A stretch of 64,000 nucleotides of DNA from Chiloscyllium plagiosum (taxonomy: Eukaryota), in contig NC_057719.1 in assembly GCF_004010195.1 (NCBI RefSeq), positions 18,497,159 through 18,561,158 on the forward strand, given 5' to 3'. Every line of letters starts with the position of its first letter. Positions within the stretch are counted from its first letter, which is position 1. Under the pieces are notes generated by a model. That model saw only the letters and a list, made by a program, of their open reading frames with translations. It was not told the origin of the DNA and searched no databases. The translations under genes and the position numbers were made by a program. Of this stretch, positions 1-64,000 are shown one piece after another.

Positions 1-113
1 TCCAGAAAGTGATAAGGAGCTATTACCTCTTCATTATCCCAAATCTCATGAAGTATAAAGGTGCAAGGCTGGATTTTCATCTTTGAGACATAGCGGGAGT
101 TAAGATATTTCCA

Positions 114-535
114 AAGAAACATAGAAAATAGTAGTAGAATTAGGCCATTGAGCATGTTCAACATCATCAGTTCAGATGATCCAACTCTGCGCCCTGTTCC
201 TGAATTCATCCTTTGAACCCTTCAGCCTGTGAAGCGATAGCTATCACATCAAAAACTTTCAATGTTTTGGTCTCATCCATTTTTTGTGTCAGAGAATTCT
301 GTAAGCTTGCCACTCTCTGGGGAGATGAAATTTCTCCTCATGGCAATCGTAATGGACTTACCCCACATCCTTAGACTGTGACCCCTGGTTATGGATTCCC
401 TGATCATTGGGAACATCCTTCCTATGTTTAGCCTGTCCAGTCCAGTTAGAATTCTATAGGTCTCTGTGTGAACCCCCACCTCCCATTCTTCTAAATTCCA
501 ATGAATATCATCCTAACTGATCCAGTTTCTCATCT
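114..535 (-). mobile_element. CR1-type LINE 3' fragment
   Basis: Minus-strand translation contains the CR1 ORF2 C-terminal motif (TRGHSLR...RRNF); short tandem tail at the left end. Confidence 0.8.
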
Positions 536-1758
536 TCTGGGCTCATTAAGTCTGGCGTCATGGAGAAAACATTGCTTGAATGAAAGCTCTAGTTCTATGA
601 GTTATTCTTACAATTGTACAATGTGTATTTCCACAAGAAAAAGAGCTATCAAGAGCTTGTAGTTTCAGCTACTGGTACTTTAATAGGTCTGGACACTTTT
701 AATGGGCTGTAGAAAAGTAATATATATCTATTACCATGGCAAGTTATGAATGAATGACTTTTCTTAAATATTATTCATACATTATATTGTCACTATATGG
801 TTCAATTGTTTTGTACAAAGTATTTAGCAGCTTTATTGGCGCGAAAGTGACATAGATTGGTATGGAGGGAAAGAGGGGTCATTGGGATTGGGTGGTAGGA
901 CATAGATTGGTTTAAAGAGTCTGATAAACCATGAAGAGTGGAAGGATATAGCTTGGCATGAGGCCTATGGCAAGACCTTTTGAAATTACCTTTCTAAAGG
1001 TCTTGCTCTTCCAGACTGTGATCCATGACACCTCTGAGCGATTGTGAACTACAATACTTTAAAAGCTAATTGTGACTCCATGAAAACTATTGGAACCTGG
1101 ACAATCCTCTACCTGGAATAGTGAGGTCAGGAATGCAAGGTTCTTTGATTACTTTTTGTATTTATCCACTTTATTTTAGTGAATTGTGCACATGGATGCC
1201 TGTACATTTTTGGTTATCTGCACCTCCTGTATTTCCACCAATGAGAAAATATTTTCATGAGTATCATTCTTGGATCCAAAGTATACACATCACACATCTG
1301 CCATTGAATTCTATTGGTGCTTGCATTTCAGAAAGAAATAAGTGAGTGAGATCATGTGAGATCATTTAACTTAAGGAGCAGGAGATGGCTTAGTTAATTG
1401 TATGAGGAAAGTTCTCTGATGTTACTTGTTTTAGCTACACTGAATTGCCTAGAGTTTGTACTTCAATTGAAACAAGTTTGTTAGCATACCCCAGTTAACA
1501 GTCATGAAATTTCCTGCACAATTTGCAAATGCACTATCCCGCACAGTCAAAACCAGCACTGGTTAACACTGGGGCTTAAAATTAAGATTCAGTTTAAGGC
1601 TAGAGTTAAAGTTAGGGATAACCCTAAGCCTAACCCAGACAATCTTCACCTCCACGGACGTTTCCCCAACTCCATGAAAACTCACTCCATAAAGCCTTGG
1701 TTGAGATACATCTGCCTTCAGTTTTAGACACAATATCTCAGGAAGGATCTCAGCTGAC

Positions 1759-2190
1759 ACTGGAGAGGGTACAGTGCAGATTGACTGAAAGAGTAAAATT
1801 TGCGATTTTGTAGTCAGAATCTTGGCAAATTAGTTTGCAGTTAAAAAGTTCAGCAGTGTTCTAACTGAGATGCTTAAAATGTTATAGAAATTGGATAGAA
1901 AGGATATGAAAAAGGTTTTAAAGCTCCACAACAGCAGAGCATAGTCTTAAAAGAATCACAAAACACTGGTGACATGAAGGATTGTGGAAAACAAAAATTC
2001 TCTCCCCCACAATTCTGTGAAACCTGAGACAAACTTAAATGAAATTCAAGGTGAAAGTTTTTTTTAAATTCATTAACAATATCACTGACTAAGGTTCAAA
2101 GACAGATAAAAGGGATTTGAGGCAGAGATTATACAAAATATCACAGAATGACAGAATAGGTTTGAGCGACTGAAAATCCTGCTCAGGTTC
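1759..2190 (+). mobile_element. Highly decayed CR1 3' fragment
   Basis: Remnants of LERVQ (tggagagggtacag) and RGHSL-like (agagcatagtctt) codons, plus a CR1-like 3' UTR. Confidence 0.45.
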
Positions 2191-3009
2191 TGTTGGTTGA
2201 CGAAGTTGCTTTTGAGCAGTAGCAAAAGTGGTCAGTAGTGAAATGTTAGTTTACACCATTCTAGACATTTCTGTTCCATCAGACAATGAATTGTTGATTA
2301 ATTATTGCCTGTTTTGCATTAGCCCAAAGACCCATTTCACCCTCTCTGCTCGCAATCTGCAAGCTCATTATGTCATTGGGTTGCACATTACATAATCTTT
2401 CCACCCAATTCCACAACTGCCCTTCATCAGAAAGCCTAACCTTCTGAAGAAATTCCTATTAATCCTAGTTAAGAATCAGTGTTATATTTTTCTTCAGACA
2501 TAAATAAGCTTTCCATCCACGTTTGAAAGGAATTGGCTTGAATAGTGATTGTGTAAAAGCAGCGTGTCTGTGACAGACTAAGCTTTTCATTAAGAATTTC
2601 AATTGGCTCTTTATTGATCAGTTATGATTACTTTGCTGAACTGGTATCCATGTGTTGGGTGTTCGTTCAGAATAATAGTTCATTAATGACAGAACCATCA
2701 TTACTGGAGTCTATCACAACTCAGTGGTGATTTGTTTCCAGACGTTCCTGGTGTTTTCTGTCTTCAGGCTGTTCGTCAGGCAGCTATGGGTATTTATCTG
2801 ATGCATCAACATTGAAAAGAACATCGTTAAGCTGACATTAATTAGCTCATCGTGAAGGCAAGTAAGATAAGACCAAGATGAGTAAACCTGCAATTTATTT
2901 GTTTATCATTTAATAATTTATTTTATTCATTCCTGAACACAGCTATCATAATTGTCCTGAATGTACTCACAGTTCAAGATTAATAGTTTCCAGTTCTTGC
3001 ATGGTGTCA

Positions 3010-3110
3010 CCTGTTGCCCATCTCTAATTGCCCTTGAGGAGGTGGTAGAGAGCCACCGTCTTGAACCACTGCAGTTCTATCTGGTGTAGATAAACCAGAG
3101 TGCCTGTCCA
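3010..3110 (-). mobile_element. 3' tail fragment of the LINE family seen at 6828-7650
   Basis: gcccatctctaattgcccttgag...cttgaaccactgcag is the reverse complement of the tail at about 7540-7600. Confidence 0.6.
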
Positions 3111-3271
3111 TCAGGTTTTATCACCACAATTTAATTACAGCATGTTTGCCCAAGTGTGTTTCGTATCTGCAAACTGAAAATCATACTTGCGGTTGAACAT
3201 GATAAGGACTACAAGAGTGTACAAAATACATATAGCTGGAGTTACTCAAGGAGCAACATTTGAATTTGTTG

Positions 3272-4075
3272 TGTTACCATAGTCTTATCAAACCATAAGG
3301 TGAAAGTGAGGACTGCAGATGCTGGAGATCAGAGTTGAGAGTGTGGTGTTGGAAAGTACAGGTCAGGCAGCATCCAAGGTGCAGGAGAATCGGCGTTTCG
3401 GGCAAAAGCCCTTCATCAGGAATGAGGCTGAGAGCCGAGGGGATGGTGAGAAAAATGGGGGGTGGGGGGGGGGTGGCTAAGGGTGTGATAGGTAGACAGA
3501 GGTGGGGGTAATGGTGATAGGTTGGAGAGGAGGGTGGAGGGATAGGTGGGAAGGAAGATGGACAGGTCATGAGGGCAGTGCCAACTTGGAAGGTTGCAAT
3601 GGGATATGGTGGGGTGAGGAAACTGGTGAAATCTACATTGATGCCTTGGAATTGGAGGGTCCTGAGGTGGAAGATAAGGCTTTCTTCATCCAGGCATTGA
3701 GTGGTGAGGGAGTGGTGATGGAGGGAGGGCCCAGGACCTGCATGTCTTTGGTGGAGTGAGAGGAGGATTTGAAGTATTCAGCCACAGGGCGGTGGGGTTG
3801 GTGGCATGGGTGTCCCTGAGATGTTCTCTGAATCGCTCCGCAAGTAAGCACCCTGTCTCCCCAATGTAATGAAGACCATAAGGCTACTCTGTCATTAGAA
3901 AGAAACAATTGATGGTGATTTAACCTGAGGGCTACCATACCTCAGGGAAGGGGAGAGGTTGAGAAGGTAGGTTTTCACAATGTAACTTCAGTCAGTGAGG
4001 GGAATTGAACCCATGCGATTAGCATCATACTGTTGTCAAAGCCAAGCAAGTAGCCAACCGAGCTGAAGAAGCCCT
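3272..4075 (-). mobile_element. tRNA-derived SINE, interrupted in its tail by a Penelope-like insertion
   Basis: Pol III A-box-like (rc cagctcggttgg, about 4054-4065) and B-box (rc gggttcaattcc, 4001-4012). The body resumes either side of the duplicated accataagg (3292-3300 and 3875-3883). Confidence 0.65.
3301..3874 (-). mobile_element. 5'-truncated Penelope-like element (GIY-YIG C-terminus + 3' UTR with hammerhead motif)
   Basis: Minus strand encodes YIGETG.LLAERFREH...HSTKDMQVLG, homologous to 58033-58791. Hammerhead motif at about 3388-3422 with the cleavage triplet changed to GCC. 9-bp flanking direct repeat. Confidence 0.9.
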
Positions 4076-5626
4076 AATGTTTGAATTTAAGATTTGTTTG
4101 ATTAGAGTTCATTTTTATAGTTATTTATTGTAATCAGAAATAAAAATGAGTCTATGTAGCACTTTTCATAATCACAGGTTGCCCCAAACCCAGTTAAGTC
4201 TTCACTCAGTTAAGTTTAGGCACTGTTAGAATGGTAACCATTCCCTTAAAACAGCCCTTTCACCCAACTGAGAGTAGCATATTTATTATAATGAGCGATA
4301 TCAAGATTGCCAATCAAGCTATTTTGATCCTTTCTTCATCAGGTTTACACTGAATGCATATGTATGCCTCTTGGAATAATAGGTGCATCTGAAGACAAAT
4401 ATTATTGAGAACAAACACATTGTATGATGGTCTTTGGTGGTTGGAAAGACCATTGCTATGACTGATTATTGGGTGACTGCCCATAATCTGTCATAATTCT
4501 GATAGGATACCAACCCCATTCCTAAGTGGTCATATTCCCAGGTGAGTAAGGATGATCTGGCTCCTCTGCTTAATTCAACCTCTCTCTCAGACCAAGGTCA
4601 CAAAATGGATAATTTTAAAAAGATCCCTTCCTTCATGGAATACCTTTTCCCAATCTAATTGTATTTACTAATTGTATTTATGTTTTTTAATGAGCCAAAT
4701 TAAGCAGGCTTTCTTGAGTGAAAGAAAGGACGAGTTGATTAGCTACTAAACATGAGAAATTATAATAAAATGTGACATGTGTACAATGTATTAGATTAAA
4801 AATGAAAATTGAGTAAAACTCTGTTGAAAACGTATATGAGCAGTCTCTGTGCCCCGTGAAGGGTAGATTATGGACATTGAAGCTATTAAGTTGGATCATA
4901 CTAGTAACACTGATGGTCGTAGTGAAGCAGTCATTTGGAGATTTTTGGCTCTTGTAATTTAGCTGGCAGGATTTTGTCCTGTTTATTTATCAATGATGGC
5001 TTCAATGGCTTTCCTGGCCTCAAGCACTCAGAGTGACACGTATTTTTTCTTTACCTGCAGCACAGGGGTGAGTAATGGCTGACTTAAACCTTCATATCAC
5101 ACTGGTGCATATTGTCACATCTGTCCACTAATGCACAGACCAGAAATTGCAGTTAGCTTTCAGCCTCCATTTTCTTGTATATTCATGGAAGGCTAAAGCA
5201 CAAACATGTCATCACATGGTTTAGAGCATACTCCACAGGTGATGACTTTCTGCTGAGAGTAGTAGTCAACATCTCATTATATCTGCAGTCACAAGAGCTT
5301 GTAGACCAGTTTATTTTGGATTACATCTCTCCTTTTGAGGGGTTGCTGTTTGAATATCCCTTGGCACCTCAGGCATCACATTCTAAGGTTTCTCTCAGGT
5401 CTTTGCCAGACACCAACTGAATTTTCATCCACAATTCTGTTTTGGTCATGTGTCCTCCTTTAAGAAAATATAACATGTGCTTTAATTAAAAGGTTAATGT
5501 TTGTAAATAATTCAGAGTTATAATCCATTGTCCTGAGACCTTACAAACTTTGAAGTGTTCAGTGGATGGAGCTGATGATTCTGGGCAAGAGCAAAGGAGT
5601 CCTGTCTCAATGAGAGGTGGTCAACA

Positions 5627-6499
5627 CAGAGTCATAGAATCATAGAGGTGTACAGCATGGAAACAGACCCTTCGGTCCAACCAGTCCATGCCGAACAGAT
5701 ATCCCAACCCAATCTAGTCCCACCTGCCAGCACCTGGCCCATATCCCTCCAAACCCTTCCTATTCATCTTCCCATCCAAATGCCTCTTAAATGTTGCAAT
5801 TGTACCAGCCTCCACCTCGTCCTCTGGCAGCTCATTCCATACACGTACCACCCTCTGAGTGAAAATGTTGCCCCTTAGCCTCTTTTATATCTTTCCCCTC
5901 TCACCCTAAACCTATGCCCTCTAGTTCTGGACTCCCCACCTCAGGGAATAGACCCTGTCTATTTACCCTATCCATGCCCCTCATAATTTTGTAAACCTCT
6001 ATATGGTCACCCCTCAGCCTCCGACGCTCCAGCGAAAACAGCCCCAGCCTGTTCAGTCTCTCCCTATAGCTCAGACCTTCCAACCCTGGCAACATCCCTG
6101 TAAATCTTTTCTGAACTCTTTCAAGTTTCACAACATCTTTCCAGTAGGAAGGAGACCAGAATTGCACTCAATATTCCAACTGTGGCCTAAACAATGTCCT
6201 GTACACCACAACATGACCTCCCAACTCCTGTACTCAATACTCTGACCAATAAAGGAAAGCATACCAAACTCCTTCTTCACTATCCTATCTACCTGCGACT
6301 CTACTTTCAAGGAGCTATGAACCTGCACTCCAAGGTCTCTTTGTTCAGCAATACTCCCTAGGACCTTACCATTAAGTGCATAAGTCCTGCTAAGATTTGC
6401 TTTCCCAAAATGCAGCACCTCGCATTTATCTGAATTAAACTCCATCTGCCAATTCTCAGCCCATTGGCCCATCTGGTCCAGATCCTTTTGTAATCTGAG
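5627..6499 (-). mobile_element. CR1 (HER1-like) LINE 3' fragment
   Basis: ORFs 6128-6472 and 5901-6167 give WQMEFNSDKCEVLHFG, QFWSP, LERVQKRFT and RRLRGD; tail shared with other copies. Confidence 0.95.
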
Positions 6500-6827
6500 C
6501 TTCAGTGGTAATCCACAACAGCCAAAGTTTGAAGTCCTGATACTGTCTGTAAGGAAAAAGACACAAGGCTAGACCTAGCGTGGGTGCTATTTTCTACTGG
6601 TGTTACTTGCAGCTTTGTTTTTGAGAACTAATGAGAACCAATGCTGAAGTGCTCTGTTGTTTTAGCAAAGGGATGGAAATCAGGCTAAAAGACTTGTGAA
6701 GTTGCAATAAAACCTGTAAATGTTCATTCTTTTCTGTGTTAATGGGAAGGACTGGAACTCATTGAATCCAACAGATTTGAATTATTGAGGCCAGAGGCAA
6801 AACAAATCAGACTCTCTGCAACATTCC

Positions 6828-7650
6828 ATGAGGTAGTGCATGGTCAAATGCAACAAGATCTGGATAATATCCCAATTGGGCTGACAAATGACAATTAATA
6901 GGTACAATTACCACCTCCAGTAGCAGATAATCTAACCACTGCCCCTTAACATTCAATGGTGTTACTATCACTGAATCCACCACTTCCAATATCCTAGAGG
7001 TTGTCATTGACCAAAAACTCAATTGGACTCATCTTATAAATACATTGGATATAAGTGAGAGGATAGCAATACTGCACTGAATAGCTCACTTCCTGACTCC
7101 CCAAAGCATGTCTACCATCAACAAGGCTCAAGTCAAGAGTGTGATGGAATATTCCCCACTTGCTTTGATGGGGGCAGCTGCAACAACACTCAAGAAGCTT
7201 GACACCATCCAGGACAAAATTGCCCACTTGATTGGCACCATATTCACAAGCATCCACTCCCTCCACCATTGACATTCAGTGACGGTTGTGTACAATCTGC
7301 AAGATATATCGTAGAAATTCTCCAAAGATCTTCAGACGGGCACCTTCCAAAGCGACAACCACTTCCAGGTAGAAGGACAAGGGCAGCAGATATTTGGGAG
7401 TCACCATCACTGCAAGTTCCCCTCCAAGCCAGTACCATCCTCACTTCGAAACATATCGCCATTCCTTCAATGTGGCTGGGTCAAAATTCTGGAATTTCCT
7501 CCCTGGGGCATTGTGGGTCAACCTACAGCACATGGACCCTGGCAGTTCAAGAAGGCAGCTCACCACCATCTTCTCAAGGGCAGGTTGGATGGGTAATAAA
7601 TATTGGCCAGCCAGCAATGCTCATGCCCCCCATGCCCCATGACCCAATAA
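6828..7650 (+). mobile_element. Non-LTR retrotransposon 3' fragment (CR1/L2 group, second family)
   Basis: Decayed RT C-terminus (KAQVKSVMEYSPLA...TLKKLDTIQDK), a 3' UTR and an (AAT)n/A tail at about 7645-7663. Confidence 0.8.
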
Positions 7651-7885
7651 TAATAATAAAAAAATTGCACACAGTTCACCAGTCTCCTATCTCTAGATTT
7701 TGGAAAATTCCTACTTTAACATATTTTCACCACTTGCTTCCAGGGAAATATTTCATTCTTAATGGTTGTTCTGAGGAGACACTCCCTTGAGTCTTGATCT
7801 GCACAAAATAGAAGTCTCCCTGAATCCTGTGAGCCTTCATGAAGAAAGCCTGACATTTAGATATTCTCAGGATCTTCCAAGGCTT

Positions 7886-8700
7886 TGAACAAAGAACAAA
7901 GAAAATTACAGCACAGGCACAGGCCCTTCGGCCCTCCAAGCCTGGGGCGATCCAGATCCTCTATCTAAACCTATCACTTTTTTTCTAAGGATCTGTATCC
8001 CTCTGCTCCCTGCCCATTCATGTATCTGTCTAGATACATCTTAAATGATGATATCGTGCCCACCCCTCCCGCCTCTGCTGGCAATGTCTTTCAGCCACCC
8101 ACCACCCTCTGCGTAAAAACCTTTCCACGTATATCTCCCTTAAACATTTTCCCTCTCACCTCGAACTCGTGACCTCTAGTAATTGAGTCCCCACTCTGGG
8201 AAAAAGCTCTTTGCTATCCACACTGTCTATACCCCTCATGATTTTGTAGACCTTAAGCAGTCACTCCTCAACCTCCGTCTTTCTAATTAAAATAATCCTA
8301 ATCTACTCAACCTCTCTACATAGATAGTGCCCTTCATACCAGGCAAAATCCTGGAGAACCTCCTCTGCACCCTCTCCAAAGCACCCATACCCTTTTGGTA
8401 ATATGGCCACCAGAATTGTACGCAGTATTCCAAATATGGCCAAACCAAAGTCCTAAACAACTGTCACATGACCTGCCAACTCTTGTACTCAATATCCTGT
8501 CCAATAAAGGAAAGCATGCTGTATGCCTTCTTGATGACTCTACTGACCTGCGTTACCACCTTCAGGATACAACGGACCTGAACACTCTGATCTCTCTGTA
8601 CATCCATTTTGCCCAGGGCTTTTCAATTTACCATTTAGTTCACTCCTGAATTGTATCTTCCAAAATGCATCACCTCACATTTGCCTGGCTTGAACTCCAT
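7886..8700 (-). mobile_element. CR1 LINE 3' fragment (gaacaaa-tail subfamily)
   Basis: Reverse complement contains TRGH, QFW.P and EVMHFG-type motifs; (gaacaaa)n tail, as at 55705. Confidence 0.9.
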
Positions 8701-9190
8701 AGGTGTGTACTGACTCTTTAAATAAAATCATAGTTTCATTCGAGATAAGTTTTAATAATTAACTGCAGCAGAGCAAGATGCACGGAGGTAAGAAGATGAT
8801 TTCAAAAAGGAAATTGAATAAGCATTTGGGGGAAATAAACTTTTAGCTCTATGGAAGTAGAAAGGGGAATTGGGACTGAACTGATTTCTCTAAAGAGAGA
8901 TGGAAAAGAATTGATATGTCAAATTATCATTTTTGCTTTATTACTGTGAGGACAGATACATTGGTTTGAGATTCAATCTTTGAGATTCAATTCAAGCTGA
9001 TTCCTACTTGTAAACTGAGTTGTAAGTGCAGCTTGAGGGTCAAGAATCATTGACAATCTTACACAGCCAAGTCGAAATGAGGCCTAAGTCATTTGAAGGA
9101 GAAAGTGAGGTCTGCAGATGCTGGAGATCAAAGTTGAAACTTTATTGCTGGAACAGCACAGCAGGTCAGGCAGCATCCAGGGAACAGGAG

Positions 9191-9226
9191 ATTCGACGTT
9201 TCGGGCACAGGCCCTTCTTCAGGAAT
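9191..9226 (-). ncRNA. Minimal type-I hammerhead ribozyme motif (PLE-type)
   Basis: rc = attc CTGAAGA a gggc ctgt gccc GAA ACGT C gaat; exact complement of 9585-9620. Confidence 0.8.
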
Positions 9227-9584
9227 GAGCAGAGAGTGTTCAGCAGGAGAAGATAAAAGGTAGGGAGGAGGGACTTGGAGGAGGGGAGTTGGAAATGTGA
9301 TAGGTGGAAAGAGGTCAAGGTGAGGGTGATAGGTCGGAGTAGGGTGGAGGCGGAGAGGTCAAGAAGAAGACTGCAGGTCAGGAAGGCGGTGCCGGGCTGG
9401 AAGGATCCTTCCAGCCCGGCACCGCCTTCCTGACCTGCAGTCTTCTTCTTGACCTCTCCGCCTCCACTCTACTCCGACCTATCACCCTCACCTTGACCTC
9501 TTTCCACCTATCACATTTCCAACTCCCCTCCTCCAAGTCCCTCCTCCCTACCTTTTATCTTCTCCTGCTGAACACTCTCTGCTC

Positions 9585-9620
9585 ATTCCTGAAGAAGGGC
9601 CTGTGCCCGAAACGTCGAAT
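9585..9620 (+). ncRNA. Minimal type-I hammerhead ribozyme motif (PLE-type)
   Basis: 4-bp stem I (attc/gaat), core CTGAAGA 9589-9595, stem II gggc/gccc, GAAA, palindromic ACGT stem III, GTC cleavage triplet ending at 9616. Confidence 0.8.
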
Positions 9621-10544
9621 CTCCTGTTCCCTGGATGCTGCCTGACCTGCTGTGCTGTTCCAGCAATAAAGTTTCAACTAAGTCATTTGAAGTCCTAGGA
9701 CATCACCATCGTACCTAAGTGTTGATGGCACCAATTCAATTGGAATCATGCAAGAGCTGAAAAGCAATCATTGTGTTGTGCAAAGACAGGACTTTGAAGT
9801 CTTATAAGATAATTTTCTAATACTAAGATAAGTCATAATTTTGGGGGAAGTTGGGGAAGGGGAGGAATCCAAGGTGAGGATAGGCCTAAAATTTCTTTCA
9901 AGTGCCTGGACCAACAAATATTGCTCCATCTGACTCAAATGAAAATCATGAAGAACCATATAAATTTGCTTTGCTGAATAGTCTGGGATCCATCACTGCC
10001 TAACCTACCAGGATGCACTTGACCATCAGTATGAATTGTGTGCTCTGGATGTCAAGATGGCCTTGGAGACCAAATGTCATGAGCTCTTGAATACTAATGA
10101 GGCTTTCATGTGCCTGCAAGCCCAGAAGTTAAAATAACAGCCCGTAGGACCAATGGGGAGGTCAATACCCAGATTATATTGTATGTGATTCGAATTCTCA
10201 TTAGGTAGGGGCAGCTGTGTTGGGAGGGCAGAGTGGTGGGAATTAAAACAAATGCCATTTAGCTGTACAATGTTATAAATGTTAATGCCTCTGTAGTCCA
10301 AAATGGAGCCAACTAGGGGAACTGGATATCAATACGTTCATTATCTGTGACTCAACACTGGGCAGTGCATCCTCTAAGTTATACACTTTGGTCTTAAGAG
10401 CTATTACAATTATAGTATGCTTCAAATCTGTTCTGTTGCTCATTTGGATCATTGTTCTTAGATTAACTCCATTTACCCACTATATTTGCATTTCCCTTAA
10501 TATTCCTGCCTAACAACAAACAAATTAAACAGTGCTTGGAAATT

Positions 10545-10705
10545 TTAAATCCTGGAATACCATCCCTAACAGCGTGTGGATCTACCAATAAAAAATGGAA
10601 TGTAGCCACTCAAGAGGGCTGCTCACAATCACCTTCCCGAAGGCAATTAGGGATAGTCAATAAAAAGCAACATGTAGACACCAAAGCCCATATTCCCTGA
10701 ATGAA
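10545..10705 (+). mobile_element. 3' tail fragment of the 6828-7650 LINE family
   Basis: ctggaat..ccctaacagc.tgtgg...ggcaattagggatag..aataaa...gcccatattccctgaatgaat matches that tail. Confidence 0.6.
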
Positions 10706-10714
10706 TATCAGAGA

Positions 10715-10990
10715 AAAGAATTGGCCTAACAATAACAGCTTTTCAGACTAAGGGAGAGAGTTCCTGATTGCTGCAATGCTTTGTGTGAAGTACGTCCTGA
10801 TATCGTTTTTGAACAGCCTGGCACTAATTTTAAGTTGCTGTCCCCTTCTTTCAGTTTCTCCACCAGAGCAAATATTTTCTCACTCCCCACCCTATCACCC
10901 TCTTTGGTCATTTTGTGCAACTCACATGTCAAACCCTTCATCTTAACTAATCTCAATTAGATCATTCCTTAATACTCCAGGGAATCCAAC
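10715..10990 (-). mobile_element. Decayed CR1 3' fragment
   Basis: Minus-strand ORF 10726-10956 resembles the degenerate CR1 C-terminus (K..DRV..EKIF.LV...G..LKL). Confidence 0.45.
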
Positions 10991-12659
10991 CTGACACACA
11001 AAAAAGGGGAGCTTTGGCAAAAAAAAAAGGATATTTGATAATGAAATTCTCCCACCTTACATAAAATCGGAGAAAACTAATTCTAGTTTGAAAGTGAAAG
11101 AAGTTTAATTTGATTCTGCAAAAAGAAAATCAACCTATGATTATAGAATTGGCCATTATATGCTGACAAGACTGCTATCTGAGACAGGAAAACTTTCACT
11201 GAAGAATATACAGTAGATTAATAGTGCCTTGCATTAATTCTTGCCACCTGCATCCTCCTGTGGCTCCGGTGCATAAGTTGTCCAGTGTCTACATTACAGG
11301 AGATGAGAGTAAGTGCTGTCCGTGACCCACACAATGAGGTTGAATCAATCTTTTGAGGCTTAGTGAGGCTAAAAGAAACCCATGCAGGGGTCCTGTCAGT
11401 GCCTGCAATTTATTCTGTAATCTTTGCGTCATTTATAATCTGGCATTAAAGATTAATTTCACAGAGGAATTTACAGCAATATTTATGCAGCCAGAAATCC
11501 ATTGGCCAGCAGAGGATTTCCTTGATGTGAACCTATTCTATATGAACATATTTATCACTTCAATACATGGAGTGCAATGAGGGAATCTTACTCTGTGGTT
11601 AATAGGGGACAAGTATAGTTTAACAGAGACATATGTTCAAACATATGCACACACACATAGAGACAAGCAGCACAATGACTGTCCTACACGTTCATTTTAT
11701 ATAAATGTGAAAAAACAATTGGAGTAGAGTAGCAATCCCATCACATTATTGCCAAAATACTGCAGACTTCTATTAGCATTTGTCGGGCTTTTGACGCTTT
11801 TAGTCTTTGCTATCAAGTTGTACCAATAAATGGACAAATTAAAGTTTTTCATTAACCTCCTGAAATAAATTGGAAACATTAAGAGCCTGATACAGGTCAG
11901 GGTGATCTCCAAACTCTTTATGAATAGTCTCAAACATGGAAGTAGCTTTCTTTTTAACATATCAGACCATGAAATGTGTTTACATTAATTAATGACATGC
12001 TTCACATTTTTGACTAGATTTTCTGAAAGTTAGACATTAACTTTGGTCTGATCAGATTTCATTGAACTGTTGTCATTCAGTTATCTGTAGGTGAGTCAAA
12101 TAAACTGGACCCATTGGTGCACATTGCAAAGAGTTGCTTAAAGCTTAGTTTGATACTAAAACAAGAGAAGACAAAGAGAGCACAAGTATTTCAACTCAAA
12201 TGGTCACAAAGAAAAACAAACTAAAGCCTGTGCTTTAATCAAATAGTTTGAAATCAGGTAATACAGATCGAAATCCCGGCTCATTGGCAGGCCAGAAATT
12301 TAGTCTGTGATTCTTGCAACAGAATACACATTGATTCCATTGGATTGCACCAAGACTGACAATATCGTCCCTTCTTTTACCACTCTTTTTCTCATCATTT
12401 CTCCCCTTAAGGCACCAATACATGCTGTTCATTGGGTACCAGCTGTCTTTCTCTGATGGCCCATTAATGTTTGAGTGTGCATGGGAGTACATCTCGATCA
12501 TGAAAACCATTAAAAGAAAAATGCCTCTATTCTCATGTGCACTCTCCAGTTGATTGCATTAGACAATTAGCCAGAACTGGAACAACCTTTATTGATTAAT
12601 CTCTTTTCAAGGTTAAATATTTGTTTCAAATTCATTTTTTTAAAGTTATGGACCTCTCT

Positions 12660-12965
12660 GCCAAGATTGGCATTTCTGGTTCTACTGGTTACATCCTAAT
12701 TGTCCTGGAGATTTGGTTTAATTAACTGGCTTGCTAAGTAGTCAGGACTCAACCATGTCAGTTTGGACTGAAGTCATGTGTAGGTCTGTCTGGGTTCAGG
12801 ATAGTAGTTTTCCACCCTTAAAGGATATTTGCAAGCCAGCTGGAATTTTCGAACAGCTTTTTAATTTGAATTTTGGTTTAAACTGAAATTCTAATTCTCT
12901 TTTGTCAAAGAAGGATCTGAGCTCACATTCTACAGTTATTAATTAAGGCCTCTAGATTTCTAATA
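12660..12965 (-). mobile_element. Decayed copy of the SINE family at 35213-35561
   Basis: Reverse-complement similarity to the central domain (tcaacca.gt...gaagtcatgtgtagg...cccttaaaggatatt) and tail (cctaattgtcc). Confidence 0.55.
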
Positions 12966-13497
12966 CAGTAATATATCCACTATTATATGACACCTGTTAA
13001 ATAATAATTAATTGGCATCAGGTTGAGTGTGAAACATAGTTAGTTGACAATCTGGGACAAGCATATTAATGGTGAATAAATAATGTAAAGACCTTTTTTA
13101 TTTTTCTGTACTTTTGATCATGGATTGAAATGGAAATAAAGGAGGGTTTTTTGTTAAAAAAAATTTTGAGGGATGCTGCATTTTGTGATGCAAGTAATTA
13201 GACACTCATTGTAAATGTTGTTTACACAGCTGTCTATTCAACCATAGTTGAAGTGTCGTTTGCACAGGAGGGGTGTCTACAAAAAGAGATCCAGCTGATA
13301 ACAAGCAGTGATTAGTTACTGCTGACAAAGGCCTTCTGACTGCCAACAATTATCTGACTCCAAGTTAGGTAGCCGGGGGTATGAACAAGGTGGTGAGATG
13401 CCATCAGATCTCTTCAGGCTCTGGAGTTGTCTCTATTCTCTTCAGTAAGAAAAAGACTTTAAGCCTGAAGAAAAGCAAGGCATTTTTCTTTCAGTAG

Positions 13498-13617
13498 AGC
13501 TTTTGCCTGAAACGTCGATTTTCCTGCTCCTCGGATGCTGCCTGACCTGCTGTGCTTTTCCAGCACTACTCTAATCCAGACTCGGGTTTCCAGCATCTGC
13601 AGTCCTCGTTTTTACCT
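13498..13617 (+). mobile_element. 120-bp solo Penelope 3' end (family A variant), truncated inside the hammerhead
   Basis: Begins gcttttgcctGAAACGTC and ends ccagcatctgcagtcctcgtttttacct. Flanked by the 16-bp direct repeat atttttctttcagtag (13482-13497, 13618-13633). Confidence 0.9.
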
Positions 13618-16600
13618 ATTTTTCTTTCAGTAGTTGTGAGTTTCAATTAATAAGCCTGAGACTTCTTTAAGTTTGAATCAGTCATCCTGTGCCTCTTGCA
13701 AGCCAGTGAAAACATCCAGTGAAGGAAGCTCGATAAGCAGCATTGGTATTACAACAAGAATCATCTCAGCAAATCATGTGAACAGGGACGACTGGACTAC
13801 TTTCCCATTCTTTCTTTTTGCCCAAAACATCCATTTTTTTTCCCTCTATTTCCCTCTGTATATGCGAATGCGGAGGATTTATAAGGCTGTTAGAGGTTTA
13901 ACCAGTAGAGTTGTATGTTAACAGTATATAATTGTTTACCTGTGGTTAGAGTCTATTTGCTTGTCATAAGTAATCATTTTTTGTAAGGTGCAATCTTATG
14001 AAGTACAAAAGCCTTCTCTGTGCTTCCTGTTAACCTGGATCTGACAGACAAGTAAATTCTGCATTTTTTTCCAAATATTTAACTTTTGCGAAACTCCAGG
14101 AATAGCGGGGCTTGGTTTTCAGTGTTCTACCTGAGTGAGGTAACAATACGCATGACAGGAAATGGAAACTGGTAATTTACAATAACTCCAGAATAAATTG
14201 CATTCCAAACTAGGCAACTTCCATTCTAAACTTCCATTTGTGCCTACTCATGATAGAAGCACAAATTAAACATCAGTAAATTAGAAAATTAATAAGAGGG
14301 TATGTTGGAAAGTAGAAGGTTGTAGTAGGCTTAGTTAATGGAAATTTACATGCAGTTTTAACAGGTAGCACTGGAAATCTGTGCACTCAGAAGGCTACCA
14401 TGAACCAGCAAGTCAGAAAATCCTCGTCACAAAGTAATTCTTATCTCCAAACCATATAGTCATTGCTGAGAATTACGCTACATGATTCTGGTAAACTACT
14501 GAACATAAACCAGACTTGTACACTTCGCACACAGAATATAAAAGTGATAATGGACTTACATGGTCAGGCCTGCTGCATCACACATGAATACAAAGTTTAT
14601 CTACAATGTCAGCTGGCTATTCCTGATTGGAAGACTGCCTCCCACCACATGTACAGGATATAATTCAGATGTTCATTATTGAAAATAATACAAATGCAAC
14701 ATAATTTTGTATCTCAACTTCACAGAATATATAATCTATGAACTGCTACAACATATTTTCTGAAATTATCTGCTATCAATCTTATTATGGCAATTAAAAA
14801 GTTAACTCTTACTTATGCATTAAAAGATATAAAGACTACTTTACATGAAATTTCACTGTTCTTAATATAATAAATAAGAATATCAGGTACCTTTCAGTTA
14901 CTACAAGGCAATAATGCGGTGTGACAATGTGGAACTTGAATGTTACAGCAAGGACATTGTGGGTTGCAGTTTATCAAATTAACTGTACCCCGTGATTGGG
15001 GTGATGTCTTACAATTCATTGAGTGGCATCCAGTAACCTCATTGTAATTGCTCGCAGGTATGCATTGTCTCCTAAACAATACTTCCTGTCTGTATTACAG
15101 TGACACCAGGAGATAAATAATTAGAGAGGGCGGGGGGATGGGAAGTTAGATGAGACAGAATATATTGCAGTAAGATAGGACCATAAAATAAATTAAAGAT
15201 TACAAACTCCATTGAAACTAGCTGTTATTGAAATGATACAAAGAAATGGCAGCAAACTGCAGATCCATATGTAGAGTGAAGGAATAGAAATCAGGACCGA
15301 GCAGATTTAGGTGCCTACTTGTAAATAAAAGCAATGTAGAACGGTTGCTGATGAATCATTCAAGACCTTCTGTATTTACTGAGCTGTAATAGCATTCATC
15401 ATTCTTGCTGGAGTCAAGCATGTTGAGTAGCCTTTCATCTCCCTTTGAATGAACACTAATACCCTCTCCTTCCACCAGCTTCTCCATCGAGCAGATTTCC
15501 ACTTAATCAAACTAACGGCACCATTGTCCGACACAAATGAGTGCGAAAGAAAACCACACAGACTCAAGTCTTTTCGTTACTACTATCCCCCCCACCCCCC
15601 TTCTTCTTCTTCATCATCATCTCCCCTTAATTGTTTTCACCTCTGAGGGATTAGTTTGGCCAGAGAGAGAGACGTCTCCAGCTCTGGGCCTTTTTGACAT
15701 GTATTGCGAGGCTGCAAGTGAGCAAGCAGGGGCTGAGTTCTGACAAATTTGCATCTCTTTGAATGTGACGCTTGAGAAGCCGAGCCGTTAGATTAAATTT
15801 TGCCTGCTGGAAAATGAGCAAGCCGCTATCGTAGGTCTACTGGGAAGATCTTTATTCAGATTCTTGTTAGACTTGTTTATCAAGCTGACAGACTAGTCTT
15901 CTATGAGATAAAGGGCTTCTCCATCACTGGCCCTGACAGTGGTAAGACATGCAGGGAAATGAAAGAAGCAGGGAAAATATTATTAATAGATGCTGAGTTG
16001 ATTTTCTTCTATGGCACGTCAAGAAGGAGCTGAGGCTTGATTGCAGCCTATGAAGTTCTGTCCAAAAAGAAGCTATTTTTCATTAAGTGATAGAAGGTCT
16101 TTCATGTTCTTGCTGAGTAGCTGAGATAAGTAATGCAGTCCTTTTTTTTAAAGCCCACTGATTTCCTATCAGTAAAGTACTGAAAAGGTGGGACACATCT
16201 TTCCTTCTCCAAGCCGCGGTAACCCCTTTGCCAATAATTTATTTGCTCATTCCAGGTCAGTTTTGTATATTCAAAAAAAAAGCAACCTGCTATTTTGCTC
16301 ATCTCTCAGTCTATGCAGGCTGATTTCAAAGTCAGACTGTCTGTAAATACATTACTGAGATAAAATGTTGGTAGCAAGTATAAGAAAAATTATTTAATAA
16401 ATTTCAGAGAGAAATATAAACAGCGGACAATGTTCCTTTACTCATCTCAGTCAGAGAAAGAAAGGTTTGAATACTCACTGAAGATTAATGCATCATTACT
16501 GGATATGTACCAGTACTGCGTGTAATTTTAATCAAAATATGCTGGGGTTATAATATCAGTTTTGTTCCAGTGCTGGTCTTAAGTTTGAATTACAGGGCAT

Positions 16601-16842
16601 TTGGCAGTACAAGTACTTTACATACTATTATGTGTTATAAACAGTCAAAATAGAGAGTTCTAGTGTAGTATAGATATGAAGTTCAATATCACAAGTTAGA
16701 AATCATTACAAAAATAATGCACATGTATAACCAGTTTAAAACAATGAAGGTGCTCTGATTAATCTGTTATTAGGTACAAAACAGTACAGATAATAAATGG
16801 GAGGTTACTAATATGAAAGTGCGCCAGGATTGTGTGTAAGTT

Positions 16843-17556
16843 TAGAATCATAAAGTGATGCAGTGCAGAAATAGGCCATTCAGCCATTGTGCCTGTGCTA
16901 GCTTTTCAGATATCCAACTAGTTCCATTGCTGTTCTCTTTCCCCTGACCTTTTATAAATCTTTCCTCTTCCAATTTTTAATCAATTGACTTTACAAATGT
17001 ATTATTCAATATTCTTCTACCATTCTTTCAGGCATTACCTGACAGATCATAATGTTTCATTGTTTAAATCATTTTTCCTTGCATTGTCATAGAGATGCAC
17101 AGCACGGAAACAGACCTTCTGGTCTGACTTGTCTATGTCAACCAGATATCCGAACCTAATCTAATCCCATTTGCCAGCACTTGGTCCATATCCCTCCAAA
17201 TCCTTCCTATTTATATACCCATGCAGATGCCTTTTAAATGTTGTAATTGTAATAGCCTCCACCACTTTCCTCTGGCAGCTCATTCCGTATACGTACAACC
17301 CTCTGCGTGAAAAAGTTGCCCCTTAGGTCTCTTTTATATCTTTCTTCCCTCACCCTAAACTCATGCCCTCTAGTTCTGGACTCTCCCCCCACTGCTCCCA
17401 GGGAAAAGACGTTGTCTATTTATCCTATCCGTGTCCCTCATAATTGTATAGACCTCCAAAAGGTCACTCCTCAGCCTCTGATGCTCCAGAGAAAACAGCT
17501 CCAGCCTATTTAGCATTTCCCTCTTGCTCAAATCCTCCGAACGTGGCAACATCCTT
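16843..17556 (-). mobile_element. Two adjacent CR1 3' fragments (older about 16843-17080, younger 17086-17556)
   Basis: ORF 17370-17567 gives LNRLELFSLEHQRLRSDL; tails match the CR1 copies at 5627 and 29171. Confidence 0.85.
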
Positions 17557-19294
17557 GTCTTTGGCACTTTTGCAGCGATCTTAAACCTTTTTCATTGATT
17601 TTTCCACTACTTAGAAACATTTTATCCTTATTTACTCTATCAAATTGTTACTCTTCCAAATTTGAACATCTCTATCAAACCTTCTTGTTTAACCTCCTCA
17701 CTGGGAACAAGTACAAACCCATTTCTCTGGTCGTGCATGAGCCGAGTTTATGGAAAATGGAGAGCATGTGTTGGTAAGAGAAAGTGGAGTTGATAAAGGC
17801 CTGAATAAGCCTATTTGAAGCAGTTGGATTGATCAATGGCATGTGGATAATGTTACAGATGTGAAAATAGGCATCTTTGTGATGGAGCAGATATGAGGTC
17901 TGAAGCTCACTTTGAAGTCAAACAGAACAGCAAGCTTTCAAACAATCGAGTTAAACCAGAGGCAATGGAGAAGTGTTGAAGAAGGGTGGTTTAATTAACT
18001 ACACCACAGGTCCCTCTAAACAAAAAGTGAATAAAAACTCATGTACTACTAACAAGTCATTGGCCTGTCTCCAATCTCTGAAATGCCTTTCCTAACCTTC
18101 CCTGCCTCTCTCCACCAAATTCAAAAGCCCCATGAAAATATACATCTTAAAGCATGCCTTTGGTCACCTCCAGTACCTCAGCTTCCAGGTCCTGCTCAGT
18201 GCCTGTTATTGCTATATTAAATGGACACTGTATGAGCTCGTTGCTATTGCTAAATTACTATCAGGGCAAGATCGTTCTGTAGCACAAAATGTTAGAGAGA
18301 TGCTTTAAAGTAATGCTGCTGTCACAAAAATACTATTCATGATACATCTGAGAAAAACCTGTCAGAAAGATAAAAAGCCACCATTAAACAACTCACTCTT
18401 TAAAGGGACAAATTAATCCTGATCAGTCCACTCATTGTCATTAAATTTGCTGCGAGAATTTTGGAGATGTTCCCTTAAACGTCATGCAGAAGATGAAAAG
18501 CTGAATTCCTTTGGGACAGGCATTTTTTTTCATCATTATAGGAAATGTTATAACCATGAAATGCTCCATTTACTGATAATGCACCATTTTTACCTATTTT
18601 GCATAAATGCACTTTTAACAAATTGTCCAAACTGCAAAGAGGAATGTGAGTCACACTTTCTCTACAATTGTTTTGTCGAGGGAATTCAACCTGCCATGAT
18701 GTGAACGTGAAAGCTTTAACTGAAGCTCTGAAAGTTACTTTGTGAGGGCAAGCTCCACCCTAATTACTGTCGACCTATTCTCAATGCTATTGACGAACTG
18801 ATTGATTAACCACACTTACTTAAACACTATGGAGCTGATTTTAAGCCTGGGTGAGTTTGGATAGGCAGGAATGTGGTGAGCATGGAACATTTTTTGTGAC
18901 AGAAAATTCTAGGTCTGGGGTCTTTAACTCCAAGCTGTTGCAGAAAGGGAAGTGTGCACCCTTTGTTAGAGTTATTTGCAATGGCCCTCCAGAGGCATTC
19001 CTAATCTTAAAGGGACATTCTACTATCTTTAGCCTGGCAACCTATTACTGACCTGAAGTCAGTCTGTGAAAACAGCATGAATGGTTTAAACCAATAACCT
19101 GCCTTGTCAGATAAGGTTTCCTATTTAGCCAATTAAAATTAAGTCAAAATACTTAAGTCTTCATATAATCCATTAACAGAATGGGCGCCCCAATCTACTT
19201 CTATTTGATGCACACACCAAATCAATTCAAAATTGGATATATTTCCAGTGGAGAACTGAAATTGGTTAAGTGATGAATCTCTTGTTTATGTAAA

Positions 19295-19383
19295 GTCATA
19301 GAGATGTACATCACGGACACAGACCCTTTGGTCCAACCTGTCCATGCCGACCAGATTCCTAACCTAATCTAGACCCATTTGCT
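19295..19383 (-). mobile_element. Short CR1 3' tail
   Basis: gtcatagagatgtaca...cagaccctttggtccaacctgtccatgccgaccag matches the tail at 29183. Confidence 0.85.
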
Positions 19384-20368
19384 TCAGTCTTTCCTCGAAC
19401 TGTTTGCTAAGAAAGCACGTCTTCTATGTTCTTCCACCTAGTCTATAGATCTTTGCATTTTCTCAGTTAGAATTTTCCATATATGAAAATTTGGTCTGGT
19501 CCTTTTGAAGTTTCTTGTAATTGCTACATGAACTCTGCTAATCTGTGTCGCTCAACCAGTTCTCATCACATTTCTGAATCCATAACAGATCTCTGAGCTT
19601 TCTGCTTACTGTATGAAGTTTACTGATCATGCCTCTCCATGAATTTGATATCTACTTTCATGTTTAACCCAGGATACTCACAGCTTTAGGCCTGTATGGC
19701 AGCCTTTAAAGCTGGACTTTGTCAGTGATGTTCCAAAAGTCTGCATTTGATCTTCGGACTTTAGGTCTATTATACAATAACCCTTCAATGTGCCACTTCT
19801 CAATAAAAAGTCAAGGAACATTATTGGGCATTATGCAGTCCTTTTAAGCAGCTATGTTGGCTACTTAACAGGTTTAATTTCTATTTATTTACACATATAG
19901 CTCTCAAGATTTGTTATACAGTTCAGTTTTATCAGTCACTGACACAAGACTAATTGCTATGCCCTGGGCCGGATTTTTGCTCCCAAGTTTGGAGACTTGA
20001 GAGAACGTCCCAATCCGCCAGATCTTTTGTTTCTGTGTGTAGGGATTGCAGGAAAGTGCTAACCGGAACCAAGCCTGATAGGAACAGTTCAGAGATAGCC
20101 ACAAGGACTGCTGGCTGCCAAAGTGAACTGTCCTAGGGAGCCATCTTGGTGCTCTGGATGGGGTTTATACACCTTTATGTCTCCTCCACCCAGCACACTT
20201 GGCTCTTTGTGAACTCCATTCCAAACTATGCTCCTCTCTCCAACTCCATTGCTCCTTATTTCCTTCAGGTCAACTAATGCCACCTCACACAACTCAATAG
20301 CATTCTATAGCCCTGAAGCCACCTTAGCACCAACTCATGCTAATTCATGACCCTAATTCACAGAGTTA

Positions 20369-20707
20369 TCATAGAATCCCTACAGTGTGGAAGCAGGCTG
20401 TTCAGGCCATCACGTCCATACTGACCCTCTGAAGAGCATCCCATCTTGACCCAGCCCCCCACCCTATCCCTGTAACCTTGCATTTCCCACAGATAATCCA
20501 CCTAGCCTGCATATCTTTGGACGCTGTGGGTAATTTAGCATGGCCAATACATCTAACCTGCACAGTTTTGGACTGTGGGAGGACACTGGAGCACCTGAAA
20601 GAAACCCATGCAGACATGGCAAGAATGTGCATACTCCACCTGTGGGTAGAATCGAACCTGAGTACCTAGTGCTGTGAGGCAGCAGTGCTAACCATTGAGC
20701 CTGCCCC
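20369..20707 (-). mobile_element. HE1-type (V-SINE) tRNA-derived SINE
   Basis: rc contains tggttagcactgctgcctcacagc, a B box, the central domain (ctcccacagtccaaa...ttggccatgctaaatt) and a CR1-like tail. Confidence 0.9.
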
Positions 20708-21668
20708 GTTACCCCATTTGTATCCCTTTTGCAAAAATAGTTTCAACTCAAGCAGTCCCATGGTTCCCCAATCAACAACATTTGTCCTTCCATCCTCTAT
20801 GCCAACTCACCCAACATGTACCATGAACAGATCTAGAGACCACAATGAGATGAAATAAGCTGCTAAATGTTGATTGCTGACTAAACTCTAATTAGAAAGC
20901 ATTCTCATTCATCAAATTCAAATTCTTTGACTTATTTAATTCATTTTGAAAAACAAATATTTCTACCGAGTACTTAATCCCTTATAAAAACACACACTTG
21001 TATTCCAGCCCCACATTAAAGGCAATTAAGCTTTTTATAACCACCTGGAGTTGTCAATCAAATTGTGATACTACATGCTGTTCACCCATCACTGTGATAA
21101 TGCTAGCTTATAGAAACAGCCATATAGGAATAAATCTATAATGATAGCCCTCATGTTCCAACAATGATACAGCAAGTACAAAGTATCTTCTCTATTGCAG
21201 GGCTGGATTAATTTTTCAAAAATAAAAATAAAGGGACTGGGAATTAAATGACTACAAAATGTACCTGACCTCCTCCAAAGAGGTACCTCTCCACTTCGAA
21301 TATCTTTAGACATTTTCATCAAAAATCTAAAGTCCTTCTGGCTTTTTGGAAATTCAGGTCATTGAATGTTTATAACTGAGTAGGACTTCTCTTGTATTCA
21401 GTGGTATCTATCAGCCCTTTACAGAGTTCATTGTTAATCTCACTAATACTACATGCTTCATGACCAAGCAGGACTAACTGTTCATCAAAGGCCTTTTGGT
21501 TTGCTTGCCTGGGCAAAGACAGAAGTCAGTTTGCCAAAAACTAAGGTTCACTTCCTCTTTGTGAAATAATCAACTGTGATTGTGTGAAAAGGGAAAGGGC
21601 AGATTTTGGTTAAGATTGAGGTGGACTCACTGATAGAAACTCGTAGAGGTTTTTTGTTATTTTCGTGT

Positions 21669-21897
21669 TAGACCGTAAGACCATAGGACCATAAGACATA
21701 GGAATGGAAGTAAGGCCATTTGGCCCATCCAGTCCACTCAGCCATTCAATCATGGCTGATACGCATTTGAACTCCACTTACCCGCACTCTCCCCGTAGCC
21801 CTTAATTCCTTGCGAGATCAAGAATTTATCAATCTCTGCTTTGAAGACATTAAATGTCCTGGCCTCCACTGCGCTCCAGGGCAATGAATTCCACAGG
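21669..21897 (-). mobile_element. CR1 3' fragment ((accataag)n-tail subfamily)
   Basis: Near-identical to 44813-45030; rc gives LWNSLP...FKAEIDKFL. Confidence 0.85.
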
Positions 21898-22119
21898 TGC
21901 TGAGCTCCTTGAAGAGATTAGTGATTGATGAACTGGAGATCTCAGAAGTATTGGATACTTCTGAGAATTTGAATGATTTTATGCATGGGGACAAGGAGAA
22001 TAGGGGATGTGGGGTGCTAGGCCAGGGGAGAAAAAGAAATAAATATGCAGGGAGTCAATGAGGCACATACTTAACGTGAGCACACTTAGTCTTCTAAGTG
22101 CGACTCCTTTATCTTTCAT

Positions 22120-22245
22120 TCTGAAGAAGATTTGCTGGACCTAAAATGTTAACTACGCTTTCTCCCCACAGATGCTGCTGAGTTTTTGAGAAATTTCTAG
22201 TTTTTTTTTCCCTGGTTTCCAGCATCTGCAATTCATTGTTTCTTT
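22120..22245 (+). mobile_element. Decayed Penelope-derived 3' end (family C)
   Basis: ctgaaga...aaaatgttaac...cacagatgctgc...ttccagcatctgca: a degenerate hammerhead plus the PLE tail motif. Confidence 0.6.
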
Positions 22246-22661
22246 TTCCTTACTGCTTTATGTTAGGTGCTATTAGCTCCATGTCTCTGGGATTCACAAT
22301 TTAATCGCTGTTTACTGTTTAATTGTTCAGATGCATGTTCAAGATCCTGTGGCAGTTTCCAAATAAGAGCAGGGAATTCTGCTAGTACCTTGATTAACAT
22401 TTCTCTACTAAACAAACATAACAAATGCATCTTCGCTGCTGTTTTGGGGACATTAGTTTAAAAGGATGGCTCACATGTGAGACTTACCATATTCCTAAAG
22501 AAGGTTAATTGATTGTCTGAAATGTTTTGAAACATAATATGCTATACAGTCTAAATTTGTAATTATCATTGCTTATTATTTTCTCATCAGGTAAGCATAT
22601 AAAGATATCAACATTTGCAGCACAATTAATCTTTTATTGTTGCAGACTCCACAATATCCTT

Positions 22662-22890
22662 GTAACAAAAACAGAAATATGCTGGAGAAACTCAGCAGGT
22701 CTGGCAAGATCTGTGCAGAGAAAATACTCATTTTTTCAGATCCAGCGACCCTTTTTCAGAACCGATGAAGGGTCACCAGACTTAAAATGTTGACATTGCT
22801 TCTTCTCCTTAGATACTGACTGACCTGTTGAGTTTCTCCAGCAATTTCTGGTTTTATTTCAGATTTCCAGCATTCACAGATCCTTCTTTT
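22662..22890. mobile_element. Decayed Penelope-derived palindromic insertion (family C)
   Basis: Arms tgctggagaaactcagcaggtc / gacctgttgagtttctccagca; central gaccctt / ccgatgaagggtc hammerhead remnants; tail ttccagcatt. Confidence 0.8.
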
Positions 22891-25196
22891 ATTTGATATC
22901 GGAGGGTTGACAACCCTTGACAACCACAGGACGGTACAGGAAAGGGCATTGGTGTTCTCACCTCCACATTTGCAACTTGTGACTTAGCAAATCATTATCA
23001 ATTTAATAAAACTATACATGCCAAGATGCTGTGATCAATGCACACCATAGCTTATTGAGGGGAGTATCATTGAGAGGCATTTCCCCTTTCAGGAGACTGC
23101 AAGGTTAAAATGAAACTGTTTATGAATGGACATGTGGAAATGGGGATGGGCATTGTGGGTGGTATGGTGGCAGTTTTGTTTTTGTCCAGATGCCTGTGAG
23201 TTCATCTATATTTGCTGGCACTTTACAATCTTGGCCCTCACCCCCCCCCCCCCAATCTACAACTGAAAGAACAGCTTCTCCAAACAAAGCCAATTAAGGG
23301 TTAACCCTTTTACTGGGTCATATCACTTCTGGGCCGACGTGAAGGCACAGAGCTGGCAGATTGGCTGTTTTCTAATACATGAAACTGACACTTTCCATCA
23401 CTGAGGGAGATAGAGACACTGCAGGTGTGCTAGGCTGAACTCACACAGTGCCCCAGTGGAGAAATAACACTATGATAATTCATGCTAACATCTCACAGCA
23501 CAGGTTGACTCAAGGAGTTTTTTTTTTCTCTCTGGCGAGTGTCTCATGCTGTTTTCTCTGATTCCTGCTTCCTCGTTAACCCGAGCCTGGTCCATGCAAC
23601 ATCTGCGGGATCTGTACTATTAGCTTACACAGATTGAGGTGCCAGCCTAGGGATTTGGGGGCCAATAACATATGCAGATTGGGCCACGGAACAGCAAGGT
23701 AACTCGGTGGTTGGAGAGAGGGATAAAAAAAAGTGCTCTCTCATTTAGCTTCGGCCTACTACCTTCTGTTTGAATTCGATTAGATCTCAGAGCTATAAAG
23801 TCACAGGGTGGGGAGTTCTGTGTCATTACATTTCATGGCTCCTGTTTAAGGCCATTTGATTACAATATGGAAACACTTACAAGCAGCCGTTTGCAGATGT
23901 GTAAGGGAGCCTGCCGGCATTACGCTAAAATTGATTTGCTTAATATGGAACAAAACATTAACTTGTTCAGTGCCGAAATACCTTTCTTATTTGTGAGTGG
24001 GTTGGAGCAAGAAATAAATGTGATGGTAATTATTTTTAACAATCTTTAGCAAGACTTTCCTGGAAGCTACAGGGTGAGAAAATAATACTGCCTGGCCTGT
24101 CACACACTCCAAAGTAAATTTTACTCCTTTGTGCTCTGCTTTGTATCACTGCTTTCAATTGCAGTTGTGATTTTAAAATCTTCAGATGTATGTAGCTTTT
24201 CTAAATGTATGAAATGGCTGCCTGAATCATAGGCAAAAGTATTTTAAAATTCTAATTTTGCATTATTATATGTATCAAATATTCCTCTAAGGAAATTAAC
24301 TTTTATGAAGATGAGGTGATGATTGTAAACTGCTGGAGCTCATTTACGCCACCTCTCGATTGAATGGGTATCTTGTTATCCATTTCTAAGTAGCTGTTAT
24401 CCTCTGTGTGACTGCATGATGACTGTTGCATATAACAATAAGGTAAGCTTTCTGTCTGCCAAACATATTTCCATCATGCAGCATATGGTTTCACATTGTC
24501 TTAGGTTTCTGTCTTTGCTAGCCAAATGGAATAGACACAACAGAGTCAAGGGCACATACATAAGGCTTACATCTATGCTCCCATTAATTCATAGACATTT
24601 TAAGTTGCTAATGCCAGAAGATGGTGTTCTGATTTAGGATGTGTCAACTTGGAATGACCATTTGTATTTTCTTTAGAATGTGTATGGAATTTGCAATTTA
24701 TTTTAAGAATATTTGAAGGACTTTTATGGGATGGTGCTGATTATAACAGGAAAAGTCGTTATTTTCTTAGATAATAAGATACCAATGCATGTTACTTCAT
24801 GACCCTTGACCTGCAGACAGCGCCAACAGGAAGGAGATTAAGAATATATGGCTAAAACACGTGAAGCAAAGTTGCAAACGGACAGAGCTACAAAACTAAA
24901 GGGAGTGGAGGGAGAACACATATAAGTGCACAAAGAGAAAGCAGGCAAGAACAGAAAGAATAATGGAGAGATTGGTGTGAGGTAAAGAAGCAAAGGACTC
25001 TCAAGAAGAAAAGGAGACAGGATCACTTGGGGATACTATGCAAGCTGGTTAAAGAGGCTTAAAACCCGGAAAATCTTGTGATTATTTGGGAGACATTCAG
25101 GACCCAGGATTTAGCCCGACCAGATTTCTCTCTCTGAAGGAAATCAGAAGAGATTTAATGACAATCAACAATGGTTACAAAGTCACCACTATCCTA

Positions 25197-25322
25197 GAGT
25201 TACGATTAGGGTTAAGTTTAGGGTTAGGGTTAGGATTAAGGTTTGTGTAAGATTAGGGTTAGGGTTTGGGTAAGGGATGAGTTTAAAATTAGGGTTCGGG
25301 TAAGGGTTAGAGTTAGTGTTCA
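25197..25322 (+). repeat. Degenerate interstitial (TTAGGG)n-like tract
   Basis: About 20 hexamer-phase units, with several perfect TTAGGG and variants (ttagga, ttaagg, ttcggg, ttagag). Confidence 0.8.
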
Positions 25323-25500
25323 GATAAGGGCAAACGTTACATTGTTTTGAGCTAAGTGCAAGTTGCATTGTGTGTTTCAGAGGAATTCTTGCTACAAAGT
25401 CTCACGTGCTTTCTCACTTCATCTTATCAAACATGTTTTATTAACTGCTGGCCGCACTTCCATGGCATCCCTGACATCTGATTTTCGCCCCATCTTACAA

Positions 25501-25677
25501 CATTCTGGATTAGTGGTGTTGGAAAAGCACAGCAGTTCAGGCAGCATCCGAGGAGCAATAAAATCGACATTTCGGGCAAAAGCCCCTCATCAGGAATACA
25601 GCCAGAGAGCCTGTTTCCTGGAACAAATTCCCACTTCTGGAATATCACAGAATTAATCAGTGTCCCTTGCACCCGTG
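25501..25677 (-). mobile_element. Penelope-derived arm (25503-25597) plus about 80 nt of unassigned sequence
   Basis: rc hammerhead ctgatgaggggcttttgcccgaaatgtcg. The block is flanked by ccatcttacaa (25490-25500, 25678-25688). Confidence 0.75.
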
Positions 25678-27139
25678 CCATCTTACAATGTCCCATTGTG
25701 CACGCGGACATGCCCTGTCCATTCAGAGCTGGCCTGCATGGTTCCCGGGACATTGCTGATGGAGGGAGATTGGTGCCCTGTTTTGTGGGCAGGGACCCGA
25801 AGTCCCAGCTGAATGGATCGTGTGAAGATACGGCTTTCCATCCCTCTCGGGACTGGCAGTGGAGGCCACAACAGCAGACCCCACCAGACGCATCCAAGGT
25901 TGCCATCTGGATCATAGAGTGCTCAACCACCTGGAAGAAGATTGTGAAAGTCTTTCTCCATTCTACCAGGGTAAGTACTGCCACATTCTCCTGGGGTTAC
26001 AACACACTCTATCTCTACTAATGGACTCACCACTGACGCCACTAACCCTCCATGCGCTCTGTGCTGCACAGTCACTCACTCAGGATTCTTCCCCACCTGC
26101 AACAAAATAACCAAAATCCACTTTTGTCTCCATTAATACCTGCTCCTCTCTCATTTGAGGAGGAAAACAGCCTACAATATAGGTAAGAATTAGTCAAGAG
26201 GTTGGGGATGCGACCTGACATTTGGCTCCTCACCCCATATGATGAGAATATACTGACTGACTCTGACTGCCCTGAGTGGCTGACTGACTATGTTCAATCT
26301 CCTGGCCTGGTATTGGAGGCTGGCCTTGAGCTTCTATGCAAAGACCCCCTAAGCAAAAGTCGACCCTCTTGTCTTGACTCAGGCCTGGGGACAACCATGG
26401 CAAGTTTCCTGCCTTTGTTTCTGCACTAAATGGCATAGCAGGACAAAAGGACATGTACCTGATCTTGCTGAGAGGTTAAAATATACAACAGCAAGACAAA
26501 GCAGGGATACTGTGAGCATGCAATAGGCTCAGTGTGAGTGAGCACTATGACAGTCAGTAAAGAAACTGGAGATACAGCTGATCCAGTGTATGAGCTGGGT
26601 AGATGTCCCCGAGTGCACATTATCCTTGTAGCAATGTTACAATGATAATTGCAAGTGTAGTCCAAGGCGCAGCATTGAAATATAGAAGTGTTCTCCAAGT
26701 GGAATTGCCAATGAGGGTTCTTACAGGCTGGCTAATCTTGGATGTCATTGTCCATGGACGTGAGGTTCATGCGGCTGGTGCCCTTGAGATGTTGGTGACC
26801 AGTGTCCAACATGGAGGTTCTTCATAGCTGAAGTCTCCATGTACCTGTTCTGATTTCCTTGTTGTGCTGTTTAGGCATTTAACTTGTTTTGCATATGCAG
26901 TAAGATAGCTGCCGGGCTGCTAGTCAAAAGCATAAAATATGGAGCAAGTTGATCACGATGTCGAGATAGGCTTCACTGGACTTCTCACATGATTCTGACC
27001 CAAATCCCACATTGCTTAGACTCCTATGTCTTTTTAATTACAGAAATTTATGTAATTTAATTTTCACATTCATCCATATCCCCAGAACACTAGCCTGCAG
27101 ATCTCTTGATTACTAGCCCAGTGATAAGTATGGAGTGGG

Positions 27140-27625
27140 TTCATGTCGATAAGGGACAAAAGGGGTGACAAATGCTTACAAGTACAGGACATATGAGTAC
27201 TTTGCATCAGAGTTTACTAATAAAGAAAACATTAACAAAATATTATTAAGAAAAGAGATTCTAGAGGTTAATGAATGGGATGAAAACTGATCAGCAGAAT
27301 GTAACTGAAAGGCATGGATATACTGTCTGAACCAGATGGCTTGCTTCCCAAGGTTGCTAAGGGAAATTGGGAAAGTTCACTATTATTTTCCAATATCCCT
27401 TGTATATTGGAAAGGATCGGAAAGTGCCAAATGTAATACATTATTTCACAAAAGCGCTTTTCTGGTTTCTCCAGGCCAGTCACTTTAACCTTAGTGGCGG
27501 GTAAAATTTGAAAGACAATAATCAGGGGAACAAAATAACAAGCATTTAGAGAGTTCGGAGTTATTTAAGGAGACCCAACATGGATTTATAGAATGCAAAT
27601 TGTGTTTCATTAATCTTATTGAATT
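27140..27625 (+). mobile_element. Decayed CR1 ORF2 internal fragment
   Basis: Remnants of EYFAS.FT, PDG..P..L.E, RPV.LT.V.GK and QHGF...C..NLIEF. Confidence 0.7.
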
Positions 27626-27769
27626 TCAACTGGTTAAGCTGGGCCTGTGACCTTTCTGAAAATGTGTTGCTGGAAAAGCGCAGCAGATCAGGCAGCATCC
27701 AAGGAGCAGGAGAATCAACGTTTCGGGCATGAGCCCTTCTTCAGGAATGAGGAAAGTCCGATTTTCCTC

Positions 27770-27805
27770 ATTCCTGAAGAAGGGCTCATGCCCGAAACGT
27801 CGATT
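27770..27805 (+). ncRNA. Minimal hammerhead ribozyme motif, copy 1 of the tandem pair
   Basis: CTGAAGA 27774-27780, gggc-tcat-gccc, GAAACGTC ending at 27801. Confidence 0.75.
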
Positions 27806-27975
27806 TTCCTGCTCCTTGGATGCTGCCTGATCTGCTGCGCTTTTCCAGCAACACATTTTCAGCTCTGATCTCCAGCATCTGCAGTCCTCACTTTCTCCTC
27901 GAAGATTTTAACCTACTGCGAATCCTCTTGCAAGAATGCCTTCCTTGAAGAAGCTATCTTCCTCCCCCTTTCCTC

Positions 27976-28011
27976 ATTCCTGAAGAAGGGCTCATGCCCG
28001 AAACGTCGATT
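27976..28011 (+). ncRNA. Minimal hammerhead ribozyme motif, copy 2 of the tandem pair
   Basis: CTGAAGA 27980-27986, gggc-tcat-gccc, GAAACGTC ending at 28007. Confidence 0.75.
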
Positions 28012-29170
28012 CTCCTGCTCCTTGGATGCTGCCTGACCTGCTGCGCTTTTCCAGCAACACATTTTCAGCTCTGATCTCCAGCATCTGCAATCCTCACTTT
28101 CTCCTGTGACCTTTCTACTTATAACAAAATGGGTTGAGGAGAGATTCACTCCAGTGCTTAAGCGTATGATGTTTGGATAGGATTGCAAAAGAAGTGCCTT
28201 TCTCATTACCTGATTACACAAGGTGTAGGAGACACGCATTTGATGTTTCAGCCAAAAACAAATACAAGGAGGATGTGAGGGAAAATATTTTTATACAGTG
28301 AGCAGGAGCTGGAATTCACTATTTGTGAAAGTGAGGGCAATCAGTTATCTCAAAGGAAAATAGGATGGGCACTAAATGTGCAAAACAACATGAAGGGTGC
28401 AAGAAAATGAGGCAGACTGGATAACTCTACAGAGAACAGATCAATAGAGCAACTGGGATATTCTGCAATGACTCTCGGGGCTAACGTTTTTACCATTCTT
28501 CAGGTCAGTGACTCACTTCCGGTGAACAGGGAATGGGAATTAAGATTGAAGGTAGGAAGCTTGAAAGCTAAGCGGAGATGGTATAATTAGGGAGAAGTAC
28601 TTGGCTGCCATGCAAAGTAAGTAACTGGGAGGAGACTTGTCAGAGGATGCTTCCCAGCAACGTTTTAAAGTCTTAAACAAAAATTCAGAATAAGAAAAGC
28701 AGCCAGGCCACCGCTGGGCAGGAGTTTGTAAATCTATCTACAGCTTGGGTGTTTGGCGGGACTCTTACCCTGGCAGGTCTACCAGGAGAGGCCTGCCAGG
28801 CGTCACACAGTTTATCTGCCTCCTTACTATGAAGGAAGTTGGCAGCTCCCAGAAAATCCAAATCAGCATCCTAAACTTCTATTTCTCAATTCAGGTTCTA
28901 AATGATTGCCTGCTTCCATTTTGGGCAGGATGTGGATGTAATGCAGTCTTCCTGAGTCCTGAATCCTTCTCTTCCAAAATATCCAGCACAGGGATTGGAG
29001 GCCTACTACTGAAATGCAAGCCAGCATCAGTAACTACGGGATAAACCCTACATTCTATTCCTTTCCCAGCTGCAAAGGGCTTCATAAGGTCAGCCTTCTG
29101 TCTCTACCATTTGATGATCAATCTCCTGAACAGTATTGTAAGTAACTCAGAAGAAAACTCTTACAAACAA

Positions 29171-30129
29171 TAGAGTCATAGAGTCATAGAGATGTACAGC
29201 ATGGAAACAGACCCTTCGGTCCAACCCGTCCATGCTGACCAGATATCCCAACCCAATCTAGTCCCACCTGCCAGCACCCGGCCCATATCCCTCCAAACCC
29301 TTCCATAATCATATACCCATCCAAATGCCTCTTAAATGTTGCAACTGTACCAGCCTCCACCACATCCTCTGGCAGCTCATTCCATACATGTACCACCCTC
29401 TGTGTGAAAAAGTTGCCCCTGAGGTCACTTTTATATCTTTCCCCTCTCACCCTAAACCTATGCCCTCTAGATCTGGACTCCCCGACCCCAGGGAAAAGAC
29501 TTTGTCTATTTATCCTATCCATGCCCCTCATAATTTTGTAAACCTCTATATGGTCACCCCTCAGCCTCTGACGCTCCAGGAAAACAGCCCCAGCCTGTTC
29601 AGCCTCTCTCCGTAGCTCAGATCCTCCAACTCTGGCAACATCGTTGTAAATCTTTTCTGAACCCTTTCAAGTTTCACAACATCTTTCCGATAGGAAGGAG
29701 ACCACAATTGCATGCAATATTCCAACAGTGTCCTAACCAATGTCCTGTATAGCCGCAACATGACCTCCCAACCCCTCTACACAATACTCTGATCAACAAA
29801 CAAAAGCATACCAAACGCCTTCTTCACTATCCTATCTACCTGCAAATCCACTTTCAAGGAGCTATGAACCTGCACTCCAAGGTTTCTTTGTTCAGCAACA
29901 CTCCCTAGGAACTTACCACTCCCTAAGTCCTGCTAAGATTTGCTTTCCCAACATGCAGCACCTCGCATTTATATGAATTAAACTCCATCTGCCACTTCTC
30001 AGTCCATTGGCCCATCTGATCAAGATCCTGTTGTAATCTGAGGTAACCCTCTTCTCTGTCCACTACACCTCCAATTTTGGCGTCATCTGCAAACTTACTA
30101 ACTTACTTACCTCTTATGCTCGCATCCAA
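29171..30129 (-). mobile_element. CR1 (HER1-like) LINE 3' fragment
   Basis: rc contains KFADD (about 30080-30095), LERVQKRFT, RGHRFRV and WNELP; (tagagtca)n tail. Confidence 0.95.
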
Positions 30130-32918
30130 CTGAGTCATTTTTGAAAAGGCTGTTTTTTGGGAGGGGCAAGTTGAAGGTGTAAACGTCACTGAAACCTCCA
30201 GGTTGTCATGATAATAGATTAGAACCCCAAAGGTTCTGTGGACGTTATTAATTTATAATTTCAAAATGAGTTTTTTTTTAAAATGAGGACCACTACAGGC
30301 AAAAAGGGACAGCGGATGAGGACTCAATGCTCTCTGGTAAGGTCCTGCCTTGGACCTGTGGAATGTTGCAATGTAGAGTGTCAGGGGAACATCAAAGAGA
30401 GTGAGGGACAGAAGTGGTAATGAGGTGATTGACTATCTTGCCCCCTCAGCAAAAAAAACCTTCTAGGGCTATACAAAAACAAGTATTCAAAACTGACTGA
30501 AAGCCTGGTCTGCGTGTACTTGTAAAAGAAGGTGTACTGGTGAACTGAGGTTCATGTGTATTAGCCAGGTTCATGTGTGCTATCCTGGGTTTAATGTGAA
30601 GGTCACAGTCAAACTGCCATTCTAGTAGTCACCCATGCATTGCAGGTAAGAAAAAACTCTCTCACTCGACATGCTAATTCATTAAGGGACCTCATCCAAC
30701 ATCTGGACATAAGGTCTGCTTGAGTTTATAACTCCAAACCATCAGTACAATGCAATAAATCTTTGTTCAGTAAGCCTGCAGTATCATTTTTTTTTGTAAA
30801 GTTGTTAACCTGTACACTTTTAAATCAGTAAGCATAGGAATTCAAAGTTTTAAATCATTTAAAATAGATGGGAGATTTCAAGCATCCTACAGGGAAAAAA
30901 AAAACATTATTTCACTGGTCAGTTTAACATTTTATTTTAGCACTAATGAAAAATGAAATCTTCAGATTTTATTTGCTGTGTGCATCACAATTCATAGCTG
31001 CCACCTAATACAGCACAGGCAGCCCAATAGTGAGACCTCTAATCCTGCAGACAAGAGGGTACAAGAGACAACAGAATGGTGGGGTTGTATTCACTCTCGT
31101 TTTCATTTTTCCACCTGGCAGAGCCACAGTTAGCAAGAAATGACATCAACAAAGCTTGGGGTCCAATGGGATACCATTTCCCTCTGGGAGACATTCAGGA
31201 TGAACCAGCTTGCAATAAAACCACCCTCGAATAATTTAGTCACACAGCGACTGCTGGCTGCAGGTTTTGCGCAGATTTTGATTACATGGTCCATTTAGAG
31301 AAAGCTAGCACCTGACTAGTGTGACAAGAAGATGACAATTAAGTGTAGATCTGCATGAAAATTGTGTGGAACAAAAAAAAATGTACAATAGGCAGACACT
31401 GTCAGTAAAAGGGACAGTTTCAGATTGAAAATGAATTGCAAAAAAATCGGTCTTTAATTAGAAAAAGGTGACAGTAAGCAAGAAGTGACAATAAAAGGGA
31501 TGACAGGAGGTGGAATCAAATATACATTATTCAATAAGTGAATCCAATTTTTCCCTCTAAAACTGATGATTGAGTTCATGCTGCAGGAGGTGTAAAGCTA
31601 TGACTTAGTGAAAATTAATTCACCCCATGAAAAGATGTGAACCAGAGTTTCATAACGATGCAGTGAGTTCACACTCCAATCCATTTTGTATTGTGATTTC
31701 ACATTTGGGGGAGTTCTCTTAAAAACTACTGAATTCCCAATCTCAGTATTGTGGACGTGGAGTGAGAGTCACCCCATAAGGGAAGATGGAGAGTTGCTGC
31801 ACCATTCACTTTGGGCACCTTTAGGTAACTTGTTAAATTGTTTCTCGAAAAGCATCATCAACACCGATTCCTGACCATTCAATTGATTGTCCGTCTAGGA
31901 TGACTGCAGGGCACGAGATGAAATAAGTGGATGTATTTTCCTCTCTCCCTGTGAATGTTAGCAAACTGAAGAAAAAGAGTCCATGTGAGGTTAGGAGAGT
32001 GAAACATTAGTAAATACCTGAAAGAGGAGATTTAAAGAAGTGTAATCCAAATGGAGAAAAGCCACAAGACTTGTGCACACTACTGCCCTGATGGCTTTAA
32101 TTAGTTCATGGATACCAAAAAACCTGGATCCCATGATGAAACTTATTACTGGCTTTAGCCAAGGGCTCTCTTAAGACAAAAAGTAAAAATCAACAATAGG
32201 TAGAAATAAAGTGGACTATCCTGAATCTCCCATAAATCTTAAAATATATGAGTCCATAACATTAAAACCAGCACTGTGAGTCATATTACCGTCAGACAGA
32301 TTAATTCAGATGGAAACTGGACACAAAATTACTGGTTGATTTATGCAAAGTGTATTATAAGGTTTTTTAAGTAGATATAGAGAATAGTAGTAAATTTGTA
32401 GATCTATCTACTTATAATATAAACATAAAAATATGAACAACAAAGATGAATAGGCCATTCAGCCCTTCAGAACTGCTCCACCATTTCATAAAATTATGGC
32501 TGAGTTGGCAAAGAATGCAAAAATAAATAAATAAAAGAGCTCACCTTCTCCTAAAAGCCACCCTTATCCTGCTCGTACTTTGTAAATCTGGGGAACTGCA
32601 TTATCCAGGCAAGAAACAGGTGGTCACGTATCAAAATGTGCACCAATCTTCTCGAATGAGAAGATGCTCTCAAACTATAAAGCATCCAGCATATCTGAAT
32701 GAATGCTCATGCCTCAAAAAGGTTCTTTTGAACAGAATGAAAAGGATTAAAACCACTGCCATCATACTTTGGAGGAGAGAGAATAGGAAGTCAGGAAAGG
32801 GGCAAGTGCAACAGAATCATCTATCAGAAAGTAGCATTAATCTAGATGCATCTAAATATCAAAGGCTTTATAAAAGTCTTAGTCTTCTTTCTATTTTGTT
32901 ATCTTCATAATTCTGGAC

Positions 32919-33244
32919 TAGAATTCTTATAGTATGGAAGCAGGACATTTAACCCATCAAGTCCACACCAACCCTCCAAACAGCATCCCACCCCACCACC
33001 TTGTCCCTGTAACCCTGTATTCCCCATGGTTAAACCACGTCCCTGGACACTACAGGGCAATTTAGCTTGGCCAATCCACCTAACCTGCACATTTTTGGAT
33101 TGTGGGAGGAAACCAGAGCATCTGACGGAAACCCACACAGACATGCAGAGAACATGCAAATTCCACACAGTCACATGTGGGTGGAATCAACTTGGGTCCC
33201 GGATGCTGTGAGGCAGCAGCGCTAACCACTGAGCCACCATGCTG
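32919..33244 (-). mobile_element. HE1-type SINE
   Basis: Same head, central domain and tail as the other HE1 copies. Confidence 0.9.
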
Positions 33245-35050
33245 ACTTAATGCCCATAGGACATGCACTAAAACATCAACTGCTCACTGACATTTGAAAC
33301 ATATCTCATTTTCAGCAACAGTTTCTTCTACACAAATTTGGATGGCAATGATGGATGCTCCTCTCATGTATTTATTTGGCCAGATCTCCTTAAATACAGT
33401 GACCCTTCTTCCATGTCCATTTCTACCTATTGGTGTCCACTGCTATTTCAAGATCTACGTTTTGCCCTTTTTCATGGCATAAGAGGAGGTCCAGACTAAA
33501 GGTAAGTAGTAACCAGCCATATTTCAGGATGACTGGAAACTGGTCAGGATACGAAAGGTTGCTGTGTTGACAAGATATGGCACTGACTGAAATGATGGCC
33601 ATTGCTGGAAGGTGAAAAGCTGGATAAAGAGTAAATTTAGATAAATAGCCAAATCTGAGTGTTCAAAGGAGACCTCGCTTCTCCTGACAAAACAGATTTT
33701 TTCCTATATCTTTTTTAGCAACTGATCTGTTATAGCTGTTATTGTAAGACAGATTTTCCTGTAATAGGGCTCTGGGGAATTTATAAGTTACAATCGGCAA
33801 AGTGATTCAAACCCGCAGAATATATGCAATGTCATGTCAGTTGTTAGATCTGGGCACTATTCTCAGGGAGATTCATGAGGTCAACATTCTCTCCATCTGC
33901 CATTAACATGCGTGTGAAGAAGGGTCATGGGCCAAACTAGTGCATGGTATGGCAATTCAGAGAGCTAAGATTAGGACATTTATCTAAATTTCAGCTGGGT
34001 CAATTTGGCTAAAAAAAGTTTATGATAGAGATTATCTGAGGTTCATGACTAATCCTCATTCCAAAAATCTCTTAACAGTAGTCAAGGAGCTTCTTAACCT
34101 CTGTGAACAATATATAAACACATGAAAGACTTAAACATCATGGTAGAACATTGAATACAAAAGGGATGTTTACTGAGTGATCTAAGTAGACAGAAACCAC
34201 ACCTGCCTTTGTTGATATAACTTGTAAAGTCTGCTTTCCTCAGGAAGTATTTGTAAATGTAATTATCTGGTGCATCATCTCTTTTCTATCAGTTAAAAGG
34301 AGCATCAGTGATTCTTAAGCCTGAGGAAAAAAAGGCAGTTTCTGCTTGTCAGTTGATAAAAGAGTAAAATTTTGTGCATAAAAGTTTCTGCAATTTTATT
34401 TATTGAACATGTGTGATATTGTCCCCTTTGTATGCAACAAGTAACTGATACTCAGACACTAGTAGAACTCCAAACCTGATCCTGGTAGAGTTAACTAAGC
34501 TATGTTGGAGTCAAAGTAAATGTGCCCCTGAGTTAGAGGCATTGCTGAAACGTTTTGACTTGCACTCATCATCACAAATGCAAACATACCAAATTTCAAA
34601 CAACCATGACAAGTTACACTACAGGAGAAAATAAGGTTGATTGGTTGACAAGTCAGCCCTGATTGGCTGTGGCCTTGTCATGGGGAAAGAAAAGATGAAC
34701 GACAGTCTCCCCAAGTCTCTGGATAATTCAAAATAATTCAGGAGATAACACCACACCTTCAATGCAGTAAAATATTCTAACAAATTTCATAGGAGCCAGT
34801 ATTAAACAAAATTTGGCACTGAGCCATACATGATGACGATCAAAAGCTTGATCAAAGAAACGGGCTTTAAATAGCATCCTTGTGGGTGATGGTGAGTTGT
34901 GAGAGGCAGGGACAGTTAGGGTAGAAAGTCTAGAATTTATGGACCACATAGTTCAGGTCATGACAACAAAGTAGGAGCATTTAAAATTGACGATTCACAA
35001 GAGGCTAAAATTGGAGGATGTAAAAGATTTCAGATAAGATATTCCATGCA

Positions 35051-35180
35051 GGAGAAAGTGAGGACTATAGCTGCTGGAGATCAGAATCGAGAGTCAAGCA
35101 ATTCCTGATGAAGGTATTGTGCCCGAAACATCAATTGTCCTGCTCCTTGGATGCCGACTGATCGGCTGTGCTTTCTCGGC
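35051..35180. mobile_element. Penelope-derived insertion (family A) with one arm mostly deleted
   Basis: Antisense tail ggagaaagtgaggact...gagatcag joined to a sense hammerhead arm (ctgatga...gcccgaaacatc). Degenerate direct repeat aagatattccatgca / aagatgttctatgca (35036-35050, 35181-35195). Confidence 0.8.
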
Positions 35181-35212
35181 AAGATGTTCTATGCAACTAG
35201 CTCAGCAATTCT

Positions 35213-35561
35213 GGGGAGGCAATGGCCCAGTGGTATTATCACTGGACTATTGGTCCAGAGATTCTGGTATTGTTCTGGGGACTTGGGTTCAAATCCTACC
35301 ATGGCAGATGGTACAACTTGAATTTGATAAAAATCTGGAATTGTGAGTCTAGCAATGATCATGAAAGCATTGTTGATTGTCAGGAAAAGTCCATCTGGCT
35401 CACTAATATCTCTTAGGGAGGGAAACTGTCATCCTTACCTGTTCTGGCCTACATGTAACTCCAGATCCACAGCAATGTGGTTGACACTTAACTGCCCTCT
35501 GGGAAATTAGGGATGGGCAACAAAAGCCAGGGATACCCTCATCCTGTGAATGAATAAAAAA
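35213..35561 (+). mobile_element. tRNA-derived SINE with a Meta-domain-like core and a tail shared with the 6828-7650 LINE
   Basis: A box tggcccagtgg, B box gggttcaaatcc, core (ctcactaat...tagggagggaaa...ccttacctg.tctggcctacatgt.actccaga), tail aattagggatgggcaa...gaatgaataaaa. The superfamily name is from recall. Confidence 0.75.
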
Positions 35562-36151
35562 ATTCACAATGCAGCTGTGGTGCACTTTGAGAATCCACAA
35601 AACACTGAAAGAGAGAGATAAATGAATGCAGATTTCCTGAACCCAATCTTCCTAATGAGACATCAATCTGAATATGAGTAGTCAGATATATTCCTAATAT
35701 GAGACAGTAAATCACAGGCATTGTAATTTTATTCTAGATCTGACCTTTGGGATAAAATTTTAAAAATTAATAGGAGTTGCACTTTGTTGTTCAGGCTGCT
35801 TGAAATTGTGCTCGGCCAATCTTTCATTGTTTAATAAAGCCTTATACAGATTCAACATAAGAGCAGTACAATTGCAATCAGCAACCTCTAAATGTTAGGT
35901 GAAGGTAGCATTATACAGGGAAGTGTTGACCTCTGTAGTCCATGCACACCTTTAATGTCTAATAAGTAATAATTGACATCCAATCTCACCCGTGTAGAAA
36001 TTAGCTGATAGATTAAAGAGTGGCTGCACCTATGGTAACACAATTGTACTTTCTGGTCAAAAAGATGGAAGTCTGCATAAAAAAAATCATGTAAAATTCC
36101 GTGAATAATTTGAGAGTTCCATTATTCCATGCTATAACAGTTTTAAAAAAT

Positions 36152-36245
36152 TGACAAAGTCAGAAGTCACACCACAGCAGGTTAGACTCTAACAGGTTTA
36201 TTTGAAATCACAAGCTTTCAGAGTGCTGCTCCTTCATCAGGTGAA
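36152..36245 (-). mobile_element. Hammerhead-bearing short element (family B), single arm
   Basis: rc = cac CTGATGA aggagcagcactct GAA AGCT T gtg ...aataaacctgtt...gtgacttctgactttgtc. Confidence 0.8.
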
Positions 36246-36326
36246 AAAAAATTACAATTTGCAATTTTATGTTAGCAACAATATTTGGCAGCCTGGAATT
36301 TACTTTATAATGTTAAGGTGGAACAT

Positions 36327-36497
36327 GTTAAAAATCACAACACTAGGTTACAGTCCAACAGGATTATCAACTAGTTACCTGATGAAGGAGCAGCACTCTG
36401 AAAGCTAGTGCCTCCAAATAAACCTGTTGGACTATAATCTGGTGTTGTGTGATTTTTAACTTCGGCCACCCCAGTCCAACATCAGCACCTCCACATC
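36327..36497 (+). mobile_element. Hammerhead-bearing palindromic short element (family B)
   Basis: Short inverted arm + sense arm with hammerhead + tail (ccccagtccaaca..gcacctccacatca). Direct repeat aaggtggaacatg / aaggtggaagatg (36315-36327, 36498-36510). Confidence 0.85.
36376..36410 (+). ncRNA. Minimal hammerhead ribozyme motif (AGCT stem III variant)
   Basis: tac CTGATGA (36379-36385) aggagc agc actct GAA AGCT A gtg; stem II weakened by apparent CpG decay. Confidence 0.65.
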
Positions 36498-37309
36498 AAG
36501 GTGGAAGATGACAGCGACATGGCGTATGGGGTTAAACTGAATCACAAGTTTCCTTTCAGAAAAAAGAGCCAATTGTTAGTCAATCTCCACACAGAAGGTA
36601 GCAGTTCGACCTAAGATGAAACAAAAAGAATAACTACTTTTTGTTTCATTCTCCCCCATACTTCAAAGCCATTAACCAGACCTATATATCTCCTCTGGGT
36701 TTATCATTAAATGATGCTTTCAAGTGAATATTTGTGCTATGCAACACTTGAAGGTAGAGATGGGTGTTTTGCCAAGGCTTCCTAAGGTAGAGAAGCCATA
36801 CTAAATTACCTATAAAAGCAAGATATCATGATGGTATGTTGTCTTTCAATTTCAAACAAAGCAAAACCTGCTGGAAGGTGAGCCTTGTGATTCCTGAATA
36901 CAGTGTATGGATCCTAAATTGGATTTTAATTTCTCTGTCGATGAAGGTTTTCTTTTGTGCGTTGAACATTACTTGAGAACAACTGAAGAAAGGACAGTCA
37001 TTTGCAGTTTTCTGATTTAATCTGCATTTAAGCAGAATCCCTACAGCCACTGTTGGTTAATAAGTTTTAAGTGGGTGGAAAGATAAAATTTGCTAGCAAC
37101 AGGGAAGGGAGCTGTCAGGTTTCCTGATCCCACAGCAAAAAAAAAGTATTAATGAGTAAAGCTCCCTGCTGCTGTTATAGAACATGCAATTTCAGTGTCA
37201 GCCACAACTTATTGGATAGCTTCCTGCCTCCAAGTTGGATGTTGCGCATTCACATTTCATTCTTGAACACAAAATCAGTCTTGGTTTTCATTTGTTGTAG
37301 TACTGAGAG

Positions 37310-37545
37310 AGGGGCTGTTGAACATTTGAGACATTAAACCAAAGCCCCATTCCAATGTGAGAAGGTCCTATGACATCACTTAAAATAAGAGACAGGAAGA
37401 TCTGTCTGGTGTCTTGGCCAACATTTATCCAACAGGATCATAGTACGGTTTTCAGCCTTTGACTTGTTTGTTACAATGCTTATCCTTCAAAAAGTACTTC
37501 CTTGGCTGTAAAGCACTTAGGAAGATCCTCAGGATGTAAAAATAC
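37310..37545 (+). mobile_element. Decayed DeuSINE-like remnant
   Basis: gagacattaaacc.a.gcccc...gtcctatg.ca...aga..cagga...ctggtgtcttggccaacatttatcc resembles the Deu domain as I recall it; L2-like tail ttggctgtaaagcactt. A weaker remnant lies at about 22340-22440. Confidence 0.55.
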
Positions 37546-37827
37546 ACTGCATAAGTCTTTATTTCCTTCTTTCCCTCACTCACTCACTCTCTTTTTCTCT
37601 CTCTCTCTCTATCCTTTGTTATTTCTTTCTTCCTCCTCATGTCAATGTTAAGTGCTTCTGCAGGTATTTCTAGCCTCAACTGTTTCTAAGGCCTTGTAAT
37701 TAAGACTCACAGGCTGTTAATGGGTATTGGCAAACAGAAGATCCAGAATAGATTTGGACTCGAGGTGGGGTGTTGAAGCTATTGAAACAGTGCCTGATGC
37801 TGCTGTGACTTTGGAATTGCTAACCAG

Positions 37828-38730
37828 TCATAGTTTCATAGAGTTGCACATCATGCAAACAGATCCTTCAGTTCAACTCATCCATGCCAGTCCAGATATC
37901 CTAAATTAATCTGGTCCTTCTAATGCCTTCCTATTCATGTACACATCCAGATGCCTGTTAAATTGTGTGGCTGTACCAGCCTCCACCACTTCCTCTGGCA
38001 CACATGCACCACCCTCTGTGAGGAAAAGTCACCCCTTCGGTCCCTTTCTCACCTTAAACCAATGCCCTCCAGTTTTGAACTTCCCTGCCATGGGAAAAAG
38101 AGCTAACTATTCACTCTATCTATGACCCTCATGATTATATAAATATCTGTAATGGTCACCCCTCAGCCTCTGATGCTCCAGGAAAAATAGCCCAAGACTA
38201 TTTAACTTCTCCTTACAGCTCAAACACTCCAACCCTGGCAACATCATGGTAAGTCCTTTCTGAACCCTGTCAAGTTTCACAACATCCTTCCCATAACAGG
38301 AAGACTAGAATTGCACACAATAATCCAAAAATGGTCAAACCAATGTTCTGTACAGCTGGAACATGACATCCCAACTCCTATACTCAATGTATTGACCAAT
38401 AAAGGTGAGTGTGCCAAACCCCTTCTTCACTACCATGTCTACCTGTGAATCCACATTCAAGGAACCGTGAACCTACGCCCCAAGATCGCTTTGTTCAGCA
38501 GCACTCCCAGGCCCCGACATTTAAGCGTGTAAGCCCTGATCTGAATTGCCTTAACAAAATGCAATACCTCACATTTATCTAAACTAAACTCCATCTGCCC
38601 ATTGGCCCATCTAATCGAGGTCCCATTGTACTCTGAGATAACCTTCTTCACTGTTCACCAGACCACCTATTTTGGTGTCATCTGCAAACGTACTAAACAT
38701 TCCTCCTATATTCACATCCAAATCATTTAC
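37828..38730 (-). mobile_element. CR1 LINE 3' fragment
   Basis: rc gives FADDTK (about 38672-38690) and QMEFSLDKCEVLHF; typical tail. Confidence 0.9.
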
Positions 38731-38916
38731 ACAAAGTTCTGAAACCTATATAAATTCTGTTCCCTGGGCTCAGGAGCAAATTGTAGCATAAAGATGTCTT
38801 GGCAATGCCTTGAGATGATGAGCTGTGGGGGAAGTGGATAGCGCAATGGGAGGCTAGAGTTTGTATCAGTTCTTTATTTATTGTAAAGTCATATTTTCTT
38901 GCAATGTCACCTCTGC

Positions 38917-40432
38917 GGGGCCTCTTGCTGAGATATTTCTGTCATCGATAGTTACAGGTGAGGTGCGGGAAGACTGGAGGTTGGCAAACGTGGTGCCACT
39001 GTTTAAGAAGGGCGGTAAAGACAAGCCAGAGAACTATAGACTGGTGAGCCTGACCTCGGTGGTGGGCAAGTTGTTGGAGGGAATCCTGAGGGACAGGATG
39101 CACATGTATTTGGAAAGGCAAGACTGATTTGGGATAGTCAACATGACTTTGTACATGGGAAATCATGTCTCACAAACTTGATTGAGTTTTTTGAAGAAGT
39201 AACAAAGAAGATTGATGAGGGCAGAGCAGTAGATGTGATCTATATGGACTTCAGTAAGGCGTTCGACAAGGTTCCCCATGGGAGACTGATTAGCAAGGTT
39301 AGATCTCATGGAATACAGGGAGAACTAGCTATTTGGATACATATCTGGCTCAAAGGTAGAAGACAGAGGGTGGTGGTGGAAGGTTGTATTTCAGAGCGGA
39401 GGCCTGTAACCAGTGGAGTGCCGCAAGGATCGGTACTGGGCCCTCTACTTTTAGTCATTTACATAAATGATTTGGATGCGAGCATAAAAGGCACAAATAG
39501 TAAGTTTGCAGATGACGCCAAAATTGGAGGTGTAGTGGACAGCGAAGGTGGTTACCTCAGATTACAATAGGATCTGGACCAGATGGGCCAATGGGCTGAG
39601 AAGTGGCAGATGGAGTTGAATTCAGATAAATACGAGGTGCTGCATTTTGGGAAAGCAAACCTTAGCAGTACTTATACACTTAATGGTAAGGTCTTCGGGA
39701 GTGTTGCTAAACAAAGAGACCTTGGAGTGCAGGTTCATAGCTCCTTGAAAGTGGAGTCGCAGGTAGATAGGATAGTGAGGAAGGCATTTGGTATGCTTTC
39801 CCTTATTGGTCAGAGTATTAAGTACAGGAGTTGGGAGGTCATGTTGCGGCTGTACAGGACATTGGTTAGGCCACTGTTGGAATATTGTGTGCAATTCTGG
39901 TCTCCTTCCTATTGGAAAGACGTTGTGAAACTTGAAAGTGTTCAGAAAAGATTTACAAGGATGTTGCCAGGGTTGGAGGATTTGAGCTATAAGGAGAGGC
40001 TGAACAGGCTGGGGCTGCTTTCCCTGGAGCATCGGAGGCTGAGGGGTGACCTTATAGAGGTTTACAAAATTATGAGGGGCATGGATAGGATAAATAGACA
40101 AAGTCTTTTCCCTGGGATCGGGGAATCCAGAACTGAAGGGCATAGGTTTAGGGTGAGAGGGGAAAGATATAAAAGAGACCTATGGGGCAATGTTTTCATG
40201 CAGAGGGTGATATGTGTATGGAATGAGCTGCCAGAGGATGTGGTGGAGGCTGGTACAATTGCAACATTTAAGAGGCATTTGGATAGGTATATGAATAGGA
40301 AGGGTTTGGAGGAATATGGGCCGGGTGCTGGCAGGTGGGACTAGATTGGGTTGGGATATCTAGTCGGCATGGACAGGTTGGACCGAAGGGTCTGTTTCCA
40401 TGCTGTACATCTTTATGACTCTATGACTCTAC
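38917..40432 (+). mobile_element. CR1 (HER1-like) LINE, 1.5-kb 5'-truncated copy with a nearly complete RT pseudogene
   Basis: ORFs 38861-39127, 39178-39570 and 39583-40344 give [29 protein letters not shown] and FADD. One frameshift (about 39120) and one in-frame TAG (39568-39570); (atgactct)n tail. Confidence 0.97.
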
Positions 40433-41236
40433 TCCCAACAACCTCAGTTAGTACAAAAGCCCTAGAGAAATGTTAAAGTCAAATTGTCACAGTCTGGGTC
40501 TCCATTCATTTTCCTTAGCTCCCAGCGGAACTGAAGGAAAGACTTGGCGAAGATCCTTTTTGGTCTTGACACTCCTGTGTAAGTACTCTGATAGTATAAT
40601 TCTCTTGGGAAAATGAAAATTCATTTTACCATTTCCCCTCTTTTCTGTCAATTAATTTGTAATGTTTTGCATGTGGAGAATTTGAAGTAGGTGAATACCT
40701 AGCCAATGGTGAATAAATAGATTTTATTATCTTCCACAGACTAATTACTTGAAGAGGACTGATTTGCAGGTCAATGGAGAATAAGCTAAGGGTATGGAAT
40801 AAAAGGCCAGTTCTTTCAAAACATTATCATAGACATGATGGGCTCCTTTTGTGCTGTTAGATTTCCTGGACCAGCAGGAGGAGAAAAAGGAAAATCATCC
40901 AGGGTTCCTGCCTCTAATTGTAATGAACTGACACATTCGAAGTAGTGTGTGTGTGTATGAATATTGCAGATGGCAAAGATCAGGCGTAGCTGTGATGCTC
41001 TCCTCAATCGGCACCTTGCTGCCCAACAGGTGCTGGTATTGGACCGGGGTGGACAAAGTTAAAAAAAACACACAGCACCAGGTTAATATTTGTTCTGCAA
41101 ACAATAGTTCTAAAAGGTAGCTGATTATCATGTCATAATCACAATGCTGTTTATGACAACTGACTGTGTGCAAATTGGCTGCTGTATTTCTTGCAGCTGC
41201 AGCTTCAAGAACAATTTATTGACTGTTTTAAGATGA

Positions 41237-41690
41237 AGTTAAAAATCACACAACATCAGTCCAAAAGCTTGTATCTCCAAATAACTCTGTTCGACTATAA
41301 CCTGGTTTTGTGTGATTTTTTTTAACTTTGTCCACCCCAATCCAATACCAGCACCTGTTGGGCAGCACAGTGACTTAGTGGTTAGCACTACTGCCTCACA
41401 GCATCAGGAACCCGGGTTCGATTCCAGTCTTGGGTGACTGTCTGTGTGGAGTTTGCACATTCTCCCCATGTCTGTGTGGGTTTCCTCTGGGTGCTCTGGC
41501 TTTTTACCCACAATCCAAAGATGTGCAGGTCAGGTGAATTGGCCATGCTAAATTGGCCGTAGTGTTAGGTGCAGTAATCAGAGGGAAATGGGTCTCGGTG
41601 AGTTACTCTTTGGGGGGGTTGGTGTGGACTTGTTGGGCTGAAGGGCCTGTTTCCATACAGTAGGGAATCTAATCTAACCTCTACATCATG
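41237..41690 (+). mobile_element. Family-B short element with an HE1 SINE inserted in its tail
   Basis: gttaaaaatcacacaaca / tgtgtgattttttttaac arms; tail split as ...ccagcacct [HE1] cctctacatcat. Confidence 0.8.
41358..41677 (+). mobile_element. HE1-type SINE
   Basis: A box, B box gggttcgattcc, central domain and (taatc)n tail. Confidence 0.93.
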
Positions 41691-41740
41691 TTTTGAGGAG
41701 GGCAAAGAAACTTTGTAAATGCAAGTCTTTCTTTCATTCT

Positions 41741-41945
41741 AGCTGAAAATGTGTTGCTGGAAAAGCGCAGCAGGTCAGGCAGCATCCAAGGAACGGGAGA
41801 ATCGACATTTCGGGCATAAGCCCTTCTTCAGGAATGCCCGAAATGTCGATTCTCCTGTTCCTTGGATGCTGCCTGACCTGCTGTGCTTTTCCAGCAACAC
41901 ATTTTCAGTTCTGATCTCCAGCATCTGCAGTCCTCACTTTCTCCT
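41741..41945. mobile_element. Penelope-derived palindromic insertion (family A)
   Basis: Antisense arm with a full hammerhead (about 41800-41835), sense arm starting in stem II, 35-nt tail. Flanked by ctttctttcattcta (41727-41741, 41944-41958). Confidence 0.92.
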
Positions 41946-42339
41946 TTCTTTCATTCTAACATTATTTATTCCCCCATGTACGTCTTACTGGTTGAATGAT
42001 GTCTATTCACTAGCTTTCTCCCTGCTGGTAGATCTTCTTCAATGGAACCTGGCAAAAGCCCTTTGAAATCAACTCACTGAGAGCAGCCATCCCCAGGCTC
42101 CAGGCCACTGTTTAAGTGGTGTCATAGTTAACTTGAACCAGTGATCACGATTTGAGATTTTTATTTCCCTCACCTTTATATTTTGTTTCTCTCAGGACTT
42201 AGAAACCAATTCTAGGATTATTTATATACTTTAAGTCAATATCTAAATGGTCCCCAGTGTCACCAAACAATGATATTTACAAAAATAACCTACACGTCCA
42301 CCCCTGTCCTTTTAAAAGTGACACAACTAATAAAGAGTC

Positions 42340-42670
42340 TGATGGTAACGTTGTTGGACACGGAATCCAGGGAACCAGATTTATCCTCCAAACTCCTCAG
42401 TTCAAATTGGCAGCAGGGAATTTAAGTTAGTGTAAGTAATAAATCTGGAATAAACTATTAGTTTCATTCATGGTCATCATGAAATTACAAATTACTAGTT
42501 CACAAAAGCCTTTCAGGGGAGGAAGTCTGGCCTATGTGTGACTCCAGAATCACAGCAACACGGTTGACTCTTAACAACTCTTGATAATTATCTTCTCAAG
42601 CCATTGCAGTGAGACTGGCAGTCAATGCTGGCTTTGCCAGCAATGCTCATTTCTTAAGAACAGATAAAAA
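42340..42670 (+). mobile_element. Decayed copy of the SINE family at 35213
   Basis: gttcac...ctttcaggggaggaa.tctggcctatgtgtgactccaga..cacagcaa..cggttgactcttaac, plus tail. Confidence 0.65.
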
Positions 42671-43044
42671 TATTAATTCTAACCAAGTTCGATTTGCACA
42701 AATCACCAATTGAAATCACTGAACCATGTTGATTCCAGTCAGGAAAAAACTTTCATTTTAAAAAAACTCACTCTAATTTCTTAAGCCCATCACCCCTTCT
42801 CACCTCCTTCGTTTCCACACACCTTTGCAATGCCTGTTCTCTAATCAACAAAGCACAAGTTGGAATGCTCTCCACTTGCCTGAGTGCATGTACAACAATG
42901 TTCAAGAATTTCAACATTATCTCGGCCTCTGGAGTTTTTTCAGAAGCCTTTCCATACCAAATGTTTCCACCAAGTATTTGGTCATCATTTTCATTACTCT
43001 CTCATGTTAAACAGACCAATATCCATCAGTATCCATTAATACCA

Positions 43045-43156
43045 TTGATGTTGGAAATCTGAAACAATTGCAAAGAGTGCTGGAGAAACTCAGCGGGTCT
43101 GGCAGCATCTGTGGAGAGAGGAAGAGTGTTAACATTTTGAGTCCAGTATAACTCCC
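43045..43156 (-). mobile_element. Penelope-derived 3' end (family C), single arm
   Basis: gatgttggaaatctgaaa...tgctggagaaactcagcgggtctggcagcatctgtggagagag...ttaacattttgagtcc. Confidence 0.75.
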
Positions 43157-44486
43157 CTCTGAAGTGGTCTAACAAGCCACTCAGTTTAAGGGAAATTAAT
43201 CCTGGCCTTGTCAATGATGCCTATATCCACAAAAGAATTTTTCAAATCAGTTTTGTTATTGTTAAACCATTAAAAATTAAAATAAACAGATAAACTTAGC
43301 CAATAATGCTTCTGTTGGTATATCCAGTCTCTGACATCATGGAAGACTTCTAGTGTACCCTCAGAAAATGCATGTTCCTTATCCACTCTGGTACAGGCAA
43401 GACTTGGAACTAAAGGAGTGGACAGACAGACCAGTGTCTGTATCCACTATGGGCCAGTAAATGGCCAACTTTGCCAGGCCAAAATGCAGGTCTGCAAAGA
43501 GATTCTCCAGCCTGCACCGCAGTAAATCAGGTGACTAGCATCCAGGGCCACACTGCACTGCAGCTGCTAAAATACATAAAGGCACTGAAAAGAGAAAGTC
43601 AAAAAGGAACTCTGTGAATCTGAACAGTTTATTGCTCAAATAAAACCTAATGCCAAGAGCTGACAACTGTGTTATGGAGGGTTCCACCTTGTGTAACTGT
43701 GAATTTTCACCACAGTCACGGCTGGATGGTGAGATGTGGGACATGTAAGGGCATCACTGCTTCACAGTGTAACAACATTGTGGTGGTTACCCAGAACCAT
43801 GCAGCCATGCAGTAAAATATTGTCTTCCCCAGCATTTGATTTTTAGACTGAGAAAAAAAAACCAAGAAAATTATCAATATTTCTGACTTCTACCTATAAG
43901 TGTTGCAATCATATGACAAATGTCAAACTTTGTGATACAATGTCTCACCAGTCCTTACGGTTTGCTGTTATACCAGTTGCTAAGAGCTGCACTTTGGTCA
44001 TCAACTGGTACCAAGGGACTAAGTTCTGAAACTCCTTCCCTAAATATTTGTCTCTGTATGTCTCTCTCGCCCTCTCTCTTTTTCCTCCTCTAATATAGCT
44101 TAACATCTTCAACTGAGCCTTTTCGACACCAGTCTTGATAACACCATACCCAGCCCAGCGTCAATTTGATGACACATCCATTCACCACCTTGTCAGGTTT
44201 TACTACTTTGAAGAGGTTGATTTTGAGGATTATCTTGAATCATGGGAGAAGGGTCGGGAAATAGAGAGGTTTAAGGAGGGAATTCCAGAACTTAAGGCCA
44301 AAGGAACTGAAGGTAAGAGCCACAGATTTCTTTCTTTATTTAATTAAAATGTGGAGTGTGGGTGTTGCTGGCTAGCCAGCATCCCTAGTTGCCCTTCAGA
44401 ATACGGTGGTGTGCTGACTTCACAAACCATTTCAGTCTACCTGCTGTGAGCTGACCCACCATGTTGTTCGGGAGGGAGTTCCAGGA

Positions 44487-44810
44487 TCAGGAAGCGGAGA
44501 AGTCAATGTGTCGGGTGTTACCTTTCTTCAGGACTGGGGGTGTGTGTGGGGGGAACTGCAGATAAGGAGGGGGGGGAGGTGAGAGGAGGGGTGGTGTGGT
44601 GAGATGGGGTTAGGTTAACACAGGGTATGGGTATGATCTGGTTGGTCGATGGGAGGGACGAATCCGGTTGGTAGCTGGAAAGAGGGGTCATTCAGAGGAA
44701 TGGAAGGTATTGGGTGGGGCTGGGAAATAGTCCGGTGATGGAAAGGGAGGTTATTTGACATTCTAGTCATGAAGAAGGGTTACACTGGAAACATCGACTT
44801 CTCTGCCTCC
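44487..44810. mobile_element. Decayed Penelope-derived insertion with unequal inverted arms (possible fourth family)
   Basis: Antisense hammerhead remnant at about 44495-44535 and sense remnant atgaagaagggttacactggaaacatcgac at about 44765-44800. Between them is G-rich PLE-type 3' UTR sequence. Confidence 0.65.
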
Positions 44811-44812
44811 TA

Positions 44813-45258
44813 ATAAGAACATAAGACACAGGAGTGGAAGCAAAGCCATTCCGCCCATCAAGTCCACTCCGCCATTTAATCATGGCTGATGGGTGTTTCA
44901 ATTCCTCTTACCCGCACTCTCCCTTTAGCCCTTAATTCCTTGCGAGATCAAGAATTTATCAATCTCTGCCTTGAAGACACCCATCATCCAGGTCTCCACT
45001 GCACTCTGTGGCAATGAATTCCACAGGCCCACCATTCTCTGGCTGAAGAAATGTCTCCTCATTTCCATTCTAAATTGACCCCCTCTAATTCTAAGCCTGT
45101 GCCCACGGGTCCTAGTCTCTCCGCCTAATGCAAACAACTTCCCAGCGTCCACCCTTTCTAAGTCATGCATTATCTTTTAAGTTTCTATTAGATCTCCCCG
45201 CAACCTTCTAAACTCTGATGAATACAATCCCAGGATCCTCAGCCAATCATCATATGTT
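44813..45258 (-). mobile_element. CR1 3' fragment
   Basis: ORF 44925-45170: TRTRGHRLRI...FFSQRMVGLWNSLP. Confidence 0.92.
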
Positions 45259-45259
45259 A

Positions 45260-45305
45260 GGCACGGTGGCACAGTGGATAGCACTGCTGCCTCACAGCAC
45301 CAGAC
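45260..45305 (+). mobile_element. HE1 SINE head only
   Basis: ggcacggtggcacagtgg.tagcactgctgcctcacagc, fused to a CR1 fragment. Confidence 0.8.
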
Positions 45306-45752
45306 TGGAAGGTTTGAGTTGTATGAAGTGACTGGATAGACTGGAATTTTCTTTTCCTTGGTGTGTAGGAGACTGAGGGGGTGACCTTATGGAGGTTTAT
45401 AAAATTGAGAGAGTCTTAGATAAGGTGAATAGCCAAGGTCTTTTCCCCAGGGGAAGAGAGTCCAAAGCTAGAGGGTATAGTTTAAGGTGAGATTTAAAAA
45501 GAACCTGAGGCAGAACTTTTTTTTTTAAAACATAGAGAATAGTGCATATATGTAGTAAGCTGCCAAAGGAAGTTGTGGAGACAGTGCAATTACAAGTTTT
45601 AAAAGGATAGGTACATGGATAGGAAAGATTAAGAGGGTTATGGCCCAAACACCTGCAAATGGAACTAGTTCAGATTAGGAAATTTGGTCGGCATGGACAA
45701 TTTGGGCCGAGGGTCTGTTTCTATGCTGTATATCTCTATGACTCCATGACTC
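45305..45752 (+). mobile_element. CR1 3' fragment
   Basis: RLRG.L.EVYKI remnants and an (atgactc)n tail. Confidence 0.85.
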
Positions 45753-47417
45753 ACATTCCTAGTGCTGAGAACCATTCTACAAAACCAAGATTTTTTTAAA
45801 AAGACTATTCAACTACCAACAATGCTCCCAGTAATCTCCATTACAATGGCCTCAAGTTCAACTATCACTCCTCATAAACAATTTGGAGGCTGACCCTTTT
45901 GTGTTAACTTTTATCTTTTTGGATTTACTTCTAATATGTATTGTGTCACTGATTCTACTCATGTTTAATAATGAATAAAGTCACTCATTATTAACTCAAG
46001 TGCACCTGACTAAATTGGCTCCTTTTAAAATGCAGGCTCATTTAGATCTGAAGGAAAAAGGTATCCACGAGGGAAGGGATCACTTCTAAATTAACCTAAT
46101 TGCAACCAACCGAGGCAAGGTGGGTGAATAAAGAAAGGGAGCCAATTGCCCCCTTCTCATCCGGGAGCTTGATAGTTTAGGGCATCCCATCTGGAACTGT
46201 AATGAATTGGAGTAACTCATGGGAGGGGTCTGATCATAACAACGTATTGATCTCTAGCCATTCGCCCTCATTCAAAGACAACTTCCACCAGATAAATTTG
46301 GCTGAATGGTTGTTATTAAAATGTTAAACTGCCCTTATCTTTCAGGTGCTAACCAATGGGTCGGGCATTTCCAACAATTCCTGCTTTTTAATGGTGTTAA
46401 TTTATGCAGGGGAGTTGCATAATATGGAAGTAAACCTGCAAAACCATTCAATAAATGTGCGTAGCTGGTAAATTGTTAAACTGTTCAATTATCTGAGCAA
46501 ATAAAGGGCTTTCACCTTCGCTTCTCCAGTTGTTGTTGGTCAGGTTCACATGTTTTGCAAGTTGCAACAGTGGACTAGCTCAATTAATTAATGCATGTTG
46601 CATACTAACTAGGCTCTGATAGTTCATGACTGGAGTGTCAACATGACCTGTTCCAATGAGCAGGTGAAGGATTATGAAATGTAAGGGTGACAAAAGTACG
46701 AGTAACCTACAAGCTGCATAGCCATTGTGGCCACAGACCTGAAGCTTTATGCTCAGGTAAAAATAGACCAGTTTGTTTATTGTTTTTTTCTCTGTCATGT
46801 AGGTAAATTCTGAGCCTGCTTTTTTAATAGGTATGAGTGTCAGAACTGAACTACTCAAAGAATGCTTCTCGATGCATTGGTTTAAATATTCCCCAAACAA
46901 CACTAATCCTCAATATTGCTAATGAGTTTCATGGATTAGTGAAATCAATGTCATAGATGCTTTTGCCACCATTCCTAAAGATTAAAAAAAGTAGATGGTT
47001 GCTAAAATAAATGATCTAACATAGAGGGAGGTCATTAATCATGTTCATTATCAAATATATTTTTTTTCTCATTCTGTTTGCATTTGTGTTAGCTACAATA
47101 CATTGAAAAGTTGGATGAAAAGGCTGTTTAACCGATAAATAAATGCCAATTGATTGATCAAATAATAGTATCGCTGATCAGGGAGCTAGACCTTCCAAAC
47201 CTCTAACTGTAGGGTCCTGGAACTATAAGTAGTGGTAGTAAAGCAACCAGAAATATACTAAACAACATTTGTTAAAGCTGTCATTTGAAACCTTAGAAAT
47301 CAATTGAAGTATTATGTCCAAATTTAATTCCACAGAAAATTTCCGAAGAATACATTAAGAAATCTCACCATCATGACTTGGAAATATATTATCGCTCCTT
47401 CAATGTTGTTGGCAAAA

Positions 47418-47645
47418 GACCCTGGAATCTGTGGAATTTCCTGTCCAGTGAAGTAATTAAGGCTACCTTGTTGAATGTTTTTAAGGCAAGGATAGATAGA
47501 TTTTTGAACACAAGAATTAACGGTCATGGTGAGCAGGCAGTAAGTGGAACTGGGTCCATGAAAAGATCAGCCATGATCTTATTGAATGGAGGGGCAGGTT
47601 TGATGGACCAGATGGCCTACTCCTGCTTCTAATTCTTATGTTCTC
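47418..47645 (+). mobile_element. CR1 3' fragment
   Basis: NLWNFL...LNVFKARIDRFL; tail atggcctactcctgcttctaattcttatgttct. Confidence 0.8.
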
Positions 47646-48910
47646 AGTGTCCAGAAGTTACATCTTTCTTCCCAAAGGACTCCCTGACAATCCAGAGCAT
47701 TTATAAAATGGGGTAGGATATCTGTAACATTTAATCCAAATCTCCCCATCCTCCAACTTCAATGAGGAATCAGTAGTTTTAATCCAAATTAGAGAAATAA
47801 TGCAAATACTGAGCCTAAGGGGTACCCACATTGAAACAATACGGCAATTATTCTTTGGCTGAAAACTTAAACTGCTCAGTTGGATGTAAACAATCCCATG
47901 ATATTGCAGGCATTAGGGAGATGTACTATCTGTGCCAGAAAATCAAGCCACCATCCCCAAATTATTAATGGTATCTCTGAGTCAAACAGGGAGAACAACA
48001 CTGTATCCTGCCAATTTGACTGCTGTCTTACATCAATAGTTGCCAGTTCTAAGGGGCAGGGTGTAAATATTATTAGCCTCCCACAGAACGATATAAATAA
48101 TACTCCCATAATACTACTAACTTTATTATTTTAACAACCCTGTGGTGAAACAAATGAGGATTTCTGTAAATCTGTGAAGTTTATCTAAAGTATGTTTTAA
48201 ACTTCATTTTTACCCCATAACAAAAATAAAGTCGAATGCTTATCCTTGGACTATATAAATGTCTCAATGACTACCGCCCAGTGGCCCTAACTTCGGTGGT
48301 CATGAAGTGCTTTGAAAGGCTGGTCATGGCATTAACCAACTTCAGCCTCCCCATGACTCTTGACACACTTCAACTTGCCTATCGGACCAATAGATCATAT
48401 CAGATGCCATATTACTTGCCCTTCACTCCTCCCTAGAACATCTTGACACCAAGAACAGCTACATAAGAATCCTACTCATGGATTACAGTTCAGCCTTCAA
48501 CATTATTATGTCCTCAATACTGATTACTAAACTTAGTGATCTCGGACTAAGCCCCACTCTCTGCAATTGGATCCTCAGTTTCCCAATCTTCAGTGAAGAT
48601 TGGGGACAATATTTCATGCTCACTAACATTCAACCCTGGAGCCCCCCAAGGGGTGCGTACTCAGCCCCCTACTGTACTCACTGTATACCCCTGACTGCAT
48701 TGCCAAATATCAGCCTAATGCCATTTACAAGTTCGCTGATGACACCACCATAGTCGGTCAAATCTCAGATGGTGATGAAACAGACTACGGACGGGAGGTG
48801 GAAGACCTGGAAAAATGGTGCACTGAGAACAACCTAGCTCTCAATGCTGGCAAAACCAAGGAACTCATATTGACTTTCAGCAGAATGTTACTCATGCTCT
48901 CCTACACATT

Positions 48911-49075
48911 GTTAAAAATCATCCAACACCAGGTTATAGTCCAACAGGTTTAATTGGAAGCACACTAGCTTTCGGAGCAACGCTCCAATTAAACCTGTTG
49001 GACTATAACCTGGTGTTGTGTGATTTTTAACTTTGTACACCCCAGTCCAACACCGGCATCTCCAAATCATGTCCA
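48911..49075. mobile_element. Family-B palindromic short element inserted in Rex1
   Basis: 48-bp arms 48911-48958 / 48984-49031. The loop holds an antisense half-hammerhead (rc gctccGAAAGCTAgtg). 39-nt tail; direct repeat ctacacatt (48902-48910, 49076-49084). Confidence 0.9.
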
Positions 49076-49240
49076 CTACACATTAACAGCATAGACGTGG
49101 AATGAGTGCAGAGTATCAAGCCCCTGGGAGTGGTCATCCACAATAAGCTTTCTTGGATTCTTCATGTGGATGCACTGGTTACAAAGGCCCAACAATGTCT
49201 CTTCTTCCTCAGGCAGCTGAGGAAATTTGGCATGACAGCG

Positions 49241-51396
49241 AATACCCTTGTCAACTTTTATAGGTGCACCATCGAGAGCATTCTGTCTGGATGTACCAGT
49301 ACCTGGTATGGCAACTGTACCATTCAAGATTGGAGACAGTTACAGAGAGTGTTGAACTCGGCCTGGACAATCACAAAGGCCAACCTACCATCTATAGAAT
49401 CCATCTACTAGGCCCGCTGTCAAGGAAAGGCCGCCAGCATTCTCAAAGATCCAACCCACCCTGGCAATGTTTTTCGACAACCTCTACAATCGGGGAGATG
49501 GTACAGAAGCCTGAACACACGCACCAGCCGGTTTCGAAGCAGTTTCTACCCTACTGTTGTTAGAAAAATGAATAGACTCACAAACTCTTAGCATTTATCT
49601 GTACCTGTGTTTTTGTTTTTGCTGCTGTTTACCTATTATTTACTTATCTATGCTACTTAACTATGTGATCGGCAGCACGGTGGCACAGTGGTTAGCACTG
49701 CTGACTCACAGCGCCAGAGACCCGGGTTCAATTGCTGCCTCAGGCGACTGACTGTGTGGAATTTGCACGTTGTCCCCGTGTCTGCGTGGGTTTCCTCCGG
49801 GTGCTCCGGTTTCCTCCCACAGTCCAAAAACCTGCAGGTTAGGTGAATTGGCCATGCTAAATTGCCCGTAGTGTTAGGTGAAGGGGTAAATGGAGGGGAA
49901 TGGGTCTGGGTGGGTTGCGCTCCAGCGGATCGGTGTGGACTTGTTGGGCCAAAGGGCCTGTTTCCACACTATAAGTAATCTAATCTAATCTGCCTGTGTT
50001 GCTCGCAAGACAAAGCTTTTTATGGTGCCTCGGGACATGTGACAATAAATTCAATTCAAATTCAAATTCAATGCAAGTTATGGTTGTTGAAAAGACTGGA
50101 TAGTGATAGTGAATAAAGAGGGTATTGATGTAATGGACTTACTCTCTCTTCTGCCTCCCCTATTCTAAACCTAGTTTCAACATACAATTCTGCTCCTTTC
50201 CACCTGTCAGAACATAATCGTAAATGCAGATGTTTGCAACTAGAAATTCATTACCTACAAACATGCATCATATCTCGAATATTTACATTACATATGTGCC
50301 TGTCATGAGAAACACCTTGGGAATCAAATGCAAATGTTTTTTACTTGATTGTTAATTATTTCACATCCTTCTCAATTTATAATCTTATATTCCTAATACT
50401 TTAGGTGCATTTTCCTTCCAGATTGGAATACAGCTGTGAAATTTATATTGACTAAAATGTAATTGAAATGTAATCAGCAAATACCCTTGCCAACTTTTAT
50501 AGGTGCGCCACTGAGAGCATTCTGTCGGGATGTATCACTATCTGGGTATGGCAACTGTACCATTCAAGATTGGAGATGATTACAGAGAGTGGTGAACTCA
50601 GCCTGGATAAGCACAAAGGCCAACGTGCCATCGATAGAATCCATCTACCAGGCCTGCTGTCAAGGAAAGGCTGCCAGTATTCTCAAAGATCCATCCCACC
50701 CTGGCAATGTTTTTCTATAACCTCTACCATCGGGGAGAAGGTACAGAAGCCTGAAGACATGCACCAGCCAGTTTCGAAACAGTTTCTACCCTACTGTTGT
50801 TAGAATACTGAATGGACTCTCAAACTCTTAGCATTTGCCTGTACCTGTATTTTTGTTTTTGCTGCTGTTTACCTATCATTTACTTGTCTATGCTACTTAA
50901 CTATGTGATCTGCCTGTATTGCTCGCAAGACAAAGCTTTTCACTGTGCCTTGGTACACGTGACAATAAATTCAATTCAAATTCAATGCAAGTTATGGTTG
51001 TTGAAAAGACTGGATAGTGATAATAAATAAGAGGATATTGATGTAATGGACTTACTCTCTCTTTTGCCTCCCCTATTCTAAACCTAGTTTCAACATACAA
51101 TTCTGCTCCTTTCCACCTGTCAGAACTTAATCATAAATGCAGATGTTTGCAACTAGAAATTCATCACCTACAAAGATGCATCATATCTCGAATATTTACA
51201 TTACATATGTGCCTGTCGTGAGAAACACTTTGGGAATCAAATGCAAATGTCGTTTTTTATTTGGTTGTTAATCATTTCACATCCATCTCAACTTATAATC
51301 TTATATTCCTAATACTTTAGGTGCATTTTCCTTCCAGATTGGAATACAGCTGTGAAATTTATATTGACTAAAATGTAATTGAAACGTAATCAGCAA
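49241..51396 (+). repeat. Tandem duplication (unit about 0.92 kb; copy 1 49241-50479 includes an HE1, copy 2 50480-51396)
   Basis: Both copies start aatacccttg.caacttttataggtg and end gtaatcagca. The unit holds the Rex1 3' end plus about 400 bp of flanking DNA. Confidence 0.95.
49671..49990 (+). mobile_element. HE1-type SINE
   Basis: Full head, core and (taatc)n tail; absent from the duplicate copy at about 50910. Confidence 0.95.
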
Positions 51397-52134
51397 GTCC
51401 AAACCTAAATATAGGTTATTGCCATCCAGGGCACAGTTAATTCAAACTTAAATATAGGGTTGTGTTGGTAAACAGATTAAACTGAAATCTTATGAAGTGT
51501 CAGTGTTTGTATTATCATTATCATTATTGGTATTATTAATATGTCTACACCAAAGAAACACACTTTACATGTTGTTATTGAGCTTATTTTCAATATAACT
51601 TGAGCAGCTACAGTTTGTTTATGACTGATAATGATGTCGACATATTTTCTAAACTGGGGCACTGCATATTTTACAACTAACCTTTTCCCTTCAAAAATCT
51701 TTTTTACCATGTACACATTATGATATGGAAGGTGCTGTATAAAAGCAGATCCAGTAGTAACTTAGAAAAGTGAATTGGGCATACAGTTTGGAAAAAAAAA
51801 TTGCAGCCCAAGGGAAAAGATGGTTTGGGATAATTCAAAGAGCCAGTATAGGCATGGTGGGCCTAATGATTTCCTTATGTGCAGCATGATTCTATGATAT
51901 TAAGTGACACGCGCATGCATTATTTTACCGTAAACATAAACAGTGTTTAACCTATCATGAACTTTTAATCCCATAAAGTTTACCATATATGGTTAAACAT
52001 ACCCTGAGGTCAGTTGGTGTTTTATTGTTTTTGTGATAGACATTTTGAGATTGGCAGATGACTGTAAGCTATCAGCCAATAACAGAAATAAAAGAATAAA
52101 ATCATTAAATTTCTACTATTCTGTACAATTAAAA

Positions 52135-53530
52135 AGTGCTAGCTCACATCAACTCCAGCCTCCATATTGCCTTGATCCTTTGCAATTTGCTTACTGGCCA
52201 AGCAGGTCCACAGCAGATGTCTTCTCTCTGGCCCCACACTCATCCTGGAACATTTGGACAACAAGGATACCTACGTTAGTATGTTACTTATTGACTACAG
52301 CTTCACCTTCAACACCATAATTTCAAACAAATATCTCCAAACTCCAGGACCCACGTCTCTGCTTCCCACTCTGTAACTGGATTTTCGACTTCTTGACCAA
52401 CAGACTGCAGTCAGTAAGGATAGGTGACAACACCTCCTCCACAATAATCCCCAACACTGATGCTCTTTAAGGCTGCACATTCAGCTCCCTACTATAGTCC
52501 TTATCTACACACACACACGCACACCAGTGTGGACAGATTTTGCTTCAACTCCATTTACAAGTTTGCTGACGACACCACCATTGTAGTTCGGATCTCAAAT
52601 CATGATGAAACAGAGTACAGGAAGGAGATAGAGTACTGAATGGCATGGTGTAAAGACAACAAATCTCTCAACCAACGTCAGTAAAACAGAGGATTTGGTC
52701 TTTGACTTCAGGAAGTGGAATAGAGGGCAATGCCTCATGGTGCAGAGGTGGAGATGGTCAAGAGTGTCAAGTTCCTGAGAGTGACAATCACCATCAATCT
52801 GTCCTGGTTCATTCACGTTGACAGTACAGTCAAGAAAGTACAGCAATGCTTCTACTTCCTCAGGAAGCTAAAGCAAATCGGCATGTCCATAAAATTCTTA
52901 CAAATTTTTATAGATGCACCATAGAGAACATCCTATATGATATATAAAGTTAGAAGTCACATGATGCCGGATTATAGCCCATCAGGTTTATATGAAAGCC
53001 CAAGCTTTTAGAGCACCACTCCTTCACCAGATGATCAGCCTATTAAAATGACTTCATCTGATGAAGAGGCTGCACTCTAAAAAGCTTGTGATTTTAAATA
53101 AACCTGTTGGACTATAACCTGATGTTGTGTGACTTCTGACTATGTCCACCCCCAGTCCAACATCGGCACCGCCATATCATATCTGATGCACCTCAGCATG
53201 GTATGACAACTGTTCTTCCCAAATCTGAAAGGAAGTACAGAGAGCTGTGAACACAGCCCAGTCCATCACACAAACCAACCTTCCATCCATTGACTCCATC
53301 TATACTTCCTGCTGCATCTAGAAAGCAACCAACATAATCAAAGGCCCCTCCCACCTTATTATACTCTCCTCCAACCTCTTCCATCAGGCAGAAGATATAA
53401 ATATTTGTGTACACATATGAACAGATTCAAGTACAGCTTCGTCCCCACTGTTATCTGACTTACAATGGACCTCTCAAATGTTAATCTTAATCTCTCTCTC
53501 TCTCTATGCACCTTCTTGGCAACTGTAACC
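52135..53530 (+). mobile_element. Older Rex1/Babar LINE fragment, interrupted
   Basis: [15 protein letters not shown] (about 52559-52580), VKFL.VTI..NLSW and YFLRKLK. Confidence 0.85.
52946..53180. mobile_element. Family-B palindromic element with two opposed hammerhead remnants
   Basis: Arms agttagaagtcaca... / ...tgtgacttctgact; antisense aagctttt..ccttcaccagatga and sense tcatCTGATGAag...aaAAGCTtgtg; tail ccccagtccaacatcggcacc. Confidence 0.85.
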
Positions 53531-53532
53531 TT

Positions 53533-53759
53533 GTTGAGAGTGTCATGTTGGAAAAGCACAGCAGGTCAGGCAGCATCCGAGGAGCAGGAGAATAGACGTT
53601 TCAGGCATAAGTCCTTCATCAGAAATGAATTTCTGATGAAGGGCTTATGCCTGAAACGTCGATTCCGCTGCTCCTCGGATGCTGCCTGACCTGCTGTGCT
53701 TTTCCAGCACCACACTCTCGACTGTGATCTTCAGCATTTGCAGTCCACCCTTTCTCCTA
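53533..53759. mobile_element. Penelope-derived palindromic insertion (family A) with two hammerhead motifs
   Basis: Arms 53533-53626 / 53629-53722 with a 2-nt spacer and a 37-nt tail. Direct repeat ctgtaaccttgt / ctgtaacattgt (53523-53534, 53761-53772). Confidence 0.92.
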
Positions 53760-54459
53760 GCTGTAACATTGTATCCTGTACTCTGTTCTGTGACCCTATT
53801 GTACAGTATGAACACGTAAGACAATGCTTTTCACTGTACCTCAACGTGAATGTGGGACTTCGGCTCCATGAGGAATATATGGCGGTCACCTACTGATAAA
53901 GCATGGACAGATGCAACTGTGACATATATAGTGGTGAGGATGAGGTCAAGTAGATTAGTCCTTCTTTTGGTTCCTTCAGCACCTGCACAAACTCAGTCTA
54001 GGTGATAATTTTCAGGATATTTCCTTTCACGTATTTGACCTGATACCATGAACTGGAAACAATTCTGCACTCCCTGCAAGGGGTTTGTATAGTCTACAAA
54101 ACGTTCACCTCAGTACAGGTTCAGATCTAAAGAAAGAGACATTGATGTGGAAGGACTACCAGAGACAATAGCAAGCAAATTGACTTTCAGTTCACCTAGT
54201 TTACTCAGCTTCAAGACTAACAATACACCATTGTAAATTGTTTCTCATTCAGAAGGTGTTTGAGGCTGCATGCAAATGTTGTTCCATAGCAAAAACACAA
54301 GAATCTCATTTCAAGACCAGGTTAATGCTTTTCTTCAATACAGTGGCTCAGCATAAACTCGAGCATTCACCAAGTTTCCATTTTGTACTTCAAAGTAGAA
54401 AATAAAAGTAATCACATTCAAGTTTCAACTATAACAGCACAGCCCAGTTGAGCTTTTGG

Positions 54460-54935
54460 TCACCACACCTTAAGCGGGTCATGTTGGACTTAAGAAGGAG
54501 TGCAGTGCAGAGTTACTAGATGAGTAATTGAAATCCAAAGGTAAGCCATGAGGCAAGATTGAACACACTAGAATTGTATTCCCTGAAATCTAGAAGATTA
54601 AGGAGAGATTTAATTCAAGTTATTGAAATTTTATGGAGAATGGTTTGGGAAGATAGGGAGACAGTATTTGCCAGGTGGGCATTTGAGAACTTAGAAGCAT
54701 AATCAAATGAATTGAATCAGACTTTTCAGAAATGCAATTTGGAAATACTTCTTTATTCAGAGGGAATTAGGGCTTGATCCTTTGTCGATTTTAAAACTGC
54801 CATTAGTAGATTTTTGTCATCCAAAGTAGATATTGGACAAGGAAGGTATGCAGAGTTGGGTCACAATTCAGCCATGATTCCATGGAATTGTGGAATTCAA
54901 TCAAGTGCCTAAGAGGCCTACTTCTGGTTCTCTGT
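54460..54935 (+). mobile_element. Decayed CR1 3' fragment
   Basis: FWSP, VQ.R.TR and RRLR.DLI remnants; CR1-like tail. Confidence 0.6.
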
Positions 54936-55008
54936 TATTGTGCCCTTGATTTCCTATGATTCATATGGAAAAGCGTTCGCGAAACATATTGGGCAAGATG
55001 ATCTTAGT

Positions 55009-55347
55009 GGGCGGCACGGTGGCACAGTGGTTAGCACTGCTGCCTCACAGTGCCAGAGACCCGGGTTCAATTCCCACCTCAGGCGACTGACTGGATGGAG
55101 TTTGCACATTCTTCCTGTGTCTGCGTGGGTTTCCTCCGGGTGCTCCAGTTTCCTCCCACAGTCCAAAGATCTGCAGGTTAGGTGAATTGGCCATGCTAAA
55201 TTGCCCGTAGTGTTAGGTAAGGGGTAAATGTAGGGGTATGGGTGGGTTGCGCTTCGGTGGGTCAGTGTTGGGCCAAAGGGCCTGTTTCCACACTGTAATG
55301 TAATGTAATGTAATGTAATCTAATCTAATCTAATCTAATCTAATCTA
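55009..55347 (+). mobile_element. HE1-type SINE with a (taatg)n(taatc)n tail
   Basis: Intact A and B boxes, core and CR1-like tail. Confidence 0.95.
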
Positions 55348-56875
55348 AAATGAGGAGGGTTGAGCTGTTCTGATAAAGTTTACCTCCTGAAGAAAGTTCA
55401 GAATATCAAAGCTGCCCATTAATTGAATCTTTGGTAGTTTGTCATTGGAGCTTCACCCTCACGATTTAACCCCTCGATGAGTTGTGATGAAAAACAAAGC
55501 GTTTCACCTATGACTCATTGTCTGATTCATCTTCCGACTGATTCAATGGTAAGTAGCAGTAAACATTCTCACAGAGAAATCCAAGAACCTTTGCTTCTCT
55601 ACATCACTATAGATTCCAACAATAATACATTTCACCCCCGTTACCATTCATTTCAGTATTTTGTGTGTCATTCTGAAGTATGTTCAACAGCGAATGTGTT
55701 ATAAAAAGAACAAAGAAAATTTACAGCCCAGGAACAGGCCCTTCAGCCCTCCAAGCTTGAGCCGATCCAAATCTACTGTCTAAACCAGTCGCCCAATTCC
55801 TAAGCATCTGTATCCCTCTGCTTCGCACCTACTCATGCATCTGTCCAGACGCACCTTAAATGAATTTACCGTGCCTGCCTCTATTACCTCTGCTGGCAAC
55901 GCTTTCCAGGCACCTATCACCCTCTGTGTAAAGGACTTTCCACGTGTATCCCCCTTAAACTTTTCACCTCTCACCTTGAACGCATGACCTCTCATTATTG
56001 AATCCCTCACCCTGGGAAAAAGCTTATCTCTATCCACCCTGTCTATGCCCTTCATGATTTTGTAAACCTCAATCAGGTCACCCCTCAATCTCCTTTTTTC
56101 TAATGAAAACAATCCTAACCTACTCAACCTCTCTTCGTAGCTAGCACCTTCCATACCAGGCAACATCCACGTAAATCTTCTCTACACCCTCTCCAAAGCG
56201 TCCACATCCTTTTGGCAATGTGGCAACCAGAACTGTACACAGTATTCTAAATGCTGCTGAACCAAAGTCTTGTATAATTTTAACATGACCTGCCAGCTCT
56301 TATACTCAATACCCCATCCGATGAAGGCAAACATACCATTATGCCTTCTTGACCACTCTTTCCACCTGTGCAGCCACCTTTACGGTACAATGGACCCGAA
56401 CTCTCAGATCTCTCTGCTCATCAACTTTTCCCAAGGCTCTTCCATTTACAGTATAGTTTGCTCTTGAATTGGACTTCCCAAAATGATCACCTCACATTTG
56501 CTCGAATTGAACTCAATCTGCCACTCCTCCGCCCAACTCTCCAGTCTATCTGTATTCTTTGACAGTCCCTATACGGTCTGCTGCTCCACCAATCTTCGTG
56601 TCATCTGCAAACTTACTGATTAGACCAACAGTGCCCTCTTCCAGATCATTTATGTATATCACAAACAACAGTGGCCCCAGCACTGACCCCTGTGGAACAC
56701 CACTGGTCACCTTTCTCCATTACGAGAAACTCCCTTCAACTACTACTCTCTGTCTCCTGTTGCTCAAACAGTTCTTTATCCACCTAGCGAGAACATCCTG
56801 CACACCATGTGACTTCACTTTCTCCATTAGTTTACCATGGGGAACCTTATCAAATGCCTTACTAAAGTACATGTA

Positions 56876-57493
56876 CAAAGGAACCTCAATTATCCAAACG
56901 AGATGGGCTGGCACTATTTCGCTCGGATAATCGATTACTTGGTTAATCGATTAAATGCCTTTCCTCTGGAGCTCAGAGTTATTTTTAAGTCTGCTCCTTG
57001 TTCAGGAGACGAGGCAGCAGCACACTATGCGCGAGACCCCACACCACCCCCCCCGTCCAACACTGCCTCCCACCCCCATCCACTCCCGCCTCCTCTCTGG
57101 GGCAGCCGGACTGGACACCAACAAGATTGCTGCTGCCTTTGTGGCATAAGTCTTCAAATAGCACGCGCACGCACACACAGACACCTTTTTACTGCAACTT
57201 TTTGACTGGTTCCACCTTTACCCTGTACATGACAATGTTGGTCAGATTATCTGGGGAAGTGGGATTTAGGATACACCTCTCTGTAGAACTCCAGGGAAAG
57301 TGTGGGGAGAGAGAGAGAAAGAGGGCAGGAGGTCAGTCATTTGGAGACGGTGCCTGTTTAATCATTGTAAACAAAAGACGCAATCAGTGTTGGAAACACA
57401 TGTTTGATGTAATGTTTCTATCGGGACCTCAAGATCTCCTTCGGATAATCCGATATTTAGATAATTGATATTCGGAAAACCAAGGTTCCTCTG
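56876..57493. mobile_element. Non-autonomous Tc1/mariner-superfamily (Tigger/pogo-like) DNA transposon, 618 bp
   Basis: Imperfect TIRs caaaggaacctcaattatcc / ggaaaaccaaggttcctctg and TA duplication (56874-75, 57494-95). It splits a CR1 codon run and has no transposase ORF. Confidence 0.85.
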
Positions 57494-57830
57494 TATATGA
57501 TATCTACAACCCTTCCTTCATCTATCAACTTAGTCACTTACTCATAGAACTATATTAAGTTGCTAAGGCACGATCTCCTCCACACAAAACCATGTTGTCT
57601 ATTGCTGATAAGCCCATTCTTTTCCAAATATAAAAAGATTTTATTCCCCAGTACCTTCTCCAGCAACTTTCCCACCACTGCGTCAGGCTCAATGGTTTGT
57701 AGTTACCTAGAATCTCCCAACTACCCTTCTTGTACAGGGGGAAAGTGAGGACTGCAGATGCTGGAGATCAGAACTGAAAATGTGTTGCTGGAAAAGCGCA
57801 GCAGGTCAGGCAGCATCCAAGGAGCAGGAG

Positions 57831-57866
57831 AATCGACGTTTCGGGCATGAGCCCTTCTTCAGGAAT
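57831..57866 (-). ncRNA. Minimal hammerhead ribozyme motif in the PLE 3' UTR
   Basis: rc = attc CTGAAGA a gggc tcat gccc GAA ACGT C gatt, on the PLE sense strand. Confidence 0.8.
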
Positions 57867-59000
57867 GAGGAAAGTGTGCCAAGCAGGCCAAGATAAAAGT
57901 TAGGGAGGAGGGACTTGAGGGAGGGGCGCTGGAAATGCGATAGGTGGAAGGAGGTTAAGGTGAGGGTGATAAGGTGAGGGTGATAGTCCAGAGTGGGGGT
58001 GGAGGCGGAGAGGTCAGGAAGAAGATTGCAGGTTAGGAAGGTGGTGCTGAGTTCGAGGGTTGGGACTGAGACAAGGTGGGGGGAGGGGAACTGAGGAAAC
58101 TGGAGAAATCTGAGTTCATCCCTTGTGATTGGAGGTTTCCTCGGCGGAAGATAAGGCGCTCTTCCTCCAGCTGTCGTGTTGCTATGGTCTGGTGATGGAG
58201 GAGTCCAAGGACCTGCATGTCCTTGGTGGAATGTGAGGGGGAGTTGAAGTGTTGAGCCACGGGGTGGTTGGGTTGGTTGGTCTGGGTGTCCCAGAGGTGT
58301 TCTCTGAAACGTTCCGCAAGTAGGCGGCCTGTCTCCCCAATATAGAGGAGGCCACCTCGGGTGCAGCGAATGCAGTAAATTGTGTGTGTGGAGGTGCAGG
58401 TGAATTTGTGGCGGATATGGAAGGATCCTTTGGGGCCTTGGAGGGAAGTAAGGGGGGAGGTGTGGGCGTAAGTTTTGCATTTCTTGCGGTTGCAGGGGAA
58501 GGTGCCGGGAGTGGAGGTTGGGTTGGTGGGGGGTGTGGACCTGACGAGGGAGTCGCGGATGGAGTGGTCTTTTCGGAATGCTGATAGGGGAGGGGAGGGA
58601 AATATATCCCTGTTGGTGGGGTCCGTTTGGAAGTGGCGGAAATGACGACGGATTAGACGATGTATATGGAGGTTGGTGGGGTGGTAGGTGAGGACCAGTG
58701 GGGTTCTGTCCTGGTGGTGTTTGGAGGGGCGGGGCTCAAAGGCGGAGTTGCGGGAAGTGGAGGAGATGCGGTGGAGAGCATCGTTGATCAACTCTGGGGG
58801 GAAATTGCGGTCTTTGAAGAAGGAGGCCGTTTGGGCTGTTCGGTATTTGAACTGGTCCTCCTGGGAGCAGATACGGCGGAGATGAAGGAATTGGGAATAT
58901 GGGATGGCGTTTTTACAAGGGGCAGGGTGGGAGGAGGTGTAGTCTAGGTAGCTGTGGGAGTCGGTCAGTTTATAGTAAATGTCCGTGTTGATTCGGTTGC

Positions 59001-59334
59001 ATTACATTACATTACATTACAGTGTGGAAACTGGCCCTTCGGCCCAACAAGTCCACACCGACCCGCCGAAGCGTAACCCACCCATACCCCTACATTTACC
59101 CCTTACCTAACACTATGGGCAATTTAGCATGGCCAATTCATCTGACCTGCACATCTTTGGACTGTGGGAGGAAACCAGAGCACCCGGAGGAAACCCATGC
59201 AGACACGGGGAGAACGTGCAAACTCCACACAGTCAGTCACCTGAGGCGGGAATTGAACCCGGGTCTCTGGCGCTGTGAGGCAGCAGTGCTGACCACAGTG
59301 CCACCGTGCTGCCCACTGCCACCGTGCCGCCCAC
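59001..59334 (-). mobile_element. HE1-type SINE inserted in the PLE ORF
   Basis: Full HE1 with an (attac)n tail and a short duplicated head (gccaccgtgc.gccc twice). Confidence 0.95.
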
Positions 59335-60579
59335 ATAGATAGAAATGGAGAGGTCTAGGAAGGGGAGGGAGGAGTCTGAGACAGTCCAGGTAAATTTGAG
59401 GTCGGGGTGGAAGGTGTTAGTAAAGTGGATGAACTGTTCAACCTCCTTGTGGGAGCATGAGGCAGCGCCGATACAGTCATCGATGTAGCGGAGGAAAAGG
59501 TGGGGTTGGTGCCAGTGTAGGTGCGGAAGATGGACTGTTCCACATATCCTGCGAAGAGGCAGGCATAGCTGGGTCCCATGCGGGTGCCCATGGCTACTCC
59601 TTTGGTTTGGAGGAAGTGGGAGGATTGGAAAGAGAAGTTGTTCAGAGTGAGGACCAGTTCAGTCAGTCAAAGGAGGGTGTCAGTGGAAGGATACTGGTTG
59701 GTACGGCGGGAAAGGAAGAAGCGGATGGCTTTGAGTCCTTCGTGATGGGGGATGGAGGTGTACAGGGACAGGATGTCCATGGTGAAGATAAGACCGGGGA
59801 AGCGAAAATCATGGAGGAGGTGGAGTGCGTGAGTGGTGTCCTGAACGTAGGCTGGGAGTTCTTGGACTAAGGGGGACAGGACCGTGTTGAGGTATGCAGA
59901 GATGAGTTCGGTGGGGCAGGAGCAGGCTGAGACAATGGGTCGGCCGGGGCAGTCAGGTTTGTGGATTTTGGGCAGGAAGTAGAAACAGGCGGTGCGAGGT
60001 TGTGGGATTATGAGGTTGGAGGCGGTGGATGGGAGATCCCCTGAGGAGATGAGGTTATGGATGGTCTGGGAGATGATGGTTTGGTGGTGGGAGGTGGGGT
60101 CACGGTCAAGGGGGCAGTAGGAGGAGGGGGACAACATGAGCAACCCTCCAGTCCTCTGCCACTTCACCTGTGTTTAAGGATGCTACAAAGATAGCTGTCA
60201 GGGCCCCAGCTATTTCCTCTCTTGCCTCCCTCAGCAACCTGGGATCCCCAGCAATCTGGTCCTGGGGATTTGTCCACTTTAATATCCTTTAGCCTATCCA
60301 ACACATCTTCCCTCCTTATGTTAAAGTGATCCAGAGTAAACAAACTTCTATCTCTAATCTCAACATTCATCAGGTCCCTCTCTTCAGTGTGCACTGATGC
60401 AAAGTAATCATTGAGAATCTCACCCATTTTCTCAGGTTTGACACAGAACCCTCCTTGCTTGTCCTTTAGTGAGCAATATAAATTATAAATTTGCATAAAC
60501 ATGAATAAAAAAGAGCACGAAGTGAGAAGGAAGATTTGAATGTATACTAGTGAGGTGTGCAAATAAGATAGAGATATAA

Positions 60580-61085
60580 ATAGAAATTGCTGGAAAAGCT
60601 CAACAGTTCTGGCAGCAATTAGAGAAATTAGAGTTCACGTTTCAGGTCAAGTGACCCAAGGAAGTTCTGAGAGTTAACATTGATTTAGAACATAGAACAT
60701 AGAAAAGTACAGCACAGAACAGGCCCTTTGGCCCACGATGTTGTGCCGAGATTAAATCCTAATGTAAAATATAGTAACTTAACCTACGCACCCCTCAACT
60801 TACTGCTATCCATGTGCATGTCCAACAGTCACTTAAATGTCCCCAATGACTCTGCTTCCACAGCTGGCAATGCATTCCATGCATTCACTTTTCTCTGCGT
60901 AAACAACCTACCTCTGATGTCTCCTTTATACCTTCCTCCTAATATCTTCAAAGTATGACTTCTCATATCAATCCATCCTGCCCTGGGGAAAAGTCTCAGG
61001 TGCTGCGAGACCTGCTGAGCTTTTTCAGCAATTTCCATTGTTTGTCTCCAATTTACAGCATTTGCAGTTCTTTACGTTTTTATTA
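60580..61085. mobile_element. Family-C Penelope-derived palindrome with a nested CR1 fragment (60686-60997, minus strand)
   Basis: Arms gaaattgctggaaaagctca / tgagctttttcagcaatttc and tail cagcatttgcagttcttt. Direct repeat aagatagagatataa (60565-60579, 61086-61100). The CR1 part gives FTQRKVNAWNALP. Confidence 0.85.
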
Positions 61086-63611
61086 AAGATAGAGATATAA
61101 TTGAGAACCTTATGATCAGGTGAAATCTAGGACGGAAAACATTATGGGCTGGGTGGCATGTAGAACAGCAAAGATGTTACAATTCAAACTATTAGAATGA
61201 TGGGCATTGATAATTGCAATCATTAGAATGGTAAGATGCATAAAAGTGCAAGTGTTATAACTGAAAGCTTCCACATTAAGGATGCATAACAGAAAAAGAT
61301 GTTTAAACATGGGAAACATGACGTACCTAAACAAAAGCTGATTGAAATATGATTGAAATATGGATTATGATTTTGTTGCTCTTAAGATGATTCTGCTTTG
61401 TCCAATTTTGCATGAGATAGATACAATAACACTATTTCTTGTTTATGACCTCAAAATTCTGTGATCACTCTGATTAGAGACTCCCAGGTTGGGCATTAAA
61501 TTAAGCAAGTTCCAATAATCCTGTTTATTACTGCCATTTCTAAACAACTTTGATATATCACTAACATGCAATGTTAAAATGCAACAAAATACATGCAAGG
61601 CAATCATTTTATTCAAAACTGCACCTTTTCAAGAGACATGTTGGATCTATTATTTATTTAATGTAGTCTTTCCATAGTTTTTAATATCGTTATTTCCCCT
61701 AAAACCGACTGAAAGTTGTAATAGGGTTTTGCAATGAAATGCTAATTTTTCTATTTGGTGACTCAATATAGCAAATAATTAATACATTTCAAATTTGAGA
61801 AAAAAATCAGAATGGTTAAATTAAAATATAAAGCTATTAAAAAGTTAGAAAAGGAAAAAATATAGTAAAAGTAAGAAAGAAAATTGCCAAAACAAATATG
61901 TCTATGAAAATAGTAAAATAATTCTTAAGGAAATAAAGTATATGTTACATTGAAAAATAATTATTGCTGCTACCATTAGCCTATTGTGGCTGTTGACAGA
62001 AGTGTATATTTTGCAGGAGATGATGAATTTCCCACATTCAGTTTATGTTGAAAAGGGGAGGATTTGGGAGGCTGAATACGAGTTCCAGGCAAGTTGGCTG
62101 GGACTGCTCAGCCTGAATGACTAGTTCTTCCAGCCCAGTATAAGTGGGTATTCAAAGGTTACACCGCCCTCTTCTATTTTGTACAATAAATGACACTTTT
62201 GCATCTGAGGTACATATTAAAACACATACAAGAGAAAACAAAATCTAAAATCATTATTTTAAAAAGCTATAATCAAAGACAACTTCATACTTGAAGAAAT
62301 GAAGCCTCTGTATAATTGGCTGGTATAGGGATGAATTAGGTCACTCTGTACTGTTTAAGAATGACAGTGCCCCTTCTTCATATACCATTTAGATTGTAGG
62401 TTTTTATTATTCCTGCCATTGACACCGGCATTGTTGCAGATATCAAAAGTTCAAGAAAGCTTCACTTGTTCAGTCAACATTGCACAGATGCTTCAATGAG
62501 GTCAAGCCCTGTAAACAGTGACAAACTATTTTCTAGTTTATGAAACATAAAGCACGTTTGTGGGCATGTAAGGTAATAAATCGCATATTTATATAAAACT
62601 GATTAGTTTAATGAAGAATAAGAAATTTCTAGATAGAGGAAGCCTGCACTATTCCAAGGAGACATGAAACAATCACTGCCATAAATTTGAGACGCCCTCA
62701 ATATAAGGAAATGCAAAAAAATGAAGTGACAATAGAGGGGAGTTCCTTCTGAAAGTGCTACGAGTTAATGAACTTTATAAACTATGTTTATTATTCAATA
62801 TATCACAAACCTCTGTTCTCCAGTCAGATTTCAATAACACTGATTACACTGTCCAAAAGCTTGCATTGCAGCTGGAGCAGTTGCTATGTCAGTGCAATAG
62901 GATAGCCCTAGTTTCACCCTTCCTTCTTATAATGATACAACCCCATTAAGACATGTTGCGAAGACTTTTACTCAGCAGTATTGCTTATGAACATAATAAG
63001 CATAGTGGGAACCTCGCAAAGTATGGGGAGGGAAATTGAGAATGTGTTTATTCGGGGCTGACAGCTTTGATGCAAACAGCGAAGGGAAAGTTTGGGAGGG
63101 CGATGGGAAATGCAAGAAGCCAAGGTGCAGAGGGCTGGTTAGTGTGGTGAGATTTTGGTGGTGGGGGGGGGGGGTGGAATGTGGAGATGAGAACTGTGTT
63201 TGCTGGGAAACTAGAGAGAGTTGAGGATTTCAAGCTTTTAAACACAGTTGAGAAATTTAAGCCAGGACAGGTCAGTGAGGATTGTATGATGAACAAGCAA
63301 AACTTGATACAAAATGGGAAATGGAGCAACACCAACAAACTGGATAGGCAGCCAGTGGGTTATTAGGATAGCCAAAACTCAAAGCAAATCGTATACAATC
63401 AACCACTTGTTGTAAAATGGCTCGCAGTCTTTAGGCCAATGTGGCAGTCACTTTGCATGAAGTCAGATTCCTTATAGAGCAATAAGAATAATTACCAATT
63501 AATCAATTTTTAAAGCTGAAGAGATATTTGAGACAGGATGTTGGAAGCTATCCTTAGTTTATTTGAATAGTGCCAGGGACTCTGTTTTGGTTTGGGACCT
63601 TACTTAATTAC

Positions 63612-63800
63612 ATCATAGTGTGGAAGCAGGCCATTTGGCCCATCCAAAGAGCATTCACCCCAACCACACCCCTACCCTATCCTTGTAACCCTGCATTTCC
63701 CATGGCCGATCCACCTAACTTGCACATCACTGGACTGTGGGAGGAAACCCAGTCAGACACAGGGAGAATATGCATACTCCATACTGACATTGTTTAAGGT
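63612..63800 (-). mobile_element. Decayed HE1-type SINE
   Basis: agtgtggaagcaggccatt...ggactgtgggaggaaacc...cagacacagggaga. Confidence 0.8.
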
Positions 63801-64000
63801 GAGATCTGAAGAAGTGCCCCTGTGATAAGTCTTCCTCTGGCTGTCTCATTGTTCGGGCAGCGTAGGTAATGCTCTCATTCCTGGAAATCCCAATCTTTTA
63901 AAATCGGTGTGAGCTTTGTATACTGTGCCTTACAAAATGTAATGTAGCTAGATTTTCTGATTAACCCTCCTGAAGACTGTGCAAACCCTTGTGTGTAAAG

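Follow-up and report, generated by a model that had tools for sequence, protein, structure and literature searches.

The short hammerhead-bearing hairpins found in a 64,000-nucleotide stretch of Chiloscyllium plagiosum DNA (the window, the whole stretch analysed) are, judged by their sequence, 5′-truncated end-pieces (pLTRs) of endonuclease-positive Penelope-like elements (EN+ PLEs) in families A and C, and family B is placed with them by likeness. They are very probably by-products of PLE insertion that were not copied as hairpins, and the inverted arm was likely newly built at each insertion through two coupled primings on the cut target. The best explanation overall, held with moderate confidence, joins these two parts, taking the copies as pLTR stubs of EN+ PLEs whose inverted arm arises afresh, from a coupled pair of primings, whenever one inserts. 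What lies behind the hairpins is most likely a known kind of element leaving one-off products, rather than a new self-copying class.

An inverted pLTR, a tail of 30-40 nt and a hammerhead are already published for PLEs; the window adds the pairing of a tailed with a tail-less end (11/11), three copies beyond simple fold-back and a predicted helix equally placed in A/C and in unrelated B. The formation of tandem and inverted PLE structures is still termed undefined (PMC8557442), and the one in vitro PLE study leaves open the steps after priming (PMC11167929). A literature search (most subscription papers and Repbase/Dfam notes lay outside its scope) returned no published account of shark PLE stubs, coupled two-site priming or the tail helix. 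For annotation, such PLE debris is easily mistaken for MITEs or microRNA precursors; for mechanism, dense young stubs bounded by target site duplications (TSDs) let counting separate a two-primer from a fold-back model, and the predicted helix is a defined mutagenesis target.

Catalogue of copies

Positions within a copy were counted from the C of the hammerhead core, positive downstream and negative upstream of the core. Tail offsets (in nt) were read by eye from alignments, with TSD overlaps. Eleven inverted insertions were recorded, and at all 11 an antisense piece is followed by a sense piece; the architecture of inverted arm, sense arm and tail given for these loci in a preliminary description was confirmed throughout. 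The arms measure 25 to 274 nt and the inserts about 120 to 580 nt. Self-BLAST of the window gave 12 local inverted pairs, of which 0/12 were symmetric, equal-ended hairpins. Tailed, tail-less, short and long copies form a single series, about 20 loci in 64 kb, and PLE stubs plus long copies occupy about 6.2 kb of the window.

The family A inverted copies comprise A9099 (9099..9677, −), a palindrome with 274-nt arms and 1 mismatch whose turn at 9405/9406 lies about 190 nt 5′ of the core (offset 33-37; TSD 9084-9098 / 9678-9692, 15/15); A27656 (27656..28105, +), in which an inverted arm (-13..+89), a direct pLTR with tail, a 68-nt spacer and a second pLTR with tail follow one another and the three 5′ ends lie at -11, -12 and -13 (offset 34-39; 14-bp TSD, 14/14); A35051 (35051..35180, −; offset 47-50; TSD 13/15); the hairpin A41741 (41742..41943, +), with the inverted arm reaching -5, the sense arm starting at +15 and a joint with 3-nt microhomology (offset 33-36; 15-bp TSD, 15/15); and the hairpin A53533 (53533..53760, +), with arm starts at -6 and -4 (offset 38-40; TSD 11/12). 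The reading of all these loci as hairpins failed for A35051, whose arms do not overlap (-4..+77 and +81..+126).

Family B contributed B36327 (36328..36497, +; inverted arm +40..+82, sense arm about -2..+120; offset 37-39; TSD 12/13), B41237 (41236..41688, +; offset 36-38), where a SINE (~41359-41678) sits within the tail and is followed by the last tail bases, the hairpin B48911 (48911..49075, +; inverted arm to +15, sense arm from +34; offset 38-44; 9-bp TSD, 9/9) and the old hairpin B52946 (52947..53180, +; offset 35-36), whose arms both begin ~4-5 nt 5′ of the core around a spacer of ~17 nt. B48911 lies inside an L2-like LINE RT frame, and the host reading frame continues across the site when one TSD copy is kept. 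Family C has the old hairpin C22662 (22661..22893, +; offset ~33-35) and C60580 (60580..61085, +; offset ~46-48; 15-bp TSD, 15/15), the centre of which is broken by a LINE 3′ fragment (~60685-60990).

Solo copies with a tail were A3297 (3298..3874, −), which reaches a decayed GIY-YIG end (9-bp TSD, 3292-3300 / 3875-3883), A13498 (13498..13617, +), which starts inside hammerhead stem II (16-bp TSD), and a decayed C copy (22119..22245, +) absent from the earlier list. Two were tail-less, namely A25504 (25501..25677, −; probable 11-bp TSD, 25490-25500 / 25678-25688, equalled in 2/150 random searches), which carries ~80 nt of additional upstream sequence, and a B copy (36153..36245, −) with an intact-looking core and an 8-bp A-rich TSD (null fraction 0.011). 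A further decayed C solo copy (43048..43165, −) stops ~12 nt into the tail, and two decayed A-like hammerhead fragments were noted at 44482..44640 (−), with an upstream pyrimidine-rich UTR, and at 44764-44808 (+). Compared with 34 PLE proteins (best E 0.29) and with the rest of the window, no match was obtained for the B tails, for the 68-nt spacer within A27656 or for the 80 nt preceding A25504. A crude splice scan of the window identified no host exon.

Link to an RT and GIY-YIG element

Family A is tied to a coding element by a long, 5′-truncated PLE copy (57737..60130, −) that carries an RT with YIDD, a cysteine linker, GIY-YIG, a 3′ UTR, a hammerhead (core start 57862) and the tail. It thus holds the single ORF with RT and C-terminal GIY-YIG of EN+ PLEs, though truncated and broken: the copy is dead, with a stop and a frameshift, and is split by a SINE at 58999-59337. 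Its GIY-YIG matched PF01541 (E 1.5e-5) and its RT part is 83-88% alike to P0015, in which RVT_1 is present; searched on their own, the two stop-free RT fragments gave no Pfam match. The hammerhead core at 57862 (−) lies ~170 nt downstream of the stop codon, so that the pLTR with hammerhead stands 3′ of the ORF, as in EN+ PLEs. The linker between RT and endonuclease reads C-x4-C-x2-Y here and C-x4-C-x2-C in the relatives P0008, P0010, P0018 and P0022; family A thereby has the Zn-finger-like cysteine motif of the Neptune clade (PMC8557442), and a motif of this kind occurs in Nematis as well. This long copy is itself nested in a CR1-like LINE fragment.

The short copies showed no diagnostic change relative to the ORF-linked pLTR, and the youngest of them (at 27968) differed from it in 0 of 73 columns. 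No full-length pLTR-ORF-pLTR partial tandem was present in the 64-kb window; A27656 has that outline without the ORF.

Family C aligned to family A from hammerhead to tail (nhmmer E 1e-9 to 1e-11 in both directions) and is a diverged relative of A, its link to a PLE running through this homology to the A pLTR. The window therefore holds two unrelated families (A/C and B) in place of the three separate ones initially proposed. No ORF adjoins the C copies and no long B or C copy occurs in the window. For family B, motif scans of metagenome contigs and of viral contigs gave 0 matches each, no B-adjacent protein match was found in the window, and three short B motifs had no match in a literature text search. 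A protein-based scan of metagenome contigs yielded 81 pattern matches with 0 confirmed. By analogy of its ends, hammerhead and helix position, family B appears to work like a pLTR.

Hammerhead motifs

A motif search of the 64-kb window found 12 strict minimal hammerheads (10 in family A, 2 in B, 0 in C) against 0.06 expected (maximum 1 in 100 shuffles), and ~15 further decayed or partial motifs were recognised by eye, so the initial estimate of about 20 full or partial motifs was fair. The motifs have the core boxes, stem II, a palindromic 15.2-16.2 and no loop 3, and they share with the minimal hammerheads of metazoan PLEs the extra base before stem II and the G-C closing pair (PMC4209133). 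An Rfam search of the window returned no hammerhead family up to E 1, because minimal motifs escape the Rfam models, and gave only below-threshold generic miRNA-like hairpins. Motifs paired on opposite strands at 100-700 bp, as well as single ones left by truncated PLEs, are described in PMC4209133, where 4,000 and 9,000 motifs per genome were termed remarkable; the 12 strict motifs here correspond to ~190 per Mb, in one window only. As the copies retain an uncut core and begin upstream of it, the hammerhead is likely a passenger in their making.

Ends, tails and target site duplications

Against a null of 1000 random boundaries (maximum score 8), 8/11 inverted copies had significant TSDs of 9-15 bp, all above the null maximum, and B41237, B52946 and C22662 had none above chance in the same test. 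The direct repeats of 9-16 bp earlier assigned to most copies were thus upheld at eight of the 11 loci. A degenerate TSD of B41237 past the SINE (9/12) was not above chance and was left uncounted. The two ends of the 9-16 bp range came from the solo copies A3297 (9 bp) and A13498 (16 bp), and over the 8 inverted and 4 solo copies taken together TSD length varied from 8 to 16 bp, as in PLEs.

All 11 inverted copies carry a 5′-truncated inverted piece and a tail at one end. The supposedly constant offset was borne out in 9/11 copies, which fall within 33-44 nt, and not in A35051 and C60580, which at 46-50 nt are ~10 nt longer; the median of the mid-points was 37. Two end positions recur: E, the end of the tail, at ~+125 in A and +120 in B, and X, an inner site, at ~+89 in A and between +82 and +85 in B. 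In every inverted copy an E end is paired with an X end (11/11; probability at most 0.0005 if ends were independent), with nine X ends at the usual site and two ~10 nt further 5′. Solo copies use either, E in 3297, 13498, 57737 and 22119 and X in 25504 and 36153. The 5′ end falls at -13..-4 in 4/9 family A insertions (5 if 25504 is counted as short). The idea of X as a splice acceptor was dropped: A and one C copy end in ...CAG, but this ending is absent from B and from other A subfamilies, and the position of X shifts by several bases.

Predicted helix in the tail region

In A/C a helix pairing +44..52 with +100..108 was predicted unaided on 12 copies, with 97% of cells paired and its columns more conserved than the remainder (0.96 vs 0.80). 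In B a 9-bp helix (+47..55 with +95..103) was obtained in 3/3 copies tested and in 0/2000 shuffles at the matching place; RNAalifold favours pairing of that 3′ strand with +61..70 instead. In both unrelated families the 3′ strand of the predicted helix lies in the tail, between X and E. The outer A/C helix showed no two-sided change and a covariation score no better than shuffles (243/500), and the folding of single copies did not surpass that of shuffles (z -1.1 to +0.35).

Sequencing reads

Two public DNA runs gave their best-supported joints at 57737/41 (E) and 57774/77 (X), each defined by its two sides only. A top pile of loose ends with unrelated flanks was at 57866 (-3; agreement 0.31; 332 and 356 contigs). 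DNA depth over the pLTR was ~10x that over the ORF, with a sharp 5′ boundary and a nearly flat ORF profile over 1.1 kb; this excess is inflated by subfamilies in which the pLTR is shared and the ORF is not, and it does not give a copy number. Loose ends at 57772-57786 are in part subfamily differences, and since these break alignments there, the 57772 joints were set aside as a sign of non-overlapping arms. In the poly(A) single-cell RNA run X21, which could hardly show them, 4073 reads on both strands gave no pile of starts or ends; 91% of the reads continue into unlike sequence.

Formation of the inverted arm

In the proposed mechanism the RT-endonuclease would cut both target strands 9-16 nt apart. 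One strand would prime cDNA at E and its partner at X; these would correspond to the pair of internal start sites described for the anole PLE, and their placement would likely be set by the predicted helix, whose 3′ strand lies between them. Both cDNAs would likely copy the same RNA, the E-primed displacing the X-primed. Each would end at an RT stall or at the RNA start, often 4-13 nt 5′ of the core, as expected if priming were often in the upstream pLTR of the message. The cDNA ends would be joined head to head, with a blunt joint, a microhomology of 2-4 nt or some filler, and one short cDNA alone would give a solo copy, tailed or tail-less. We consider two-site priming probable, give run-off from the upstream pLTR an even chance, and rate a single RNA shared by both cDNAs slightly below that.

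The turn points differ in 11/11 inverted copies, which indicates that the hairpins were built at each insertion and not copied as units. In A35051, A41741 and B48911 the 5′ reach of the inverted arm exceeds that of the sense arm, a geometry that fold-back of a first cDNA cannot give. Where family A hairpins have overlapping arms, the partner arm was the nearest or tied-nearest of 14 arms (4/4). The in vitro work on anole Poseidon PAc reports that both target strands are cut and extended on uncut RNA from two internal start sites bounding the tail, with priming 3′ of the hammerhead in the stem-loop region, as proposed here, and it leaves inverted arms unexplained (PMC11167929); the earlier suggestion that the offset mirrors a priming step is likely right, two internal RT start sites being the published explanation of the PLE tail. 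Family A differs from PAc in its Neptune-type cysteine linker and in its strict one-E one-X pairing. Because the anole enzyme shows no strand difference in start site, the E/X coupling is not reproduced in vitro.

The case for two-site priming rests on 11 inverted copies in one 64-kb window. Against it, unequal arms could have arisen when a palindrome centre was later deleted, shared arm variants could stem from repair or conversion between arms, two offsets lie at 46-50 nt and family B is without an ORF link. A wider reading, put forward tentatively, is that PLE integration is inherently two-ended: the enzyme would grip a helix downstream of the hammerhead and, on the same RNA, prime one strand immediately 3′ of this helix and its partner within the loop, the cDNAs being joined head to head. 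If so, one rule would account for tail, inverted pLTR, tail-less copies and pLTR-sized stubs alike, the helix common to two unrelated families would be the cis element, and independent snapshots of the reaction would be present in shark genomes by the hundreds of thousands.

The same PLE by-products might instead acquire their inverted arm by self-priming, the cDNA folding back and being recopied until the protein-bound tail blocks it, with unequal arms as later deletions. We regard this as rather unlikely. Self-priming has been put forward for rotifer PLEs on the strength of palindromes at their junctions (PMC3846280), accounts unaided for one E and one X end, and agrees with the arms of one insertion being nearest neighbours and with the perfect palindrome at 9132-9679 and its self-complementary centre; the perfect 274-nt palindrome fits fold-back and two-site priming equally well. 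The three copies (3/11) with the further-reaching inverted arm, one without any overlap, speak against it, as do the tail-less solo copies with TSDs (25504, 36153), which use X without a hairpin, and the in vitro use of X as an RT start site (PMC11167929).

A similarly doubtful proposal bears on the template and fits either model of priming: short non-autonomous source RNAs, either solo pLTRs or retrozyme-like tandem units, would be mobilised in trans by the enzyme of the PLE, with the hairpin still built at insertion. The sharp 5′ boundary and roughly tenfold pLTR excess over a flat ORF profile, the two direct hammerheads of A27656 lying 206 nt apart with no ORF between, and the lack of a long B or C copy in the window suit it; so do non-autonomous PLEs known in Chlamydomonas (PMC8557442) and the derivation of animal retrozymes from pLTRs (bioRxiv 10.64898/2026.07.22.740005). 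However, hammerhead-bearing tandem arrays numbered 0 among 23 TRF rows, the short copies lack any diagnostic change from the ORF-linked pLTR, copies start upstream of the core, whereas a cleaved monomer would start at the cut site (+28/+29), and run X21, its library hardly able to show one, had no RNA-end pile.

That the hairpins are self-propagating non-autonomous ribozyme retroelements copied whole, the strong form of the preliminary description, is highly improbable and was contradicted: abundance (11 in 64 kb) and a common outline suggest it, but junctions differ in 11/11, arms range from 25 to 274 nt, and solo and ORF-bearing copies have the same ends. Non-autonomous DNA transposons (MITEs), to which short hairpin-forming inserts with flanking direct repeats could point, are hardly credible and are refuted for A and C, since 33-50 nt are unpaired at one end in 11/11 copies in place of symmetric terminal inverted repeats, TSDs (9-16 bp) and insert sizes (~120 to 580 nt) vary, and A/C belong to an RT element, with only B lacking a direct link; the view that these are Penelope-type products has held.

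Comparison with known systems

In L1 twin priming the second target strand primes on the RNA, giving a 5′ inversion with junction microhomology, and the second site is variable and the arms do not overlap. A35051 shares this non-overlapping geometry; the other copies differ in that the second site is nearly fixed here and the arms usually overlap.

Animal non-LTR retrozymes (PMC7229834; bioRxiv 10.64898/2026.07.22.740005) are likewise short, non-coding, pLTR-related and flanked by long TSDs, with a type I hammerhead. Unlike those elements, which are arranged head to tail and often have canonical hammerheads and circular RNAs, the copies here are dispersed, head-to-head or solo, with minimal motifs. 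TRF found no head-to-tail tandem of at least 2 hammerhead units in the window, the only copy with two direct motifs being A27656 (~1.6 units).

The architecture is the standard one of EN+ PLE insertion units (PMC3846280; PMC8557442), with 5′ truncation, an adjacent inverted 5′-truncated copy, an optional 30-40 bp tail at one end, a pLTR hammerhead, TSDs (8-10 bp are reported for those units) and palindromes at the inverted junction. Unlike those units, the copies here mostly hold little beyond the pLTR, are very dense (~20 loci in 64 kb) and include two offsets of 46-50 nt.

Inverted insertions and hammerhead motifs

Each of the 11 loci listed in the preliminary description as hairpins of three hammerhead-bearing families (A, B and C; loci are named by family and position) does carry, in the window, an antisense piece with a sense piece after it, but A35051, whose arms do not overlap, is not a hairpin. 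The analysis drew on the 64-kb window, public sequencing runs, a protein search and published papers. Direct repeats had been claimed at most loci; target duplications (TSDs) of 9–15 bp were identified at 8 of the 11, each above all 1000 random boundaries, but at three none exceeded random boundaries. Strict minimal-hammerhead motifs numbered 12 against 0.06 in shuffles (10 in family A, two in family B) and about 27 once decayed and partial motifs were added by eye, in keeping with the earlier estimate of about 20 full or partial motifs.

Positions within elements take the hammerhead-core C as +1, with E as the outer tail end and X as the inverted-arm end. The X-to-E offset, previously described as constant, was 33–44 nt in alignments of nine of the 11 inverted copies but 46–50 nt in A35051 and C60580, the ranges arising from 1–3 nt of overlap between element ends and TSD.

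Family identities

The ORF-bearing long copy of family A runs on the minus strand from 57737 to about 60130, with a GIY-YIG domain, a cysteine linker, a SINE (58999–59337) and an RT region upstream. The RT region is 83–88% identical to an RVT_1 protein, the nearest named proteins in the protein search were from Chiloscyllium punctatum, and domain sets like those of Penelope-like elements (PLEs) were present in all 34 longer relatives found. A second, decayed piece lies at 3298–3874. Since the long copy carries RT and GIY-YIG regions and the short copy at 27968 is identical over 73 columns to its hammerhead-bearing end (pLTR), the short pLTR insertions (stubs) of family A are, on sequence grounds, PLE 3' ends; judged by its cysteine linker, the family is probably of Neptune type. 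The proposed PLE origin was therefore upheld for A through its tie to this ORF and for C through homology. The division into three families held for B, which has only the hammerhead core in common with A, but C is, by its likeness, a diverged relative of A. No family B ORF was found in the window or by motif scans of metagenome and viral contigs, and B is filed with PLEs by behaviour, not membership.

Junctions and coupled ends

The 5' stops of the inverted and sense arms, respectively, were -190 and -190 in A9099, -13 and -11 in A27656, -4 and +81 in A35051, -5 and +15 in A41741, -6 and -4 in A53533, +40 and about -2 in B36327, +61 and +23 in B41237, +15 and +34 in B48911, and about -4 and -5, with a spacer, in B52946; the junctions of the two inverted family C copies differ from each other. 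Because the 11 inverted insertions have 11 distinct junctions, the inversion arises at insertion and the hairpins are not copied units, which leaves the suggested new element class of hairpins unsupported. Solo copies with a tail (3297, 13498, 57737 and 22119) and without one (25504 and 36153) fill out one series with the inverted copies.

Every inverted copy combined one E end with one X-type end, never two alike (11 of 11; probability at most 0.0005 if ends were independent), and symmetric hairpins were absent from a self-BLAST of the window, which would have revealed them. The 5' stops gathered at -13 to -4 in four of nine family A insertions (three arms of A27656 alone stop there), a cluster for which the binomial calculation used an assumed background of 5%.

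Public sequencing runs

About 166,000 and 169,000 contigs from two public DNA runs, representing two organisms, were aligned to the long copy. Contig depth, which is not copy number, was roughly 10 times higher over the pLTR than across the ORF and changed in a step on the hammerhead's 5' side; the peak is inflated by subfamilies having the pLTR but not the ORF in common. Among the joints listed, the best supported in both runs were at E and X. In both, loose ends whose flanks were unrelated also accumulated at -3, beside the cluster of 5' stops. Over the long copy, an RNA run gave read-through on either strand, and no discrete ends were seen. Single contigs in both DNA runs joined the tail end to about +38, just past the hammerhead cut site, over a short shared motif (57825, 57741); these joints possibly represent short tandem units.

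Proposed mechanism

With uncut RNA as template, the purified anole PLE cleaves and extends the two strands of its target, starting at two internal sites whose spacing gives the tail (PMC11167929). The earlier attribution of the offset to priming agrees with these start sites. In the simplest joint reading, one target strand would prime at E and the opposite strand at X, each cDNA would stall or run off the RNA 5' end, and both would be joined head to head. We prefer a version in which one RNA would template both cDNAs with strand displacement, because the partner arm was the nearest or tied-nearest neighbour in all four testable copies and equal stops at -190 would come most easily from one RNA end. 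As a whole, a two-ended mechanism on a single RNA is offered tentatively, as a rather doubtful proposition.

Run-off from an upstream pLTR would fit, by analogy, the transcript start inside the pLTR of Drosophila virilis Penelope (PMC8557442); short non-autonomous source RNAs may instead have served as templates and would produce the same picture. The likeness of partner arms may reflect repair between them rather than a shared template. Fold-back, the priming of cDNA on itself, may explain the inverted arms if followed by deletion; the inverted arm extends further 5' than the sense arm in three of the 11 inverted copies, so that fold-back of the first cDNA is insufficient for their geometry unless the centre was later lost. 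A MITE reading fails on asymmetric ends, variable TSD length and, for families A and C, the RT link.

Predicted helix downstream of the hammerhead

RNAalifold on 12 A/C copies predicted a helix of +44 to +52 with +100 to +108, plus an inner helix; 97% of cells in the outer helix pair, and helix columns were the best conserved (0.96 versus 0.80). A 9-bp helix of +47 to +55 with +95 to +103 was predicted in all three family B copies tested, and at the matching place in 0 of 2000 shuffles; an alternative partner was also predicted for its 3' strand. In A/C and B alike, X lies about 10–13 nt before the predicted 3' strand and E about 17–18 nt past it. Two-sided change was absent from the A/C outer helix, which scored no better for covariation than shuffles did, and folding energies of the copies were unremarkable. 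The predicted helix is a possible cis element and is treated as a lead.

Comparison with known systems

Earlier PLE reports describe inverted 5'-truncated copies with 30–40 bp tails (PMC8557442, PMC8969392), TSDs of 8–10 bp, a 31-bp tail and junction palindromes, with self-priming proposed (PMC3846280), and minimal hammerheads together with truncated copies and motif pairs on opposite strands (PMC4209133). Retrozymes are described as tandem elements derived from pLTRs (PMC7229834; bioRxiv 10.64898/2026.07.22.740005). The present elements are real and abundant, and mostly ordinary PLE products; the main points of interest are the testable E/X coupling and the predicted helix. Within a limited coverage of the literature, no publication was found on shark PLE stubs, coupled E/X use or the helix. 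L1 twin priming is a further comparison case.

Nested and duplicated sequences

The 68 nt after a family A tail at 27900–27967 occur once in the window and matched no PLE protein; they are likely the beginning of an element body. About 80 nt of unassigned sequence at 25598–25677, enclosed by the probable TSD of a family A copy that has no tail, may be captured flank or UTR of another subfamily. Younger SINE/LINE pieces lie inside PLE copies (58999–59337, 41359–41678 and 60685–60990), and PLE copies are nested in LINE fragments (48911 and 57737); this nesting could date the families. A local inverted duplication of 70 nt, with copies 93% alike (41017–41085, minus strand; 41298–41367, plus strand), crosses the junction of a family B tail and a SINE head, so it is later than the SINE insertion. 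Local direct duplications at 49305–49604/50545–50844 (90%) and 50116–50342/51029–51255 (96%) both sit where L2-like LINE 3' ends and SINEs cluster. A decayed telomere-like hexamer array of 21 copies occupies 25195–25320, with a weaker match near 1577. Seven LINE 3' fragments, which we take to be CR1-like from their peptide pattern, lie at 5628–6499, 7884–8700, 17086–17558, 29171–30129, 37826–38729, 39241–40431 and 55705–56875.

Follow-up and report, generated by a model that had tools for sequence, protein, structure and literature searches.

A near-perfect palindrome, probably of recent origin, made of two head-to-head Penelope-like element 3' ends in Chiloscyllium plagiosum

The stretch of DNA analyzed in the current study (64,000 nucleotides of contig NC_057719.1 of Chiloscyllium plagiosum, hereafter the window) contains an insert made of two arms of 274 nt each, which are joined head to head with a spacer of zero at the self-complementary hexamer GGATCC (table 1). 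The arms pair at 273 of 274 positions, the single mismatch being 9343 G opposite 9468 T, and an unpaired tail is found on the left side only. No ORF is present in the insert. The flanking 15-mer is present only twice in the window, at 9084 and 9678, and the match does not extend in either direction. In random draws within the window, an exact 15-mer flanked a 580-bp interval 8 times in 100,000, and an exact 13-mer was found flanking in 11 of 20,000 draws. The last two nucleotides of the left copy of the duplication (9097–9098) also fit the family sequence, as do the first two of the right copy; since overlaps of 1–3 nt arise by chance, these 2-nt overlaps of the element ends with the duplication were not counted as evidence.

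The original prediction had described spacer-less 274-bp arms centered on GGATCC with one mismatch, a 33-nt tail on one side only and a clean 15-bp target-site duplication, and all of this was borne out, the duplication being supported both by the exact 15-mer pair and by contigs resembling an empty site in all three DNA runs described below. The palindrome is real in the assembly, and probably also in the animal. An origin as a MITE or foldback DNA transposon was considered and rejected. Such elements have symmetric terminal inverted repeats, and their copies share one whole unit, whereas the two ends of the focal insert differ by the 33-nt tail, and its sibling insertions differ in center and length.

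Table 1. Positions of the focal insert, its parts and related insertions in the window.
Feature	Position	Strand	Basis or remarks
Left copy of target-site duplication	9084-9098	+	exact match to 9678-9692
One-sided PLE tail, 33 nt	9099-9131	-	sequence between the family's two 3' ends
Left arm, 5'-truncated PLE 3' end (3' UTR + pLTR)	9132-9405	- (element sense)	
Minimal type-I hammerhead motif, left arm	9226-9191	-	motif scan; mirror of right-arm motif
Inversion junction, self-complementary GGATCC common to both arms	9403-9408	no strand	
Right arm, same PLE 3' end without tail	9406-9679	+ (element sense)	
Minimal type-I hammerhead motif, right arm	9585-9620	+	motif scan, MFE fold
Right copy of target-site duplication	9678-9692	+	first 2 nt overlap right-arm end (9678-9679)
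Lone tailed copy	13493-13618		16-bp duplication
Lone tail-less copy	25513-25609		
Sibling B	27644-28116 (element 27657-28103)		tail-less inverted arm, 7-nt spacer, partial tandem, tail, 14-bp duplication
Sibling E	35052 to about 35182		old inverted pair, 49-nt tail arm, non-overlapping tail-less arm
Sibling C	41727-41958 (element 41741-41943)		inverted pair, 16-nt spacer, 15-bp duplication
Sibling D	53523-53772 (element 53533-53756)		older inverted pair, 2-nt spacer, ~12-bp duplication with one mismatch
Longer broken 5'-truncated copy, related subfamily, RT + GIY-YIG	57741 to ~60134	-	Pfam, tblastn

The left arm and tail of the focal insert are 83% identical to 57741–58047, which follows directly after the GIY-YIG ORF of the longer copy as its 3' end. 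This last ORF of the longer copy contains a GIY-YIG domain (Pfam, E 1.5e-5). Forty-three longer relatives of its protein were found, most of them with an RT domain (PF00078), and the nearest named relative, from Chiloscyllium punctatum, matched at 73% over 47% of the query. Residues 335–907 of a 909-aa relative (P0002) were collinear by tblastn in three pieces at 60125–58096, and the RT part of the longer copy was 83–88% identical to the shark protein P0022. RT together with a C-terminal GIY-YIG domain, the combination found in EN+ Penelope-like elements (PLEs), is thus present on the longer sibling copy and not on the ORF-less focal insert. The 83% identity to the 3' end of an RT and GIY-YIG copy bears out the predicted origin as a PLE 3' end.

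A CX2-5CxxC linker before GIY-YIG was found in 37 of 44 proteins scanned, and the decayed copy in the window keeps two of the three cysteines. As this linker is described as defining the Neptune and Nematis clades (PMC8557442), it may point to a Neptune or Nematis type for the focal family. Scans with the family motifs gave no matches in viral contigs and none in metagenome contigs.

The longer copy is interrupted near 58990–59317 by a SINE-like repeat, preceded by a short (CATTA)n run, and the same repeat family is found at 41359, 49671, 55006, 33047 and 20521. About 450 bp beyond the 5' end of the longer copy, 60584–60660 resembles the tail-less end of another PLE-like family. Most of the other long inverted repeats in the window are accounted for by CR1-like LINE 3' fragments, which lie in both orientations (5628–6499, 29171–30129, 37826–38729, 39040–40431 and 55705–56875), with an RT domain at 39040–39567. 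There is also a local duplication (49236–49673 with 50475–50913, and 49988–50480 with 50908–51396; 90–93%), one unit of which holds the SINE-like repeat, and a pair of 87-nt repeats at 36412–36498 and 48958–49069. Near 48958 lies an inverted repeat of about 35 nt with a 25-nt spacer, which has no match to the PLE family. No host exon was detected by Pfam in 140 ORFs (138 of 209 candidates and two LINE ORFs), a search by which short exons would be missed. Two of the 140 ORFs had Pfam matches, one to RT and one to ALKBH8_N (52724–52921, E 5e-7), and neither was taken as a host exon; the ALKBH8_N domain is often found on retroelement ends.

Each arm of the focal insert carries a minimal hammerhead motif. 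The motif of the right arm consists of a 4-bp stem I, a CUGANGA core, a 4-bp stem II and GAAA, with no real stem III, and the predicted cut lies after 9616. Stems I and II were present in the MFE fold of the isolated motif, a fold that was no better than those of shuffles (z = +0.6), and the motif scan found a hammerhead core with stem II at eight places in the window. Rfam gave no match at gathering score over the window, and no hammerhead match, and on the right arm one chance match only (E 9.3). The motif is like the metazoan PLE hammerheads described in PMC4209133 in its 4-bp stem I, the extra unpaired base before stem II and the lack of a real helix III, while its stem II is 4 bp long as against 7–8 bp described there for Schistosoma.

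According to the same source, the minimal hammerheads of metazoan PLEs are inactive as monomers, and the dimer model needs two of them on one strand (PMC4209133). The focal hammerheads lie on opposite strands and, unlike in that model, form no tandem dimer; with one sense copy on each strand, they probably do not act as a functional pair. A non-LTR retrozyme, described as a head-to-tail tandem hammerhead array (10.64898/2026.07.22.740005), was likewise rejected, since the focal copies are head to head. The hammerhead of the lizard element PAc is reported to cleave only with protein, and its cleavage was not needed for insertion (PMC11167929).

The predicted RNA fold of the whole insert has an energy of -619 kcal/mol (z = -52 against 20 shuffles), and a read-through RNA is predicted to fold into one long hairpin, a duplex of 272 bp in which the whole hammerhead is paired. 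A sequestered ribozyme, as had been proposed, agrees with this hairpin geometry. Sequestration probably matters little, because there is a single sense motif per strand and minimal motifs of this kind are reported to be inactive as monomers.

Nine insertions of the focal family were found in the window, and five of the nine are head-to-head inverted pairs with a one-sided tail. The same tail is present on family copies ending at 28103, 41943, 53756, 57741 and 3302. Each of the two family ends also occurs without inversion, in the lone tail-less copy and the lone tailed copy. Duplications were found in five of the seven insertions tested (15 bp for the focal insert, and 14, 15, 12 with one mismatch, and 16 bp). 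The seven were the five inverted pairs and the two lone copies, the other two of the nine being the longer copies; sibling E and the lone tail-less copy yielded no clear duplication.

Arm identity is 273/274 in the focal insert, 97/99 in sibling B, 73/75 in C and 86/94 in D. In B, C and D, private-looking variants are common to both arms, and both arms of C carry a C-to-T change in the core of the hammerhead. Compared with the tailed arm, the tail-less arm extends further upstream by 19 nt in C, by 2 nt in B and by 2 nt in D (the last judged by eye); in C, the 16-nt spacer is part of the tail-less arm, and there is a 3-nt overlap where the arms meet. This polarity signal comes mainly from C, which alone is strong, as B and D lean by 2 nt and E is old. 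Sibling E, in which the 49-nt tail arm and the tail-less arm do not overlap, resembles a classical L1 twin-priming inversion. In sibling B (27898–27975), past the tail of the first direct copy, about 60 nt in an open frame continue from the hammerhead region and then jump to the second pLTR piece. These 60 nt are likely the element's own downstream (5' ORF) sequence, an extension that would be expected from reverse transcription that begins at an internal position of the RNA. Within the sibling series, the focal insert has the longest arms and the highest perfection, and it is otherwise ordinary.

The left part of the locus (8700–9440, comprising the left flank, the left arm and 35 nt past the center) was compared with three DNA runs (X1 and X6 from organism A in separate studies, X9 from organism B) and one RNA run, four of 24 listed runs, which also include organism C and samples S2 and S3. 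In all three DNA runs, single-copy contigs match the left flank as far as 9098, beyond which they no longer follow the element. The X1 contig showed no differences over 399 nt of flank, followed by 3538 letters that do not fit the element; the contigs of X6 and X9 extend beyond 9098 by 156 and 1143 such letters, respectively. From this loss of fit, rather than from the letters beyond it, we infer that the contigs leaving at 9098 represent the empty site. A link from the contig end points that an empty site would give (13230 and 10835) was tried and dropped, as no telling feature lies there.

Neither the filled junction nor the filled center was seen among the 24 pieces listed of about 97,400, in contigs, which drop rare alleles. 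Family ends pile up at 9096–9098 in all three DNA runs (at least 542, at least 344 and at least 406 contigs). The flank variant 9067 C>G was present in X6 (organism A) and X9 (organism B) and absent from X1, so organism A is polymorphic in this flank. It is likely that the insertion is polymorphic or private, and it would therefore be very young. The empty-site-like contigs in three of three DNA runs support the proposal of a single recent retrotransposition event.

The shape of the insert is already known for PLEs, of which the focal copy is an unusually clean example. Typical PLE anatomy is described as including an adjacent inverted 5'-truncated copy and a tail of 30–40 bp, often at one end only (PMC8557442), and Penelope copies of Adineta as having an inverted pLTR, a 31-bp tail, duplications of 8–10 bp and palindromes at the inverted junction (PMC3846280). 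The focal insert has the marks of an EN+ PLE insertion, namely a truncated copy inverted head to head, a one-sided tail of 33 nt, a target-site duplication (with the empty site inferred) and a hammerhead motif in the pLTR; with the units described in these two sources it also shares the palindromic junction and, in sibling B, a partial tandem. It differs from the published units in consisting of two short equal stumps with no ORF and no spacer, and its 15-bp duplication is longer than the 8–10 bp of the Adineta examples (PMC3846280). The strangeness that the original prediction implied for the palindrome is thus not borne out, as the architecture has been published and the window contains four more inverted pairs.

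The position of the join bears on how the two arms came together. Two X6 contigs among those listed fit through 9408 and continue into element sequence homologous to 58050–58075, which shows that at least one subfamily carries GGATCC as part of the family sequence. Among the X1 contigs listed, four leave at 9406 with a variant, and the longer copy is without the hexamer; this different reading of the center in other family sequences counts against the join proposed below. A 12-letter look-alike near 58420 in the longer copy was considered as the target of a jump that made the center, and rejected; since the hexamer is present at the homologous position in family contigs, the resemblance is taken as coincidence. 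Purines make up 215 of the 310 letters of the cDNA strand, and two identical strands of this kind have eight complementary word pairs of at least 6 nt, of which three are self-palindromic. When only sequence beyond 9240 and words of at least 5 nt are considered, two complementary words remain, namely the self-palindromes at 9371 and 9403, and the focal join falls on the second of these. Since self-palindromes are the only complementary words there, a zero-spacer join is expected if two cDNAs pass the hammerhead and anneal.

On balance, we consider it somewhat more likely than not that reverse transcription was primed from each strand of a single staggered cut, the two cDNAs then likely being joined through the family's GGATCC. 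In the proposed sequence of events, the GIY-YIG nuclease would nick both strands 15 nt apart. By extension from PAc, the top-strand nick may prime at the outer start, which includes the tail, and the bottom-strand nick at an inner start 33 nt upstream. Both arms are indeed cDNA-sense outward from the target, and they end at the same place. The purine-rich cDNAs would pair at very few words, and annealing at a self-palindrome would give a palindrome with zero spacer; flaps would be trimmed and gaps filled, and the 15-nt overhang would become the duplication. The observations in favor of priming from both nicks are the five inverted pairs among nine insertions, the duplications in five of seven, the longer tail-less arm in the siblings, and the lone copies of each end. 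The product is most likely a non-coding, dead-on-arrival scar without function.

PAc, a Poseidon element of Anolis carolinensis, is reported to cut both strands of its target in vitro and to extend each of them, its tail corresponding to the stretch bounded by its two RT start sites (PMC11167929). The focal tail likewise lies between two 3' ends, and extension of both strands as in PAc would yield the focal anatomy. The two differ in that the focal family has a putative Neptune/Nematis-type linker and PAc is of the Poseidon type. Moreover, the start site in PAc is reported to be the same for both strands and not homologous to the cut DNA, so that one start per strand is not established in PAc. 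In the available text of that report, both-strand extension is not linked to inverted insertions (PMC11167929).

L1 twin priming is, by analogy, the closest worked-out counterpart of the focal mechanism. It is described as involving two nicks, one RNA, joining by microcomplementarity and a clean duplication, and an outer cDNA that overruns the inner primer gives an internal duplication (10.1101/2024.08.27.596794, PMC11702581). In L1, binding of the inner primer is a matter of chance and there is hardly any overlap between the two parts (10.1101/2024.08.27.596794, PMC11702581), whereas in the focal family the distance between the inner and the outer start is fixed at 33 nt, and the two parts overlap over the full length of the arm. 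The variants common to both arms in B, C and D count against twin priming to the extent that they fit one template or fold-back equally well; they fit one RNA used twice, a hybrid fold-back, or later conversion.

Fold-back synthesis, with a hybrid route included, is less favored than priming from both nicks, and we regard it as doubtful. The hybrid, which is itself unlikely, supposes that both nicks prime, that the inner-primed tail-less cDNA folds back and is copied, and that a short outer cDNA adds the tail and anneals. It predicts identical arms and spacers owned by the tail-less arm, as seen in B, C and D; the 3-nt overlap and 16-nt loop of sibling C would make a plausible hairpin, and the spacers cluster near zero (0, 2, 7, 16). 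For the focal insert, however, the hybrid requires a hairpin with a 2-bp stem and a 2-nt loop, or no loop at all, as against 6 bp for the annealing of two strands, and in the siblings B has five unassigned letters at the join and D has no overlap.

Simple fold-back, the route named in the original prediction, is improbable in our judgment. Here one tail-primed cDNA would fold at the center, copy itself and be joined to the opposite end of the target, stopping 33 nt before its own start. The identity of the arms (273/274) agrees with it, and self-priming has been proposed for inverted junctions of Penelope, Arkhipova et al. 2013 having read the palindromic junctions of Adineta in this way (PMC3846280). 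However, it requires the spacer to lie on the tail-bearing arm, and the 19 nt of sibling C are on the tail-less arm, with B, D and E leaning likewise. It also leaves the lone tail-less copy at 25513–25609 unexplained, and gives no reason for copying to stop at the family's second end. Simple fold-back is therefore not favored, both because the tail-less arm is the longer one in the siblings and because a zero-spacer center suits the annealing of two cDNAs better than a hairpin without a loop.

It is very improbable that the insertion was born asymmetric and perfected later, by cruciform resolution, spacer deletion or gene conversion. Repair of inverted repeats is a general process, and the older siblings have variants common to both arms. 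The insert nevertheless looks too young for such a history, being absent from the contigs of two samples of organism A; its center coincides with the family hexamer, and the older siblings retain their spacers.

We give little credence to an artefact, in which a fold-back chimeric read or a mis-join would have built the palindrome, even though the filled allele is in none of the pieces listed from the three DNA runs. A fold-back chimera would be expected to mirror the flank as well, and here the mirror stops at the family's second end, with unique DNA resuming after an exact 15-bp repeat of family-typical length. Four siblings of the same anatomy are present, and the arms differ at one base.

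The least credible reading, which we consider very improbable, is a hairpin locus kept as a source of endo-siRNA against the family or as an ADAR substrate: a read-through RNA would give a 272-bp duplex and siRNAs match inverted Penelope regions in transgenic Drosophila (PMC3681739), but a polymorphic insert would be too recent to show selection. The Drosophila loci are likewise long inverted repeats that give dsRNA if transcribed (PMC3681739), whereas the present one has a vertebrate host and is known from sequence. RNA depth was zero on the unique left flank (8700–9074) in 2% of one single-cell polyA run, a weak test since the animal may lack the insert, and on the arm the RNA run had only family-type reads. 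A>G places were listed in the DNA runs (6, 6 and 11) as in the RNA run (10), and therefore reflect paralogues.

The origin of tandem and inverted PLE structures has been called still undefined (PMC8557442), and the focal insert is a clean, young data point on this question, although the single locus matters little, being likely a functionless scar of a published shape. We tentatively propose that the two nicks prime a single RNA at two fixed positions separated by 33 nt, that the outer polymerase displaces the inner one, and that the twin cDNAs close at a shared self-complementary word. Among the papers listed for Penelope twin priming and for head-to-head palindromes, none stated such a rule for spacer polarity, which may nonetheless have been published. 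The rule for spacer polarity and join site rests on few copies here; spacer polarity and join positions, which are countable over thousands of shark copies, would separate twin priming from fold-back. If the proposal is true, one rule would account for inverted pseudo-LTRs, the one-sided tail, identical arms, the longer tail-less arm and zero-spacer centers. How long perfect palindromes persist in the germ line of a vertebrate could also be tested on a polymorphic example of this kind, and, if the same proposal is true, the family would steadily supply a shark genome with new perfect palindromes that are polymorphic.

Follow-up and report, generated by a model that had tools for sequence, protein, structure and literature searches.

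A 459-base insertion in the window (the whole 64-kb stretch of DNA that was analysed) is one copy of an abundant shark Penelope-like element (PLE), as seen from its target duplication, its unit boundaries, the identity of its spacer and its family membership. The insertion holds the ribozyme-bearing front end of the element, the pLTR, three times, once inverted and twice in tandem sense orientation, in the order inverted pLTR, pLTR, 69 nt from the start of the element body, second pLTR. It is probably inert, a by-product and not a self-cutting mini-element that spreads. We regard it as a well-preserved instance of an insertion pattern already known, and its value lies in its mechanistic footprint. 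Unit starts 12 or 13 nt upstream of the hammerhead core, a letter shared by the inverted arm and the first sense copy, and target bases that match the ends of the tail would fit two-site, two-strand priming combined with a template jump, and the same footprint speaks against a role of the ribozyme cut in defining the template.

Anatomy and target site

The features of the insertion, together with a longer copy of the parent family found elsewhere in the window, are as follows.

27644–27657, plus strand: left target-site duplication (TSD), 14 bp; its last 2 bases are the first of the inverted arm (from the repeat comparison and the empty site of organism B)
27656–27758, minus strand: inverted pLTR without the 37-nt tail; minus-strand hammerhead core from 27744, cut triplet GTT
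27759–27760, no strand assigned: fold-back centre; the G at 27760 is absent from the long relative copy
27761–27899, plus strand: sense pLTR copy 1, beginning 13 nt upstream of the hammerhead core
27774–27801, plus strand: minimal hammerhead core 1 (CTGAAGA, extra A, 4-bp stem II, GAA, ACGT palindrome), predicted cut after 27801
27863–27899, plus strand: PLE tail, 37 nt, present in the sense units and not in the inverted arm
27900–27968, plus strand: start of the parent body, 69 nt, with the ORF ATG at 27936 (MPSLKKLSSS); 27935 and 27956 differ from the family majority
27968–28105, plus strand: sense pLTR copy 2, beginning 12 nt upstream of the core; tail at 28069–28105
27980–28007, plus strand: minimal hammerhead core 2, predicted cut after 28007
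28103–28116, plus strand: right TSD; its first 3 bases are the last of the tail
57738–60113, minus strand: parent-family copy of 2.4 kb, 5'-truncated and broken, with remnants of RT and GIY-YIG; 3' end 97–98% identical to the sense units

Our comparison agreed with the initial annotation in every coordinate it had given, and placed the 69-nt spacer at 27900–27968. The direct repeats (27644–27657 and 28103–28116) are 100% identical, the inverted arm at 27656–27758 is 97% complementary to 27760–27862 and 98% to 27968–28068, and the sense units at 27763–27899 and 27969–28105 share 98% identity at an offset of 206 nt. The tandem extends over only 1.67 units, and Tandem Repeats Finder, run with parameters unlike those of bioRxiv 10.64898/2026.07.22.740005, reported no 206-nt array here.

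A single contig from organism B (run X9, record 17) runs from 27450–27643 straight into 28103 and so presents an empty site with one copy of the 14-mer. This empty site identifies the 14-mer as a genuine target duplication. The organism B flanks differ from the window at 24 of 439 aligned bases (about 5% divergence), and organism A contigs (records 1 and 8) cross both outer junctions with no differences, run X1 possibly being the source sample. Since the four compared units differ from one another at few sites, the insertion is younger than the split between organisms A and B. Five of the 14 duplicated bases are also part of the element, namely CCT of the tail end and CT of the arm end, and these overlaps suggest short primer–template pairing at both RT start sites. 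We also note that the TSD has three bases in common with the outer tail end and two with the inner, and that the overlaps at 41743 and 9097 seem similar.

The window as a whole has a vertebrate, repeat-rich character, and among named proteins the nearest are those of carpet sharks (Chiloscyllium punctatum and Hemiscyllium ocellatum). No host gene was recognised among the open frames of at least 62 aa between 10 and 48 kb, a search that short exons would escape and in which one of the 136 frames had a Pfam match, to a LINE reverse transcriptase.

Parent family and hammerhead motifs

The initial annotation had suggested that the spacer may be the 5' start of the parent element, and this was borne out both by its protein match and by its abundance as family sequence. 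From the ATG at 27936 the spacer reads MPSLKKLSSS, which is identical to residues 1–10 of protein P0235 from Hemiscyllium ocellatum (10/10) and departs from it at residue 11. P0235 was retrieved with a profile of 11 PLE N-termini; it gave no alignment with the RT region, and its link to the family is that N-terminal profile together with the ten-residue match. A loose form of the motif is found in 58 of 320 collected proteins, nearly always at or near the N-terminus. In all three DNA runs the summed contig depth over the spacer reaches about 2e5–5e5 vs 2–25 over the flanks, a depth that is not a copy number, and the contig depth likewise marks the pLTR-to-spacer junction as high-copy. As a separate observation, P0235 (XP_060689572.1) is annotated as 'mucin-2-like'; given its PLE ORF N-terminus, it is probably a misannotated PLE copy.

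Searches with spacer patterns gave 0 matches in viral_contigs, and the one match in metagenome_contigs was rejected as a chance 20-mer with unrelated flanks. The letters at 27935 and 27956 were tried as a bound on copy number, with non-majority depths at the two positions of 61 and 54 (run X1), 513 and 408 (X7) and 238 and 64 (X9). This bound was dropped because X9 lacks the insertion and yet shows such depth, which is then mostly noise; the letters may in addition post-date the insertion.

The pLTR unit matches 11 other places in the window, and one of these, the copy at 57738–60113, ties it to the coding part of a PLE, with a GIY-YIG domain (PF01541, E 1.5e-05) and RT pieces 83–88% identical to protein P0021. 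In the frame at 58033–59001 of this copy a CX4CXX(C) linker motif is present with its last C changed; the motif is intact in P0072 and P0001 and is shared by Neptune and Nematis, for which PMC8557442 lists a CX4CXXC-type linker before the endonuclease. The insertion combines a pLTR that in its family is linked to RT and GIY-YIG, a partial tandem that includes the ORF start, an inverted pLTR with a one-sided tail, and a TSD confirmed by an empty site, as endonuclease-positive PLEs do, and the earlier view of it as a non-autonomous derivative of a PLE with minimal type-I hammerheads was supported. Penelope-like elements have been described as expanded in the whale shark (bioRxiv 10.1101/443036). 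In the literature covered, which for the most part left out subscription journals and lay outside Repbase, we found no account of this shark family or of a spacer-to-pLTR junction of this type; the supplementary tables of bioRxiv 10.64898/2026.07.22.740005 may list the family.

The same arrangement is familiar from other animals. In PMC3846280 a rotifer element is reported whose two pLTRs are accompanied by a neighbouring inverted pLTR, 37 bp shorter, and by a tail and a TSD; the paper also has an Adineta vaga derivative of the same layout with an internal deletion. According to PMC8557442, PLEs typically show partial tandems, a 5' copy in inverted orientation and a tail of 30–40 bp. With the insertion units of these endonuclease-positive PLEs (PMC3846280, PMC8557442) the shark insertion has in common two direct pLTRs flanking body sequence, an inverted neighbour that lacks 37 nt of the pLTR, a tail on one side only, a TSD and a pLTR-borne hammerhead. 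It differs from those described there in that its body is cut down to 69 nt and that its right breakpoint lies where the other units have their 5' start. The other full fold-back copies in the window (at 41743, 53523 and 9097) all three have an arm that ends at +87/+88 and a sense unit that runs to about +124 from the core. Since the anatomy of inverted arm plus tail is thus the ordinary PLE pattern and recurs in 3/3 window copies, it lends no support to a retrozyme reading.

Both sense cores are intact by pattern match, as had been noted initially, with GTC triplets ending at 27801 and 28007: CTGAAGA begins at 27774 in the first core and at 27980 in the second, with GAAACGTC ending at 27801 and 28007, respectively. 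In the inverted arm the cut triplet is GTT, not GTC. A generic core pattern matched the window 8 times vs 0.00 expected from 100 shuffles. The motifs have the core bases of minimal PLE hammerheads, an unpaired base after A9, the G10.1–C11.1 pair and a palindrome at 15.2–16.2. Stem I reads C-G, U-A, U.U, A-U in both pairings and hence offers 3 pairs in 4 positions; this U.U mismatch is a family trait, being present in 7 of the 12 window motifs, and four contiguous pairs occur in 2/12.

PMC4209133, which defines the minimal hammerhead of metazoan PLEs, reports weak cleavage in vitro, low activity as dimers, and a 2-bp helix I in D. virilis. The shark motif resembles that minimal hammerhead in its CUGANGA and GAAA cores, in the unpaired base before stem II, in G10.1–C11.1 and in the palindromic ACGU that replaces helix III, and differs from the form described there in its 4-bp stem II and in a stem I of 3 pairs in 4 positions with U.U. 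Rfam gave 0 matches at the gathering score over the whole window, and around the locus 20 weak matches, mostly of microRNA-precursor models fitting the hairpin, with no hammerhead family among them. Two further motifs of the form CTGAAGA...GAAAC, at 2767 (minus strand) and 50751 (plus strand), have a longer inner spacing and are unrelated to the shark pLTR; they may belong to another hammerhead family or be due to chance.

Release of a 206-nt monomer

The initial annotation had further proposed that the two sense cores form a retrozyme-like unit that excises 27802–28007. This proposal is disfavoured by the unit ends, by the letter at +57, by the ordinary PLE anatomy and by the 0.001 predicted for the active register. 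A nested double-hammerhead geometry is possible for the two cores. In a transcript free of the arm, the predicted core pairing gives 0.67 for a UCGA register in which the cut site is buried vs about 0.001 for the active ACGU register, and constraining the RNA to the active fold is predicted to cost 18 kcal/mol without the inverted arm and 68 with it, in a folding model that treats hammerhead cores as plain loops, is uncalibrated on a known active dimer, and gives a robust result for the arm effect only.

The inverted arm had also been held to block copy 1. The arm is predicted to pair with either sense copy, at nearly equal energies (-206.0 and -202.6 kcal/mol). Because the arm would bind either copy almost equally, a read-through transcript would lose the dimer in cis whichever copy is blocked.

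Retrozymes are defined in PMC7229834 by canonical hammerheads and by abundant, highly paired circles. The contacts between loop 1 and loop 2 that go with the canonical hammerhead of that account are lacking here, where there is no helix III loop and helix I is weak, and the 206-nt monomer is not highly self-paired, being no more structured than its shuffles (z -0.93 as a linear RNA; z -0.59, with 56% paired, as a circle). A broader view is taken in bioRxiv 10.64898/2026.07.22.740005, which admits minimal motifs, derives retrozymes from pLTRs and reports them in the 1 chondrichthyan genome it includes. Set beside the non-LTR retrozymes of these two accounts (PMC7229834; bioRxiv 10.64898/2026.07.22.740005), the insertion shares tandem type-I hammerheads, a spacing of 206 nt, 49% G+C, a long TSD, the absence of coding capacity and a PLE-related sequence, and differs in its minimal hammerheads, its 1.67 units, its inverted arm and its weakly structured monomer.

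In an organism A single-cell poly(A) library, a weak test that cannot show circles or start sites and of which about 2% was read, none of the 17 reads at 27935 and none of the 7 at 27956 carried the letter of the locus, all having the family letter, and the 2423 records placed showed no pile-up of starts or ends and no read from the flanks. Published data on related ribozymes include the Xenopus dimers of bioRxiv 10.64898/2026.07.22.740005, with cleavage in 1/9 and no product in 8/9, and the anole PLE ribozyme, which according to PMC11167929 cleaves RNA only with protein and for which that report shows no RNA-seq ends at the cut.

Origin of the insertion and its surroundings

Relative to the first base of the core, the units start at -13 (arm), -13 (copy 1) and -12 (copy 2). 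Copy 1 is preceded by a G (27760) that has no counterpart in the long copy and is possibly a copied RNA cap, seen in this one case only. Among the seven insertions of the window with a definable 5' end, four start within 15 nt of the core and none at the cut (+28), and the remaining three begin at -197, -492 and about -2250, the longest having no TSD that we could find. At +57 the arm and copy 1 have T, and copy 2 and the long copy have C; T at 27806 and 27831 mark copy 1. Together, the starts at -12/-13 and the letter of the arm and copy 1 favour a template jump by the reverse transcriptase over the copying of a 206-nt circle: the shared T fits an arm and copy 1 drawn from one RNA segment and a copy 2 drawn from another, and a single circular template would give one letter at +57 in all three units, so the split argues against a circle. 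The shared T could instead stem from conversion between the hairpin arms. Joints within the tail that go back by 33 nt were present in each of the three DNA runs (5, 8 and 4 contigs), as judged from the best 15 of 1013 joints, and at 4–8 contigs per run they indicate that jumps or re-priming are not rare in this shark PLE family.

We therefore consider it probable, with room for doubt, that reverse transcription stopped just upstream of the hammerhead, that the enzyme jumped 69 nt into the body and that the head was then copied again, leaving a copy that is probably inert. By analogy with the anole element, the reverse transcriptase would nick both DNA strands and start at two neighbouring RNA sites, which would be the points where the 37-nt tail begins and ends. 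From the outer site, synthesis would run through copy 2 and then, once the enzyme had jumped, through the spacer and copy 1; from the inner site, with priming by the other strand, it would produce the tail-less inverted arm out of the RNA segment of copy 1. The stop may have been the 5' end of the RNA; alternatively, the enzyme may have paused within the 3' pLTR of a full-length RNA, and the insertion would then be a deletion made during reverse transcription. Under either variant the hammerheads would be passengers, and the unit ends would not be set by them.

The model for these steps is PAc, the Poseidon PLE of Anolis carolinensis, for which PMC11167929 reports that both strands are cut and extended, that two internal RT start sites bound the tail, and that ribozyme cleavage is not required. 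The shark family resembles PAc in having a hammerhead near the start of the ORF; its tail ends lie 61 and 98 nt after the cut, compared with a main RT start at about 85–92 nt in PAc, and its ATG lies 135 nt after the cut, compared with 26 nt before it in PAc (PMC11167929). A further difference from PAc as described there is the CX4CXXC-type linker that precedes the endonuclease in the shark family. The mechanism is hence borrowed across clades, from a Poseidon-clade element to a family with a Neptune/Nematis-type linker, and is read together with a 5'-end tally of n=7.

Several other origins would leave much of the same pattern. The source element may already have had a short tandem head (pLTR, 69 nt, pLTR, body) that spread as ordinary PLEs do, with the junction at several loci and no ribozyme cycle, and this we hold to be unlikely. 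Every boundary would fit such a source equally well, the difference at +57 would be that between the two pLTRs of one source, and non-autonomous PLEs with head-to-tail insertions are known (PMC8557442), but the 64-kb window holds no second copy of the spacer, and no such joint occurs among the best 15 of 1013, the latter being a weak objection since the junction sits in the reference. The loss of about 3 kb from a full-length pLTR-ORF-pLTR insertion by a later DNA repair deletion would also explain the difference at +57 from two original pLTRs, and PMC3846280 describes a rotifer PLE of the same layout with a microhomology-mediated internal deletion; we judge it quite unlikely here, since the right breakpoint and the starts of copy 1 and the arm lie no more than 1 nt apart, a coincidence that a random deletion would rarely produce, and the TTCCTC present on both sides of the 27968/27969 junction is kept twice and not merged. 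A misassembly of this high-copy repeat that created the internal tandem is extremely improbable: no contig piece spans the internal 27968/27969 junction among the matches listed (24 of 314,508 pieces), but the outer junctions read cleanly in organism A contigs, the three units have distinct letters and the target duplication is exact.

It is unlikely that the insertion is a retrozyme-like unit whose dimer in cis excises 27802–28007 as a mobilisable RNA, linear or circular. Its two intact cores, the feasible nested geometry, a spacing of 206 nt that falls within the 170–400-nt range of metazoan retrozymes (PMC7229834) and the proposed pLTR origin of retrozymes (bioRxiv 10.64898/2026.07.22.740005) speak for such a unit, and a transcript from an internal promoter, of the kind reported for Penelope (PMC8557442), would omit the antisense arm if it began at 27761. 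Weighing more heavily are the mere 1.67 units, unit ends that lie off the cut site, the copies' different letters at +57 and the ordinary structure of the monomer, together with the weakness in vitro of minimal PLE hammerheads (PMC4209133), the 8/9 Xenopus dimers without product and the anole report's lack of RNA ends at the cut site; no read of the poly(A) single-cell run had the insertion's letters. A very unlikely variant would make the locus a retrozyme at birth, in which the jump duplicated the PLE head plus 69 nt, a transcript from 27761 was cut twice with the help of protein to give a 206-nt circle, and the PLE enzyme then produced tandem arrays from it. For the anole enzyme PMC11167929 reports a need for about 54–61 nt beyond the RT start, which corresponds to 146 nt past the cut; copy 1 and the spacer extend 167 nt past the cut and, by this analogy, may keep the full enzyme recognition signal, unlike solo pLTR stumps. 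Were this variant true, the locus would show stepwise how non-LTR retrozymes arise from PLEs, and if the junction were multi-copy and the 206-nt RNA real, it would offer a testable PLE–retrozyme intermediate.

Around the insertion, the window contains further PLE copies and other repeats. A perfect fold-back PLE insertion with a 14-bp TSD lies at 9097–9679 and has a hammerhead in both arms; with four contiguous stem I pairs, these are the best-formed motifs of the window. A PLE fragment at 35050–35182 has the reversed arrangement, with an inverted tail-only piece followed by a tail-less sense unit. The parent-family copy at 57738–60113 is split at about 59000–59317 by a repeat of about 320 bp, SINE-like by size, which also occurs at 41359, 49671 and 55006 and, in a more worn state, at 20400, 32920, 45261 and 63600. 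Truncated LINE copies are found at 5628–6499, 29171–30129, 37826–38729, 39040–40431 and 55705–56535, with mutual identities of up to 90–92%, and an RVT_1 domain at 39040–39567 lies inside the copy at 39040–40431. Finally, a degenerate interstitial telomere-like (TAGGGT)n array of about 21 copies occupies 25195–25320 of the window.
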